A stretch of 61,984 nt of DNA, counting the filler, from a candidate division TA06 bacterium SM23_40 (lineage in GTDB: Bacteria; LJUI01; SM1-40): NCBI GenBank assembly GCA_001303705.1. It is 5 parts of 5 records of this genome, joined end to end, with 100 filler letters (N's around TTAATTAATTAA, not from the genome) between each part and the next. Parts side by side here need not be neighbours in the genome. Positions count along the whole stretch, not along the records: positions 1 to 11,480 come from LJUI01000078.1; positions 11,581 to 22,836 come from LJUI01000079.1; positions 22,937 to 34,057 come from LJUI01000080.1; positions 34,158 to 51,185 come from LJUI01000081.1; 1 more part is not named here. One strand, written 5' to 3'. The notes beneath the pieces were generated by a model. The model made no database searches and had not been told where the DNA came from. It saw only the letters and a program-made list of their open reading frames with translations. Positions within the stretch are counted from its first letter, which is position 1. Each line of letters begins with the position of its first letter. Positions 1 through 61,984 of the stretch are shown piece by piece. Both the position numbers and the translations under genes were made by a program.

Positions 1-248
1 CCCTGGAGGTCCAGAGCTTCTACGCGATTGGGGAGGTGATGCTGCCGAACGGCAACCCGTATACTGGCAATCCCGTGGTGGGGCCGCGGTCCATCACCCT
101 CCAGCCGGGTGGGTCCGCAACAGCACATGTAACGCACTTCATCCCATATAGCGCTCCTCTGGGGACGTACATCTACACGGGGACGATAGGGCTGCCGCCT
201 GATATCGTAATCGACAGCGACAGCTTCCAGTTTATCGTAACGCCATAG
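1..248 (+). CDS. 3' end of a protein (5'-truncated at window edge) consisting of the shared ~110-aa C-terminal domain
   Basis: Frame open from base 3; LPNGNPYTGNPVVGP...HFIPYSAPLGTYIYTGTIGLPP...DSDSFQF matches the C-termini of seven other ORFs in the window. Confidence 0.85.
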   Translation, partial: LEVQSFYAIGEVMLPNGNPYTGNPVVGPRSITLQPGGSATAHVTHFIPYSAPLGTYIYTGTIGLPPDIVIDSDSFQFIVTP

Positions 249-438
249 CGCGAGTTATGGCCCTGTAATGTGAATCACAATGTGAGTCGATGTCCACGGA
301 GTATCCACGAAACCCGGCGGACATGAGTACGAGGCAGATGGTCTGCCTTGAGAGCTGGACCTCTTCTGCTTTGTGCTCACGTCAGCCACTGTGTCCGTAG
401 TGACTATTTCCGCAACATACAGGAAAAAGGAGCAGACC

Positions 439-3132
439 ATGAAACGGACAGCCCTCTTGCTCGCACCCCTCGCTGCACTCGTCTTCGGCATATCCATTGT
501 GGCTGTGCCCGGTGCGCTTGCCGGCATAGCCTCCGGTGACGAGGCGCTCCACCTTGTCCTCGACCAGGTCCTCGATAACGACACAAAGGGAAAGCGCGTC
601 TTCGTCTCATCTGAGTGTTTCTCCCCCGGGACACCGATCCACTCTTGGAAGGGTGAGATCTTCACCACCGATACGTATGGCTGGGTCGTCTTCATCGACG
701 ATATGGCAGCCGCGAACTGGGAGCATCCCGCACGATACGTATTCGTGGAGCGCGAAACCGGGTCCCTGCGCGTGTACCATGCCATGGTCCCGTTCAGGGA
801 TGAGGATGGGTACCGGGAGTACCCCACCGAGATGCAGCGGCTCGTGCTCGAAGCTCAGCAGCACCGCCTCTCCTTCGAGGGCCTCCCCAAGGCGCCCCCT
901 CGCGACGTGGGCATCAACTACGCCGTGCTCATGAGCGGCGGCGCCAGCATGTCGAACAACCATATTCGCTACTGGAACGACCTCTCGAACCTGTATATCG
1001 GACTGAATGTGCTGTATGGGTACCTCGACGAGAACATCTACGTCCTCTGCTCCGATGGCCTCGATCCGGCACCCGACCGGAGCAACGGGACGAACTCGCC
1101 TCCCGATCTCGACGGAGACGGGGATGACGACATCGACTATTCCTGCATCAAGGCCAATATCCAGCTCGTCTTCGATGAACTCGCCTCCATTATCACGCCA
1201 GAAGATCAACTCTTCGTCTTCACCACCGATCACGGCGGTTCCAACTCAGGGTGGAACGTCTATCTCAACCTCTGGAACTGGGAAGAGCTCCAGGATTGGG
1301 AGCTGAGAGATATGGTCGATGCTCTCCCGCCGTGTAACATGATCTTCACCATGGAGCAGTGCTACAGCGGCGGGTTCATGGACGATGTCTGCTGGGATCA
1401 TGACGGCCGAGTCTTCTCGTCGGCATGTCGGTACGACGAGGTTTCATACGCGTCAATGAACCTCGAATACGACGAGTATGTCTTTCACTGGACGGCCGCG
1501 GTGCGATGGGAGGACGCGTACGGAAATCCTGTCGATGCCGACCTCAATTCAGACGGGCTCATCGACATGGAGGAGGCATTCATTTACGCCGAGGCTCATG
1601 ATGTTCGACCAGAGACTCCGCAGTATGACGATAGACCAGAAGGCCTCGGAGCCTTGCTCACGCTCTTCGGCGGCATGCAGCTCGGCTTTATCGAGGGCTA
1701 CGTGACGGATGCAAACACGAGCCTCGGACTCGAAGCAGAGGTGGAGGTCCTGGGAGCCGGCCGGGGCACAAGCTGCGATACGAGCGGGTACTATCACCTC
1801 GTCGTGGAGGCGGAGACAACCTATACACTCGAGGCAAGCTGTTTCGGCTATGTCTCGGCGCAGGGGTCGATCTTCGTCCCCGAGGGCCAAACCGTTCAGC
1901 TCGATTTCGCGCTCGATCCCGCGGCCACCGGGACGCTCGAGGGAACGGTCACGAGCACCCAGACCTTCCTCCCCATAGAGGGAGCGGAGATCACCATCCT
2001 CGAGACGCCGCTCGATCCGGTGTACACGAATGCACAGGGGTTCTATGCACTCGACCTGCCCGGAGGTGCGAGTTACGACGTCCGCGCCTCGGCGCTCGGT
2101 CACGAACCACAGGTGGCCGAGGCGGTGTACGTGGCACAGGGCACCACGACCACGCTCGATTTCGCCCTCAATCCCTGGCCCAGGATCTTGATCTGGGAGG
2201 CTGACCTCTCTCCCGTAAGCGGAGCCAGACAACAGGAGGCACTCGCCGCGCGAGGATTGGGCTCCATCATCTCGACCGATCTCCTAACCTTCGGCGATCT
2301 CAGCTACTTCGACGCCGTCTTCGTCAATGTCGGCATCTACCCGTCGAACTACGTGATTCCGGAGAATTCGGCCGAGGCATTGGCCTTCGAGACATACATC
2401 GAGAACGGCGGTAACGCGTACCTCGAGGGCGGCGACGTCTGGTACTACGATCCGATGGTCGGGGGCCACGACTTCGCCCCGCTCTTCTCGATCAACGCCA
2501 CGGCCGACGGGAGCGCCGATCTGAACTCGGTAGCGGGCCAGGCCAACACTCTGATGCCCGGCGTTGGCGGCATGTGGTTCAACTACACGGGAGAAAACAA
2601 CTGGATAGACCACATCATGCCGATCTCGCCGGCCGAGCTCGTCTTCAGCAATGCAGAGAACAGTGACCCCATAGCCGTGGCGAATGCCAACTCGTACGGC
2701 GGCCATACGCTCGGCGCATCGTTCGAGTTTGGCGGATTGGTGGATGGATCATCTACGCGTGAGGCGCTGATGGCGGAGATCGTCGAGTTCTTCGGCCTGA
2801 CGCTCAGTCTCGATCTCGTCCCTGATGCGGTCACCGTGCACCGGGGTGAGAGCCTCGGGTTCACGGCGAACATCACCAACCACGGGCTCACGCAGCAATC
2901 CATATACGGGTTGGGCGAGGTCACCCTCCCCAGCGGCAATCCGTATCCCGGGAATCCAGTCGACGGTCCTGTGTTGATCACGCTCGAGCCGGGCGAAACG
3001 AAGACGATCTATCGGTCTCACATCGTGCCGGAAATCGCCCCGCTGGGGGAGTACACCTATACGGGAAAGCTCGGGCTGCCGCCCGACAATCTGTTGGCAG
3101 AGGATGAATTCCACTTCATCGTCGAGCCATGA
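439..3132 (+). CDS. Secreted C13 (legumain/clan CD)-like cysteine peptidase with two carboxypeptidase-regulatory-like beta-sandwich repeats, a ~200-aa shared module and the shared C-terminal domain
   Basis: SD AAGGAG before ATG 439; signal peptide MKRTALLLAPLAAL; FVFTTDHGG (His) and MEQCYSGGF (Cys) dyad motifs; two GxxxGxVT...GAEI/AEV...GxYxL repeats. Confidence 0.8.
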   Translation: MKRTALLLAPLAALVFGISIVAVPGALAGIASGDEALHLVLDQVLDNDTKGKRVFVSSECFSPGTPIHSWKGEIFTTDTYGWVVFIDDMAAANWEHPARYVFVERETGSLRVYHAMVPFRDEDGYREYPTEMQRLVLEAQQHRLSFEGLPKAPPRDVGINYAVLMSGGASMSNNHIRYWNDLSNLYIGLNVLYGYLDENIYVLCSDGLDPAPDRSNGTNSPPDLDGDGDDDIDYSCIKANIQLVFDELASIITPEDQLFVFTTDHGGSNSGWNVYLNLWNWEELQDWELRDMVDALPPCNMIFTMEQCYSGGFMDDVCWDHDGRVFSSACRYDEVSYASMNLEYDEYVFHWTAAVRWEDAYGNPVDADLNSDGLIDMEEAFIYAEAHDVRPETPQYDDRPEGLGALLTLFGGMQLGFIEGYVTDANTSLGLEAEVEVLGAGRGTSCDTSGYYHLVVEAETTYTLEASCFGYVSAQGSIFVPEGQTVQLDFALDPAATGTLEGTVTSTQTFLPIEGAEITILETPLDPVYTNAQGFYALDLPGGASYDVRASALGHEPQVAEAVYVAQGTTTTLDFALNPWPRILIWEADLSPVSGARQQEALAARGLGSIISTDLLTFGDLSYFDAVFVNVGIYPSNYVIPENSAEALAFETYIENGGNAYLEGGDVWYYDPMVGGHDFAPLFSINATADGSADLNSVAGQANTLMPGVGGMWFNYTGENNWIDHIMPISPAELVFSNAENSDPIAVANANSYGGHTLGASFEFGGLVDGSSTREALMAEIVEFFGLTLSLDLVPDAVTVHRGESLGFTANITNHGLTQQSIYGLGEVTLPSGNPYPGNPVDGPVLITLEPGETKTIYRSHIVPEIAPLGEYTYTGKLGLPPDNLLAEDEFHFIVEP

Positions 3133-3277
3133 TGCAGATGGCGTTAGTAGGTGGCGGCGTTAGCAATCGAAGACCGATTCGCACAAGATTGAGTTCACCG
3201 GCCTCGCCCCTGCAGCACTGCTCCGGGATCGAGCCCCTGTTCCGGGCGGCAGCTGCGAACGTGAAAGGAGAGTTACG

Positions 3278-5341
3278 ATGAAGCCAGCACACTTCGTTGC
3301 TTCACTCATCGCCCTAGCGGCTCTTTCAGCCGCTGCCTGGGGATCTCAGCCCACGCCCCTTCAGGGCCCTCCAGAGGTCCCCTATCCTGTCTGGCATGAC
3401 AAGCCGTTCACTCTCTTTCCCGGCCCCCACGGGTTGGGCGACGAGGGCCGCGAGCCGGATGACTTCGACGTACTCGCCTACGACACGGATATGGAGATCG
3501 ATTTCCCATCGCAGACGATCGACGCCATAGAACTGCTCACCATCGAGAGCCTCATCGATGATCTCACGCAGGTGGAGCTGGACCTCGTCGACCTGACAGT
3601 CGACTATGTGCTGCGCGACGGGAATATCGTCGCATTCAGCCACGTGGGGGATGTACTCACGATCAGCCTCGATGTTCCGTTCAATACGGGTGAGGTCTTC
3701 ACCCTGGAAATCGGGTACCACGGCCATCCCGGCCATGAATCGTGGGGAGGCTTCTTCTTCACCTATGGCGCCTATGGAGCCAAGATCGTCTTCAACGTTG
3801 GGGCGGGCCTGTATGTTGATCCCCCGTCCATGGGCCGATACTGGATCCCTTCACACGATGTGCCCCACGATAAGGCGACTTCGGAAATGCGCGTCACCGT
3901 TCCCCTTGGTTGGACGGTGGGCTCCAACGGGCTCCTCGTGAGCGTCGACACGCTGGCCTCGGATGTGACATGGCACTGGTCGGAGCCGCATCAGATCGCG
4001 ACGTACTTGATCTCTATGGCTGCGTGCGAGAACTACACAACCTTCTCCCACTACTACCATCCGGATCGTCAGGACAGTATGGAAGTGATCTACTTCGTCT
4101 ATCCGCAGGATCTCTCGAAGGCGCAGATCGACTTCCAGAATGTCGTCGACATGATCGACTTCTACTCGAGCACCTATTATCCCTATCCGTTCGATAAGTA
4201 CGGCATAGCAGAGGTGGTCCTGAGCGGCGCCATGGAGCACCAGACGTTGACGGCATACGGGCAGAGCCTGATCACAGGTAATCTGCAATATGAGTGGATC
4301 ACCGCCCATGAGCTAGCGCACATGTGGTGGGGAGACATGGTGACACTCGGCGACTGGCGGGACATCTGGCTCAACGAGGGGTTCGCGTCGTACTTCGATC
4401 CACTGTACGTGGAGTACAAGTACGGCTGGAATGCTTTCCAGGCCCGGATGGCGTCCTATCGCAATTCGTACTTCATAGAGGATCAGTGGTCCCGCTTTCC
4501 GATCTACGATCCCCTCTGGATGTGGGGAGCGACGGTGTACGACAAAGGGGCGTGGGTGCTCCACATGCTGCGCTACGTGGTGGGTCATGATACCTTCGTC
4601 GATATCATGTACACCTATGCCGACACGTATACGTATGGCGTCGCCGTGACCCCGGACTTCCAGGGAGTCTGCGAACAGGTCTCGGGCCTCGACCTCGAGT
4701 GGTTTTTCCAGCAGTGGATCTATGAGGCAGGGTATCCGGAGTATGAGTACAGCTGGTATCAGGCGCCCCTGCCGAACGGGAAGCACATGGTGGGGGTACA
4801 CATCGACCAGGTGCAGCAGAATGCGCCTGTCTTCACGATGCCCCTGGAGATTACGATCGAGACGACGGGCGGAGAGGTCACCGAACGGATCGACATAGAC
4901 TCCGACTCGGTGGATTGGAATACGATGGTTGCCGACGCCCCGACAGATGTACTCGTCGACCGAGATAACTGGGTGCTAAAGAAGAGCACGGAGGTTTTGC
5001 CCCCGACGATCGGGATCGCCACCGCCCCCAAAGGCGGCGCCATACAGATCCCGCCCCAGGGCGGGAGCTTCGAGTACTGGGCGGTCGTCACCAATACCAC
5101 CGGCTCGGGCCAGGACTTCAGGGCCTGGACCGACGTGACGCTCCCGGGCGGCGGAACCTATGGCCCGGTCGTCGGACCGATCACGATCCATCTGGATCCG
5201 GGTCAGACGGTCGTCGTGTCCCGCTCCGAGTATGTGCCCGGCGGAGCCGGCCCGGGTATCTACTGCTATAATGCGTATGTCGCCGATCTCGGCATGAATG
5301 TCATGGACCAGTCGAGCTTCCCGTTCGAGAAGCTCCAATAA
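3278..5341 (+). CDS. Secreted M1-family zinc aminopeptidase with a variant of the shared C-terminal domain
   Basis: SD AAGGAG; signal peptide; GAMEH, HELAH-x18-E (NEGFA) and YDKG motifs. Confidence 0.92.
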   Translation: MKPAHFVASLIALAALSAAAWGSQPTPLQGPPEVPYPVWHDKPFTLFPGPHGLGDEGREPDDFDVLAYDTDMEIDFPSQTIDAIELLTIESLIDDLTQVELDLVDLTVDYVLRDGNIVAFSHVGDVLTISLDVPFNTGEVFTLEIGYHGHPGHESWGGFFFTYGAYGAKIVFNVGAGLYVDPPSMGRYWIPSHDVPHDKATSEMRVTVPLGWTVGSNGLLVSVDTLASDVTWHWSEPHQIATYLISMAACENYTTFSHYYHPDRQDSMEVIYFVYPQDLSKAQIDFQNVVDMIDFYSSTYYPYPFDKYGIAEVVLSGAMEHQTLTAYGQSLITGNLQYEWITAHELAHMWWGDMVTLGDWRDIWLNEGFASYFDPLYVEYKYGWNAFQARMASYRNSYFIEDQWSRFPIYDPLWMWGATVYDKGAWVLHMLRYVVGHDTFVDIMYTYADTYTYGVAVTPDFQGVCEQVSGLDLEWFFQQWIYEAGYPEYEYSWYQAPLPNGKHMVGVHIDQVQQNAPVFTMPLEITIETTGGEVTERIDIDSDSVDWNTMVADAPTDVLVDRDNWVLKKSTEVLPPTIGIATAPKGGAIQIPPQGGSFEYWAVVTNTTGSGQDFRAWTDVTLPGGGTYGPVVGPITIHLDPGQTVVVSRSEYVPGGAGPGIYCYNAYVADLGMNVMDQSSFPFEKLQ

Positions 5342-5474
5342 GGCTTCAATAGAGAGAACAGGTGCGGTGGGCTGCGATGCGGTCGATACCGGCAGATGAA
5401 GGGCCAACTTGCGGCAGGACCGGTCTGAATCGACTCATCGCAGCTCCCGATTTCCTGGGCCGGGATACTGGAAC

Positions 5475-5600
5475 GAGTTCACGGACCAGAAGGTTCACGG
5501 ACCAGGAGGTTCATGGACCAGGAGGTTCATGGACCAGGAGGTCCCCGAACCAGGAGGTTCCCGGATCTGGAGGGCCCCGAACCAAGAGGTTCCCGGACCA
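5475..5600. repeat. Degenerate 16-bp tandem repeat (GGTTCAYGGACCAGGA, about 8 units), intergenic
   Basis: Visible period-16 units ggttcacggaccagaa / ggttcacggaccagga / ggttcatggaccagga / ggtccccgaaccagga. Confidence 0.85.
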
Positions 5601-5625
5601 CGGGGAGAACGGAGGAGAATGTACC

Positions 5626-7377
5626 ATGAGGCTATTGAGTTGGGCGGCGAACCCGTGCCTGGCAGTGCTGCTCGCACTGATCATCTCCGGCCTTGGGAGC
5701 GAGGCCCTGGCCGCGATCCCCCTCGAGACGAGCCCGGCCTGGACGTCAATCGACGACAACTACTCGACCGGGGGCTTCTGGGGCGACATCGACGGAGACG
5801 GCTGGCTCGATCTCGCTGTCGGGAACGGCAACGACATGGATTTCGATCCCGACAACGTCTTTTTCAATCAGGAGGGTATGCTCGAGCTGACGCCGTCCTG
5901 GGTCTCGAGTGACCTCAACTGCGGAGCTCACATACACCTCGGCGACATCGACAAGGATGGAGGCCTCGACCTCGCTATCGGGAATCTCGGATACTACCTC
6001 CAGGGATTCCCTCCTCTGGCCGATGAGGTCTACTTCAATCAGGGGACTACATTCGAGCTCCTTCCGTCCTGGCAGACAGACGACGTCAACAATACGTTCG
6101 GAATCGCCCTCGGCGACCCGAATGGCGACGGCTACCTGGACTTCACGGCTGCGAATGGGATGGGGTATACGAGCACTCCGCAGGCCAACGACATCTACTT
6201 CAACAGCGGCGGAATCCTAGAAACAAGCCCCTCGTGGACCTCGGACGAGATCGACAATTCGATGGATGTGGCCTGGGGTGACATCGACAACGACGGGGAT
6301 CTGGACCTGGCCGTGGGAAACGAGCTGACGTTCGACCGCGTCTACTACAACAATGACGGTGTCGTCGAGACGTCCGCCTCATGGAGCAGCACGTACAACG
6401 ACGACGCGATCGCCATCGCCTGGGGCGACGTTGACGGAGATGGGTATCTTGATCTGGCGGTGGCAAACAACGATCAGCTGGGGGGGAGCGGGTACTTCAC
6501 GCTGTACGAGAATCAGGGAGGGTCCCTCTCCTCAATGCCGATCTGGTACAGCCAGTGGGCCGGCTATGCGTCGTACGTCTCGTTCGCGGATGTGGACAAT
6601 GATGAGGATTTCGATCTGGCCGCCGGAGGCTGGTGGGAGCCGTGCAGGATCTACGAGAATGTCAACGGATCCCTGACGACATGGCCTGCCTGGACCTCGG
6701 CAACATCGAGCGTGATCGAGGCGATGGTCTGGGGCGACGTCGATAACGACGGGTTGGTGACGGTATACGAGGAGGCGAAGTATGCTGATGGCGTGATGAA
6801 GGTCTTCTACGTCGATCATTGGCCATTCCATGAGCTTCTCGACGTAACCGTGGGCGGCACGAGCCTCCCGATCACCGAGTTCTGCTACGACCCGAACTCG
6901 GGCTGGATATCGCTCGCAGCTCCGCCGCCGGTCGGATACAGCGTCAGTTTCACATACCGCTATTCAGAGGATCTCGATCTTGCTGTGACCAACTGGGACC
7001 ACTACGTCGGCAACTACCTGTTCCTCAACTCACCGGACTATCCGGAGATCACGGTACGCTTCACTACCTACGAGGCCTCTGTGCCCCGAGGAGGAGAACT
7101 CGACTACTGGGCAGAGGTGACGAACCACACGGCTCAGCCACAAACCTTCTGGGGCGCGGCCTACCTGACCCTGCCCAACGGGAACCCCTATCAGGGCAAT
7201 CCGATCGTCGGGCCGGTCCAGATCACCCTCAGTTCTCACGAGTCGAGAGAGGTACACATGACGCACGACGTACCGCCGACCACCCCCCTCGGGACGTTCA
7301 CCTACACCGTCAAGGTCGGCCATCCACCGAACACCCTCATCGACTCCGACACATTCACCTTCACCACCCTCCCCTAA
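5626..7377 (+). CDS. Secreted FG-GAP/VCBS-repeat beta-propeller protein with the shared C-terminal domain
   Basis: SD GGAGGAG before ATG 5626; signal peptide; about seven WGDxDxDGxLDLAV repeats. Confidence 0.88.
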   Translation: MRLLSWAANPCLAVLLALIISGLGSEALAAIPLETSPAWTSIDDNYSTGGFWGDIDGDGWLDLAVGNGNDMDFDPDNVFFNQEGMLELTPSWVSSDLNCGAHIHLGDIDKDGGLDLAIGNLGYYLQGFPPLADEVYFNQGTTFELLPSWQTDDVNNTFGIALGDPNGDGYLDFTAANGMGYTSTPQANDIYFNSGGILETSPSWTSDEIDNSMDVAWGDIDNDGDLDLAVGNELTFDRVYYNNDGVVETSASWSSTYNDDAIAIAWGDVDGDGYLDLAVANNDQLGGSGYFTLYENQGGSLSSMPIWYSQWAGYASYVSFADVDNDEDFDLAAGGWWEPCRIYENVNGSLTTWPAWTSATSSVIEAMVWGDVDNDGLVTVYEEAKYADGVMKVFYVDHWPFHELLDVTVGGTSLPITEFCYDPNSGWISLAAPPPVGYSVSFTYRYSEDLDLAVTNWDHYVGNYLFLNSPDYPEITVRFTTYEASVPRGGELDYWAEVTNHTAQPQTFWGAAYLTLPNGNPYQGNPIVGPVQITLSSHESREVHMTHDVPPTTPLGTFTYTVKVGHPPNTLIDSDTFTFTTLP

Positions 7378-7382
7378 CCAAC

Positions 7383-7496
7383 CGGGGACGTTGGTAGGTT
7401 CGGAAGGTTACTGCCTAAACAATCGGGGACGTTGGTAGGTTCGGAAGGTTACCATACAGAAACGGTTCCATAACCTTCTGTTCCTACCAACGTCCC
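7383..7496. repeat. REP-like cluster: two direct and one inverted ~28-bp copies (GGGGACGTTGGTAGGTTCGGAAGGTTA)
   Basis: Copies at 7383-7411 and 7424-7452; inverted copy at 7471-7496; starts just after a stop codon. Confidence 0.85.
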
Positions 7497-7513
7497 TTTC
7501 GATACATTTTGTG

Positions 7514-7542
7514 TTGACGTGGGGGCTTTGCTGGTGTACAGT
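7514..7542 (+). promoter_or_regulatory. Candidate sigma70 promoter
   Basis: TTGACG-N17-TACAGT, about 310 nt upstream of ATG 7859. Confidence 0.5.
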
Positions 7543-7858
7543 CACTATCAGGGGTCCCGACGAAGTCGACTGTGGAGGTGGGTCTAAGAGGGGCCAGTTC
7601 AGGGATTTGCACGACCAACAGCAGGGCGCCCCGCTGCCCGGGCCTGTTCTGACTGTCTCAAGTACGGCTTACTATTCGCCAGACGCGGCTTCGAACGAAA
7701 CCCGATGCCCTCCCATCGACCCGAGCAGCAGTGCTCGGGTCTCTCTATTCGCGGCCCGGGGCGAGACCATTCCGTGCTTGTCTTCGCCGATTCGGGAAGA
7801 GAGTCGTCTGTCGGTGTGACGGAGATCTTGAATCGGCGAACGAGGAGGTGATGTTAGA

Positions 7859-9700
7859 ATGCTGCGGAGCATTGTTGTCCTGAGTGTAGGTTCTGCGCTC
7901 GCGCTGGCACTCTGGGTGCCGGCGACCCTGCAGGCTGTGGGGGATGCACATCCGGCTGCTCCGGTGAGGAGCGATGACGCGGTGGAATGGTCCGCCGGAG
8001 CCATTGAGAGCGAGTTCCCCAACACCCAGAGCATCGACCACGATATCGGCCAGCTCTGGCTCACGGTGACGAACTGGGGGTGTTTCGGTCCGAGCTATCC
8101 CGGCTATCAGGCCGGATGCGTCTTCCCCGCCGGGTCGAACACGACCTATCTCTATTGGGGAACGCTGTGGATCGGATCTATCGACGATACGGGTGACACG
8201 CTCGTGACCGCAGCCTGGGAGTACGACGAGTGGCCACTGCCGTGGTCTGGATGGTGTTTCCTCCCCGGGCCGCTCGACGGGATCGACGACGAGAAGGACA
8301 GCGTTCGGGTGGAGCAGGTGATCTCGGAGCAGGACTATATCGCTTGCTACAGTGACACGGCTACTCACGAAACGTGGCCTGATTACGTTGGTCCCGGTCA
8401 CACGCCGCAGGGAATCGAGGTGACGCAGCGGACTTACGCGTGGGGTCGCTCCCACCTGGAGGATTTCGTCGTCCTCGACTTCTCGCTGAAGAATGTAGGC
8501 TTCAGAACTCTCCACAACGTGTACATGGCACTCCACATGGACCCCGACTGTGGTCATTGGTTGGATCAGCCCATGTGGGAGACAGGCTGGGACGATGTGA
8601 CCGGCTTGCGGCGGTGGCGCGCTCCTGGTGACACGCTGTGGCCCGGAGGGACGACGTTCTACTCCGACCTCTATCCTGGAGGGATCGATGTCGGGGGAGA
8701 GGCGAAGGTCGAGTCTCCCACTGACTGTATCAATCTAGCGTGGGCTGCCGATGGTTCAGGGGTATCGGATCCCGATCGGTGGCACACGCCGTGTGCAACC
8801 GGGATGAGACTGCTGCGCGCGTCGAACCCGTGTGCGGAGATAGCATACAACTGGTGGGCGGTGTATGAGTGGGATCCGTGGTACGGTAACGAGGAGGTGT
8901 GGGGGCCTACTGATCCCGCCAATCCCTACGACGTCGGGGTGCCGGGAAATGATGATGAGCGGTACAGGGTGATGTCCAACCGGTACATCGATCCAGATCA
9001 GCTCGACCCGGTGAATGGCTCGCACGCGGTGCCCAGGGAGACGAGCTACCTCGTCTCGGTGGGCCCGCTCCTCCCCGTGGGGGGTGACCCGCGCCATCCC
9101 GATGGGTATTCATTCGCCCCCGGGGATTCGGCATTCGTCACGCTCGTCTACACGGGGGGAGAGGAGTTCCACGAGGACTTCGTGGTTCCGTCTGGCCCCG
9201 GCTTGTACGAGGGCCACTACGACTTCGCTGACATCGCGACGAATGCGTACCTCGCATACAGGATTTTCGATACGCCCGGTCTGGACACCGATGGCGACGG
9301 GTATCGCGGAGCGTACGTCGTGTACGTCTCCGGGGACACCGTGTGGGTGACGGGCGACGGGGTCCCCGACGTGGCCGCGGCTGCCGACCCGCCCGAGGAG
9401 GAACCCGCGTCCGGGCCTCCGGCAGAGATCGGCCTCCTGGGGATGTGGCCGAATCCGTGCGAGAATCGGCTCTTGATCCGGTACGCATTGCGCGAGGCTG
9501 AGCAGGTGGAAGTGAAGATCTACAACCTGCTCGGCCAGCTCGTGGCCACGTTACTCGATCGCGTGGAAGATGCGGGGGTGCATGAGTTAGTCTGGGACAC
9601 GCGCGATGCGTCGGGAAGGGAGCTGGCCTCGGGCGTCTATTTCTGCCGGTACCTGGCCGGCCGGGTCGGGGGCAAGGCCAGCTTCGTCGTGGTGCGCTGA
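7859..9700 (+). CDS. Secreted protein with C-terminal T9SS type-A-like / FlgD-Ig sorting domain
   Basis: SD GAGGAGGTG; signal peptide; tail WPNPCE...IRYAL...VKIYNLLGQLVATL...GVHELVWD...LASGVYF. Confidence 0.85.
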   Translation: MLRSIVVLSVGSALALALWVPATLQAVGDAHPAAPVRSDDAVEWSAGAIESEFPNTQSIDHDIGQLWLTVTNWGCFGPSYPGYQAGCVFPAGSNTTYLYWGTLWIGSIDDTGDTLVTAAWEYDEWPLPWSGWCFLPGPLDGIDDEKDSVRVEQVISEQDYIACYSDTATHETWPDYVGPGHTPQGIEVTQRTYAWGRSHLEDFVVLDFSLKNVGFRTLHNVYMALHMDPDCGHWLDQPMWETGWDDVTGLRRWRAPGDTLWPGGTTFYSDLYPGGIDVGGEAKVESPTDCINLAWAADGSGVSDPDRWHTPCATGMRLLRASNPCAEIAYNWWAVYEWDPWYGNEEVWGPTDPANPYDVGVPGNDDERYRVMSNRYIDPDQLDPVNGSHAVPRETSYLVSVGPLLPVGGDPRHPDGYSFAPGDSAFVTLVYTGGEEFHEDFVVPSGPGLYEGHYDFADIATNAYLAYRIFDTPGLDTDGDGYRGAYVVYVSGDTVWVTGDGVPDVAAAADPPEEEPASGPPAEIGLLGMWPNPCENRLLIRYALREAEQVEVKIYNLLGQLVATLLDRVEDAGVHELVWDTRDASGRELASGVYFCRYLAGRVGGKASFVVVR

Positions 9701-9727
9701 GCTGGCTGAAGGCTCCGCGTTAGGAGT

Positions 9728-9884
9728 CGGGGACGTACCTGGGTTTTGAAGGTTATTGCCACAACAAGGGGGAACGTACCTAGATTTCGAAGGTTATTGG
9801 CAAGAAATGCTACGATAACCTTCAATTCCTAGGTACGTCCCCGGTGTGCGTTCAATAACCTCTATTTCCTAGGTACGTCCCCGG
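9728..9884. repeat. REP-like cluster: two direct and two inverted ~29-bp copies (GGGGACGTACCTRGRTTTYGAAGGTTATT) between convergent genes
   Basis: Copies at about 9729-9757 and 9769-9798; inverted at 9815-9842 and 9854-9882; related to the 7383 cluster. Confidence 0.85.
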
Positions 9885-9885
9885 G

Positions 9886-11480
9886 TTATTGCCAGTTCTC
9901 GATGATGGTGAATTCGAAGGTGCGGCCGTCGACCGCCTCGTTGGGCAGGCGGTACAGGACCGCCCTGTACTGGTAATCACCGTACGGCGCAGCCACGGGA
10001 ATGTGGTGGCTCAGCTCCACCGTTCTCGTCTGCCCCGGCTGCAATGTGGCCTGTATGGGGCCAAGCACGGGATTCCCCTGATAGGGATTCCCGTTCGGCA
10101 GCACCACGTCGGCCCTGAAGTAGACGTTCTGCACCTGGTTGGTCGTGTTGACCGCAGTAGCCTCATAGACGAGGGTCTCTCCCGGTATGAGTATCTTCTC
10201 CTGGAGCTCGACCTCCAGCCGCACGTCCGGAAGATCGACGGCGAAGAAATCGAGATACTCCTCCATGAGCTCGGCTTTCGTGCTGGGCGAGACACCATCT
10301 ACCAGCCCGCCGAACTCGTAGGATGTGCCGACGGTCCGGTAGGTGCCGGAATCGTAGGCTACGCCACAGCCGGCGCCATCATCCGGGTTGACGAAGATCC
10401 GCACTGCCGATCCAGCCGCGTCGATGTGATCTACCGAATAGTTCCCGCCGCCGTACTGGAATGTCATGCCCTGAGTGAAGGTGCCAGCCTCTCCGTCGAC
10501 CTGGGATAGATCGTTCGATCCGTCCCCCGCCGCGGAGATCGAGAAGAGCGGACCGAAGTCGTATCCTCCGATCAGAGGATCAGCATACCAGGCATCTCCG
10601 CCCTCGAGGTAGACATTGCCGCAGCTCTCGATATAGGAGACGATCCTCTCCGCTTCATCGCTCCCGTCGTACACGACATAGTTCGCAGGACCCATGCCAA
10701 GGCAGGTGAAGAGACCGGTGAGTCGATCGAGATCGATGCGCGACAGCGAATCGATCACTGTCGCCGCAGCGCCTGACGCTTCGAGCGCCGTCACCAACTC
10801 CGGCCCGGAAGATGATGAGAGCGCCGGTTCCCAGATCCCGAATCTGAACTCGGGCCAAGAGACATAGCGATGCTCACACCCGATCCAATCCTTGTATGTG
10901 ACATAGGAGTGGCTCGAGCCGGTGATCTTCCCCTTCACGGCAACGGCGATCTTCGGCGGGAATCCACCCAGACCAAGCGTGTTCGTCGTCACCTTCACGG
11001 CAAGCGAAGGGAGGGTCACCGACCATCCTGACGGGTGATCATTTCCCAGGTCGAACGTCTTCTCCGTACTCCCGTCCAGGAACGAGAACGGATTCGCCAC
11101 GCTCACCATCACCTGGCAACTGTCGGCGAGATCCTGCCCTTCATACGGATGCGGCCCCGGGTATGTCAGCCGCACGCAGACCTCAAACGTATCGGGGAGC
11201 TCCCCGCCCCAGGACGAATGGACATCGACCTGCCACGGAGTCGACAGTAGTCCCCAACGGCTCCACTGGGTCCACAGATCATCGACCAGAAGCGCCTGGT
11301 TGAAGTGCACGTCCGGACCGTGGTACAGCCCGCTGTACCATGGGTCGTGCACGATGAAGACGTCAAGGTCGTCATCGTACCCTTTTATCACCCTGAAGTG
11401 CCCGCTGTAGTGATTGACGTCATACCAGCTCAGGATGAGGATGGGATAGTTCTGTGAGATGAGTCTCCTGAGATCGTCGT
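9886..11480 (-). CDS. C39-like cysteine peptidase (5'-truncated by contig end) with the ~200-aa shared module and the shared C-terminal domain
   Basis: Frame open to contig edge: LISQNYPILIL...SGHFRVIKGYD...VHDPW (His/Asp motif of C39-like peptidases); YLEGGDAWY module; LPNGNPYQGNPVLGP tail. Confidence 0.75.
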
Positions 11481-11580
11481 NNNNNNNNNNNNNNNNNNNN
11501 NNNNNNNNNNNNNNNNNNNNNNNNTTAATTAATTAANNNNNNNNNNNNNNNNNNNNNNNNNNNNNNNNNNNNNNNNNNNN
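11481..11580. other. Artificial contig spacer
   Basis: N44-TTAATTAATTAA-N44 (stop codons in all six frames). Confidence 0.98.
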
Positions 11581-13203
11581 CACCTCCTCCCACGGCTGCG
11601 CCCCGAAGATCGGGGTTCCATCCTGGTCGTGGATCTGCGAAATGAGGAAGGGCTCTGCCCGGACACCTCCGTTGGCGAACACGCCATAGGCCGAAGTGAT
11701 CTCGATGAGATTGACCCCGCAGCTTCCGAGAGCGAGAGAGAGGACGTCTTCGAGCGGGCTCTTGATCCCCATGCGCCGGGCATACGAGATGACTGTCCGG
11801 GTCCCTACCTGACGCAGAAGCCGGACCGCCATGAGATTCCTCGAGAGAGCAAGGCCGGTCCGGATGTCCGTGGGGCCGAGAAACCTCTCATCATAATTTG
11901 CCGGCCGCCAAATATCCTCAGGGGTCTCGACAACGATCGGCGAGTCGAGTATCATATCTGCCGGAGTGAAGCCGTTGTCGATCGCAGCGGTATAGACAAA
12001 AGGCTTGAACGCCGACCCCGGTTGCCGACGGGCCTGGGTGGCCCGGTTGAACTGACTCGCCTGGAAATCTCGTCCGCCGACCATGGCCCGAACTGCGCCG
12101 GTTCTGGGATCGATGCAAACCAGCGCTCCCTGGAGGTAGGTGGGCGGACCCGAGCGCAGGGAATCGGTCTCCGTGTCGCGCGCCTCTTCGAGATCATAGA
12201 TCGCCTCGAGCGTGACCAGGCCCTGCTCGAGGACGCGGTTGGCGATCCGCTGGAGATTGAGGTCGAGTGTAGTATGGATCGATACTCCTTCGTGATAGAT
12301 GAAATCCGGACCGTAACGGCCCTCGATCTGCCTGCGGATCTCTTCAATAAAATATGGTGCCTCGTTGGGGGCCCTCTCGGGCGCTCTGACCGTGAGTTGT
12401 TCGTGCGCGGCGGCCTCGGCCTCGTCGGCGGCGAGGCAACCCGTCTCTACCATGGCCTTGAGGACGACATCGCGCCTTGCGAGTGCCGCATCGGGGTGGT
12501 CGAACGGAGAGTACCTGGCCGGCCGGCGGGGAATGCCGGCGAGCAGTGCCGATTCCGCCAGGGTCAGTTCGTCGGCATGCTTGCCGAAGAAGAGCTGAGA
12601 TGCGGCCTCTACGCCGTATGCGCCATGGCCGAAGCAGATCTGGTTGAGGTATAGCTCGAGGATCTCATCCTTGGAGTAAAGGCGTTCGATCCGCAGGGCG
12701 AGGAGGGCTTCCTTGAGCTTGCGCGGCCACGTCTTCTCCGGCGTGAGGAAGACATTACGGGCGAGCTGCTGGGTGATGGTGCTACCTCCCTCGGCCCGTC
12801 TACGCGCCCTCAGATCCCTGAGCGTAGCGCGGATGACGCCCGAGAGATCGATGCCCCAGTGTTGCTTGAAGCGGCGATCTTCGACGGCGAGGATGGCGTC
12901 GACGAAGTCGGGGGAGACCGACGAGAGAGGGACGGGGACGCGTTTCTCCACAAAGAATTCGGTGATGAGCTCACCATTCGCATCGTACACCCGCGTCACG
13001 AGGGGCGTGCGGAACTCGCGCAGTGCAGAAGGGGGAGGGAGGTCGTGCTGGAGCCACCTGACGGAGCCGACGAGGAATCCGGAGGCGGCGAAGAAGCAGA
13101 ATATGAGGATCGGCCCGAGTACTGCGCCGAGCCGGCGGTTCCGGCCTTCTCGATGAGGCCTCTCCTGTGGTGTTGGCAAGGGCATAGCGGAAGATTCCTC
13201 CAT
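11581..13203 (-). CDS. Class A penicillin-binding protein (PBP1A family), 3'-truncated; start codon uncertain
   Basis: TM anchor; transglycosylase EDRRF, GGSTITQQL, RKLKE; transpeptidase QPGSAFK (SxxK) and SRN (SxN). Confidence 0.93.
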
Positions 13204-13389
13204 ACGGCTCTTCTCCAATAATATCGGTCGCTTGGCCAGAGGTCAAGGGCAAAACTGGTTCTCCGGGCGACGGTGCCGGCATCGAGGAGACGGGAGCGAG
13301 GGATGCAAAAGCCGGGGTACCGGCGCGAAATGACTGTCTCGGAGTCGGGAAGGGGTGCAGAGTGCAGAGAGACGAAAGGGGGTCGAGTT

Positions 13390-14601
13390 GTGAACGTGAG
13401 CGCGGCTGAGCAACTCGAGATCATTACGGCGGGAGCTGAGGAGATCATTCCGGAGGAAGAGATGGCGCTGAAGCTCGAGCGCGCTCTCTCAGCCGGTACT
13501 CCCCTGCGGGTGAAGTACGGTGCAGATCCGTCGGCGCCGGACCTGCACCTGGGACATGCGGTCTGCTTTCGGAAGCTTCGCGATTTTCAGGAGCTGGGCC
13601 ATCGCATCATCTTCGTCATCGGCGATTTCACGGCACGCATTGGCGATCCCAGCGGCCGCTCCGAGACGAGGAGACCGCTCTCTGCCGAGGAGGTCGAGGT
13701 CAATGCGCGCACCTATATGGACCAGGTGTACAAACTGCTCGATCCCGAACGGACTGAGGTCGTGTACAACAACGACTGGCTCGGTGCCCTTGCTCTGGCG
13801 GACATGATTCGGCTCGGTGCACGCTACACCGTTGCGCGGCTTCTGGAACGGGATGACTTCGCCCTGCGATATGCGAACGAGCAGCCGATCGGGATCCATG
13901 AGCTTCTCTATCCGCTGCTCGTGGCCTACGACTCGGTGATGACGCAGGCAGACGTTGAACTCGGCGGCACCGACCAGAAGTTCAACATGCTTATCGGAAG
14001 GACGATTCAGCGAGAATACGGACAGGAACCTCAGGTAGTGGTCACCATGCCGCTCTTGGTGGGGACTGATGGTGTGGAGAAGATGTCGAAGAGTGCCGGC
14101 AACTACATCGGCATCACGGAATCCCCGCGCGAGATGTACGGAAAGCTCATGTCGATCCCCGATGAACTGATCCTCACCTATGTGCACGTGGCGCTGGGGG
14201 CCGGGCCGGATGTGTTGGAGGAGTATAGGCGCGCTCTCGAGGATGGAACCACTAATCCCAGAGATGTCAAGAGTCGGCTTGCACGCCGGGTCGTCGAGTC
14301 GTATTCCTCGCGTGAGGAAGCGCAGGCGGCAGCGGTCGAATTCGATCGCGTCTTCCGGGAGAAGGGGGCGCCGGATGAGGTGCCTCTGTTCACAGTGGAG
14401 GGCACGCGGATCTGGATCGTCCAGCTTCTCGTGGACGCCGGGCTAGCTGTTTCGAAAGGCGAGGCCAGGCGTCTGATCCAGGGGGGAGGGGTGCAGATCG
14501 ACGGGACGAAGGTGGAAGACCCTGAACAGGAGGTCGATGTGGCCGAGGAACGGCTCCTCAAGGCGGGCAAGCGCCGATTTCTCAGAGTGCGGGGGAGCTA
14601 G
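13390..14601 (+). CDS. tyrS: Tyrosine--tRNA ligase
   Basis: YGADPSAPDLHLGH, GGTDQKFN, KMSKS and C-terminal S4 domain; start estimated at GTG 13390. Confidence 0.96.
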   Translation: MNVSAAEQLEIITAGAEEIIPEEEMALKLERALSAGTPLRVKYGADPSAPDLHLGHAVCFRKLRDFQELGHRIIFVIGDFTARIGDPSGRSETRRPLSAEEVEVNARTYMDQVYKLLDPERTEVVYNNDWLGALALADMIRLGARYTVARLLERDDFALRYANEQPIGIHELLYPLLVAYDSVMTQADVELGGTDQKFNMLIGRTIQREYGQEPQVVVTMPLLVGTDGVEKMSKSAGNYIGITESPREMYGKLMSIPDELILTYVHVALGAGPDVLEEYRRALEDGTTNPRDVKSRLARRVVESYSSREEAQAAAVEFDRVFREKGAPDEVPLFTVEGTRIWIVQLLVDAGLAVSKGEARRLIQGGGVQIDGTKVEDPEQEVDVAEERLLKAGKRRFLRVRGS

Positions 14602-14686
14602 AGAGATGGATTGACCCGCATCGGGGGAGGCCGCTGCCCCGACCTTCGTTGCCGACAGGGAATTCGGTGCACGCCGCAGCTGGCCA

Positions 14687-14763
14687 AAAAAACAAAAAAA
14701 AATCTTGACAGACGGTTGTGGGGCTGGTATATTTGCACAGACGAAGAGTCCGATCTTTGAAAA
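14687..14763 (+). promoter_or_regulatory. rrn promoter with A-rich UP-like tract and boxA-like sequence
   Basis: A-tract 14687-14702; TTGACA(14705)-N17-TATATT(14728); GATCTTTGAAAA at 14752-14763. Confidence 0.85.
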
Positions 14764-14824
14764 CCGAAGAGCGTACACCGCCTTAACGCGATGCCTTGCG
14801 TAACACCCTTTGTGAGTGACGTAT

Positions 14825-16400
<1,576 letters not shown>

Positions 16401-16826
16401 AGGTGTAAACCAGACCTTGAGGTATCGAGTGGGTGGTGTACGCTCCGGTTTTATTTGTACCTCGCTGGAACTGGTCAGGGGGCGGACATCTCGGCTCTGT
16501 TTGGGTGGTTGGGATCCCGCGTTCCACGGCCGGGGTCGGCGATTCGCTATAGAGTGACTATAGGTTTCTAGTGGGGAAGTTTAGCGCACAGCCCGGATGG
16601 TTCTTGTGATCTGTCGGGGCTTCCCTATAGGGGGAAGCAAGTGCGATCGAGGTTCTCGACGTGATGGGTGTCGCATGGAGCGTCGCCCGATCGAATCTGG
16701 CACGAATGGATGCGGCAGCACAGAAGGGAGGAGTGGACAACTGCATGCGTTCTCGTGTCACGGAGAGTCAGGTCGTCGTCTGTCGGCAAGAACTTCGTCG
16801 GGCGAGCTTCGACACCATTCTTTTGT

Positions 16827-16903
16827 GGGCCTATAGCTCAGTTGGCTAGAGCGCACGCCTGATAAGCGTGAGGTCACTGGTTCGACTCCAGTTAGGCCCA
16901 CCA
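16827..16903 (+). tRNA. tRNA-Ile (GAT)
   Basis: Cloverleaf GGGCCTA...CACGC-CTGATAA-GCGTG...GGTTCGACTCC...TAGGCCCACCA. Confidence 0.98.
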
Positions 16904-17146
16904 AACTCGGCAGTGACTGATCACAGGTTGGGGACGGGTGGAGAGGGGCTACATAGTTCTCCTCTCAGCATGGACGTCTCGGTGGATTGTCACTGCCGCT
17001 TTTCGTAGGCAGCCTTCGGAGTTGGTCTGAGGAAGGGCTGGCTTGACCACGGTTGCGGTCGCGGTCGACTCCGATCAGAAGGAGAACGAGAGGACTGGAC
17101 TGGAGTCAGCTAGCGACCATCCTCACTCTCACAAGGAGGAAAGACG

Positions 17147-18382
17147 GTGAAGAAGAGTCTGTTGGTAGTGGTGACGGTAGCGCTTGCCGCTTCCGTGGCA
17201 ATGGCTACAGAAACTCGCGTCTTCACGTTAGGGCAATCTGGTGCTTTCTTGCTGGATGACACCAACGTCTACCCATGGCCGTCGCGGGTGGTCGGGTACG
17301 GCAACGAGGTGATCGCAGAGCTCTGCGACTACCCCGTGCCCGCCGACCACAGTGGACAGTATGTGACCGGATTCTTCGCCCCCGACGAGGAGATGACGTA
17401 CGGTGTCTTCGGTATTGGAGTGAACCGGCAGCCCGCGACCTATGGTTGGTACGCCACCCTTCAGGGGCTCCAGAACTTCGGAGATCCGGACTATGTTCCC
17501 ATCCTGGTCCCGGATGAGCGGGTCGACTTCTTCTGGGGCATGGGACTAGATGGTGTCGCGATCGGCGCCAGGCTCGAGTGGGCTGGTGATGCCAGCAAGC
17601 AGGACACGGACGGCGCCGCGGACTGGGATCAGTCCAGCATGATCATCGGCGGAGCCGCCAGTGCCACGGTCGGCCTCAGCGATGAGATGGATCTGGACAT
17701 CGGCGGCGAATTCGCGATGAACTCCTGGTCAGCTGAGGCTGGCGAGTACACGTTCGAGAACGACGGCGGCATGGGCTTCGGCGGCAACGCACGCCTCCGC
17801 TGGATGATGAACGACTACGCCACCTTAGTTCCTGTCGTCATGTTCCACATGGTCGACATGGGGTACAACGAGAAGCTGACCGGTGCGACCAGTGAGACCT
17901 ATGACCTGAGCGCCATGGACTTCTCGGGTGGAGTGGCTCTCGAATGGGCGCTGTTCGACGAGACGACGGTTGTCCTCGGGCTTCACGGCGGAATGATGAG
18001 CCAGACGTGGGAGGATCCCGCCGGCAACAAGATGGAGTGGAGTGCCCTTGATGTCCCCGGCGTGATCATCGCCGCAGAGACGACGGTATGGGACTGGCTC
18101 GTCGGCCGCGTGGGCGCTCACAAGCAGCACCAGTGGTGGACGGACAAGAGCACCTATGCGGTCGGGCCGCCCGATGAGGTGGAAGAGACCGGAGCCGACG
18201 CTCCGTTCAACCTCACCGGCGGCGTTGGGATCAGGTGGGGTGACTTCCAGTTCGATGCCCAGGTGAACGACAACTTCATCTACGAAGGTCCGTACTTCAT
18301 CGGCGGCGCCAACGCTGACGGCGGCGGCAATCAGCCGTTCGTGATGATGAGTGCCACATACAACTTCAGCGGCCTGTTCTAG
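17147..18382 (+). CDS. Putative outer-membrane beta-barrel protein (porin-like) encoded inside the 16S-23S spacer
   Basis: SD AAGGAGG before GTG; signal peptide MKKSLLVVVTVALAASVAMA; alternating amphipathic strands rich in G/W/F/Y; ends SATYNFSGLF; strong C-ending codon bias. Confidence 0.85.
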   Translation: MKKSLLVVVTVALAASVAMATETRVFTLGQSGAFLLDDTNVYPWPSRVVGYGNEVIAELCDYPVPADHSGQYVTGFFAPDEEMTYGVFGIGVNRQPATYGWYATLQGLQNFGDPDYVPILVPDERVDFFWGMGLDGVAIGARLEWAGDASKQDTDGAADWDQSSMIIGGAASATVGLSDEMDLDIGGEFAMNSWSAEAGEYTFENDGGMGFGGNARLRWMMNDYATLVPVVMFHMVDMGYNEKLTGATSETYDLSAMDFSGGVALEWALFDETTVVLGLHGGMMSQTWEDPAGNKMEWSALDVPGVIIAAETTVWDWLVGRVGAHKQHQWWTDKSTYAVGPPDEVEETGADAPFNLTGGVGIRWGDFQFDAQVNDNFIYEGPYFIGGANADGGGNQPFVMMSATYNFSGLF

Positions 18383-18431
18383 GCGAGATTCGCTCAGCAC
18401 TGGTATAGCCGCTGGACTATTCGAAGATGGT

Positions 18432-18470
18432 AAAGGCTGGGCAGCCGTACTACGGCTGCCCAGCCCTTTC
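18432..18470 (+). terminator. Terminator-like hairpin after the spacer-encoded gene
   Basis: 14-bp perfect stem GGCTGGGCAGCCGT/ACGGCTGCCCAGCC followed by a short T tract (CTTTC). Confidence 0.65.
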
Positions 18471-18547
18471 GGGACGTCACGTCGCTCGGTGCCTGCTGCA
18501 CAGGGGTGAGGCCGCCACCCAGGAGACGGCGTCGTCGATTTTTGGGC

Positions 18548-18576
18548 TTGACAGTGCGCAGGCAGGTTTCTACGAT
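18548..18576 (+). promoter_or_regulatory. Candidate sigma70 promoter upstream of tRNA-Ala
   Basis: TTGACA-N17-TACGAT. Confidence 0.7.
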
Positions 18577-18838
18577 CCGGGCGCCGCCTCGCCCTCATCT
18601 CGGGGGGCCGTAGCGGTTGTCTTGAGCCCGGGCAGGGTGCATCGGCTGGCTCTGTCTCTGCTCGAGGTACTGGTCGCCGCGGGCTTCGGGCCCGGACGCC
18701 GGTTGGCCCGGGGCTCGAGTGAGTCCCGGCCCCGGCCCGCTTTTGGAGGGAGGGCCGGTTGCAGCGCGGCCGCTCTTCGGCGGGATCAGCCATGAGCTGA
18801 GTGGGGCGACGGCATTGTCTTGAGTGTGCAGACCGGGT

Positions 18839-18914
18839 GGGGATGTAGCTCAGCTGGGAGAGCACCGCCCTTGCAAGGCGGGGGTCGGCGGTTCGAATCC
18901 GCTCATCTCCACCA
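18839..18914 (+). tRNA. tRNA-Ala (TGC)
   Basis: GGGGATG/CATCTCC acceptor stem with G3:U70; loop CTTGCAA; CCA end. Confidence 0.98.
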
Positions 18915-19013
18915 GAAATGTCGTTCTGTCGTGTCCGCCGGAGACGGCAGTAAGGGGTCCTGGGACGGAGCCCCGGGAGGAGGCAGATTCTGCTGTTACG
19001 TGTTATTTTTTCC

Positions 19014-19068
19014 TTGACACGGATTTAGGCCAGCGTTATAGTGTACCGGACATTACGATCTTTGACAA
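19014..19068 (+). promoter_or_regulatory. Dedicated 23S promoter plus boxA-like sequence
   Basis: T-rich tract, then TTGACA(19014)-N17-TATAGT(19037), then GATCTTTGACAA at 19057-19068. Confidence 0.8.
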
Positions 19069-19167
19069 CTGCATAGGAATTGATGGGTAGGCATCTTCGG
19101 CCGTTCGGGTGTCGCAGAGGGCTGTTACGTCTTTCTGCGGGTCCCGACGGCTGGAATCGCCGAGTTT

Positions 19168-22212
<3,045 letters not shown>

Positions 22213-22369
22213 AACATAAATCCTCTATCGAGGATTGGCGATTCGGTTCCTACTCATCAATTCCTTTCGCAGTTGTCGCCAAAAGAGGGTGGACTCGCTT
22301 CATCGTTCGTTAGCTTTTCATTTCGTCGGTGCGCTCTGCTTTCCACTCGAACGAAAGAAAGGGGACACG

Positions 22370-22836
22370 ATGAAGAGAGTCTCGAGAAGAGACCGGCGGA
22401 CGCTGATGAAGCTCGTGGCGATCGCGGCTGTCGGTCTGCTTTCTGTCCAGTGCAGTCAGGAAGAAGAGGCGACTCCCTCTTCCCCCAGCAGTGGTACGCA
22501 GTACGTGCTCGCCCTCGCTGCGGATCCTGACACGATCGATGGTGACGGTACGAGCACCTCGACGATTTCGGCGGTCCTCACCGGAGATGGAAGCCCCATT
22601 GAGGACGCTCTCCTCGATTTCGCCACGATCGGGGGATCGGTGACTCCTGGTGTCGCTACCACGGATTCGACAGGGACTGCGACAACCGTTCTCATGAGCG
22701 ACGAAAGTTCCTCCGGTGGGCTCGTCAGTTGTGCCTTCGGGGCGTCGGCGCAGGATCAGGCCTGGGTGGTGTTTACGCCCGTGACACCTGATAGCGGTGA
22801 TACGATCGGGCCCCTGCCCCCGCCTTCGGACACGAC
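22370..22836 (+). CDS. Putative lipoprotein with invasin/Big_1-like Ig domain, 3'-truncated
   Basis: SD AAGGGG; basic N-terminus, hydrophobic stretch then Cys; ADPDTIDGDGTSTSTISA...TTDSTGTATTVL pattern. Confidence 0.7.
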
Positions 22837-22936
22837 NNNNNNNNNNNNNNNNNNNNNNNNNNNNNNNNNNNNNNNNNNNNTTAATTAATTAANNNNNNNN
22901 NNNNNNNNNNNNNNNNNNNNNNNNNNNNNNNNNNNN
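22837..22936. other. Artificial contig spacer
   Basis: N44-TTAATTAATTAA-N44. Confidence 0.98.
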
Positions 22937-23047
22937 ACCCGCTCGTCATCCTTCAAGCGGCAGTCGGATGTGACCACCCTCGATCCAGTGGCACGACGGC
23001 GGGGCGATGTGTCCCACTTTCATAGGGCGCACTCGCGCCCCGCCTTG

Positions 23048-25468
23048 CTAGCCTCGATCAGTGGCCACCGGAAGGAAGACCGACACGGTCGTCCCCACTC
23101 CCACGGAGCTCTCCACCCGGGCGAACCCGCCGTGAGTCTTGAGGACCCGATCCGCCCCAGCCAGCCCAAGACCAGTGCCGCACTCTTTCGTGGTGTAGAA
23201 TGGGGTGAATATCTTGGAGATGTCTTTGGAGGGAATGCCGACGCCGGTGTCGCAGATATCGATGCGCACATAGCTGCCGGTCATCGCTTCACTCCGCACC
23301 CGCTGCCCGACCGGCGCTGCACTTGCTGTTGCAGCGTCGAAACCCTCCTGTACCGTCCAGACGGTGGCCGCCTCATCCCGCCTGGAAGCGGTGATGTCGT
23401 CGGCGCTCGCTCTGCCAGCGTACGCAATCAGTTCGCCGCCGTCCGGCATCGCCTGAATTGCGTTGATGATGATATTGAGCAGCACTCCGACGATCTGCGC
23501 CTCATTCATCATCACCATGTGGAGATCCTCTCGGAAATCCCTGTGCACGAGGATCTTCCGCTCCTCCAGTTCATCTGCCACCAGAGAGAGTGCCTGCTCG
23601 ACGGCGGCCCGTACGTCGCCGCGGTGCATTGCATAACGATGTGGCTTGGCATATTGCAGTAGCTCGTCGACGAGGCCGTTCAGTCTCACCACCTCGTCCG
23701 AAAGGATCCGCAGAGACTCCTCACGACGCCCTTCGATATGCCACTCCCTCTCAAGGAGACGGAGGTAGTTCTTCATGATCGTCATCGGGTGCCGGAGATC
23801 GTGGGCAATCTCGGAGACCATCTCTCCCATTGTTGCCAGCTGACGGGCCTTCGAGATCTCACTCGATTGCTCGTACAGCGATACGGCCTGGGAGGCCACG
23901 ATCGAGAGGAGCTGACGGTTTTCGTCGGAGAATGCCCGCGGATCCGAACTTCCCACCCAGAAGATCCCACGCAGCCGACCCTGTACCACTACGGGTGCGG
24001 CCACAAATGATCGCAGCCCGGGATCTTCCCCTGCCGCTTCCTGCAACAGATGCTCCACCTTGAGCGTGACGGGCGAACGAGCCGATCCGCCCCGCATCCT
24101 GTTGAAGAATTCACAACAGGAACAATCCTTGACGCACCCCACACCCTCGGCGGGGACGGCACCGATCCACCTCGGTCGTGCAACAAGCCAACAGGCCCGG
24201 CCCAGCCGGAGCCTGAACGCGGGGCAGTGCTCCCGCCTGTTCGAAGTGCACCCCATCTCCTCCCAGCAGTTAGCGCCGAGATCGCCCCGGTCCTCCATCT
24301 CCAGCGTCAGACCTTCAATCTGGCGCAGCGAACGCTGCGAGACACCGCGCGCAAACTCGGTCTCCAATCGATCCGTCTCCTCATCCCAGGCCAGCCACAT
24401 GCACTGCTCCACGGGAGCAATTTGTTCCAGGCCGGCCACAATGATGTCGATCGTCTTCTCCAGCGTATCGACCGACCCGATGGCGCACGCGATCTGGTAC
24501 AGCGCCGAGAGCTCGGTCAACCTCCGATTCATGGCGGCGAAGAGTTCCGCACGCTCCACAGCCATGGCCGCCTGAGCGGCGAAGGTCGTCAGCATCCTCA
24601 GATCGTCTTGTGTGAACGAACCCCCGGAAACCTTGTCCGACATGTTGAGGACGCCGAGCACGCGATCCCCAACCCGGAGGGGTACGGACATGAGAGACCG
24701 AGTCTCATACCGAGGTCGATTCTTCCGCCCGAATCGTGCATCAGTCTCCACATCCTCAATCAGCAGGGGCGTGTTCGCATCCGCTACATACCCCGCAATC
24801 CCCTCACCAGGGCGCACTATCGTCTCCCGCACCGTCTCATCATCGAGTCCGACGGCGGCCCGGATCATCAGTCTCTCGCCAGGCTCATCGAGCAGCATCA
24901 CTGACCCCATCCGTGCTGATACCACGCTCGCTGCAAGGTCGACGACGTTCGCCAGGAGGCGGTCGACATCGAGTGTAGATATCAGGGCCGCGCCGGCCCG
25001 GTGCAGGGCATCGAGATCGGTGAGCTTCTCCGCCAGCTCAACGTTCCTGGTCTCAAGAGCGCCGAGTAGCTCCTTCTCCCGGGCCTCGGCACGCCTCACC
25101 TCCACTGCACGCTCTACAGCAGTCAATACATCGCGAATCGCAACAGGCTTCACAAGGTAGTCGAACGCCCCCTTCTGCACAGCCCGAATCGCTGATCCGA
25201 GGGAGGCGTACCCGGTAACGATAATAACCCGTAGCCGAGGATCGGTACGGGCGATGTGGTCAAGGAGGCCGAGCCCGTCGGTCCCCTCCAGTTTCAGATC
25301 GGTGAGGACGACGTCGAACGCACGGGTGTGGAGCAGCTCGATCGCGCTGCCCGCATCGCCGACCGTCGAGACCTCGTACCCTTCATCTTCGAGGATCCCG
25401 CCCAGGCTCTCGCAACTGGCCGGGTCATCGTCCACGAGAAGAACCCTACCCGCATGCTCTTGCTCCAT
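23048..25468 (-). CDS. Cytoplasmic hybrid sensor kinase: receiver-GAF-GAF(with Cys-rich insert)-HisKA-HATPase
   Basis: VLLVDDD...VLTDLKL...YLVKP receiver; GAF motifs; EIAHDLRHP H-box; NAIQAM, DTGVGI, FTPFYTTK, GTGLGL; SD GGAGG before ATG 25468. Confidence 0.92.
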   Translation of the reverse strand: MEQEHAGRVLLVDDDPASCESLGGILEDEGYEVSTVGDAGSAIELLHTRAFDVVLTDLKLEGTDGLGLLDHIARTDPRLRVIIVTGYASLGSAIRAVQKGAFDYLVKPVAIRDVLTAVERAVEVRRAEAREKELLGALETRNVELAEKLTDLDALHRAGAALISTLDVDRLLANVVDLAASVVSARMGSVMLLDEPGERLMIRAAVGLDDETVRETIVRPGEGIAGYVADANTPLLIEDVETDARFGRKNRPRYETRSLMSVPLRVGDRVLGVLNMSDKVSGGSFTQDDLRMLTTFAAQAAMAVERAELFAAMNRRLTELSALYQIACAIGSVDTLEKTIDIIVAGLEQIAPVEQCMWLAWDEETDRLETEFARGVSQRSLRQIEGLTLEMEDRGDLGANCWEEMGCTSNRREHCPAFRLRLGRACWLVARPRWIGAVPAEGVGCVKDCSCCEFFNRMRGGSARSPVTLKVEHLLQEAAGEDPGLRSFVAAPVVVQGRLRGIFWVGSSDPRAFSDENRQLLSIVASQAVSLYEQSSEISKARQLATMGEMVSEIAHDLRHPMTIMKNYLRLLEREWHIEGRREESLRILSDEVVRLNGLVDELLQYAKPHRYAMHRGDVRAAVEQALSLVADELEERKILVHRDFREDLHMVMMNEAQIVGVLLNIIINAIQAMPDGGELIAYAGRASADDITASRRDEAATVWTVQEGFDAATASAAPVGQRVRSEAMTGSYVRIDICDTGVGIPSKDISKIFTPFYTTKECGTGLGLAGADRVLKTHGGFARVESSVGVGTTVSVFLPVATDRG

Positions 25469-25515
25469 CTTTCCTCCATTGATGGCATGATGCACGGAGG
25501 ACAAGGCCCATGCAC

Positions 25516-25544
25516 ATAGTAACCAGAGTCTCTCCGCCTGTCAA
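25516..25544 (-). promoter_or_regulatory. Candidate sigma70 promoter for the sensor kinase
   Basis: Minus strand TTGACA-N17-TACTAT. Confidence 0.65.
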
Positions 25545-25754
25545 TATCGAAATGCCTCCGGATTTGATGATCCATATCTATTAAGAATACAGTGCCTTAT
25601 ATGATCGAGTTAATGCTGATCATCAACTATCGGCCCGGGCGGTATGTCGGGCGGCTGCAGATTTTCGGAAGGGAAACGCATACCGGCCGGCTCTTGCCCG
25701 GCGCGCTGTCGAGGACGAGGATCCGGGCGAAATAGAGGCCGAAGAAACATCTAC

Positions 25755-25783
25755 TTGACGAACCCCCTCTGGTATGGTAGGAT
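25755..25783 (+). promoter_or_regulatory. Candidate sigma70 promoter for the small MshEN-like gene
   Basis: TTGACG-N17-TAGGAT with extended -10 TG. Confidence 0.55.
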
Positions 25784-25873
25784 ACAGCCAACAACTCTCG
25801 TGGCACAGGATCAGGCTTCAGAGACTATCTCTCACAGTGCCGCTATTACAGCACCAGATCGGGGGTGAGGATC

Positions 25874-26080
25874 GTGGCGATTAGGAGGAAGTTGCTGGGA
25901 GACATCCTGGTCTCTACGGGTGCCGTCCAGGTCGGGGATCTGACCATGGCCCTTGAGACGCAGAAGGCAATGCGCTCTCAGGGGGTCGAGATGAGAATCG
26001 GCGCAATACTTCTCGAGGCCGGGCACATCAAACGCCATCAGCTCGACGAAGCGCTCCGCCTCCAGGGTACCGTGGCATAG
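25874..26080 (+). CDS. Stand-alone MshEN-like (c-di-GMP-binding motif) small protein
   Basis: Two tandem 24-aa motifs LLGDILVSTGAVQVGDLTMALETQ and RIGAILLEAGHIKRHQLDEALRLQ; SD-like GGGGTGAGG before GTG 25874. Confidence 0.75.
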   Translation: MAIRRKLLGDILVSTGAVQVGDLTMALETQKAMRSQGVEMRIGAILLEAGHIKRHQLDEALRLQGTVA

Positions 26081-26158
26081 GCGAGATCAAGGGGTGAATG
26101 GCCTGTTCTGTACGCGGGGAGGAGAGCGCCCCTGACTGCGGATCGGGATCTCGGCAGG

Positions 26159-27190
26159 TCAACGGAGGACTACCTGCCCATCCCCTTCGGTTATCCGTCC
26201 GATGACCTGAGCCCGTTCGCCGTGCCGCTCAAGTTCGGCGCACACCAGAGGTACCTTCTCCGGCTCCACGGTGAGCACAAATCCGATACCCATATTGAAG
26301 ACCCGGAACATCTCCTCTTTTTCGACCGGACCATGCTCCGCGAGAAAGGAGAAGATCTTCGGGGTCTCCCATGAATTGGTGTCCAACTCCGCGCTCAGAC
26401 CCGAGGGGAGAACCCTGGGGAGGTTCTCTACCAGACCGCCGCCGGTGATGTGAGCCATCCCGCTGACCATCCCCCTGTCGAGAAGCCCCAGGACAGAATC
26501 CCCGTACCAGCGATGGATCTTGAGCAGTTCCTCCTTCACCGAGCAGTCCCAGCCCTCAGGCACATCGTCAAGACCGAGTCTCTGACGCTCAAACAGTATC
26601 GCCCGGGCGAGCGAGTATCCATTGGTGTGCAGGCCGTTGGAGGCGAGCCCGATCACCTTGTGCCCACTGCGGATAGCAGTGCCATCGATGATCTTCCTAC
26701 CGTCCACGATGCCCACTATGAATCCGACGAGGTCGTAATCCTTCCCCTGGTAGAATCCAGGCATCTCGGCCGTCTCGCCGCCGATCAATGCACACCCGAC
26801 GGTCTGACATCCCGTGACAAAGCCCCTCAGTACGCCCGCCGTCGTCTCTTCGTCCAGCTTCCCGCTCGCCACATAGTCCAGAAAGAAGAGCGGGCGGGCA
26901 CCGTGGACAAGGATGTCATTCGCGCAGTGATGAACGAGATCCTGCCCCACGGTATTGTGAATACGGGCAGCGAAGGCGACCCTCAGCTTCGTCCCCACAC
27001 CATCGACGCTGGCGGCGAGAACAGGAACCTCGAGGTCGCCAAGATCTGCACGATACAGACCGGCGAAGCGGCCGACGGCTCCGAGGACTCGATCATCGAA
27101 TGTCTTCGCTATCTCCGCCTTCATGCGGGCCATCGCCGCATGCACGGTATCGCGGTCAACACCAGCATCCCGGTACCGCAGTTCCCTCAT
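26159..27190 (-). CDS. purM: Phosphoribosylformylglycinamidine cyclo-ligase (AIR synthetase)
   Basis: YRDAGVD, DGVGTKL, GGETAEMPG, SNGLHTNGYSL, HITGGG, FNMGIG. Confidence 0.96.
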   Translation of the reverse strand: MRELRYRDAGVDRDTVHAAMARMKAEIAKTFDDRVLGAVGRFAGLYRADLGDLEVPVLAASVDGVGTKLRVAFAARIHNTVGQDLVHHCANDILVHGARPLFFLDYVASGKLDEETTAGVLRGFVTGCQTVGCALIGGETAEMPGFYQGKDYDLVGFIVGIVDGRKIIDGTAIRSGHKVIGLASNGLHTNGYSLARAILFERQRLGLDDVPEGWDCSVKEELLKIHRWYGDSVLGLLDRGMVSGMAHITGGGLVENLPRVLPSGLSAELDTNSWETPKIFSFLAEHGPVEKEEMFRVFNMGIGFVLTVEPEKVPLVCAELERHGERAQVIGRITEGDGQVVLR

Positions 27191-27301
27191 GATCATCCTC
27201 CCCATTCCCAGGGATGGAGCCAAAAAAAGGAGTCCCTCGGGTGAGGCCATACGCGGCGGCCGCCGCTGCTCACGCGAGGAATTGCCGGAACTACGATATG
27301 C

Positions 27302-27970
27302 TCATTCGCTCGATTTGACTGTGAGGACCCCCATGTATCTGTTCACAGCATCGAGTGTCGCCGAAGCCGATGCCTCATGAGGATCGCGACGTACGATCGA
27401 TGCCCCGACGAGATCCATCCTGGCCCGCGGCAGTATGATGGTGAGCGGCACCACAACGACCTTCTGGCTCCCCATGGTGAGGGACGCCACATCGTTGATG
27501 ACGAAACAGCACTCCTCAGTAAGATATCCCTTGAGTGCCGCAGCGGTGGCATGTGCAGTCAGCTTCAGGATGGTTTCCCCGTCGCTCGGCCCCGTGGTGG
27601 TGGCGACAGACTCCTTCCCATTGAACAGAAGCCGCACCTGCACCCGACAGATCAGACCTGACATCCAGAGCTCGACATTGCCGAGCTCGACCCTGCCCAC
27701 GCCCGGGAGAGCGCGGACCTTGCCATCCCTCGGCCCGACCTGGGCGACGCTCACGATCCTGTGATTTATGCGCAATCCCAGCTGCGTGAGAAGAGCAGAT
27801 TCGACATCCCGCACGATCTGCTTGGGGGGCCGATCGACTCCGGAGAGGATGTGTATCTCCTTCAGATCACCGTCGTTATCAACGACAACACGAGCTTCTA
27901 CCACGTCGCTCAACTGGCAGATAGCTCGCTCAATATCCCCTGCATCGAGCTCGATGCGTTCGTCGGACAT
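27302..27970 (-). CDS. Conserved hypothetical protein
   Basis: SD GAGGAG; ORF co-oriented with argS and purM; EIHIL...PKQIVRDVES...ATLDAVNR; candidate promoter TTGACA-N17-TAGAGT at 28084-28056. Confidence 0.7.
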   Translation of the reverse strand: MSDERIELDAGDIERAICQLSDVVEARVVVDNDGDLKEIHILSGVDRPPKQIVRDVESALLTQLGLRINHRIVSVAQVGPRDGKVRALPGVGRVELGNVELWMSGLICRVQVRLLFNGKESVATTTGPSDGETILKLTAHATAAALKGYLTEECCFVINDVASLTMGSQKVVVVPLTIILPRARMDLVGASIVRRDPHEASASATLDAVNRYMGVLTVKSSE

Positions 27971-28103
27971 CAGGGCACCGCTCCTCTGGAATAGCCGACC
28001 GTACCTCCGCTCCCGCCCAACTACCGATAGAACTGCCGCGCGATCCCATCGGGGCACTCTACCACACTACCCTCAGCTTGTCAAGAAATGTTTGCCCGCC
28101 GCG

Positions 28104-29747
28104 TCACATCGACTCTGGAGCGCTGACGCCGATGAGCGAAAGCCCGTTCCGCAACACCTGAGCGACACACTTCACGAGCACCACCCTGGCCTGGGTGAGC
28201 AGAGCTTCGTCCGTCACGACCCGGTGGCGATGATAGTAGTTGTGAAAGTGAGCTGCCAGGTCCATGAGGTAGAAGGGAATCCGGTGAGGCTCGAGCGTCT
28301 CCGCGCTCCTCCTCACTATGTCGGGGAACCGGGCCATCCATTTGATCAGGATCGTCTCCTCGGGCTCGGTCAGCAGGGAAAGGTCCGCGCTCGATCCAGG
28401 CACTACCTCCACGCCGACTCTCCCCGCATGTTGTAGGATGGACGATATGCGCGCATGTGCGTATTGCACATAGTAGACGGGGTTTTCGTCAGATTCCCTT
28501 TTCGCCAGCTCGATATCGAAGTCCAGATGGGCGCTCGCCTTGCGCAGCAGAAAAAAGAACTTGACGGCATCTACCCCGACTTCGTCTATGAGCTCATCGA
28601 GGGTGACGAATGCCGCCTTCCTGGTGGACATCCGTATGCGCTTCCCCTCGCTCACCAGGGTCACGAATTGATGGAGGAGAACCTTCACCCGCTCCGCATC
28701 GAGATCGAGTGCCCTGATACCGGCAAGCACGTAGGGAACCTGACCGTGGTGATCTGCTCCCAGCACGTCGATCATCGTGCTGAATCCGCGGTTGTATTTC
28801 TCCCGGTGATAGGCGATATCCGGCAGCAGATAGGTCGGTTCGCCGGTCCCTTTGACTACCACCCGATCGTTCTCTTCACCGAGGTCCGTAGCCTTGAACC
28901 AGAGCGCACCATCTTTCTCATAGGTCAGGTCCTTGCCTGCCAGCTCGTTCAGCACCTCAGTAAGCTTCCCCGAGTCGTGAAGAGAGTTCTCGTTGTAGAA
29001 CACGTCGAAGACGATCCCGAGCCTCGCCAGTGTGCTCCTGATATTGCGGAATATCGCTGCCTCGGCGTCTCTCTTGAACAGCTCGAGATCGCCATCCGTA
29101 AGATGACCGCCCCGCTGCCCCCGGATCTCCCGTGCTATGTCGACGATGTACTCTCCTTCGTATCCACCTTCCGGGAAGACCGCCTCCTCCCCCATCACTT
29201 GACGATATCGACAGTACACGGATTCGGCCAGGAGACGCATCTGGGCGCCCATGTTGTTGAAGTAGTACTCCCTGGTAACATCGTACCCGCACCGCTCAAG
29301 TATGCAAGCGAGCGACTCCCCGAGCACAGCCTGGCGCCCGTGCCCCACGGTGAGCGGGCCCGTGGGGTTCGAACTGACATACTCGAGCAACACCGTCGTT
29401 CCTCGACCGAAGTCCCACGCTCCGTAGCCCTCACCTTCGCGGTCGATCGTCTTCACCAGCTCACTGAGCCACGAACGATCGAGAAAGAGATTGACGAATC
29501 CAGCCCCGGCCGCCTCCGCCCGCGCGACCGGATTGCGCCCGGTGGCAAACGTCGCTATTCTGGAAGCTGCCTCGCGCGGCGTCAACCCCAGTCCGGGGGC
29601 AATAAGAAACGCGACGTTCGTCGTGAAGTCCCCGTGCTCTTCCACCCTGGAGACGTCGATGTCGAACGGCGGCACATCCTCAGCTGCGATCCCCAGTTGA
29701 CAGATCGCGTCGAAGACTATCTCTCTCAGTGCAGTCTTGACGGCCAT
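28104..29747 (-). CDS. argS: Arginine--tRNA ligase
   Basis: EYVSSNPTGPLTVGHGR, GADHHG, MSTRK, NPVYYVQYAHARI, APESM terminus. Confidence 0.97.
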   Translation of the reverse strand: MAVKTALREIVFDAICQLGIAAEDVPPFDIDVSRVEEHGDFTTNVAFLIAPGLGLTPREAASRIATFATGRNPVARAEAAGAGFVNLFLDRSWLSELVKTIDREGEGYGAWDFGRGTTVLLEYVSSNPTGPLTVGHGRQAVLGESLACILERCGYDVTREYYFNNMGAQMRLLAESVYCRYRQVMGEEAVFPEGGYEGEYIVDIAREIRGQRGGHLTDGDLELFKRDAEAAIFRNIRSTLARLGIVFDVFYNENSLHDSGKLTEVLNELAGKDLTYEKDGALWFKATDLGEENDRVVVKGTGEPTYLLPDIAYHREKYNRGFSTMIDVLGADHHGQVPYVLAGIRALDLDAERVKVLLHQFVTLVSEGKRIRMSTRKAAFVTLDELIDEVGVDAVKFFFLLRKASAHLDFDIELAKRESDENPVYYVQYAHARISSILQHAGRVGVEVVPGSSADLSLLTEPEETILIKWMARFPDIVRRSAETLEPHRIPFYLMDLAAHFHNYYHRHRVVTDEALLTQARVVLVKCVAQVLRNGLSLIGVSAPESM

Positions 29748-29796
29748 GAAAGCGATTTCCCCTCTGCGCCCCCGGGCCGCTCACTCCACCACCGGG

Positions 29797-30144
29797 CTAA
29801 ACGATCTCCTCCCGGGCCGCATCCCCCCACAGTCTCTCGAGTGCGTAGAAGCCACGTGCATCTGATCGAAAGATGTGAACGACGAAGTCGACATAATCGA
29901 GAAGGACCCAGCGTCCATACCTGTACCCTTCGACGTGCCAGGCCGTGACGCCTCGCTCGCCGAGTCCGTCGACGATCGCATCGGCGATCGCTCGCACCTG
30001 GATGTCAGATCCCCCGGTCGCAATGACAAAGAAGTCGACGAGCGGAGACAGCTTCCGGAGGTCGAGGACAACGACATCCTGGGCCTTCTTGGACAGAGCT
30101 AACGTACCGGCCAGTCTTGCTGCCTCCTGTGGTGTTTCTCCCAA
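29797..30144 (-). CDS. rsfS: Ribosome silencing factor (start approximate)
   Basis: KKAQDVVVLDL...DFFVIATG...WVLLDYVDFVVHIF...FYALERLWGD. Confidence 0.93.
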   Translation of the reverse strand: MGETPQEAARLAGTLALSKKAQDVVVLDLRKLSPLVDFFVIATGGSDIQVRAIADAIVDGLGERGVTAWHVEGYRYGRWVLLDYVDFVVHIFRSDARGFYALERLWGDAAREEIV

Positions 30145-30190
30145 ACAGATCCCCCTGCGGAATGCCATAGTGAAACGGAGCGGAGGGCCG

Positions 30191-30655
30191 CTAGCGATGG
30201 GGCTCCTCGTCGAAGAACTCGCGGAAGTCCCGGCCCACAATGAGAGTCACATCGATGTACCGTAATGAATCAATATCCTGGACGACACGCGGGCATCCGA
30301 TTGTGCGTGCGAGTCTCCTCGCGTGAAGCAGATCAGGGGAGAGGCGCTCCACAACCACAGTCTTCTCGAAGTCAGGCCGCTCTGCATTGCCGATCGCGAC
30401 GACATCGAACCCCCTCCCCCGCAGAATGCCGGCTACCCTCCGGGCCATTCCATCCTCACCCGAGCCGTTCAACACCTCGACACGCATCGATTTCGGGTCC
30501 GGCAGTCTCGTCCCGACCCGCGGAAGCTGGCGGAACGCAAATGACATGAGGAGTATCGCCAGGAGGGTCATGACCATCGCGGTCACGAACGTGCTGACGA
30601 TGAGCCTTCCCGTTCCCTGCTTTCTGCTCTTCTTTCCCATCACTCGACCCATCAC
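30191..30655 (-). CDS. Membrane-anchored LytR C-terminal-domain protein
   Basis: One TM helix, then VEVLNGSG..GMA...GF.V..IGNA...DVTLIVGRDF. Confidence 0.85.
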   Translation of the reverse strand: MMGRVMGKKSRKQGTGRLIVSTFVTAMVMTLLAILLMSFAFRQLPRVGTRLPDPKSMRVEVLNGSGEDGMARRVAGILRGRGFDVVAIGNAERPDFEKTVVVERLSPDLLHARRLARTIGCPRVVQDIDSLRYIDVTLIVGRDFREFFDEEPHR

Positions 30656-30728
30656 GTCACGGTCTGTTATGTTCCGGTGACATCCGGGTTCGTGTCAGGC
30701 GGAGAATGCTCTGGCTCCGCGAGACCTC

Positions 30729-31487
30729 TCATCGATATTTCCTGGATGCCCCCACACGTGATCGCAGAATCGCCTCTGCCTCAGCGAGTTGCTCCGGCGT
30801 GTTGATGCCTGATATCTCAGCGGCATCCTCGGTGCGGACGGCGGCAACTCGTTCCCCATCCTCCACGAATAGACCGATTGCGTCCGTCAGGTAGTATTCC
30901 TCCTGGCGGTTGTCCGGCCGGATCCTCTCGAGCACCGAGAAGAGCTTACGAGAGTCGAAGACATAAATGCCCGAGTTGATCTCCTTTGTCAGACGCACTT
31001 CTTCGGACGCGTCGGCATCTTCAACGATGGCCGACACCTCACCGCTTTCACCCCTCAGTACACGTCCGTAGCCCTCCGGGTGATCAACCTCTGCAGTCAG
31101 CACCGTTGCCGCGGCCCCAGTCTGACTGTGCGCGTCGAGCAGTAGTTCGAGCGTGCCGATGCGGAGGAGCGGCACGTCCCCGTACAGCACGAGCAATCCC
31201 CCATCGAAGGAGCCCAACGCCTCCCTGGCGACCGATACTGCGTGTCCCGTCCCCAGTTGCTCTTCCTGCTCGACGAACTCGACCGGATGACCTGCACACG
31301 CATCCCTCACGCGGTCGGCCTGATGTCCGATGACGACGACGGTGCGCTGGAGATCGATCTGCTCCACCGTGCGAAGAAGGTGGAGCAGCATCGGTTCGCC
31401 GCAGAGCTCATGGAGCACCTTGGCCAGCGTGGACTTGAACCGCGTCCCCTCCCCGGCAGCCAGTATCAGAGCGGCCCGATGACTCAT
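30729..31487 (-). CDS. GlmU-like nucleotidyltransferase, N-terminal (uridyltransferase) domain only
   Basis: ILAAGEGTRFKS, QLGTGHAV, YGDVPL, GYGRV, EINSGIY, EYYLTD, GINT; ends at 252 aa with no hexapeptide repeats. Confidence 0.88.
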   Translation of the reverse strand: MSHRAALILAAGEGTRFKSTLAKVLHELCGEPMLLHLLRTVEQIDLQRTVVVIGHQADRVRDACAGHPVEFVEQEEQLGTGHAVSVAREALGSFDGGLLVLYGDVPLLRIGTLELLLDAHSQTGAAATVLTAEVDHPEGYGRVLRGESGEVSAIVEDADASEEVRLTKEINSGIYVFDSRKLFSVLERIRPDNRQEEYYLTDAIGLFVEDGERVAAVRTEDAAEISGINTPEQLAEAEAILRSRVGASRKYR

Positions 31488-31489
31488 CG

Positions 31490-31840
31490 CTACTCCCTGA
31501 CTCTGTTGTCCGGACCGACGATGATCTTCCTCGTCGTGTAGTTCCGAGCATCGACCGTATCCATGAGAGCGCTCGACATCACGATCAGCTCATCTCCCAC
31601 CTCACCCAGACGAGCAGCTCCCCCATTGAGATATACCACGCCGGAGCCGCGCTCTCCCTTAATGATGTAGGTTTCGAACCGTACTCCGCTGTTCAGGTTG
31701 ATCACCTGAACCATCTCGTTCGGGAGAATATCCGACGCAAGGAGGAGGTCTTCGTCGATCGTAATGCTGCCTTCGTATTCCAGGTTCTTCCCCGTGACAT
31801 GCAGACCATGGAGCTTCGACTTGCAGATGATGCGTTGCAT
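31490..31840 (-). CDS. panD: Aspartate 1-decarboxylase
   Basis: KSKLH, YEGSITID (Gly-Ser cleavage site), RFETY, LNGGAAR. Confidence 0.95.
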   Translation of the reverse strand: MQRIICKSKLHGLHVTGKNLEYEGSITIDEDLLLASDILPNEMVQVINLNSGVRFETYIIKGERGSGVVYLNGGAARLGEVGDELIVMSSALMDTVDARNYTTRKIIVGPDNRVRE

Positions 31841-32724
31841 CAGCCCTTCCCTTTCTTGTTCTCGATCGTAAAGACCATATTGTCGATCAGTCTGGCTTTG
31901 CCGAACCAGACCGCGAGTGCAATGAGTACCTCGCCATCGAGACGCGTGACTTCCTTAAGCGTCTCGGAGTCGACAATCGAGATATAGTCGACGCGAGCAG
32001 CTGGTTGGCTCTCTATCATCTGACGCATAGCGGCGACGATGGCCGCGACGTCTCTCTCGCCCGCTTCGATCATCTTCTTTGCCGTGACAAGACTCCGGTA
32101 GAGCGCAGAGGCTTGAACGCGCTCATCACCCGAGAGATACATGTTACGTGAGCTGACGGCGACACCGTTCTTCTCTCGTACGGTCGGTCCGATCACGATC
32201 TCGACATCCATGTCGAGATCCTTCACCATCCTGCGTATGATGACGCTCTGCTGGGCATCCTTCTGGCCAAATACGGCACACTGAGGCTGGACGATATTGA
32301 GGAGCTTCGCCACCACAGTCGCCACGCCCCGGAAATGTCCGGGACGACGCTCTCCACACAAGAGATCACTCAATCCCTCCACATAGACGTACGTGGCGTA
32401 TCCTTCTGGATACATCTCCCCTCCATCGGGCACGAAGAGTACGTCACATCCGGCTTCCCGCGCGAGGACTGCGTCTCGCTCGAGGTCCCGGGGATAGCGC
32501 TCGAAGTCCTCCTCAGGGCCGAATTGCGTCGGATTGACGAAAATCGATACAACAACCAGATCAGTGCATTCCCTCGCTAGGCCGATGAGGCTTGTGTGTC
32601 CTTCGTGGAGCCAGCCCATTGTGGGCACAAATCCGATCCTCTGGCCGTTTGCTCTCGCTCTCCCGGCCACCTCCCTCATCGCGCCTATTGCCCGTATGAT
32701 CTCCACTGCTCGCCCCTCGCTCAT
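31840..32724 (-). CDS. panC: Pantoate--beta-alanine ligase
   Basis: FVPTMGWLHEGH, SIFVNPTQF, RPGHFRGV, FGQKDAQQ, SSRN, RLIDN. Confidence 0.96.
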   Translation of the reverse strand: MSEGRAVEIIRAIGAMREVAGRARANGQRIGFVPTMGWLHEGHTSLIGLARECTDLVVVSIFVNPTQFGPEEDFERYPRDLERDAVLAREAGCDVLFVPDGGEMYPEGYATYVYVEGLSDLLCGERRPGHFRGVATVVAKLLNIVQPQCAVFGQKDAQQSVIIRRMVKDLDMDVEIVIGPTVREKNGVAVSSRNMYLSGDERVQASALYRSLVTAKKMIEAGERDVAAIVAAMRQMIESQPAARVDYISIVDSETLKEVTRLDGEVLIALAVWFGKARLIDNMVFTIENKKGKG

Positions 32725-33362
32725 CTCTTGCTGATAGGCGCATAGTAGCGGATTCCATAATGTGGCCGACAGATTTCAGCCACCAGATCGTCAAAGTCAT
32801 TCTCATTGTTGATGAAATCGATCTCGTCTACCCTGACGACGAGTATCGGTGCCTCGCGGTAGTGAAACATGAATCTGTTGTACGCCTCTGCAAGGCCCTC
32901 CAGATACTCCCGGGAGATATCCCTTTCGAACGTCCGGCCTCGCTCCCTTATCCTCTTGATGATGAGATCGATCTCGGCCTGAAGGTACACCACCAGATCA
33001 GGATGCACGATGTCCTGCTGCAGGTGCTGGTGAAGGTTGTCGTACAACCGTACCTCATGTTCATCGAGATTGAGGTATGCGAAAATCCGGTCCTTGAAGA
33101 AGCAGTAGTCACTCACTATCTTCTTGGCAAACAGATCCTGCTGTCGAAGCTCTCTCTGCTGCCTGTGCCTGGCGAGGAGGAAGAATATCTGAGTCTGAAA
33201 CGCATATCCTCGCTGATCCCGATAGAAATCGGAAAGGAATGGATTCCCCTCCGCATCTTCCAGTACGAGCCGCGCACCCAGGCGCTCGGAGAGCTTAGTC
33301 GCCAGACTCGTCTTGCCGACGCCGATGACCCCTTCCACGGTTATGTAGCGAGGTTCTTCCAT
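32721..33362 (-). CDS. Deoxynucleoside kinase
   Basis: VEGVIGVGKTS P-loop, NPFL..FY, AFQTQIFFL, RGRTFE. Confidence 0.92.
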   Translation of the reverse strand: MEEPRYITVEGVIGVGKTSLATKLSERLGARLVLEDAEGNPFLSDFYRDQRGYAFQTQIFFLLARHRQQRELRQQDLFAKKIVSDYCFFKDRIFAYLNLDEHEVRLYDNLHQHLQQDIVHPDLVVYLQAEIDLIIKRIRERGRTFERDISREYLEGLAEAYNRFMFHYREAPILVVRVDEIDFINNENDFDDLVAEICRPHYGIRYYAPISKR

Positions 33363-33877
33363 CGATCACTCCCATAGAGCCTCACCCCCTGCCGGCCCTC
33401 AACCCTGTCGAGAAGCGTCGAGATCGGAAGCCCGCAGCGGGGATGAACGAAATCCGCAGCGATCTCCGCGAGGGGAACGAGCACGAATGCTCGCTCACAC
33501 ATTCGAGGATGAGGGATGACGAGTGCATCCTCCTCAACCAGCATGGTCCCATACAAGAGTATGTCGAGATCGAGAGTCCTCGGCTCGAACCGTCTGTGCG
33601 GCCGCCTCCCCAGAGCGCGCTCGATGTCGCGGAGAAGAGCAAGAAGCTCTGTCGGCCTCAGGACTGTCTCAATGCTGACAACTGCGTTGAGATACTTGCA
33701 CTCCGGAGGCCCTCCCACAGGTTCTGTCTCGTACAGCCTCGATCGACCTATGAGCGACACACTCGGATTCCTGGCCAGTCTCACCACGCCATCCTCGAGG
33801 TTGGCGAGGCGATCGCCCATGTTCGATCCCAGGCCAATAAAGGCGATTGAAGCCTCCTGATCCGACTCATCCGACAT
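33341..33877 (-). CDS. folK: 2-amino-4-hydroxy-6-hydroxymethyldihydropteridine diphosphokinase
   Basis: IGLGSNMGDR, YETEP, PRTLDLDILLY, IPHPRM.ERAFVL.PL. Confidence 0.95.
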   Translation of the reverse strand: MSDESDQEASIAFIGLGSNMGDRLANLEDGVVRLARNPSVSLIGRSRLYETEPVGGPPECKYLNAVVSIETVLRPTELLALLRDIERALGRRPHRRFEPRTLDLDILLYGTMLVEEDALVIPHPRMCERAFVLVPLAEIAADFVHPRCGLPISTLLDRVEGRQGVRLYGSDRWKNLAT

Positions 33878-34057
33878 CGGCGCGCCTCCGCCGCACTTCG
33901 ACCTCGACCCCATCGAGACCACACTCCCTCGCGGCCCACGGCTTTCCCACCCTGACGACGACGTCGTGTAGATCGAACTCCTTGAGCAACGACCGCGCCA
34001 CTGTCTCGGCCAATGCCTCCATCAGTTGAAACTCGCTTCCGCCCACGATCTCCTCCA
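33867..34057 (-). CDS. folB: Dihydroneopterin aldolase, 3' part (5'-truncated at contig end; not in ORF track)
   Basis: Manual translation ...FQLMEALAETVARSLL...VVVRVGKPWA...VEVEVRR..., directly upstream of folK. Confidence 0.8.
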
Positions 34058-34157
34058 NNNNNNNNNNNNNNNNNNNNNNNNNNNNNNNNNNNNNNNNNNN
34101 NTTAATTAATTAANNNNNNNNNNNNNNNNNNNNNNNNNNNNNNNNNNNNNNNNNNNN
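34058..34157. other. Artificial contig spacer
   Basis: N44-TTAATTAATTAA-N44. Confidence 0.98.
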
Positions 34158-34384
34158 TGTCCTCGGGGCTGCGAAGCGCGATATTTCCGTGGTGCCGGCA
34201 ATCTGGCACCTCTATGTTGCGTCGACAGCTGGCAGTGGAATCGAGCTGGCAGTGAAATCGCTTGACAGGTGGGGCCGCTGAGTGTAGTATCCCGACGAGA
34301 GACCGGGCACGAGCCCGGTCTCTCTCTCTATATGGGGGCCGGGCGCGTGGCAGGAGCTGCGGGTGAGATGAGGGAGACAGGACC

Positions 34385-35101
34385 ATGGCAGCGCGTGGAC
34401 GAAGGAGGAACATCCGGGGGAGGAACATCCGGGAATGGCCCGAAGAGGAGAGGCCCCGCGAGCGGCTCCTGACGAAGGGAGAAGGTGCGCTCTCCGACAG
34501 CGAGCTGCTGGCGATCATCCTCCGCACAGGAGATGCGGTCGGGGGACTCAGCGCGGTGGAGCTTGCGCGTAACCTTCTGCGCCGATCGGGTGGGCTGAAG
34601 GGGCTCGACACGATGACTGCTACGGGATTGGTGAAGACGAAAGGGATCGGGCCGGCGAAAGCTGCCCAGGTCAAGGCTGCAGTCGAGCTCGGCAGACGGA
34701 TGCAGAGCGGGAGGCTTCGTCGAGGAAGGGGCTTCAGCTCATCGAATGAAGTGGCGGAGCACTTCCTCCCGTATCTCAGGGGGCTGCGGAAAGAGGTGTT
34801 CAAGATACTGCTGCTCGATGCCCGGAACCGGATGATCCGCGAGGAGACGGTCTCCGAGGGGAGCCTGACGGCGAGCATCGTCCATCCGCGGGAGGTATTC
34901 AAGGCCGCGGTCGAGGAGTCGGCAGCCTCGGTCATACTGGTTCACAATCATCCCACCGGTGATCCCACGCCGTCGAAGGAAGACCGTGCCATCACCCGTC
35001 AGCTGGTCAAGGCGGGGGAGATCATGAATATCAAGGTGCTCGACCACATCATCGTGGGCGACGGCGTGTACCTCAGTTTTGCCGATCAGGGGCTGTTGTA
35101 G
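34385..35101 (+). CDS. radC: RadC/JAB-domain protein, full-length form
   Basis: ERPRERLL...LSDSELLAIILRTG, GIGPAKA, VHPREVF, HNHPTGD...S..D, LDHIIVG; promoter TTGACA-N17-TAGTAT at 34262-34290. Confidence 0.95.
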   Translation: MAARGRRRNIRGRNIREWPEEERPRERLLTKGEGALSDSELLAIILRTGDAVGGLSAVELARNLLRRSGGLKGLDTMTATGLVKTKGIGPAKAAQVKAAVELGRRMQSGRLRRGRGFSSSNEVAEHFLPYLRGLRKEVFKILLLDARNRMIREETVSEGSLTASIVHPREVFKAAVEESAASVILVHNHPTGDPTPSKEDRAITRQLVKAGEIMNIKVLDHIIVGDGVYLSFADQGLL

Positions 35102-35150
35102 CGAGTAGGGGCGATGTGGAGGTTAGGGTTGCTTCCGTGGGCAGGTATCG

Positions 35151-35978
35151 CTAGCTTTCTCTCCAGGAGGCATAGTCCTCGATCGTCGTGACGCGTCCAT
35201 CCCTGAGACGCGCCGACCTGCCGAAGTCGGAGAGCTGGCGGAGAAGGGAAGAAGAGAAGACTGGTCCGTCGCGGCAGACCAGGTACCCGTCGCAGCAGCA
35301 CTGTCCACAGATGCCGATGCCGCACTTGATGTACCGCTCGAGCGCCGCCTGGCAGGGAAGGTGGTGAGCCTCGCAGATGTCGAAAACCTGGCGCATCATC
35401 GGCTCAGGCCCGCACGTATAGACGACATCTGTCGCCTTCGGGTCGAGGAGGGAGCGGAATGCCTCAACAGCCGACCCATGAAATCCCTCCGAGCCGTCGT
35501 CAGTGGCAAATGAGACCTCGGGGAACCGGTTGCGGAAAATGAGGAGGTCCTGCGAGCGGGCTCCATAGATGACGAGCGGCTGCTGGAGCCGGTCGATGAG
35601 CGCAGCGAGGGGCACGATCCCGATGCCGCCGGCGACGACACAGGCCCGACGTGAGCGCTCCACGACGGAGAATCCGTTCCCGTACGGGCCGCGCAGCCCG
35701 ATCGCAGATCCGGGAGTGAGGGAGAAGAGAGCGTGGGTGAACGGCCCTCGTTCCTTAACCGTGATGCCAACCTCCCCTTCGAAGTGGTGAGAGAGGGAGA
35801 ATGGCTTCTCGCCAACGCCCGGGAGCCAGATCATGAAGAACTGTCCTGGCTTGTACGCTGTGGAGTGACGGATGACCAGGGTCTTCACCCCGGGGGCTTC
35901 TGATATCACCTCGGTAATCTCTCGGAGCTGTGGCTGTTCGATCCTCGGACCTATCATCCTCTCCTCGGCGAATCGCAC
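35151..35978 (-). CDS. pyrK: Dihydroorotate dehydrogenase electron-transfer subunit
   Basis: PGQF, RGPYGNGF, AGGIGIVP, TDDGS, CGPEPMM, CGIGICGQC...C.DGPVF 2Fe-2S motif; next to pyrD. Confidence 0.92.
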   Translation of the reverse strand: MRFAEERMIGPRIEQPQLREITEVISEAPGVKTLVIRHSTAYKPGQFFMIWLPGVGEKPFSLSHHFEGEVGITVKERGPFTHALFSLTPGSAIGLRGPYGNGFSVVERSRRACVVAGGIGIVPLAALIDRLQQPLVIYGARSQDLLIFRNRFPEVSFATDDGSEGFHGSAVEAFRSLLDPKATDVVYTCGPEPMMRQVFDICEAHHLPCQAALERYIKCGIGICGQCCCDGYLVCRDGPVFSSSLLRQLSDFGRSARLRDGRVTTIEDYASWRES

Positions 35979-35992
35979 AACTGCGAATCACG

Positions 35993-36904
35993 TCACTGGT
36001 GAGCTGCTCCCACTATCTCTGTCAGGCTCTCATAGCCGTGGTCTTCCATCCACGTCCTGATCTCCCGGCAGACCTCGCTGAACACGTCCATCCCCCGGTA
36101 GTACACCGCTGATCCGATGCCTACCGCCCGCGCCCCGGCCATCATCATCTCGATCGCATCCCTCCCCGTGGTGATGCCCCCCACTCCGATGATCGGCAGG
36201 TCGACCGCCTCATAGATGTCATACACACACCGGACAGCAACCGGCCGCAGGGCAGGCCCGCTCACTCCACCCTTCTTGAATCCGAGCACCGGTCGCGCCG
36301 CCTCGATGTTGATGACCATTCCCGGGCCGATCGTGTTGACAGCGGTGATCCCGTCGGCTCCTCCATCGCGTGCCGCTTTGGCGAGATCGACGACCTCCGG
36401 CCCGCCGGCGGGGAGCTTCACAAACAGCGGCAGCTTCGTCTTGTCGCGGACGAGCGACGTGATCCTTCTGATCGCATCGGTCGAGGCATGTCCGCCCATC
36501 AGCCCGAACCCGGGGGTATGGGGACACGAGACCGGGATCTCAGTGGCCGCGAACGGCAGCGCGGTGAGTATCTCAGCTACTGCTGCGAACTCCTCGGGCT
36601 CGGTGCCGACGGCGCTGGCGATCACCGGCACGGGCAGCTGGTCGACCGCGGCGAACTCCTCGCGTGCCGCCTCGGCGCCGGGGTTGGGATAGCCCATGGC
36701 ATTGAGCATCCCCGCCTCATACGTCACGACGCATGGGTTGTCATGGCCGGACCGCGGCTCGAGACTGATCGACTTCGTCGTAACCGCACCGGCACCGCAG
36801 GATGCCACGCGCGCAAGCGAGCATCGGCTCACCCCGAGGACGCCTGAAGCCAGAATGGTCGGGTTGGGAAGCTTGATGCCGCAGAGGTCGATAGAGAGAT
36901 CCAT
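35993..36904 (-). CDS. pyrD: Dihydroorotate dehydrogenase (family 1B) catalytic subunit
   Basis: NPTILASG, TKSI, NAMGYPNPG, SCPH, VKL, NT, GGVSGPALRP, IIGVGGI; real start MDLSID; promoter TTGACA-N17-TAGGCT at 37006-36978. Confidence 0.94.
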   Translation of the reverse strand: MDLSIDLCGIKLPNPTILASGVLGVSRCSLARVASCGAGAVTTKSISLEPRSGHDNPCVVTYEAGMLNAMGYPNPGAEAAREEFAAVDQLPVPVIASAVGTEPEEFAAVAEILTALPFAATEIPVSCPHTPGFGLMGGHASTDAIRRITSLVRDKTKLPLFVKLPAGGPEVVDLAKAARDGGADGITAVNTIGPGMVINIEAARPVLGFKKGGVSGPALRPVAVRCVYDIYEAVDLPIIGVGGITTGRDAIEMMMAGARAVGIGSAVYYRGMDVFSEVCREIRTWMEDHGYESLTEIVGAAHQ

Positions 36905-37039
36905 TTCGCCCTCTTGCTGATGGCGGTTAGTGGTTCGGCTGCCCGGTGACCGTAGTTCGTACTTGCGTCGGCTTGAGAGCCTACCCGATTCGCGCCGTCC
37001 TGTCAACCGCCCCGCCCATCGGAAAGTCACTGAGCAGGG

Positions 37040-37089
37040 CTGGTAAGAGCTAACCACCGGATCCCGGGTTCGAGTCCTGCCCGGGGAGC
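37040..37089 (+). pseudogene. Decayed tRNA fragment resembling the 3' half of tRNA-Asn
   Basis: TGGTAAGAGC-TAACCA...GGTTCGAGTCCTGCCCGGGGAG; no 5' acceptor strand, imperfect T-stem, no CCA. Confidence 0.5.
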
Positions 37090-37360
37090 TTCTCGTCAGT
37101 AAGAACCAGTCGAGTGGACAGCGTTTACAAGTTCCGACATTGACCATGACACCCTTGCTCAAAGGGGGTACACTCAACGTGAGTATGATATTCGCGAGAT
37201 TTCTGCTCGAATCAGGACTGGCAGAGGGCGCCCGGTGGCCTCGGGAATAGGCGGCACCGCAACAGCTCGAGGGTGGGTTATTCGAGAGCGACACCGAGCG
37301 TCACTAGGTGAGGGGTCGTTCTTTTCTTTTTCTGGCTAGATTGACGAGAGGGAGGATACC

Positions 37361-38608
37361 ATGCGAGTCGCCATTCTAGGCCTGCTGGCGGCGGCATTGC
37401 TGTGCCCCCTGGTCAGCAATGCTACCGTGGTTCACGTTCCTGGCGACCAGCCCACCATCCAGGCAGGGCTCGATGCAGCTGCCTTCGGAGATACTGTCCT
37501 GGTGGCGCCGGGAAGGTACGTGGAGAACATCATCTGGCCGGATGTTGATGGAATCAAACTGATTGGAGACGGGAGGAGGACCACGGTTATCGATGGCAAT
37601 AACGTAGCCAGCGTCATCCGCTTTAAGAGCGGAAGCATCATCACAAATTCGACAGTGGTCGAAGGATTCACGATCACCAACGGGAATGCACAGCCACCCT
37701 GGCCCTTGTCTCTGGGCGGTGGGATCTGCATATTCGCCTCCGCTCCAATTCTCAGGGATCTTACGGTCACTGAGAATTTCGCTGACGACTTCGGCGGAGG
37801 CATATATTGCTGGGGCTCATCGAATCCCATCTTGAGCCATGTCGCCATCATCAACAATACTGCTTTATCACGGGGCGGATACTCAGGTGGTGGGGGCTAT
37901 CACCTACTGGACCACGTAACGATTGCAGGAAACGATCCGGGAGGTTTCTATATCGAATCTGCATATCAAGGAGGCCTGTTGGTAAACTGCGTCGTTGCCT
38001 TCAACACCTTCTATGGGGTACAGCTTCAGGGGACCTCATTTCAGCCAACCTATCTGGATATCGCCTACTCAGACATAAACGATCCTGTGTGGGAGATTGG
38101 CTACTCTGCGGTGAACTGGCTGGAAGGGAACATCGATGCGGATCCCGTGGTTGTATTGAAGGAAGAGCAAGACTATCGTCTGCTCTGGGAATCGCCCTGC
38201 ATCGATGCAGGGGATCCTGACTCTCTTGACCCGGACGGCACTCGGACCGACATGGGGGCGCATTTCTTCGATCAGGATGACTACTTGACGCTCTACCTGG
38301 CGCCCCATGAGACGGAGGTATCGCCCGGCGGAATCCTCGGGGTGACCTACACGGCGATCAACCGGTGGGCGCAGCCCGAGTCGTTCTGGGTGCTGACGGA
38401 GGCGACCCTTCCGAACGGGAACCCCCGGAATGTCCTCGGTCCGATCCCGTACACGTTGCCGGGGAATACGACCGTGCAGCAGTACATTAGTCGCGACGTG
38501 CCCTTGGCTGCGCCATTGGGTATGTATGAGTATTGGTCCCGAATCGGGGTGCCGCCGTCGACGCTGTACGATGAGGACAGCTTCGGCTTCTGGGTGACGG
38601 GGCCATAG
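37361..38608 (+). CDS. Secreted right-handed beta-helix (pectin-lyase-like fold) protein, paralog 1, with shared C-terminal domain
   Basis: SD GGAGG; signal peptide; VPGDQPTIQAGLDAA..GDTVLVAPGRY.EN; GGGI repeats; SPCIDAGDP...DPDGTRTDMGA. Confidence 0.88.
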   Translation: MRVAILGLLAAALLCPLVSNATVVHVPGDQPTIQAGLDAAAFGDTVLVAPGRYVENIIWPDVDGIKLIGDGRRTTVIDGNNVASVIRFKSGSIITNSTVVEGFTITNGNAQPPWPLSLGGGICIFASAPILRDLTVTENFADDFGGGIYCWGSSNPILSHVAIINNTALSRGGYSGGGGYHLLDHVTIAGNDPGGFYIESAYQGGLLVNCVVAFNTFYGVQLQGTSFQPTYLDIAYSDINDPVWEIGYSAVNWLEGNIDADPVVVLKEEQDYRLLWESPCIDAGDPDSLDPDGTRTDMGAHFFDQDDYLTLYLAPHETEVSPGGILGVTYTAINRWAQPESFWVLTEATLPNGNPRNVLGPIPYTLPGNTTVQQYISRDVPLAAPLGMYEYWSRIGVPPSTLYDEDSFGFWVTGP

Positions 38609-38644
38609 TGCGGTGGGAGAAGTTCCAACACCAAGGAGGAATGC

Positions 38645-39886
38645 ATGCGGGTCACTACTCTAGGCTTGCTGGCGGTGGCGTTGTTGTTTCCCCTGATCGC
38701 GAATACGACCGTGATCCACGTCCCTGGCGACCAGCCCACGATTCAGGCTGGCCTCGATGTGGCAGTCTTCGGAGATACTGTTCTTGTCGCGCCGGGAAGG
38801 TACATTGAGAACATTATCTGGCCGGATGTGGACGGGATCAAGCTGATAGGAGACGGAAGGGAAAGCACGATTATCGACGGGAATCATGTGGCCAGCGTGA
38901 TTCGCTTTGAGACTCATGATATCATCACCAACGCGACGGTCGTCGAAGGATTCACCATCACGAACGGGAACGCGCTTCCCCCGTGGCCTGAGTCAGAGGG
39001 TGGCGGGATTTTCCTGTTCTACGCTGATCCGATTCTGAGGAACCTGGCTATCCGGGAGAACTTCGCCGACGACTTCGGAGGAGGTGTCTATTCCTGGGGT
39101 TCGTATCCCATTCTCAGCCATGTTCTCATTGCCGACAATGAAGCGATCTCCCGGGGGGGATTCGTGGGCGACAGGGGCTCGCCTACCTTGGATCACGTAA
39201 CCGTTGCCGGGAACACTCCGGGCGGCCTCTATTTCGGTGAACAATCGTCGGGGTCGTTAGAGAACTGTATTGTCTCCTCCAACTATCTGTACGGGATAGA
39301 GCTCGTCTCCGGCATGTATTCGGCCACCGTGATAAGCATCGCCTGGTCGGATATCGATGATCAAGTGTGGCTCATCGGCAACTCCTATGTGAACTGGCTG
39401 GGAGTGAATATCGACGAAGATCCTCTGTTTGCGCTGGAGGAGGAGCAGGACTATCGTCTGCTCTGGGAATCACCCTGTATCGATGCCGGCGATCCGAGTA
39501 TCCTCGACCCGGACGACACTCGGACCGACATGGGAACGTACTTCTTCGATCAAGATGACTACCTGACGCTCTACCTGACGCCCGATCAGCCCGAGGTATC
39601 GCCCGGCGGGATCCTGGGAGTCACGTACACGGCGATCAACCGGTGGGCGCAGTCCGAGCCGTTCTGGGTATTGACAGAGGCGACCCTTCCGAACGGGAAC
39701 CCCCGGAATGTCCTCGGTCCGATCCCGTACATGTTGCCAGCGAATACGACCGTGCAGCAGCACATCGGTCACAATGTGCCCCTGGCTGCGCCAGCGGCTA
39801 TGTACGGGTATCGGTCCCGGATCGGGGTGCCGCCGTCGACATTGTACGACGAGGATAGTTTTGCGTTCAGGGTGGTGGAGCCCTGA
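38645..39886 (+). CDS. Secreted beta-helix protein, paralog 2, with shared C-terminal domain
   Basis: SD AAGGAGG; same architecture as paralog 1, with near-identical N- and C-terminal parts. Confidence 0.88.
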   Translation: MRVTTLGLLAVALLFPLIANTTVIHVPGDQPTIQAGLDVAVFGDTVLVAPGRYIENIIWPDVDGIKLIGDGRESTIIDGNHVASVIRFETHDIITNATVVEGFTITNGNALPPWPESEGGGIFLFYADPILRNLAIRENFADDFGGGVYSWGSYPILSHVLIADNEAISRGGFVGDRGSPTLDHVTVAGNTPGGLYFGEQSSGSLENCIVSSNYLYGIELVSGMYSATVISIAWSDIDDQVWLIGNSYVNWLGVNIDEDPLFALEEEQDYRLLWESPCIDAGDPSILDPDDTRTDMGTYFFDQDDYLTLYLTPDQPEVSPGGILGVTYTAINRWAQSEPFWVLTEATLPNGNPRNVLGPIPYMLPANTTVQQHIGHNVPLAAPAAMYGYRSRIGVPPSTLYDEDSFAFRVVEP

Positions 39887-40114
39887 TGGGGAGGCAGGCG
39901 GAAGGCTCGTGAGCGGGCCCGGCTCCCGGATACGCGGGTCTCGGCTGTCAGGGGATATGCGGACGGTACATGCGCCGGTTGGGTTGACTCGGGAGCATCG
40001 GGCGCCCTACGGTGAGGCGTTCGAGGGTCCCGGGTATACGTGCCCGGGGGATACGGGCCCGGGGGAGGGACATCGAGTTGAGCGTGCTTTGGCGCTTGTG
40101 ATGCAGTTTTTCGC

Positions 40115-40143
40115 TTGACACCGCCGAGGATTGATGATATAAT
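40115..40143 (+). promoter_or_regulatory. Perfect-consensus sigma70 promoter
   Basis: TTGACA-N17-TATAAT with extended -10 TG. Confidence 0.85.
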
Positions 40144-40486
40144 TCCCAAAACGGTGAGCAATGGTTGCTCCGGCATATTCCCGGCGATGGCCGGGGGATG
40201 TGCCGAAAGAGATACTAGACATAGCGGTGTGGAAGGGCGGTGGTTGTACGGTGGCGGATGAGGTGAGGGGTATGCCGGGAGCCGACAAAGCAGTCGGCTC
40301 CGGTAAAGAGAATGTTGTGACGGTGAACGGCTACACGCCTGGAGCGTAGTAGTGAGGGCTCCGAGGATGTAGCCGTGTGTATTTGGCGTTACTGGGGGAG
40401 CCGCGCGAGGGAGGTGCGGAGGGGAATCTAGTAGGCCGGGAGACACACATCGTCACCTAAACGTGCATCAAAAGGAGGGTGGCTCG

Positions 40487-41731
40487 ATGAGATCTGTGAC
40501 AGTTCTTGTGAGCGCAGCGTTGGTACTTGGGTTGAGCGCAGCCGCGTCGGCGACGATTCTGAACGTGCCGGCGGACTACCCGACCATTCAGTCCGGAGTA
40601 GATGCCGCGGCGGATGGCGACACCGTCCTGGTATCGTATGGTCTGTACACCGGCCCCGGAAACGTGAACATCGATTTCGAGGGAAAGGCGATCGTGGTCA
40701 TGTCGGAGTGCGGGCCCGAAGTGACTATCATCGACTGCGATGGGACCTGTCGCACCGGGTGCCGTGGGTTCTACCTCCACAGCGGGGAAGGCCCCAACTC
40801 GGTAATTCAGGGGTTCACGATTCGGAACGGCCACGTATTCGGCGCATGGCCATTGTCCACCGGGGGTGGTATCCTGTGCGATGGAGCCTCCCCGACTATC
40901 ATTGGGAATATCGTGACCTGCAATGTGGCGGACGGTGCAGGAGGTGGGATCTCATTCCGCAACTCTTCCTCAGTAATGGTGGGCAACACAATCAGGTGGA
41001 ATACGACAGCGTACGATGGTGGTGGGATCTTCGCTGAGGGCTCGTCCCTGGTCATGGATCGCAACACGATCGCAGGAAACGTAGCCGACAAGGGCGGTGG
41101 GATCTTCTGCGCTGCAGTCTCTTCAGCCACAGTCATCAATTCGATCTTCTGGGGGAATGAGGGTGCTCCGGGTCCCTCGATCCACAAGACCGGCGGGAGC
41201 ACTGTTACTGTCACCTACTCGGATGTGGAGGGCGGCTGGACGGGTGAGGGGAACTTCTTTCTCCCTCCGATGTTCGTGCTCTGGGACAAACGCGACGTAC
41301 GCCTCCTCTGGGAATCGCCCTGTATAGACGCGGGGCACCCGGACTCTCTGGATCCCGACGGCACACGCTGTGATATGGGGGCACACTTCTTCAATCAGGA
41401 TGATTATCTCACGCTCTACCTGACTCCCGACGCAGCGGCGGTACCACAGGGTGGGCAGCTCGGGGTGACATACACGGTCATAAACCGCTGGGCGCAGCCC
41501 GAGACATTCTGGGTGCTCACGGAAGTCATTCCCCCTGTAGGAGCGCCGTTGACAGTAGTCGGCCCGGGCCAGTATGCCATCCCGGCAGGATTTACCGCGC
41601 AGCAGTATCTCGAGCACCATGTGCCGCCGATGGCCCCGCTCGGGGACTACTTATACTACGCGAGAATCGGAACGCCGCCGGCGAACCTGTATGACCAGGA
41701 TCGCTTCCTGTTCACCATTACAGGGCCCTAG
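40487..41731 (+). CDS. Secreted beta-helix protein, paralog 3, with shared C-terminal domain
   Basis: SD AAGGAGG; signal peptide; VPADYPTIQSGVDAAADGDTVLV; GGGI repeats; SPCIDAGHP. Confidence 0.88.
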   Translation: MRSVTVLVSAALVLGLSAAASATILNVPADYPTIQSGVDAAADGDTVLVSYGLYTGPGNVNIDFEGKAIVVMSECGPEVTIIDCDGTCRTGCRGFYLHSGEGPNSVIQGFTIRNGHVFGAWPLSTGGGILCDGASPTIIGNIVTCNVADGAGGGISFRNSSSVMVGNTIRWNTTAYDGGGIFAEGSSLVMDRNTIAGNVADKGGGIFCAAVSSATVINSIFWGNEGAPGPSIHKTGGSTVTVTYSDVEGGWTGEGNFFLPPMFVLWDKRDVRLLWESPCIDAGHPDSLDPDGTRCDMGAHFFNQDDYLTLYLTPDAAAVPQGGQLGVTYTVINRWAQPETFWVLTEVIPPVGAPLTVVGPGQYAIPAGFTAQQYLEHHVPPMAPLGDYLYYARIGTPPANLYDQDRFLFTITGP

Positions 41732-42119
41732 TCGGTTGATCGAGGATAGGGACTCCGGGGTCCGCGGAGATGTGTCTCCCTCAGTAGGTCGGTGAGAACC
41801 CGGGAAGCGAACAGAACGCATATAGTCATGAGCGCCTCGACAAGAGGCGCTCGTGCTGTACATCGGCTTGTCCGGAGACTGTTGTATTGCGGAGAGTCTG
41901 AAAGCGTACCTTCTCGGCGCTGGGGTGCAGGTTCAGTAGCTATTCATTCCTCCCTGAGAGGGCCGCGCTCCGTATTCTCTGCTTCTCGACGGGACGCCGG
42001 CAACGGGCTGGACCACCGTCTGTCGCCACAGGCGCGGGGAGGGCGCTGGGGGAATGCGTCGGAGCCCCTGGATCAATTGATACCAGGGGCTCCGACGGTT
42101 GGTGTGGACGGCTTCGGGG

Positions 42120-42788
42120 CTAGTCGGATAGTGCATAACGCGAGAAATGGTCGATCTCCGTGACGACTTCCTGAGTGTTGAAATCGAACCATGAATCGAG
42201 CTTCTTCCATTCCTCGGCATCTTTGTCCCACCAGTGGATGCACAGTGTGTGCGGGAGCATCGCGTTGAGAGTCAGATGTTCGACACGGAATCGGAGTTCT
42301 ATCTTTTTCAGGAACTGTGTGCCATCAGGGCCGAAGTCGGCTATGGCGTAGTCGGGATCCCTCAATATCGAGATGGTTGTATGATGCTCCAGTGCCCCGG
42401 GGGGGATCACTACCCTCATCAGCCTGTTGTCGACCTCGCCGCCCTTGTTGGAATTGATCCTTTTCTCGATGAAAATGGGAAATACCAGGCGTTCTCCGTT
42501 TGGACCTATGACCGGAAGCTCTCCAATCGCAATCGGGTTCATCGGGCCGTCGTCGTCCTGACTCTGCTTGTGCGCTTTGTCGTGCGCGGGCGATCCCGGT
42601 TCCGAAGGGCCGCCTCCTGTGGCGTCTTCTAATAGGAGCTCTTCTATAGGGATGAGGCTCGGTTCTGTCGTCGCCGCGGGGGCGGGCGGCGATGTCGGCA
42701 GGTCGTCCCGACCGCAGCTGGCACAGAAGGCCATCACCGTCAACGCCACTCCCAGAACTAGGATGCTTGTGTTGTTGGGCGAACGCAT
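42120..42788 (-). CDS. Putative lipoprotein with ZU5-like domain
   Basis: SD AGGAGG; lipobox-like CASC; GGEV....VVIPPGAL...FGPDGTQF.K...IDHFSRYAL. Confidence 0.7.
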   Translation of the reverse strand: MRSPNNTSILVLGVALTVMAFCASCGRDDLPTSPPAPAATTEPSLIPIEELLLEDATGGGPSEPGSPAHDKAHKQSQDDDGPMNPIAIGELPVIGPNGERLVFPIFIEKRINSNKGGEVDNRLMRVVIPPGALEHHTTISILRDPDYAIADFGPDGTQFLKKIELRFRVEHLTLNAMLPHTLCIHWWDKDAEEWKKLDSWFDFNTQEVVTEIDHFSRYALSD

Positions 42789-42916
42789 CTCAGACCTCCT
42801 GCGTGTCAGGGCTGCTATTCGATTTCGATGAGATGTTTGTTGCCGGCGTTGCCGGATCCGATCAGGGTCGCCGGTCTCTTCGGCGCACCTTCATTCGGAG
42901 TTCATCGAACTATTGT

Positions 42917-42932
42917 AGCAAGACGCGTGCCT
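42917..42932 (-). promoter_or_regulatory. Candidate sigma54 (-24/-12) promoter
   Basis: Minus strand AGGCACGCGTCTTGCT (GG-N10-GC), about 130 nt upstream of ATG 42788. Confidence 0.55.
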
Positions 42933-43279
42933 GACGTGGCCCGATGAACGTCATACTCTCCGAACCACTTAGTTTGATGGATCTTACATGATCCCGCGCG
43001 GGTTCGGAGAGCCACCACGACACCGCCGGAGCGGGCAGTCTGCTCTATTGCGACAGTCCATTTCGATGGCCCATTCTGTTACAGGCTGTTGTCGTCAGCT
43101 CCGGGCCGCATCGAGGATGTGTTCGTGCTCCAGGCATTGCCCGCCCATCCTTCCCACATTCTGCGCTCCTTCATGCCCGGCCTATCAGGGAATCTGTTCC
43201 GACTCAAGAGTCGATTCGGTTTCAGTCTGGCGTCACGACCGAGAGGTCCTTCACTCTCGACCGAACCTGCTCGTGTTCC

Positions 43280-44662
43280 CTACACCTTGTGTTCCTTCCA
43301 CTTGCCTCGTTTGAACCAGATGATCAACAGCAGGCCGAGGGCGGTCATCGCGAAGGAGATCGTGAGCCAGACGCCCTGGACACCGAGGCCGAGGACGACA
43401 GCCAGCAGATACGCGGTGGGTATGCGCAGGACGGCTGTGATGGTGGTGAAGACCATCGGCGGCACGGTATCGCCGGCCCCGCGGAAGGCCCCGCTCATGA
43501 TCTGGCCGGTTCCCTGGAGGATCTGGGCGATGGCGATGATTCTGAGGTAGCTGGCGCCGATCTGGATTACAGTCGGATCCGAGTTGAAGACGGCGACGAG
43601 GCGGTGGGGGATGAGGAGGAAGACGAGTGCCAGAACGCCCGTGAATCCGAAGATGATACTTGCTGTCGTCCATGTCGCGCGCTCGGCACGTCCTGGTTGC
43701 GATGCGCCCAGGTTCTGCCCCACGAGGGTGGCCGCGGCAACGGAAAACCCCCCAGCCGTCATATATGAGAACGACTCCAGCCTGGTGCCGACGCCGAGGG
43801 CGGCGATGGCAGGGGTCCCGAAGATGGCGGCGATCCGGGTGATCACGACATATACGAGGCTGAAGGTAACCCAGGAGATGGAAGACGGGATGCCGATCCT
43901 GAGAACCCTCCAGATGGTTGTCGGTGAGAGCCTGAATCGGCTGTCGTAGGTGAGTCGTATTCCGGACCTTCCCCGGATGACGAGTGCGAGCCCGATGGCG
44001 AACGCCACGGCTTCGGCTATCACCGTGGCGAGGGCCGCTCCGTTCACCTCCAGGCGCGGAAAGGGGCCGATCCCCAGTATGAGCAGGGGGTCGAGAATCA
44101 TGTTGAGCACAATACTCGTGAGGGTGAGGCGCATCGGCGTCTGCGTGTCCCCGGCTCCGGAGAGTATGGAGTTGATGAGGAAGAGCCCGAAGAAGATCGG
44201 TATACCGGCCAGAGCGATGCGCATGTACCCGGCCCCAATGGTCTGTACGTCGAGCTCGACGCCGACCAGGCGGAGCAAGGGTTGGGCCGCGATGAGACCG
44301 CCCCCGCCGAGGACGCATGCTGTGAGCAGGCCGAACGCCATGCCCTGACGCGCGATCTCGTTCGCCTCGGATCTGTTCCCGGCGCCGAAAAACCGTGCCA
44401 CGAGCGCCGTCAGTCCCACGGAGATCATGTCGGAAAGGGAAAAGATGAGCCAGATGATGAACCCGCTCGCGAAGACTGCGGCCATTGCCGCGGGGCCGAG
44501 TTTTCCCACCCAGAAGGCATCGGTCGTGTTGAGGGAGGCGTGCATCAGGGTAGAGGCGACTGCCGGCCAGGCGAGGCGGAAGATCGCACGGGGGATGCTG
44601 CCGCCGATGAGGTCCGGTCTCGGCACGCCTTCCAGGGAGTCGATTGGTGCGTCGCGTTTCAA
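43280..44662 (-). CDS. MATE-family efflux transporter
   Basis: About 12 TM segments; LAWP, D.FWVGKLG, GAGDT..PM twice, NMILDPLLI, GQNLGA. Confidence 0.93.
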   Translation of the reverse strand: MKRDAPIDSLEGVPRPDLIGGSIPRAIFRLAWPAVASTLMHASLNTTDAFWVGKLGPAAMAAVFASGFIIWLIFSLSDMISVGLTALVARFFGAGNRSEANEIARQGMAFGLLTACVLGGGGLIAAQPLLRLVGVELDVQTIGAGYMRIALAGIPIFFGLFLINSILSGAGDTQTPMRLTLTSIVLNMILDPLLILGIGPFPRLEVNGAALATVIAEAVAFAIGLALVIRGRSGIRLTYDSRFRLSPTTIWRVLRIGIPSSISWVTFSLVYVVITRIAAIFGTPAIAALGVGTRLESFSYMTAGGFSVAAATLVGQNLGASQPGRAERATWTTASIIFGFTGVLALVFLLIPHRLVAVFNSDPTVIQIGASYLRIIAIAQILQGTGQIMSGAFRGAGDTVPPMVFTTITAVLRIPTAYLLAVVLGLGVQGVWLTISFAMTALGLLLIIWFKRGKWKEHKV

Positions 44663-44899
44663 TGTCGTGCTTTCTCGCTGTTCGGTAGTGACCGCCGACC
44701 TCGGTTATCGCCGATGGGGCGTGGGCGCGAAGGGCGACATGGTAACACCGGAATCCCAGAATGTCAAAGCATTAAGCGAGGACGGCACGTATCGCGTGCG
44801 GGCTCCGGGGATCGCCGAAGGTATCGATGGCAGGAGGCCGGTAGTCGCCGCCTCGGGAGGGATGAGGTAGGGCGCGGCCTGTACGGGAGGAGCCGCGGC

Positions 44900-44951
44900 N
44901 NNNNNNNNNNNNNNNNNNNNNNNNNNNNNNNNNNNNNNNNNNNNNNNNNNN
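44900..44951. other. Within-scaffold assembly gap
   Basis: 52 N without the TTAA linker. Confidence 0.9.
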
Positions 44952-45102
44952 GGCGCCCTGGGTGGTGCGATATCTGTAACAGCGGTCGGGTCCTCGTGAC
45001 TTTCGAAAAACGGGTTTGACAGGATAGGGGACCTATGGCAAGATGCGGTGACAACGTGGAGATTGGATACTCACGGGAGACAACGCAGGAGGCAACGAGA
45101 AG

Positions 45103-45693
45103 ATGCGAAATTCGCCGGGACCGGCTCTTCGCAGGATTACACTGCTGGCAGTGGCAGTGAGCGTCAGCGTCCTGTTGGGCTCGTGCCGCCCTGCTGCCGA
45201 GCAGGAGGAGCGGGCGGCCGTCCCTTCGCCGATCATCACGCTCGACACCATGACGCTATCGGTCGGCCCCGGGCCGACCGATCACTCGTCGGAATTCGTG
45301 TCCTCGGTGGCCGGGGGTGACATCCTCGTCAAGCTCGGGTACACGGCCAATCCGTTTCCGGGCACGAACTGGAATTCGAATCGTGACTACGCGAACGTCG
45401 TCGCGAGCTTCACATCGCTGGTGATGATGTGCGGGGATGCACCGGTGATGCCTTTGAAAGCTGAGCTTCTGGGTCCCCATGATGTTGTTCGGGATATCAC
45501 GCACAAGGAATCGAGAGACAGGCCTCAGATCTGGTTCCGCAACGACCCGGAGCATGGCTTGCACCGGGACCAGGCCCAGCTGCTCTATCGCTTTCCTCCC
45601 TGTGGGGAGTCCGGCGTGGTGACGGTGCGAGTTGAGGCAACCGAGGAAGTCACACTGAGAATGAATGTCTACCAGGAAAGGGTACAGCGATGA
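45103..45693 (+). CDS. Hypothetical lipoprotein
   Basis: Signal peptide ending LLGSC; stop overlaps next start (ATGA). Confidence 0.7.
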   Translation: MRNSPGPALRRITLLAVAVSVSVLLGSCRPAAEQEERAAVPSPIITLDTMTLSVGPGPTDHSSEFVSSVAGGDILVKLGYTANPFPGTNWNSNRDYANVVASFTSLVMMCGDAPVMPLKAELLGPHDVVRDITHKESRDRPQIWFRNDPEHGLHRDQAQLLYRFPPCGESGVVTVRVEATEEVTLRMNVYQERVQR

Positions 45694-47552
45694 AGATCCA
45701 TCGAGCGACATCCGGTACGTGGCCGACAGCAATGAGGTTTCTGGTTGCTGTGCACTTACTGGGGATGGCGTGTCTTCTCGCGCTGAGTGGTTCGGCTCTC
45801 GGGGCATCTCGCGGAGAGGACTTCCAGTTTGCGGTTCTCAGCGATCGCACCGGCAGCGCGGTCCCCGGCATCTTCGAGGCGGTGATCGAGGAGGTGGCAC
45901 GGCTGAATCCCGACCTGGTGATGTCGGTGGGCGACTATATCGAGGGGTACGTCGATGATGCGGCGGCTGTGAATGCTGAATATGACGAGTTCTTCGAGCT
46001 ACTCGAGCCTCTGACCGTGCCGTACTACCTTGTCCCGGGGAATCACGAAATCTGGAGCGATCTGAGTGGAGAGATATGGGACAAGCGAGTAGGGAGGCGA
46101 TACTACTCGTTCGACTACGAGGGATGCCACTTCATCTTCCTCGATACGAGCACGATCGATCAGAGTGAGGATATGGACGAGGCACAACTCAAGTGGCTGG
46201 AGAAGGATCTGAAGAAATACCGGAAAGCGAAGCTCACATTCGTCTTCTTCCATAAGCCGTTCTGGTTCGAGGCCATGCGGGCCGGCAGGGACGATGTCCT
46301 CCACACCCTGTTCAAGGAATTCGGGGTCGACTACGTCTTTACCGGGCACTACCACGTTTACTGTGCGGCCGAGTGGGACGGTATCCACTACTACATCACC
46401 GGGAGCTCGGGCGGATCGTTCGGTGAACCATCCGAGGAGCGCGGCAGGTTCTTCGGCTATATGTGGGTGACAGTTGAGGACGACGAGGTCGATGTCGCGT
46501 TGATCAAGCTGGGGAATGTGCTCGAGTCCGATTACGTTGCGTTCAGGGACCTCCAGCAGATAGCCCAGATCGAGACGACGGGAGTGGTCGTATCGCAGCT
46601 CTCTACTCAGGAGAATATCGAGGAAATCGGGGGGCCCATCCAGGTCTCGCTCACCAGCCTGTGGGGAGCGAGTCTCGAGGGGATGATAGCCTGGGACACC
46701 CGGGCATGGGTCGTGGAACCGGAGTCTCGAGCCTACAACGTGGGCCCCGATGAGAAGGTGAGCCTCCCGTTTGCAGTCGAACTCGACGACAGAGAAAATA
46801 TCTATCCGCTGCCCTCGTTCGAGATCACCTACCCCTACGGCGATGGGAAGAAGCTCACTCTCGAGGTTCCCCTGGAGTTGGTTCGCGTAGCGATCTCCCC
46901 GACTCTCAAAACGGCGCCGAAGATCGATGGTCTGCTGGAGAACGATGTGTGGGATGATCTCGTGCCGATCACCGTCTTCGGCTCGCCCGACGGGGAACGG
47001 AGGGGGACCGAGACGCTGCGGTTCTACTTCGGCCACCACGACGAACATCTCTATCTGGCGACGTGGTGCCGCGAATCGAGTGTGGGCGAGCTGGTCGCCA
47101 ATACCACCGCCGATGAGCGAGATGGGCCTCTGTGGCAGGAGGATTGCGTGGAGTATTTCTTCGATACCGACTACGACCGGAAGTCGTATGTGCAGCTATT
47201 CATCGGTCCGCAGGGAGGGGTCTTCGATCAGCTCTGCTATGTGACTCCTGAGCATTACGAATTCGATCAGGGGTGGAATGGGGGGTGGGAGGTGGCCACA
47301 CATGTGGGAGAGGACTTCTGGACGACCGAGACGGCGATCGCGGTCCCAGAGCTCGACGTGGAACATGCGTTTGGCCGCCCGGAAGGTGAGGCGGAGGCTC
47401 GACCTGTAATCAGGCGAGGACCTCGTATGCAACTGGGCGAGTTGTGGGGGATGAACCTGCGCCGCAAGCAGCCACGCGTCCAGAGCAACGCGGACTGGCA
47501 GCCACCGTTTGCGCACGATCCCACCTCGTTCGGAAGGCTCATATTCGAGTAG
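45690..47552 (+). CDS. Secreted calcineurin-like metallophosphoesterase fused to a CBM9/DOMON-like domain
   Basis: VLSD, VGD, PGNHE, FFHKP, TGHYH; C-terminal APKIDG...W...LYLA...LWQEDCVEYFFD...WTTE.AI. Confidence 0.82.
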   Translation: MKIHRATSGTWPTAMRFLVAVHLLGMACLLALSGSALGASRGEDFQFAVLSDRTGSAVPGIFEAVIEEVARLNPDLVMSVGDYIEGYVDDAAAVNAEYDEFFELLEPLTVPYYLVPGNHEIWSDLSGEIWDKRVGRRYYSFDYEGCHFIFLDTSTIDQSEDMDEAQLKWLEKDLKKYRKAKLTFVFFHKPFWFEAMRAGRDDVLHTLFKEFGVDYVFTGHYHVYCAAEWDGIHYYITGSSGGSFGEPSEERGRFFGYMWVTVEDDEVDVALIKLGNVLESDYVAFRDLQQIAQIETTGVVVSQLSTQENIEEIGGPIQVSLTSLWGASLEGMIAWDTRAWVVEPESRAYNVGPDEKVSLPFAVELDDRENIYPLPSFEITYPYGDGKKLTLEVPLELVRVAISPTLKTAPKIDGLLENDVWDDLVPITVFGSPDGERRGTETLRFYFGHHDEHLYLATWCRESSVGELVANTTADERDGPLWQEDCVEYFFDTDYDRKSYVQLFIGPQGGVFDQLCYVTPEHYEFDQGWNGGWEVATHVGEDFWTTETAIAVPELDVEHAFGRPEGEAEARPVIRRGPRMQLGELWGMNLRRKQPRVQSNADWQPPFAHDPTSFGRLIFE

Positions 47553-47807
47553 GTCGCCGCCCGGGGGCCTGGCCGAAGAGGTCAGGCCCTTCTCATATCT
47601 CCTCGATCTTTCCGGCCCCGGGTCCGAACCTTCCGCCCGCTCCGGTGTTAAACGACTAGATGGGTGCGCGATGAGGCATCCAGCTGGATTGCCCATTCAA
47701 TCATATGTCCTGGGGTACACACCTGGGGTCGATCTCTTCTGTCGGGTGCGGGCTGTGCTCTTGTTCTGTGGCACTCGCACTATCGGCTTCTCCTCCGCAG
47801 GAGGTCA

Positions 47808-50171
47808 ATGATGAGTAAGTATCGCATGGATCTAGAATCGAGAGTTGCCCGGGCCATCGCCGTGACTGTCCACCTGGCCATTATCCTCGTGGGCTCCTTT
47901 GCCTGCGGGCGGGCTGCCGGATCGCCGTCAGAGATGAGCGCGCCGGTGAGGGGTGTGACTGACCTGACGCTTAGAGATGTGGCGACGATACATCTTCCAC
48001 AGGGCGCCCTGCCCGAGGGGACGGTCCTTTCGCTAGCTTCTGCCGAGCGGCCGAGGGCTGCGCTGCCGGAAGGAGAGCGGCTCGTGAGTGCGGTGGTTCA
48101 TGTTGCCCCGGACGATCTGGCGTTCCGCAAGCCTGTGAGCCTTCGGATCTTTTTCGATACCAGACGCCTGCCCAGGGGCACCTCGGGACCCGACGGTCGA
48201 GTCTCTGTCGCCCTCCACAACGGGTATTCGTGGATCAGGGTGGGCGATGCGGCCGTTGACACAGAGAAGGGATCCGTCTCTGCCGAGGTCTATCACGGGG
48301 GAGAATTCGTGGTCCTGGTGCGCGAGCGAGACTGGGGCATTGTCGAAGCCCCTCTCAGTCGCGGGGCGACACCTATCATCGTAGTATCCGGCCTTCCCAT
48401 GGGGCGAGGCGAATGGGCCGATTTCGAACGGTACTCCCGTACAAGAGGAATGGGCCCTGTCTGGACGTTCGAGTATCCCCTCGACCAGGGAGTAGAACGT
48501 GCAGCGCAGCTGCTTGCGGCTGAGGTGAGCAGGCTGAGCGAGCGGCACGGGTCGTTTCAGTTCGATCTCGTCGGCCACGGGGTCGGCGGGCTGGTGGCAC
48601 TCCGGTTCGGGCTCGACCCCGAGCTGTGCGGGGAGCGTATCGCGCGGGCGATCATCACGCTCGGGACGCCCACAAGAGGCACTGAGATGGCGGATGAAGA
48701 GAGAGTGCTTGGGATCCTGGCCTCGGCGGGCGATCTCGGCGACACATTGGACGCACGGGAGTTGGCGGTCCTCTTCTCGGTCCTCGAAGCGATGGGGAGG
48801 CATCGGTCCGATCTCTTGCCTAATGGGGAGAACGAAGTGCTAACGGCGATCGAAGGGCTCAACGCAGCGTTCCGCCGGAAGGCGTTCACCTTCGGCAAGG
48901 GAGGCTGCCCCAGGTACAGAGTCGAGTGCCTGAGCGGGTCGAGATCCCTCCTTCCGGCGCGGCTCGCTGCGTACGGGCCTGCCGAGATACGCGACGGCGA
49001 GGGCGATACATATATTTCGGTGGCCAGTACGCTGCTGACGCCGATCGAGGATGCGCCGTTTGCTGTAGACCACTTCCGCCTGATCCATCGGAATGAGGTC
49101 TTCGATGATGTGCTGGGATACATCGGGCTTGGGGGAATCGCCTGGCCCGAGCTGTTCGAGAGCATCGGGACGCACGAGGGTCGATTGAGGATCGTCGATG
49201 TATGGGAGAAGGAATTCCTTCTCAATCAGGGAGATGAGCGCAGCCTCGCCGTTCTCCTCGACCTGGCGCGCAACTTTCTGCGCTCGACCGAGCGGGACGC
49301 TATTCTGTTTACGAATGGGGACAATGACACCTATCCCCTCTGGTATGTTCAGGTCAAGGACAGCATCCGCCCCGATGTGGCAGTCGCCAATCTGAGCCTC
49401 CTCAATACGAGTGTGTTCATCAAGTACCTCAAGGGCGATCCTCACCGCGCGCCGATTACACTCAGCGACGCGGAAATCGATAGCCTCCGGGCGGTGAAGG
49501 AAGATGGCCGGTTGGTGAGGCGGGTCTCGGATCAGGTGGTGGGACACCTGATCGAGGAGAATGGCTGGGAACGCCCGCTGTACTACGCGGTCACACTCAA
49601 TCCCACCAATATGGCTCTGTTCGACCCGCACAGGCGGATCCTGGAGGGTCTTGTCTATCACGTACTGCCGGCTGGGCCGGGAGAGGAACCGAGTACAGCG
49701 GTTGATGTCGATATATGTCTCCGCAATCTCGAGGAGCTCTATTCGTATGAGGGCCTGTTCGACGATCACAATAGTCTGAGGAGCGATCTCGATCCGGACT
49801 TGAGGATGATCATCAGCAACTACGCGGCGCTCTACTTTGCCGTGGGAGAGGAATTTCAGGAGCAGGACCAGCATGAGCGGGCCATGACGATGTTCCGCAA
49901 GGGGCTCTCCTTTGCACCCGGCCATGCGAGCCCTCGGCTCGCTCTCGCGGAGCTCTCTCTCGAAATGGGTGAAGACGAGGAGGCCGAACACTGGTATCGT
50001 GAGGCGTTTCGCGCCGATCCCGGTTCGTTTTCGGCTCTGGAGGCGCTAGCCAGATACTATTTCGATCACGACAGGCGGGCGGAAGGGATGCGTATCCTCG
50101 CACGATGGCTCGAGCGCCATCCGGACGATGAGCGCGTGCTCGAACTCATGACGGGGGCGCCAGTACAGTAG
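47808..50171 (+). CDS. Exported multidomain protein: ZU5-like, alpha/beta-hydrolase fold lacking catalytic Ser, DUF2723-like soluble domain, TPR repeats
   Basis: SD AGGAGG; SFAC lipobox-like; LPQGAL...FRKPV; DLVGHGVGGLV and ITLGTP.RG; LFTNGDNDTYPLWY...RPDV.VANLSLLN; C-terminal TPR-like helices. Confidence 0.7.
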   Translation: MMSKYRMDLESRVARAIAVTVHLAIILVGSFACGRAAGSPSEMSAPVRGVTDLTLRDVATIHLPQGALPEGTVLSLASAERPRAALPEGERLVSAVVHVAPDDLAFRKPVSLRIFFDTRRLPRGTSGPDGRVSVALHNGYSWIRVGDAAVDTEKGSVSAEVYHGGEFVVLVRERDWGIVEAPLSRGATPIIVVSGLPMGRGEWADFERYSRTRGMGPVWTFEYPLDQGVERAAQLLAAEVSRLSERHGSFQFDLVGHGVGGLVALRFGLDPELCGERIARAIITLGTPTRGTEMADEERVLGILASAGDLGDTLDARELAVLFSVLEAMGRHRSDLLPNGENEVLTAIEGLNAAFRRKAFTFGKGGCPRYRVECLSGSRSLLPARLAAYGPAEIRDGEGDTYISVASTLLTPIEDAPFAVDHFRLIHRNEVFDDVLGYIGLGGIAWPELFESIGTHEGRLRIVDVWEKEFLLNQGDERSLAVLLDLARNFLRSTERDAILFTNGDNDTYPLWYVQVKDSIRPDVAVANLSLLNTSVFIKYLKGDPHRAPITLSDAEIDSLRAVKEDGRLVRRVSDQVVGHLIEENGWERPLYYAVTLNPTNMALFDPHRRILEGLVYHVLPAGPGEEPSTAVDVDICLRNLEELYSYEGLFDDHNSLRSDLDPDLRMIISNYAALYFAVGEEFQEQDQHERAMTMFRKGLSFAPGHASPRLALAELSLEMGEDEEAEHWYREAFRADPGSFSALEALARYYFDHDRRAEGMRILARWLERHPDDERVLELMTGAPVQ

Positions 50172-50207
50172 TGTCGGATCGAACGGATGGGCACGCAGCG
50201 GCCGCAT

Positions 50208-50280
50208 ACGTCCAGGGGCGCCAGGCCGTCTGGGGGCACCGGACCATCTGGGGGCACCGAGCCATCTGGAGGCACTGGTC
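50208..50280. repeat. 18-bp tandem repeat (CCRTCTGGRGGCACYGRN, three good units plus one degenerate) upstream of the ECF sigma gene
   Basis: ccgtctgggggcaccgga / ccatctgggggcaccgag / ccatctggaggcactggt. Confidence 0.75.
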
Positions 50281-50329
50281 GGTCAATGGGGCACGCAGGA
50301 CGGCGTGGCGATGCGGAGTCATTGACAGG

Positions 50330-50902
50330 ATGGGCGGGACGATGACGGACGAGCAGTTGGTGGCGAAGCTGAAGGCCGGGGAGACCGGGGCATTCGACCT
50401 CCTCTACCAGCGACATGGTCCGCCGTTGCTCAACTTCATCAACCGCATCATCCAGGATCGCGATCGTGCGGAGGATCTGCTCCAGGAGACATTCCTCCGC
50501 GTCTTCAGGCACGTCTCGAAGTATCGGCCTGAGGCTAAAGTCTCAACGTGGATCTACCGGATCGCCACGAATCTCTGTTATAACGAGCTCCGCTCCAGGA
50601 GGAGACACCGACTCGTCTCTATAGATGGCAGAGAGGACGCCAGGATCGAGTCATCGCTGTGCCAGTCCAGCACAAGGTGTGATGATCCCCATGCCTCACT
50701 CGTCCTCGATGAGGAGATACGTCAGGTGGAGGCGGGAATCGCCTCCCTGCCGGAGAACGAGCGGATCGTTCTCGTTTTGAGATTCTACCACGGCTACTCC
50801 TACGCGGAGATCGCCGAGATACTCGCATGTCCGCTGGGAACAGTGAAGTCGAGGCTCCACGCGGCGGTGCATCACCTCCGCAGAGTTCTCAAACGGGAGT
50901 GA
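50330..50902 (+). CDS. ECF RNA polymerase sigma factor (start 50330 or 50342)
   Basis: AEDLLQETFLRV, TWIYRIATN, SYAEIAEIL.CPLGTVKSRL. Confidence 0.93.
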   Translation: MGGTMTDEQLVAKLKAGETGAFDLLYQRHGPPLLNFINRIIQDRDRAEDLLQETFLRVFRHVSKYRPEAKVSTWIYRIATNLCYNELRSRRRHRLVSIDGREDARIESSLCQSSTRCDDPHASLVLDEEIRQVEAGIASLPENERIVLVLRFYHGYSYAEIAEILACPLGTVKSRLHAAVHHLRRVLKRE

Positions 50903-51185
50903 ATGATGGAGACAGGTAACGGCAAGGATGCTCGATGTGAGGAGATGCTTTCCCGGCTCATCGAGCTTCACATGGGAGAGCTTCCGGACGAGGAGGCCAT
51001 CGTGCTCCACCAGCATCTTGCGCAGTGCGAGGTCTGCCAGGCCGAAGACCGCGCGCTGGTGAAGCTGGCCGAACGGCTCGGGAGGGTGCCCGAGATCGAG
51101 CCGAGTGAGCACCTGGCCGCAGCACTACGCGCCCGTCTCGAGTTGGAGCGGGCGCGGGGAGCAGATCGTGGGGCCGCGCCCGCCG
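50903..51185 (+). CDS. Zinc-binding anti-sigma factor (zf-HC2), 3'-truncated
   Basis: C...HLAQCEVC motif, immediately after the ECF sigma gene. Confidence 0.85.
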
Positions 51186-51285
51186 NNNNNNNNNNNNNNN
51201 NNNNNNNNNNNNNNNNNNNNNNNNNNNNNTTAATTAATTAANNNNNNNNNNNNNNNNNNNNNNNNNNNNNNNNNNNNNNNNNNNN
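51186..51285. other. Artificial contig spacer
   Basis: N44-TTAATTAATTAA-N44. Confidence 0.98.
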
Positions 51286-52132
51286 AGATGAGCCGTCTGC
51301 CGACAGCGACTACATCCCTCGCCGGCACGTTCCTCACAGTGCTGCCCGGGTATATGACAGCGTTAGACAGGATCGCATCCTCGATCACCGCGCGTTCTCC
51401 CACGACCACATACGGCCCGATCTCGCTCCGGGCGAGTCGGGCGCCGGGCGAGATCCAGGCCGGCTCGTGGACTGTGGTCGAGGAGGGAATCGAAGATCGC
51501 GGAAGTCCTGCGTAGTTCTCGGAATGGATCTGCTGCTCGTCGAGCAGGCGATGGACTGCGGAGAGGTAGTCTCCCGGGGAGTTGATATTCACGCGCCAGC
51601 CGCGGAGCGGGACTGTCGCGCAGGGAACTCGGCGAGAGATGAGAATCTCCTTGAGCTCCTCAAGTCCGTCGCAGGCGAGGCAGTCACGAACTGAGTTCAG
51701 AAGTTTTCGCGAGAGGAGGTACAGCCCGGCGAGGACAGAGCCCTCCGCTTCCGTGAGGAATGCGGCCGGCGACCCGGCCGCGGCACGTATGAAGTAGCCG
51801 AATGGCTGGGAGAAGACGTTGTCACCGTGTATCACGAGCAGCCGGTCGGCTGCGCCGGCGAGGGCTGTGGCTATGGCTCCGCAGAGTGTGGGTGGACGGT
51901 GCTGGCGTAGCACTGCGATATCGGGACTGCTCTTGACATAACGTGCCACTCTCGATCGCCGATCGCCAACCAGCACGGCCGTCCGGGCGATGCCGGCCCT
52001 CGAGAGCTGATCGAGCATACGGTCGATGAGATACTGGCCGGGTAGGTAGAGGAGGGGCTTGGGTATGCGGCGGCCGAGTTCTCCCATCCTCTCACCTCTG
52101 CCGGCGGCCAGGATGACGGCCTCCACGTCCAT
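51286..52132 (-). CDS. Sugar-phosphate nucleotidyltransferase with C-terminal beta-helix repeats, 3'-truncated
   Basis: VILAAGRGERM...PKPLL, HGDN, IGPYVVVG. Confidence 0.8.
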
Positions 52133-52455
52133 ATATGCCTCGCTCGTGGGAAGGAGAACTCGTTTGCAGGTTCGGTCTCGCCACCGGGGGGGTGGCGCCC
52201 CCAGAATCCTGCCGGGAGGGCCGGCCCAAGGGGGACCGTGGAGAGCGCCTGTCAGTCGATTGTCTCCCGGCCGGGCCTGGCCGCCATGAGAATAGCCCGA
52301 ACCCCCCCTGCGCGCAAGTCCGATCTCAGCGTCACCGAGGCAGTATTTCGTTATTCTGCAGAACGTTTGGGATAGGAGTTGACAAAGATTCGAGGATGGG
52401 ATAATCTGTGTGGACGCGGGGAACGTAGTTACACTCTGACCGTCGAGGACAGGAG

Positions 52456-52824
52456 ATGGCTGTGGCCAGACACGCGGGGTCGAAGCTCTACTACACGATC
52501 GGCGAGGTGGCTCAGCTGACCGGGGTAAAGCCCCATGTGCTCCGGTACTGGGAGTCCGAGTTCAAGTTGCTCAAACCCCGAAAGACGAATGCCGGGCGTC
52601 GTGCCTACACCCCTCGGGAGGTCCGTCTCGTCTTCGCCATCAGGAAACTGCTGTACGAAGAGCGCTATACGCTGGAGGGTGCGAAGAAGAAGATGCTCGA
52701 CCTGCGGCGGTCCGGGGACACGCAGCTCGGGCTGCCATTTGATGAGCTGCTCGCCAAGGACGTGCTCGGCTCCATTCGTCAGGAACTCAAAGATGTGCTC
52801 GGACTTCTCCGGGCTGACACCTGA
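52456..52824 (+). CDS. MerR-family HTH transcriptional regulator
   Basis: YYTIGEVA...HVLRYWESEF...GRR.Y...LLYEE.YTLEGAK; promoter TTGACA-N17-TAATCT at 52379-52407. Confidence 0.92.
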   Translation: MAVARHAGSKLYYTIGEVAQLTGVKPHVLRYWESEFKLLKPRKTNAGRRAYTPREVRLVFAIRKLLYEERYTLEGAKKKMLDLRRSGDTQLGLPFDELLAKDVLGSIRQELKDVLGLLRADT

Positions 52825-53004
52825 GACCGATGCCCCGGGGAACAGGCGCGAGCCGTACCGAGGTCATGCGGGCCCCCGGGCGGCCGGATTCGAGAGAGGA
52901 GGTATCTTTTTTCGCTTGTCTAGCTCGAAGCATCATGTTATATATTGAGCGGTTAGGAGGGGCGCTGCTGTAGCGAATGACACAGTCCGTGTGACAGTAA
53001 TTGT

Positions 53005-53081
<77 letters not shown>

Positions 53082-53102
53082 GATCTGGAGCGCGAGCGAT
53101 AG

Positions 53103-53963
53103 ATGGTAGCGATCTTCTTCTACCGAATGGCGGCTCTCCTTACCAGACTGCTGCCGGTCTCAGTCAGCTACTGGTTGGCTGAGCGAGCCGGGGAACTGAT
53201 GTTTCTCGTTCGCTTCGACCGGCGGCGCGCTGTTCTGGACAATCTGCACCATGCATTCGGGGATCAACTGAGTGGACGGCAGCTGTGCTCACTGAGTCGG
53301 CGCACCTTCCGGAATTTCGCGAAGACAGTCGTTGACTTCCTACGCCTTCCGTCGCTCTCAAAAGAGTCCATCAGAGAAATAATCGGTGATGAATGGAGAG
53401 TTCCTCTGCTCGAGGAGTGGCGGAGGGGAAGAGGCGTAGTCTTTCTCACTGCGCACCTGGGCAACTGGGAGCTCGGTGGTGTGGCGGTGGCCAGCGCCGG
53501 CATTCCGCTGACTGTGGTGGCGCTCGATCATCCGACCGAGCAGGTGACTGAGTTCTTTGAACGTCGGCGCTCTGACAAGGGGTTGATCGTGTTGTCCATG
53601 CGCGAGGCGCCGCGCGGGATGCTGACGGCTCTGAGGAGGGGCGACTGCGTGGCCCTGCTCGGGGACAGAGACTTCAGCGACCGGGGGATGGGGGTACCGC
53701 TGTTCGGGGAGGATGTCCCGATTCCCACGGGTGCGGTGAGACTGGCTATGAAGACCGGCGCCAGTCTCTTTATGGCGTTTGCCGTGAGGGTGAAGGGAGC
53801 CCGCCACCGGATTCTGTTCGAAGGACCTCTCCGGCTCGTGAAGACGGGATCTGAGACAGAAGACCTGAGGGCCAATGTCCTTCTTACATTGGAAGTATTG
53901 GAGCGATACGTACGCAAGTATCCTGACCAGTGGTTCGTCTTCGAGCCGCTGTGGAGGTCTTGA
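53103..53963 (+). CDS. LpxL/HtrB-family lipid acyltransferase
   Basis: TAHLGNWE, LLGDRD, V.LFG, PDQWF motifs. Confidence 0.88.
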   Translation: MVAIFFYRMAALLTRLLPVSVSYWLAERAGELMFLVRFDRRRAVLDNLHHAFGDQLSGRQLCSLSRRTFRNFAKTVVDFLRLPSLSKESIREIIGDEWRVPLLEEWRRGRGVVFLTAHLGNWELGGVAVASAGIPLTVVALDHPTEQVTEFFERRRSDKGLIVLSMREAPRGMLTALRRGDCVALLGDRDFSDRGMGVPLFGEDVPIPTGAVRLAMKTGASLFMAFAVRVKGARHRILFEGPLRLVKTGSETEDLRANVLLTLEVLERYVRKYPDQWFVFEPLWRS

Positions 53964-53970
53964 TACGCCC

Positions 53971-54639
53971 GTGAAAGTCGCGATCCTGATTCCGGCATTC
54001 AACGCGGAGACCACGCTCGCCAGCCTGCTCCAGTCCATCAGTACCATGTTTGACCGACGGAATGTGTTCGTCGTCGATGATGGATCGAGCGACTGTACTT
54101 CAGCCGTTGCCCGGCAGCGCGGCGTGAACGTGCTCAGACACAAATGGAATCTCGGCAAAGGTGCCGCGCACCGCACGGGATTCTCCTACGTCCTGAAACA
54201 GGGGTACGACGCTGTCATTACGCTCGACGCAGACGGCCAGCACGATTATCGTTCCCTCCCTCGATTCGTTGCGCGGGCGCGGAAGAGAGGGGCGGACATC
54301 ATCGTCGGATCGCGGCGCGGCGACCTCTCCACGATGCCGCTCATCAGAGTCTTCACCAACCGCTTGACGTCTCTTGTCGTTTCGCTCCTCTGCGGCCAAC
54401 GGGTCGACGATAGCCAATCCGGATACCGACTGATACGGGCCGGACCCCTCAGGAACATCAGGCTCACGACACGAAACTATCAAACCGAATCGGAGATACT
54501 CATTAAGGCGGGGAGGAAAGGGTATCGTATAGAGTCGATTCCGATACCCACAATCTACGCCCGAGAAGTGAGTTACATTCAACCGTTTACCGATACAATG
54601 CGATTCATCTGGCTTTTCATACGAAGCTTATGGGTGTAG
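53971..54639 (+). CDS. GT2 glycosyltransferase (polyprenol-phosphate sugar synthase-like)
   Basis: IPAFN, VDDGSSD, NLGKGAA, TLDADGQH, DSQSGYR. Confidence 0.9.
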   Translation: MKVAILIPAFNAETTLASLLQSISTMFDRRNVFVVDDGSSDCTSAVARQRGVNVLRHKWNLGKGAAHRTGFSYVLKQGYDAVITLDADGQHDYRSLPRFVARARKRGADIIVGSRRGDLSTMPLIRVFTNRLTSLVVSLLCGQRVDDSQSGYRLIRAGPLRNIRLTTRNYQTESEILIKAGRKGYRIESIPIPTIYAREVSYIQPFTDTMRFIWLFIRSLWV

Positions 54640-55418
54640 ATATCAACATCCTCGTGACCAACGATGACGGGGTGCACGCCCCGGGGTTGGCAGCGCTGCG
54701 CGAGGCAATGTCCCCCCTCGGGACGACGTGTGTGGTGGCTCCGGATCGCCAGCAGAGCGCTACGAGTCATTCGCTGACACTCCACCGTCCGCTGCATGTG
54801 GAACAGCTGGGTGATCGCGTCCACAGCGTCGACGGGACTCCTACAGATTGCGTACTTCTCGCCGTGCATGGTCTTCTGAAAGAGAGACCCCGTTTGGTTG
54901 TGTCGGGGATCAACCATGGGCCCAACATGGGAGAGGATACGATGTATTCGGGGACGGTGGCGGCGGCGATGGAGGGCGCGATACTGGGGATACCGTCCAT
55001 TGCGTTCTCTCTCGTCACCCGGGAGGCGGAGGGGCCACACGACTTCCGAGCGGCCGCATCATTCGCCACCACACTGGCCGATAGGATTCTGAAGACTGGG
55101 CTTCCGCCGCATACAGTCCTGAACGTGAACATCCCGAACTCGCCCGGAGGAGAGATCGCAGGGGTGCGTGTGACGCGCCTGGGGAAGCGGATCTACCAGG
55201 ACAGCATCGTTGAACGGGTGGACCCGGATGGGACATCTCACTACTGGATCGCGGGGGAGGCAACGTGGGAGGTGGGTGCAAACACCGACTTCTCCGCGGT
55301 CGATTGCGGGATGATCTCGATCACGCCGCTCCATTTCGATTTGACCGACTATAAGGCGATCGACGACCTGCGGATCTGGGCCGCCGGTCTGGAGACAGGG
55401 TTGAGTGTAGGTGCGTGA
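54630..55418 (+). CDS. surE: 5'/3'-nucleotidase SurE
   Basis: ILVTNDDG, GTPTDCV, SGINHG.N, YSGTVAAA. Confidence 0.96.
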   Translation: MGVDINILVTNDDGVHAPGLAALREAMSPLGTTCVVAPDRQQSATSHSLTLHRPLHVEQLGDRVHSVDGTPTDCVLLAVHGLLKERPRLVVSGINHGPNMGEDTMYSGTVAAAMEGAILGIPSIAFSLVTREAEGPHDFRAAASFATTLADRILKTGLPPHTVLNVNIPNSPGGEIAGVRVTRLGKRIYQDSIVERVDPDGTSHYWIAGEATWEVGANTDFSAVDCGMISITPLHFDLTDYKAIDDLRIWAAGLETGLSVGA

Positions 55419-56073
55419 TAGCGTGGAGCCCTTGACGAAGTACGAGCGCTCCCGAAAGAAGATGGTCGAGACGCAGATTCGGGCGCGCGGCATCACGGAG
55501 GCCCGTCTGCTCGCAGCGATGGAGCGCGTGCCACGCCATCTCTTTGTGTCCGAAGCGTTCTCGGAAAAGGCGTACGGAGATCATCCTCTCCCGATCGGCG
55601 AAGGACAGACGATCTCGCAGCCCTACATGGTCGCGACGATGATCGATGCTCTCGATCTCCAGGGAGAGGAGCGTGTACTGGAGATCGGGACCGGTTCCGG
55701 GTACCAGGCGGCGGTGCTCGCCGAGCTCTCGGCACAGGTATTCACGATTGAGCGGATCCCGTCGCTCGGCACGCGGGCCCGAGAACTGCTCGAGAATCTC
55801 GGGTATACGAACATCGCATTTCGCATCGGGGATGGAACGATCGGATGGCGCGAAGCGTCTCCCTTTGATGCGATCCTGGTGAGCGCTGCAGCGCCCAAGA
55901 TACCGAAAGCGCTCACGGAGCAGCTTGCCGATGGTGGGCGTCTGGCGATACCGATTGGCGGTTCACTCTCTCAGGTATTGAAGCAAGTCACCAGGCGAGG
56001 TGAAGCACTGGAGACCCGCACGGTCTGCGGTTGCGTATTCGTGCCGCTCATCGGCAGGGACGGATGGCCCTGA
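55411..56073 (+). CDS. pcm: Protein-L-isoaspartate O-methyltransferase
   Basis: [33 protein letters not shown]; follows surE. Confidence 0.96.
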
Positions 56074-56149
56074 TCGAGGCCGATATCGGCGGGTGTTGAT
56101 TCGTGTCAGCGGATGAAATGTCAGACCGGAGCGACGGTGCCTCGCATAC

Positions 56150-56226
56150 CGGGGCGTAGCGCAGCTTGGAAGCGCGCTTGGTTCGGGACCAAGAGGTCGC
56201 TGGTTCAAATCCAGTCGCCCCGACCA
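56150..56226 (+). tRNA. tRNA-Pro (CGG)
   Basis: CGGGGCG/CGCCCCG acceptor; CTTGG-TTCGGGA-CCAAG anticodon arm; CCA end. Confidence 0.97.
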
Positions 56227-56498
56227 CTCGATGGGGCATCGTCGCTTCACCATTTTCACCGCTCGGACAAACCAAAGGCCCTCACCCGATCAACAGGCGC
56301 AACTGCATTACTTTGGTGAGGATTCGTGCCACGCGGGATTCGGGTCACTTGGCTCGCGGCTTCCATGGATTCGATGCTCCACCCGCTGATCTGTATTCGG
56401 AACACTCCGATTCTATCGATTGATCTCCCCGAAACCGCCGGTCTGAGTCGTGACATATCGCACGGAAACCTGTTTCGGCACGGGAGGATCACAGTCGG

Positions 56499-57275
56499 AT
56501 GCCAGTGTTCATCGAACGCCGTGCTCGTGTCGGAGCGTGGTTTGACGAATGTAGGAGATGGCCGGCACGGCTCAGGATTCGAGGAAGAGGCGTTCTCCCG
56601 ATCGTCGAGCGTAACTCTCACATCTCACCCGGTGCGAAATGGGTGGCACTCTCGATAGACGACGGTCCCAGCAAAGAGACAACTCCTGCTCTCTTGAGAG
56701 CGCTTAAGGCCCATTGTGTGAATGCGACTTTTTTCGTTCTAGGTTCTCGGGCCGAGGAGAATCTGTCACTTGTACGGGACATAGTCAAAGACGGTCACGA
56801 TGTCTATGCACATGGCTACAGTCACAGGCGATTCGACCGCATGACCACGGAAGAGATTCTCGATGAGATTGAACGGACCGAGGCTTTGTTACGTACCCTT
56901 CGACCGACGCCGTCCAGGTATTTCGTGAGAACGCCTCACGGAGCGGGTGCATTCGATCCGCATGTTCATGAGGCTCTGCGTCGGTGGAACCCATCGACCT
57001 GTCTGGCTCAGTGGAGCATTTCGACGCGTGATTGGAAGATCTCGCGTAGATGCCGTTCGGCGGCGCAAGTGCAGTCAAAGTGTGCAGCCGCGGTCGATCG
57101 CATCATGAATCATCCCAGGTTGTCTGGGTCGATCATCTTGCTGCATGACGCCCCCGTCGGAGGAGAAGGCGAATTCGTCACGGAAGTCTCTGAAATGCTC
57201 TTGGCGAGGTTGCTCCGAGCTCTTCATGAGGATGGCTATGCGGTCGGGATGTTGAAGGAGGCGATCGAGGATTAG
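56499..57275 (+). CDS. Polysaccharide deacetylase (NodB/CE4); start uncertain
   Basis: SIDDGP, ATFFV, HGYSH, RTPHG, IILLHD. Confidence 0.85.
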   Translation: MPVFIERRARVGAWFDECRRWPARLRIRGRGVLPIVERNSHISPGAKWVALSIDDGPSKETTPALLRALKAHCVNATFFVLGSRAEENLSLVRDIVKDGHDVYAHGYSHRRFDRMTTEEILDEIERTEALLRTLRPTPSRYFVRTPHGAGAFDPHVHEALRRWNPSTCLAQWSISTRDWKISRRCRSAAQVQSKCAAAVDRIMNHPRLSGSIILLHDAPVGGEGEFVTEVSEMLLARLLRALHEDGYAVGMLKEAIED

Positions 57276-57384
57276 AACGCGTGCCGTTGCTCTCAGGAGA
57301 GGAGCTCAGGCGGAGTGACGAAGAAGTCAACGGATATGGTTCCAACCCGAAACAGGTCCAAGGGAGTCTAAGGACTGCACAGGC

Positions 57385-57903
57385 TTGCCTGAAGATCTGG
57401 GCGATGCTCGGGGACTGTGCACGCGAGGGGAGAGGCACCTGGTCATCGGCGTCATCGGATCCGGAAGTTGCGACGAACAGGTCGCAGGTGTTGCGGAAGC
57501 GGTCGGCAGGGAGATCGCACGAGCCGGGGCGACGCTCATCTGCGGCGGGCTGGGAGGTGTGATGGAGGCAGCCTGCCGGGGTGCCAAGGGTGCCGGCGGC
57601 GTGACGATCGGTATCCTCCCCGGATCGGACCCGTATGAGGCGAATGAGTTCGTCGACCATGCGGTGGCAACAGGGATGGGACAGGCCAGGAACGTAGTCA
57701 TCGTGCTCTCCTCCGACGCGGTCGTGGCCGTCTCGGGAGGCTATGGGACGCTCTCTGAGATCGCTACAGCGCTGAAGATGTCCGTTCCCGTTGTGGGCAT
57801 CGGGACATGGGCGCTCGAGGCACCGGTCGTCAGGGCGACCGATCCGGAGCAAGCGGTGGCCGTGGCGTGCAGAGAGGCACAGAGGCGGGACCGCGGGAGG
57901 TGA
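57385..57903 (+). CDS. TIGR00725/LOG-family Rossmann-fold protein; start uncertain
   Basis: IGVIG, CGGLGGVMEA, TGMGQARN, GGYGTLSEI. Confidence 0.88.
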   Translation: MPEDLGDARGLCTRGERHLVIGVIGSGSCDEQVAGVAEAVGREIARAGATLICGGLGGVMEAACRGAKGAGGVTIGILPGSDPYEANEFVDHAVATGMGQARNVVIVLSSDAVVAVSGGYGTLSEIATALKMSVPVVGIGTWALEAPVVRATDPEQAVAVACREAQRRDRGR

Positions 57904-57910
57904 GGAGATC

Positions 57911-58201
57911 ATGGACGCGGGCACTGACGAGGCGGCAGTTCACCTCCTTGTCTCCGGTTATGTACAGGGGGTGGGATTTCGGTTCTACGTGGAGCGCGTC
58001 GCGCACGCCCTGGGGTTGGTCGGGTACGTGCGCAACCTTCCCAGCGGGAAAGTGGAGGCGGAGGCTGAGGGGCCCAAAGCGCGGCTCGAGGAGTTCGTCG
58101 AGCATGTCCGAAAGGGACCGCGCGCTGCACGTGTCTCCAATGTCGAGACTAGCTGGAAGTCCCCCAGCGGAACCTTCGATAGCTTTTCGCTGAGATGGTG
58201 A
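57911..58201 (+). CDS. acyP: Acylphosphatase
   Basis: VSG.VQGVGFR, GYVRNL..G.VE, GP.AARV; SD GAGGAG. Confidence 0.93.
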   Translation: MDAGTDEAAVHLLVSGYVQGVGFRFYVERVAHALGLVGYVRNLPSGKVEAEAEGPKARLEEFVEHVRKGPRAARVSNVETSWKSPSGTFDSFSLRW

Positions 58202-58241
58202 ACACTCAGTTCGCATTGGCATTGCCGCAGGGAGCGGAACG

Positions 58242-58766
58242 GTGGAGCGCTTAGAATCACTCATACGAAGCATCCCCGACTTCCCCAAGAAGGGCATCCT
58301 CTTCCGTGATATCACGACTCTGTTGAAGGATCCGGAGGGCCTTCGCCTGGCCATCGATGCCCTCCTCGAGCTGTTCCATGACCGGGACGTCGATCTCGTC
58401 GCGTCAATCGAAGCCAGAGGGCTGATCCTCGGCGCCCCTCTAGCATACCTTCTGGGAGTCGGCTTCGTGCCCGTAAGAAAATGTGGAAAGCTCCCGGCCA
58501 GGACGGCGCGGGAGGAGTACGAGCTCGAGTATGGCACAGACGCCGTCGAGATACATGTAGATGCTATCAAGACAGGGCAGCGGGTTCTGGTCGTTGATGA
58601 TCTCCTGGCCACCGGAGGGACGGCGCTCGCGACATGCAGGGTGATTGAGAAACTGGGCGGTCGGATCGTAGGTGTTGCCTTCCTTGTCGAGCTTCCTGAT
58701 CTGGGGGGCAGGGAGAAGCTAGCCGGATACGATGTCGAGTCTCTCGTCGCCTTCAAGGGTGAGTGA
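58242..58766 (+). CDS. apt: Adenine phosphoribosyltransferase
   Basis: IPDFPKKGILFRDIT, EARG, YELEYG, VDDLLATGGT. Confidence 0.97.
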   Translation: MERLESLIRSIPDFPKKGILFRDITTLLKDPEGLRLAIDALLELFHDRDVDLVASIEARGLILGAPLAYLLGVGFVPVRKCGKLPARTAREEYELEYGTDAVEIHVDAIKTGQRVLVVDDLLATGGTALATCRVIEKLGGRIVGVAFLVELPDLGGREKLAGYDVESLVAFKGE

Positions 58767-59683
58767 TCACGGTGCCCACACCGATAAGCCGAAATCATAG
58801 GAAGCGCGGCCGCGCCCGGGTGCTGCTCGGGTTTGTCTCACTGGCTGCGGCGCTCTCGATCTGCGTAGCCGGATGTCAGGGATACCATCCGCCATCGAGA
58901 TCGAGACTCGAAGAGCGCGTGCGCGCTTTTGCGGAGTGTATCCGACGGGGAGACGTCGCCCGCGCAGGGCGGTTTCTGGAGCCGCAGGCAACGGAAGATG
59001 CGAGGAATCGGTTCCGGTATAGATTCGTGCGCCTCTCACCCGACACGCTGTACCGGGACGTTTCGGTCTATGCCGCCGCTGTCTCATTCGATAGCACGAA
59101 GATACCCCGTCCCGAGGCGCGCGCTATCGTCATGTTCTGGAAGGAGAGCAGACCGTGGTACTACGAACCACCGATAAGGGATGTGGTAGTCGATTGGTTC
59201 TATTCGGATTGGGTCCATGACGAAGCCGGAGGAGACTGGTTCCTCGTCGAGATATCTCCCGACCGCGTGCGAAAGCATTCTCTCCCCAATCCGATACGCC
59301 ATCCCCCTGTGCCCGAGCAAGATCCGGCTGCCGCATCGCAACTGTTGGAGGCGCTGGCGCGACGGGGCATGTTCCCCGGCGAGATCGATGTTGACATATT
59401 GACCGAGGCCAATCGGCTCGTGGTCGTCCGCCTGCGCTACCGATCGCTGAGTAGTTTCTTCGGCATCCGGAAAGCACTCAGCTTCACAGAGGCGCTGAGG
59501 CTTCAGGAACGGGCGACGACCGAGGCGACCAGGTGTGTGCGGGAGGTGATACCGGGAGCCGATCTCCTGATTCTCGAGCCCGCCGGCGTCGGCGTCGATC
59601 TGAGGACAGAAGAAAAAGTGGCCATCGGCCCTCCGGCCCTTCGTCGCAGAGGCATCGACTGGATCAAGAGCAAAGTCGAATAG
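58763..59683 (+). CDS. Hypothetical lipoprotein
   Basis: Start overlaps apt stop (GTGA); signal peptide ending VAGC. Confidence 0.6.
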   Translation: MITVPTPISRNHRKRGRARVLLGFVSLAAALSICVAGCQGYHPPSRSRLEERVRAFAECIRRGDVARAGRFLEPQATEDARNRFRYRFVRLSPDTLYRDVSVYAAAVSFDSTKIPRPEARAIVMFWKESRPWYYEPPIRDVVVDWFYSDWVHDEAGGDWFLVEISPDRVRKHSLPNPIRHPPVPEQDPAAASQLLEALARRGMFPGEIDVDILTEANRLVVVRLRYRSLSSFFGIRKALSFTEALRLQERATTEATRCVREVIPGADLLILEPAGVGVDLRTEEKVAIGPPALRRRGIDWIKSKVE

Positions 59684-59686
59684 ACG

Positions 59687-60316
59687 GTGCGCACGAGGCC
59701 AGAACTGATGAGCATCAAGTCGAAACGGGAATTCTTCGATCACCATGCGCCCGACTGGGACAGGTTGTACGAGCCCGAGGCCCTTGCCCGGCTGTCTCAG
59801 CTGATCGCAGATCTCCCGTTTGGATCTGCTCGCCGCGTGCTCGATGTGGGTTGCGGCACAGGCGTTCTGTGGCCATTGCTGAGAGGGCGGCTCTCGACGA
59901 ATGGCACATTAGCAGCGATCGACCTCTCCTACGAGATGCTCTCTCAGGCGTCGGCCAAGCGCGAGGCTGACGTCCTGGCGATCCATGCCGACGCACATTG
60001 GCTGCCGTTCGCTTCGGAGACCTTCGAGCTCGTCATCTGTTTTGCTACCTTCCCCCATCTGGGCAATCAGGATGCTGCGATGGGAGAGATGGGGCGCGTG
60101 CTGAGGCAAGGAGGGGAGCTCTGGATCATCCATCTCATGTCACGTGAGGAGATCGCTCGCCACCACCGGAGTGCCGGCCCGGAGGTGCAGCACGACACGC
60201 TGCCCGACCATTACTCGATGGAGCAGATGATGGAGTCGGCAGGAATCGAGCCTATCGAGATCGTCGATGTCCCGTCGCGATATGTGGCACGGGGGCGAAA
60301 GCGGAAGGGAGGGTGA
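59687..60316 (+). CDS. Class I SAM-dependent methyltransferase
   Basis: VLDVGCGTG, IDLS.EML, DA..LPF, RVLR.GG. Confidence 0.9.
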   Translation: MRTRPELMSIKSKREFFDHHAPDWDRLYEPEALARLSQLIADLPFGSARRVLDVGCGTGVLWPLLRGRLSTNGTLAAIDLSYEMLSQASAKREADVLAIHADAHWLPFASETFELVICFATFPHLGNQDAAMGEMGRVLRQGGELWIIHLMSREEIARHHRSAGPEVQHDTLPDHYSMEQMMESAGIEPIEIVDVPSRYVARGRKRKGG

Positions 60317-61005
60317 CGATGAGAGGAGAGGGGAGAGAGGGATGGGCGCCCCGCACAGTGGCGCAGACCGGGCTGTTCGTGGCCCTGGGAATCCTGCTGC
60401 CGATTCTGTTCCATCAGGTGAGTCTGGGAGGGCGGATCTTTCTTCCGATGCACATCCCGGTATTGCTCGCGGGCGCACTCATCGGGCCGGTTAGCGGCCT
60501 CATCGTGGGCATCATTTCCCCCGGACTCAGTTTCCTCCTCACGGGCATGCCGCCCGCCCTGCGCGTTCCCCTGATGACACTCGAGCTCCCGATCTACGGG
60601 CTGGTATTCGGCCTGCTGGTGCGCGCCTGGAGCGCCTGGCCCCGTCCCGAGCAGCAGCCCGGCAATGAGGCAGAGCGGCAGGCACCGTCGACTACTGCTC
60701 ACGGTGCCGGTGTGAGGGCAAGTCGGGGGAATCGGATACAGTCAGCGTGGCGGGCGGTCTATCCGGTCGGGGCTCTGATCGGCGCCCTCATCGTTGCGCA
60801 GATTGCGGGGCGTGTGGGGTATGGAGTGGGGCTTCTCACGATCGGACGGCTGTTGGGGCTGCCTTTCTCCCTTAAGGGTTATATGATCGCGGCCTTCGCG
60901 GCCGGGGTCCCGGGAATCATCGTCCAGCTCATCCTCATCCCGATCCTCGTCCTCACCTTGCGACGCCATGCGCTGCACGTGCAGCCGTCAGTTCTCTCCC
61001 TTTAG
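60313..61005 (+). CDS. ECF transporter S-component with a hydrophilic loop insertion
   Basis: Multiple TM helices; LPMHIPVLLAG, TGMPP, PGII.QLILIP. Confidence 0.8.
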   Translation: MTMRGEGREGWAPRTVAQTGLFVALGILLPILFHQVSLGGRIFLPMHIPVLLAGALIGPVSGLIVGIISPGLSFLLTGMPPALRVPLMTLELPIYGLVFGLLVRAWSAWPRPEQQPGNEAERQAPSTTAHGAGVRASRGNRIQSAWRAVYPVGALIGALIVAQIAGRVGYGVGLLTIGRLLGLPFSLKGYMIAAFAAGVPGIIVQLILIPILVLTLRRHALHVQPSVLSL

Positions 61006-61011
61006 GCTCCC

Positions 61012-61569
61012 TCAGCCCGTCTTTTTCTTGAGCAGATCCAGGATCTCCATAAATTCCTGCCGCAGGGGGTGGTCGAAACTCTCTCTGAGGAAGTCCGCTA
61101 TCTCCTCGAATCGTTCGATCTGTTCGTGCCTGCCGCGCTTCATACGATTCCAGATCTCGGCGCCGGTCTCGAGGGACGCGAGCAGTGAATAGAGATTATG
61201 GATCTTGTCCGCTACCGAGATGGCGATTGCCTCCGGCTGCGCTGATCGAAGGCGGTCGAGGTACCGCCTCTTCCTCTCCTTCCAGGGAAGAGATCTGTCC
61301 TCCTCGCTCACATCGAGCACCAGATCAGCAATCCTCTCCCCGAAGAGCTCCGCCAGCTCCGTACGATCGACGCCCCTGTCCTCACACGTGTCGTGCAGGA
61401 TTCCGGCGGCCACGACTTCCTCGTCGAATCCTGCTCGCTGGAGGATGAGCCCGACCATTGCACAGTGGCTGACGTAGGGAATGACCGCTTCAGGGTTCTT
61501 GCGGTACTGTCCCTCGTGGGTGCGGGCAGCATAGTCGAGAGCCCTGTGGATCAGGGCCGAGTAGAACAT
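61012..61569 (-). CDS. Stand-alone RelA/SpoT-type HD-domain hydrolase (small alarmone hydrolase/Mesh1-like)
   Basis: H.GQYRK, PY..H, LHDTCED, ADKIHN; no synthetase domain. Confidence 0.82.
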   Translation of the reverse strand: MFYSALIHRALDYAARTHEGQYRKNPEAVIPYVSHCAMVGLILQRAGFDEEVVAAGILHDTCEDRGVDRTELAELFGERIADLVLDVSEEDRSLPWKERKRRYLDRLRSAQPEAIAISVADKIHNLYSLLASLETGAEIWNRMKRGRHEQIERFEEIADFLRESFDHPLRQEFMEILDLLKKKTG

Positions 61570-61727
61570 GCGCGTCTCCGGTCTATTCGGCGGGGCCCCG
61601 GTGGTCGCTTAGATGAAATAGGCCCGCGTCGCCCGTGACGATCTGGGCGCAACGAGCCAGCATTGCCCAGGTGACAGACCAGGTGGAGAGGCTCCGCTTC
61701 GTGCGGGTGACGACCCGGACGAAGTAA

Positions 61728-61809
61728 GCCCCGAGGTACTGCCGAGGCAGTAGTTCTTCCCTCAGCCATTCCGAAGAATGACTGGGAGGTGTAGGGAAGC
61801 CCTCGGGGC
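61728..61809 (-). ncRNA. Unassigned structured RNA element (three-way junction) in the leader of the HD gene
   Basis: Stems GCCCCGAGG/CCUCGGGGC, CUUCCCU/AGGGAAG, CAGUCAUUC-UUCG-GAAUGGCUG and UACUGC/GCAGUA on the minus strand. Confidence 0.5.
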
Positions 61810-61833
61810 AACTATTATTTCGACCTCCCGACC

Positions 61834-61862
61834 ATTCTAGGACATTTCGGGAATTTTGTCAA
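61834..61862 (-). promoter_or_regulatory. Candidate sigma70 promoter
   Basis: Minus strand TTGACA-N17-TAGAAT. Confidence 0.75.
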
Positions 61863-61984
61863 GCGCAAACCTGCCGCGGCTGCGGATTGTGATTGTGGGT
61901 AGATTTTTGTTGCATTCTTTTGGGCTGCCCTTTCTAATGCATGTTTATCGACATACATCTAAAGGAGGGCCTCCCATGACTCGT

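Follow-up and report, generated by a model that had tools for sequence, protein, structure and literature searches.

Tail-Bearing Genes in the Window

The window, the whole 61,984-nucleotide stretch analyzed here, consists of five contigs of a single genome (G000) joined through runs of N. A sequence-only reading had recognized one terminal domain of about 110 aa, hereafter the tail, on eight predicted exported proteins. A profile built from 40 copies outside the window matched all eight (E from 2e-37 to 1.7e-24), in clusters on contigs C24 and C28, as had been proposed. An ORF cut by the C24 start (<1-248) retains the tail as its last 81 aa (3-245, + strand; 109 bits against profile A1 and E 5.8e-31 against the non-window profile). 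Also on the + strand are genes for an exported C13 peptidase with two CarboxypepD_reg domains, a further domain of ~210 aa, and the tail (439-3132; tail residues 790-897 at 2806-3129, + strand, 130 bits); an exported M1 aminopeptidase with a variant form of the tail (3278-5341; residues 579-687 at 5012-5338, + strand, 99 bits); and an exported FG-GAP propeller (5626-7377), whose tail (residues 476-583) was the copy used for folding. A C39_2-like peptidase on the − strand (9886-11478, in ORF 9886-11480), with its 5′ end cut by the contig end, has the same ~210-aa domain and a tail followed by three residues (9898-10221, − strand, 127 bits). The second cluster encodes three exported β-helix proteins on the + strand (37361-38608, 38645-39886, and 40487-41731, with tails at 38288-38602, 39566-39880, and 41411-41725).

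All six ORFs whose 5′ end is intact begin with a start codon preceded by a purine-rich SD-like stretch, and by eye their N-termini are signal-peptide-like, in line with the Sec-type signals first described. The C13, M1, FG-GAP, β-helix, and C39_2 labels were likewise borne out. The cargoes had been called unrelated; they are heterogeneous, although not fully independent. The three β-helix proteins are paralogues (41-72% identical), and 439-3132 and 9886-11480 have ~210 further residues in common before the tail (41% identity over 324 aa), so the seven window ORFs with visible cargo represent five distinct cargo types. This ~210-aa domain, which carries no annotation (2180-2800, + strand; 10230-10860, − strand), has no Pfam match in the window proteins and has what we take to be a GATase-like look; in four internal-tail cases, it comes after the tail. 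A full-length 16S rRNA gene lies inside the second window segment (G000:C25:3245-4817); a genome search gave no relative nearer than the same domain.

The exported product of 7859-9700 (+ strand) provides a contrast. The profile of 40 non-window copies gives no score on it, and its end is the conventional T9SS tail noted earlier, a type-A C-terminal domain (CTD) with both FlgD_ig and TIGR04183 above cut-off.

Tail Copies and Cargoes across the Genome

An iterated profile run over the six-frame ORFs of G000 detected 107 tail copies on 56 contigs, never more than one in an ORF; the best match in a reversed-ORF control had an E value of 1.2. The copy ends within 5 aa of the stop codon in 85 ORFs, 6-30 aa from it in 15, and further in in 7. 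The HMM check suggested earlier, asking whether the domain is always terminal, thus gives 100 of 107. The 94 full copies have a mean identity of 35%. Of the cargoes, 100 were of sufficient length for comparison; they include peptidases, β-helix proteins, propellers, and redoxins and form 42 families, or 26 groups without any common domain. One β-helix family has 42 members.

A custom heuristic, not SignalP, called signal peptides in 61 of 86 5′-complete tail ORFs. The corresponding counts were 40 of 62 for CTD ORFs and 176 of 815 for other genes. Twenty of the 25 misses among tail ORFs were re-read: seven carry their signal peptide ahead of an in-frame TGA, and three are broken genes. The other five misses are signal-peptide-like by eye. 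The 61 mature signal-peptide-positive tail proteins contain no lipobox or transmembrane (TM) segment, which, together with the all-β model described below, agrees with the soluble, β-rich module without a TM helix originally envisaged. The same two observations rule out a PEP-CTERM or sortase-type anchor, which combines a C-terminal motif, a TM helix, and a basic cluster.

Nine tail cargoes contain an in-frame TGA with an open frame upstream (+ strand: C75:2717, C75:4210, C99:4155, C19:62669; − strand: C124:3376-5154, C80:2-475, C65:2065, C60:9189, C171:12221). In eight, the TGA adjoins a Cys or fits a U-x-x-C pattern, and in seven a signal peptide lies upstream of it. G000 encodes a tRNA-SeC, and the nine are, as read from sequence, probable exported selenoproteins. 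Redoxin-like fragments that begin right after a stop and end in a tail occur in seven other genomes too (L083, L123-L129) and are probably of the same selenoprotein type. An in-frame TAG or a frameshift marks three other tail genes, C79:10808 (+), C5:1639 (+), and C117:627 (−), which are likely pseudogenes or assembly errors.

Tail ORFs account for ~7% of the residues in a roughly called G000 gene set and CTD proteins for 6%. Annotation by T9SS CTDs only would therefore miss more than half of the tagged secretome.

Relation to the T9SS Type-A CTD

G000 has 63 TIGR04183 matches, or 73 CTDs with a local profile. None of these 73 ORFs is among the 107 with a tail, and neither TIGR04183 nor PF18962 matches any of the eight window tail ORFs. 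For 68 of the 100 tail cargoes, a homologue exists among CTD cargoes. The M1 peptidase at 3278-5341, for instance, is collinear up to the junction with a paralogue that ends in a type-A CTD (G000:C51:13276-15411; 39-40% over ~600 aa). Mutual exclusivity and same-junction cargo swaps thus uphold the view that the tail takes the slot of a T9SS CTD.

The two modules differ in their ends. The terminal residue is K/R in 6 of 93 tails vs 56 of 68 CTDs, and the last 12 aa hold 0.6 vs 3.2 K/R. A cleavage-type linker motif, defined by a regular expression of our own derived from the CTD linkers of G000, occurs upstream of 2 of 93 tails vs 43 of 65 CTDs. According to a T9SS review, type-A signals require terminal lysines (PMC10202324). 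A direct hhalign comparison of the tail with the G000 CTD profile returned a probability of 0.6%, and no T9SS CTD structure is among the best 50 fold-search matches listed, below which a weaker match is possible. The lack of a profile match, a basic end, and a cleavage-type linker rules out that the tail is itself a type-A CTD.

SprA, PorU, and six PorV-family genes score above cut-off in G000, and we found no clear outer-membrane route there other than the T9SS. Besides PorU, PorV, an M6-like CTD protein, and an NHL protein, one T9SS operon (L188, G000:C62:2932-17073, − strand) encodes two unnamed proteins, of 298 and 1221 aa. The longer of the two matches SprA weakly, as do ~1140-aa ORFs of G032 and G033. 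Just downstream of SprA itself are a tandem pair of PilB-type ATPases and another pilus ATPase-like gene (L189, G000:C101:21040-33027, − strand). GldK was not found in G000, so its T9SS may be without the canonical ring and motor. A co-fold of the tail with the PorV beside PorU on C62, one of at least six paralogues, was uninformative (score 0.00, no controls) and carries no weight here.

G000, at 89.8% completeness, contains two secretins; no GspD scores above cut-off there, and neither GspG nor orthologues of the T2SS-specific operon genes of tail-rich genomes turned up. Since it has no clear T2SS, its tail proteins may be periplasmic or may use the second secretin cluster, a missing locus, or the T9SS. 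The second secretin (L197, G000:C55) has N0/STN and no AMIN domain, and is accompanied by PilX/PilV/PilM-N-like genes and a CsgG-like protein; it may belong to another pilus or to a T2SS-like system of divergent type.

Predicted Fold and Family Membership

The window tail at 7051-7374 (+ strand) is predicted with high confidence to be all-β (mean pLDDT 96.4). RbmA is the top structural match in a fold search (RbmA-like FnIII, PDB 4be5 and 4kkp), and the predicted model is an FnIII/Ig sandwich that can be superposed on it. The tail is 14-18% identical to RbmA, with detectable profile similarity. Against PF22021 (RbmA-like FnIII, gathering cut-off 27 bits), 46 single copies gave one match, at E 0.003 and below cut-off. 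A three-copy relative (P0003) passes on its summed score (44.9 bits), and of 17 other relatives (12 multi-copy) none reaches the cut-off (best 16.9 bits). ESM Atlas feature searches led to clusters without a name, and the recognition score of the single domain fell below the threshold of the tool. Membership in CARDB (PF07705) or NEW3/NPCBM_assoc (PF10633) was rejected, as no copy reaches either cut-off: among the 46 members, the best NEW3 match (E 0.0005) is one of 3 and CARDB matches none, and the window copy tested scored 17.8 bits vs a cut-off of 24.4. A longer C-C′ loop, together with its F-G hairpin motifs, sets the tail family apart from CARDB/NEW3.

These comparisons place the tail as a remote branch within the RbmA-like FnIII/CARDB/NEW3 Ig group, with RbmA-like FnIII as its nearest family and membership there borderline. 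The original statement that no named family applies holds in that the eight window tails reach no Pfam or NCBIfam cut-off; it does not extend to the distant kinship with these Ig families. We found no description of the domain in the main texts of the openly accessible literature, a search that could miss a mention in a table.

Distribution in Other Organisms

The tail profile matches 5249 clusters at E ≤ 1e-3 and 2601 at 1e-10, and at least 16 genomes show an expansion of the tail. No match came from 30 other bacterial genomes drawn at random. Some close homologues appear in NCBI as hypothetical proteins of candidate division TA06. We classed the best 150 representatives plus 27 more, minus 19 large multi-repeat proteins (one of them a NEW3/MG2/CARDB repeat protein), which were left out because none has a copy of at least 40 bits. 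In the resulting 158, a set biased toward G000-type proteins and including some of G000's own, the tail is terminal in 102, bears an 8-40 aa extension in 37, precedes a type-A CTD in 16, and is otherwise internal in 3; 17 are multi-copy. Homologues are thus not mostly internal or CTD-followed, yet a type-A CTD does come after the tail in 16 of 158.

Four Gemmatimonadota/Glassbacteria genomes have 40-138 tail copies, SprA, and 52-122 CTDs. In these and G035, all 33 top-scoring copies lie ≤15 aa from the protein end and lack a CTD; one further copy outside those 33 is N-terminal. The tail occurs in 5 of 5 genomes from the phylum of G031 and in 6 of 41 from that of G032, where it is all-or-none (15-43 copies or 0 at E ≤ 1e-12). 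Outside the phylum of G035, all 12 tail-rich genomes encode SprA, as do 12 of 13 tail-free relatives. The phylum of G035, presumably planctomycete-like by its protein types, has 6-15 copies in 4 of 81 genomes and a single copy in another 4. In the first four (G035, G037, G077, and G104, with completeness not stated), SprA, PorV, and TIGR04183 have no match, and the same models do match other genomes. The tail is terminal in 29 of 30 copies examined from this phylum, and 27 of 31 form their own branch (SH-aLRT 95) in a quick tree from which the order of CTD gain or loss is not readable. The occurrence of the tail in T9SS-less genomes and of SprA in tail-free relatives indicates that the T9SS is neither necessary nor sufficient for the tail. 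CTD proteins track T9SS core genes, as stated in the review (PMC10202324), and the four tail-bearing genomes without a T9SS match argue against a T9SS CTD of any type.

Neighborhoods of 40 tail genes in eight genomes, compared with G000 ORFs having neither tail nor CTD, revealed no translocon, sortase, or scaffold, in a comparison that is blind to an unlinked or very divergent receptor. The families that recur there are common ones: kinases, radical SAM, Lon, and M14. Phylogenetic profiling, proposed earlier as a route to a partner, gave no strict T9SS link; GspD tracks the tail in the phylum of G032, probably as one event, and is uninformative in that of G035.

Interpretation

From the observed distribution, predicted fold, homology, and CTD exclusivity, we infer a portable terminal anchor or address, and what follows on retention, ligand, location, and export route is framed accordingly as a model. 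We give an even chance to the tail being a portable RbmA-like FnIII/Ig binding module kept on the mature exported protein. It would be fused behind Sec-exported cargo and retained there, occupying the slot of a type-A CTD and acting by binding instead of cleavage and conjugation, so that enzymes would be held at the cell envelope by a reusable handle. Where a CTD follows, T9SS export and CTD removal would again leave the tail at the mature end; where it is absent, the protein would exit by another route (the T2SS in several genomes) or stay in the periplasm. We favor a retained binding module because some proteins are tandem-only and because the tail can precede a CTD, is independent of the T9SS, and lacks a cleavage-type linker. 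The new export signal suggested at the outset fits less well than anchoring or binding, given a pre-CTD position in 16 of 158 proteins, multiple copies in 17, and an N-terminal copy in at least one. The broader proposal of a sorting or docking system survives as a lineage-expanded terminal module on mixed exported cargo; no new system is demonstrated.

Single-copy terminal use and CTD exclusivity nevertheless keep alive the idea that the tail is itself a portable address for export, with a secretin system or a PorV paralogue reading it as a second sorting code next to that of the type-A CTD; we regard this as possible but doubtful. If so, several uncultured phyla would route paralogous enzymes to separate destinations. 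A specific form, in which GspC/GspD of a T2SS read the folded tail and send whatever cargo it carries across the outer membrane, is unlikely in our estimation, although it would offer a rare case of one folded tag common to dozens of unrelated substrates. GspD exceeds its cut-off in all six tail-rich genomes vs 1 of 35 tail-free genomes in the phylum of G032 and also in G031 and G116, and GspD-like secretins occur in all four T9SS-less genomes. Precedent comes from a loop in the Fn3 domain of PelI, reported as a T2SS signal contacting GspC and GspD (PMC7949064), and the plasmid list of the RbmA paper mentions a native type II secretion signal; Fn3 domains can also aid Sec transport (PMC9190976). 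However, the six GspD-positive genomes are probably one clade and hence one event, GspD-like matches occur in 9 of the 35 tail-free genomes at E ≤ 1e-60 and in 61 of 81 genomes, almost all tail-free, in the phylum of G035, G000 lacks a clear T2SS despite a copy number among the richest, and 16 representatives carry a T9SS CTD after the tail. An additional CTD type handled by a PorV-family shuttle in SprA-positive lineages, comparable to the types B and C described in PMC10202324, seems improbable. The complete separation of tail and CTD ORFs (107 vs 73), cargo swaps collinear to the junction, classic T9SS cargo families (C25, M14, S8, PAD, Omp28), the SprA, PorU, and PorV-family genes of G000, SprA in all 12 tail-rich genomes outside the phylum of G035, and the T9SS as sole clear outer-membrane route in G000 all speak for it. 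It is weakened by the hhalign result, the absence of a basic end and cleavage-type linker, expanded and terminal tails on a branch of their own (27 of 31 copies) in four genomes without a T9SS found, SprA in tail-free relatives, and the placement of the PorV paralogues, most of which adjoin type-A-like CTD genes and none of which is directly adjacent to a tail gene.

We think it very unlikely that the tail is a dockerin-like module binding a scaffold or other tails, possibly by β-strand addition, to build an enzyme complex. In long forms, a Trp segment is conserved (33 of 37 short extensions); it recurs behind every copy in tandem proteins and is predicted to fold as one extra strand (E129-137, pLDDT ~80) that would fill a free sandwich edge, and most G000 copies are without it. 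Also in favor of this reading, RbmA FnIII domains dimerize in trans (PMC5605196), and a regular-expression search of 2024 called G000 genes found no dockerin-like or PEP-CTERM-like motif; against it, the 40 neighborhoods hold no scaffold or conserved partner gene. We also hold it to be quite unlikely that the tail is a passive accessory Ig domain comparable to CARDB/NEW3, one that serves for spacing or folding, has no specific ligand, and spread along with gene duplication, given its 42 cargo families (26 groups without a common domain) in one genome, its terminal place in 100 of 107 copies where a spacer needs something behind it, the all-or-none distribution, and family-specific loops conserved at 35% mean identity.

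If the tail is a retained binding module, the RbmA fold would serve beyond a Vibrio matrix protein, as a general module of the envelope. The family is large and unnamed, with ~100 exported G000 proteins ending in it, and its 108 aa and confidently predicted fold should make for easy expression, so that anchor vs export tag is directly testable.

Comparison with Known Systems

Dockerin, SLH, CWB2, and WxL domains are non-covalent terminal anchors on exported enzymes. Like them, the tail is one portable module on unrelated cargo and would be retained on the mature protein; unlike them, it belongs to a different sequence family, and we found no receptor, scaffold, or wall polymer for it. Like the type-A CTD (TIGR04183, PF18962), it is Ig-like and terminal, sits on Sec-exported cargo from the same families, and is swapped at the same junction among paralogues; unlike that CTD, it may precede a real CTD and is present in genomes without a detected T9SS. 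With RbmA of Vibrio cholerae, it shares an Ig/FnIII sandwich and export, and its tandem-only relatives share the two-domain layout. RbmA is a biofilm protein that binds a sugar polymer, and by analogy the tail might bind a glycan. Unlike RbmA, a stand-alone matrix protein, the tail mostly occurs singly, at the end of dozens of enzymes.
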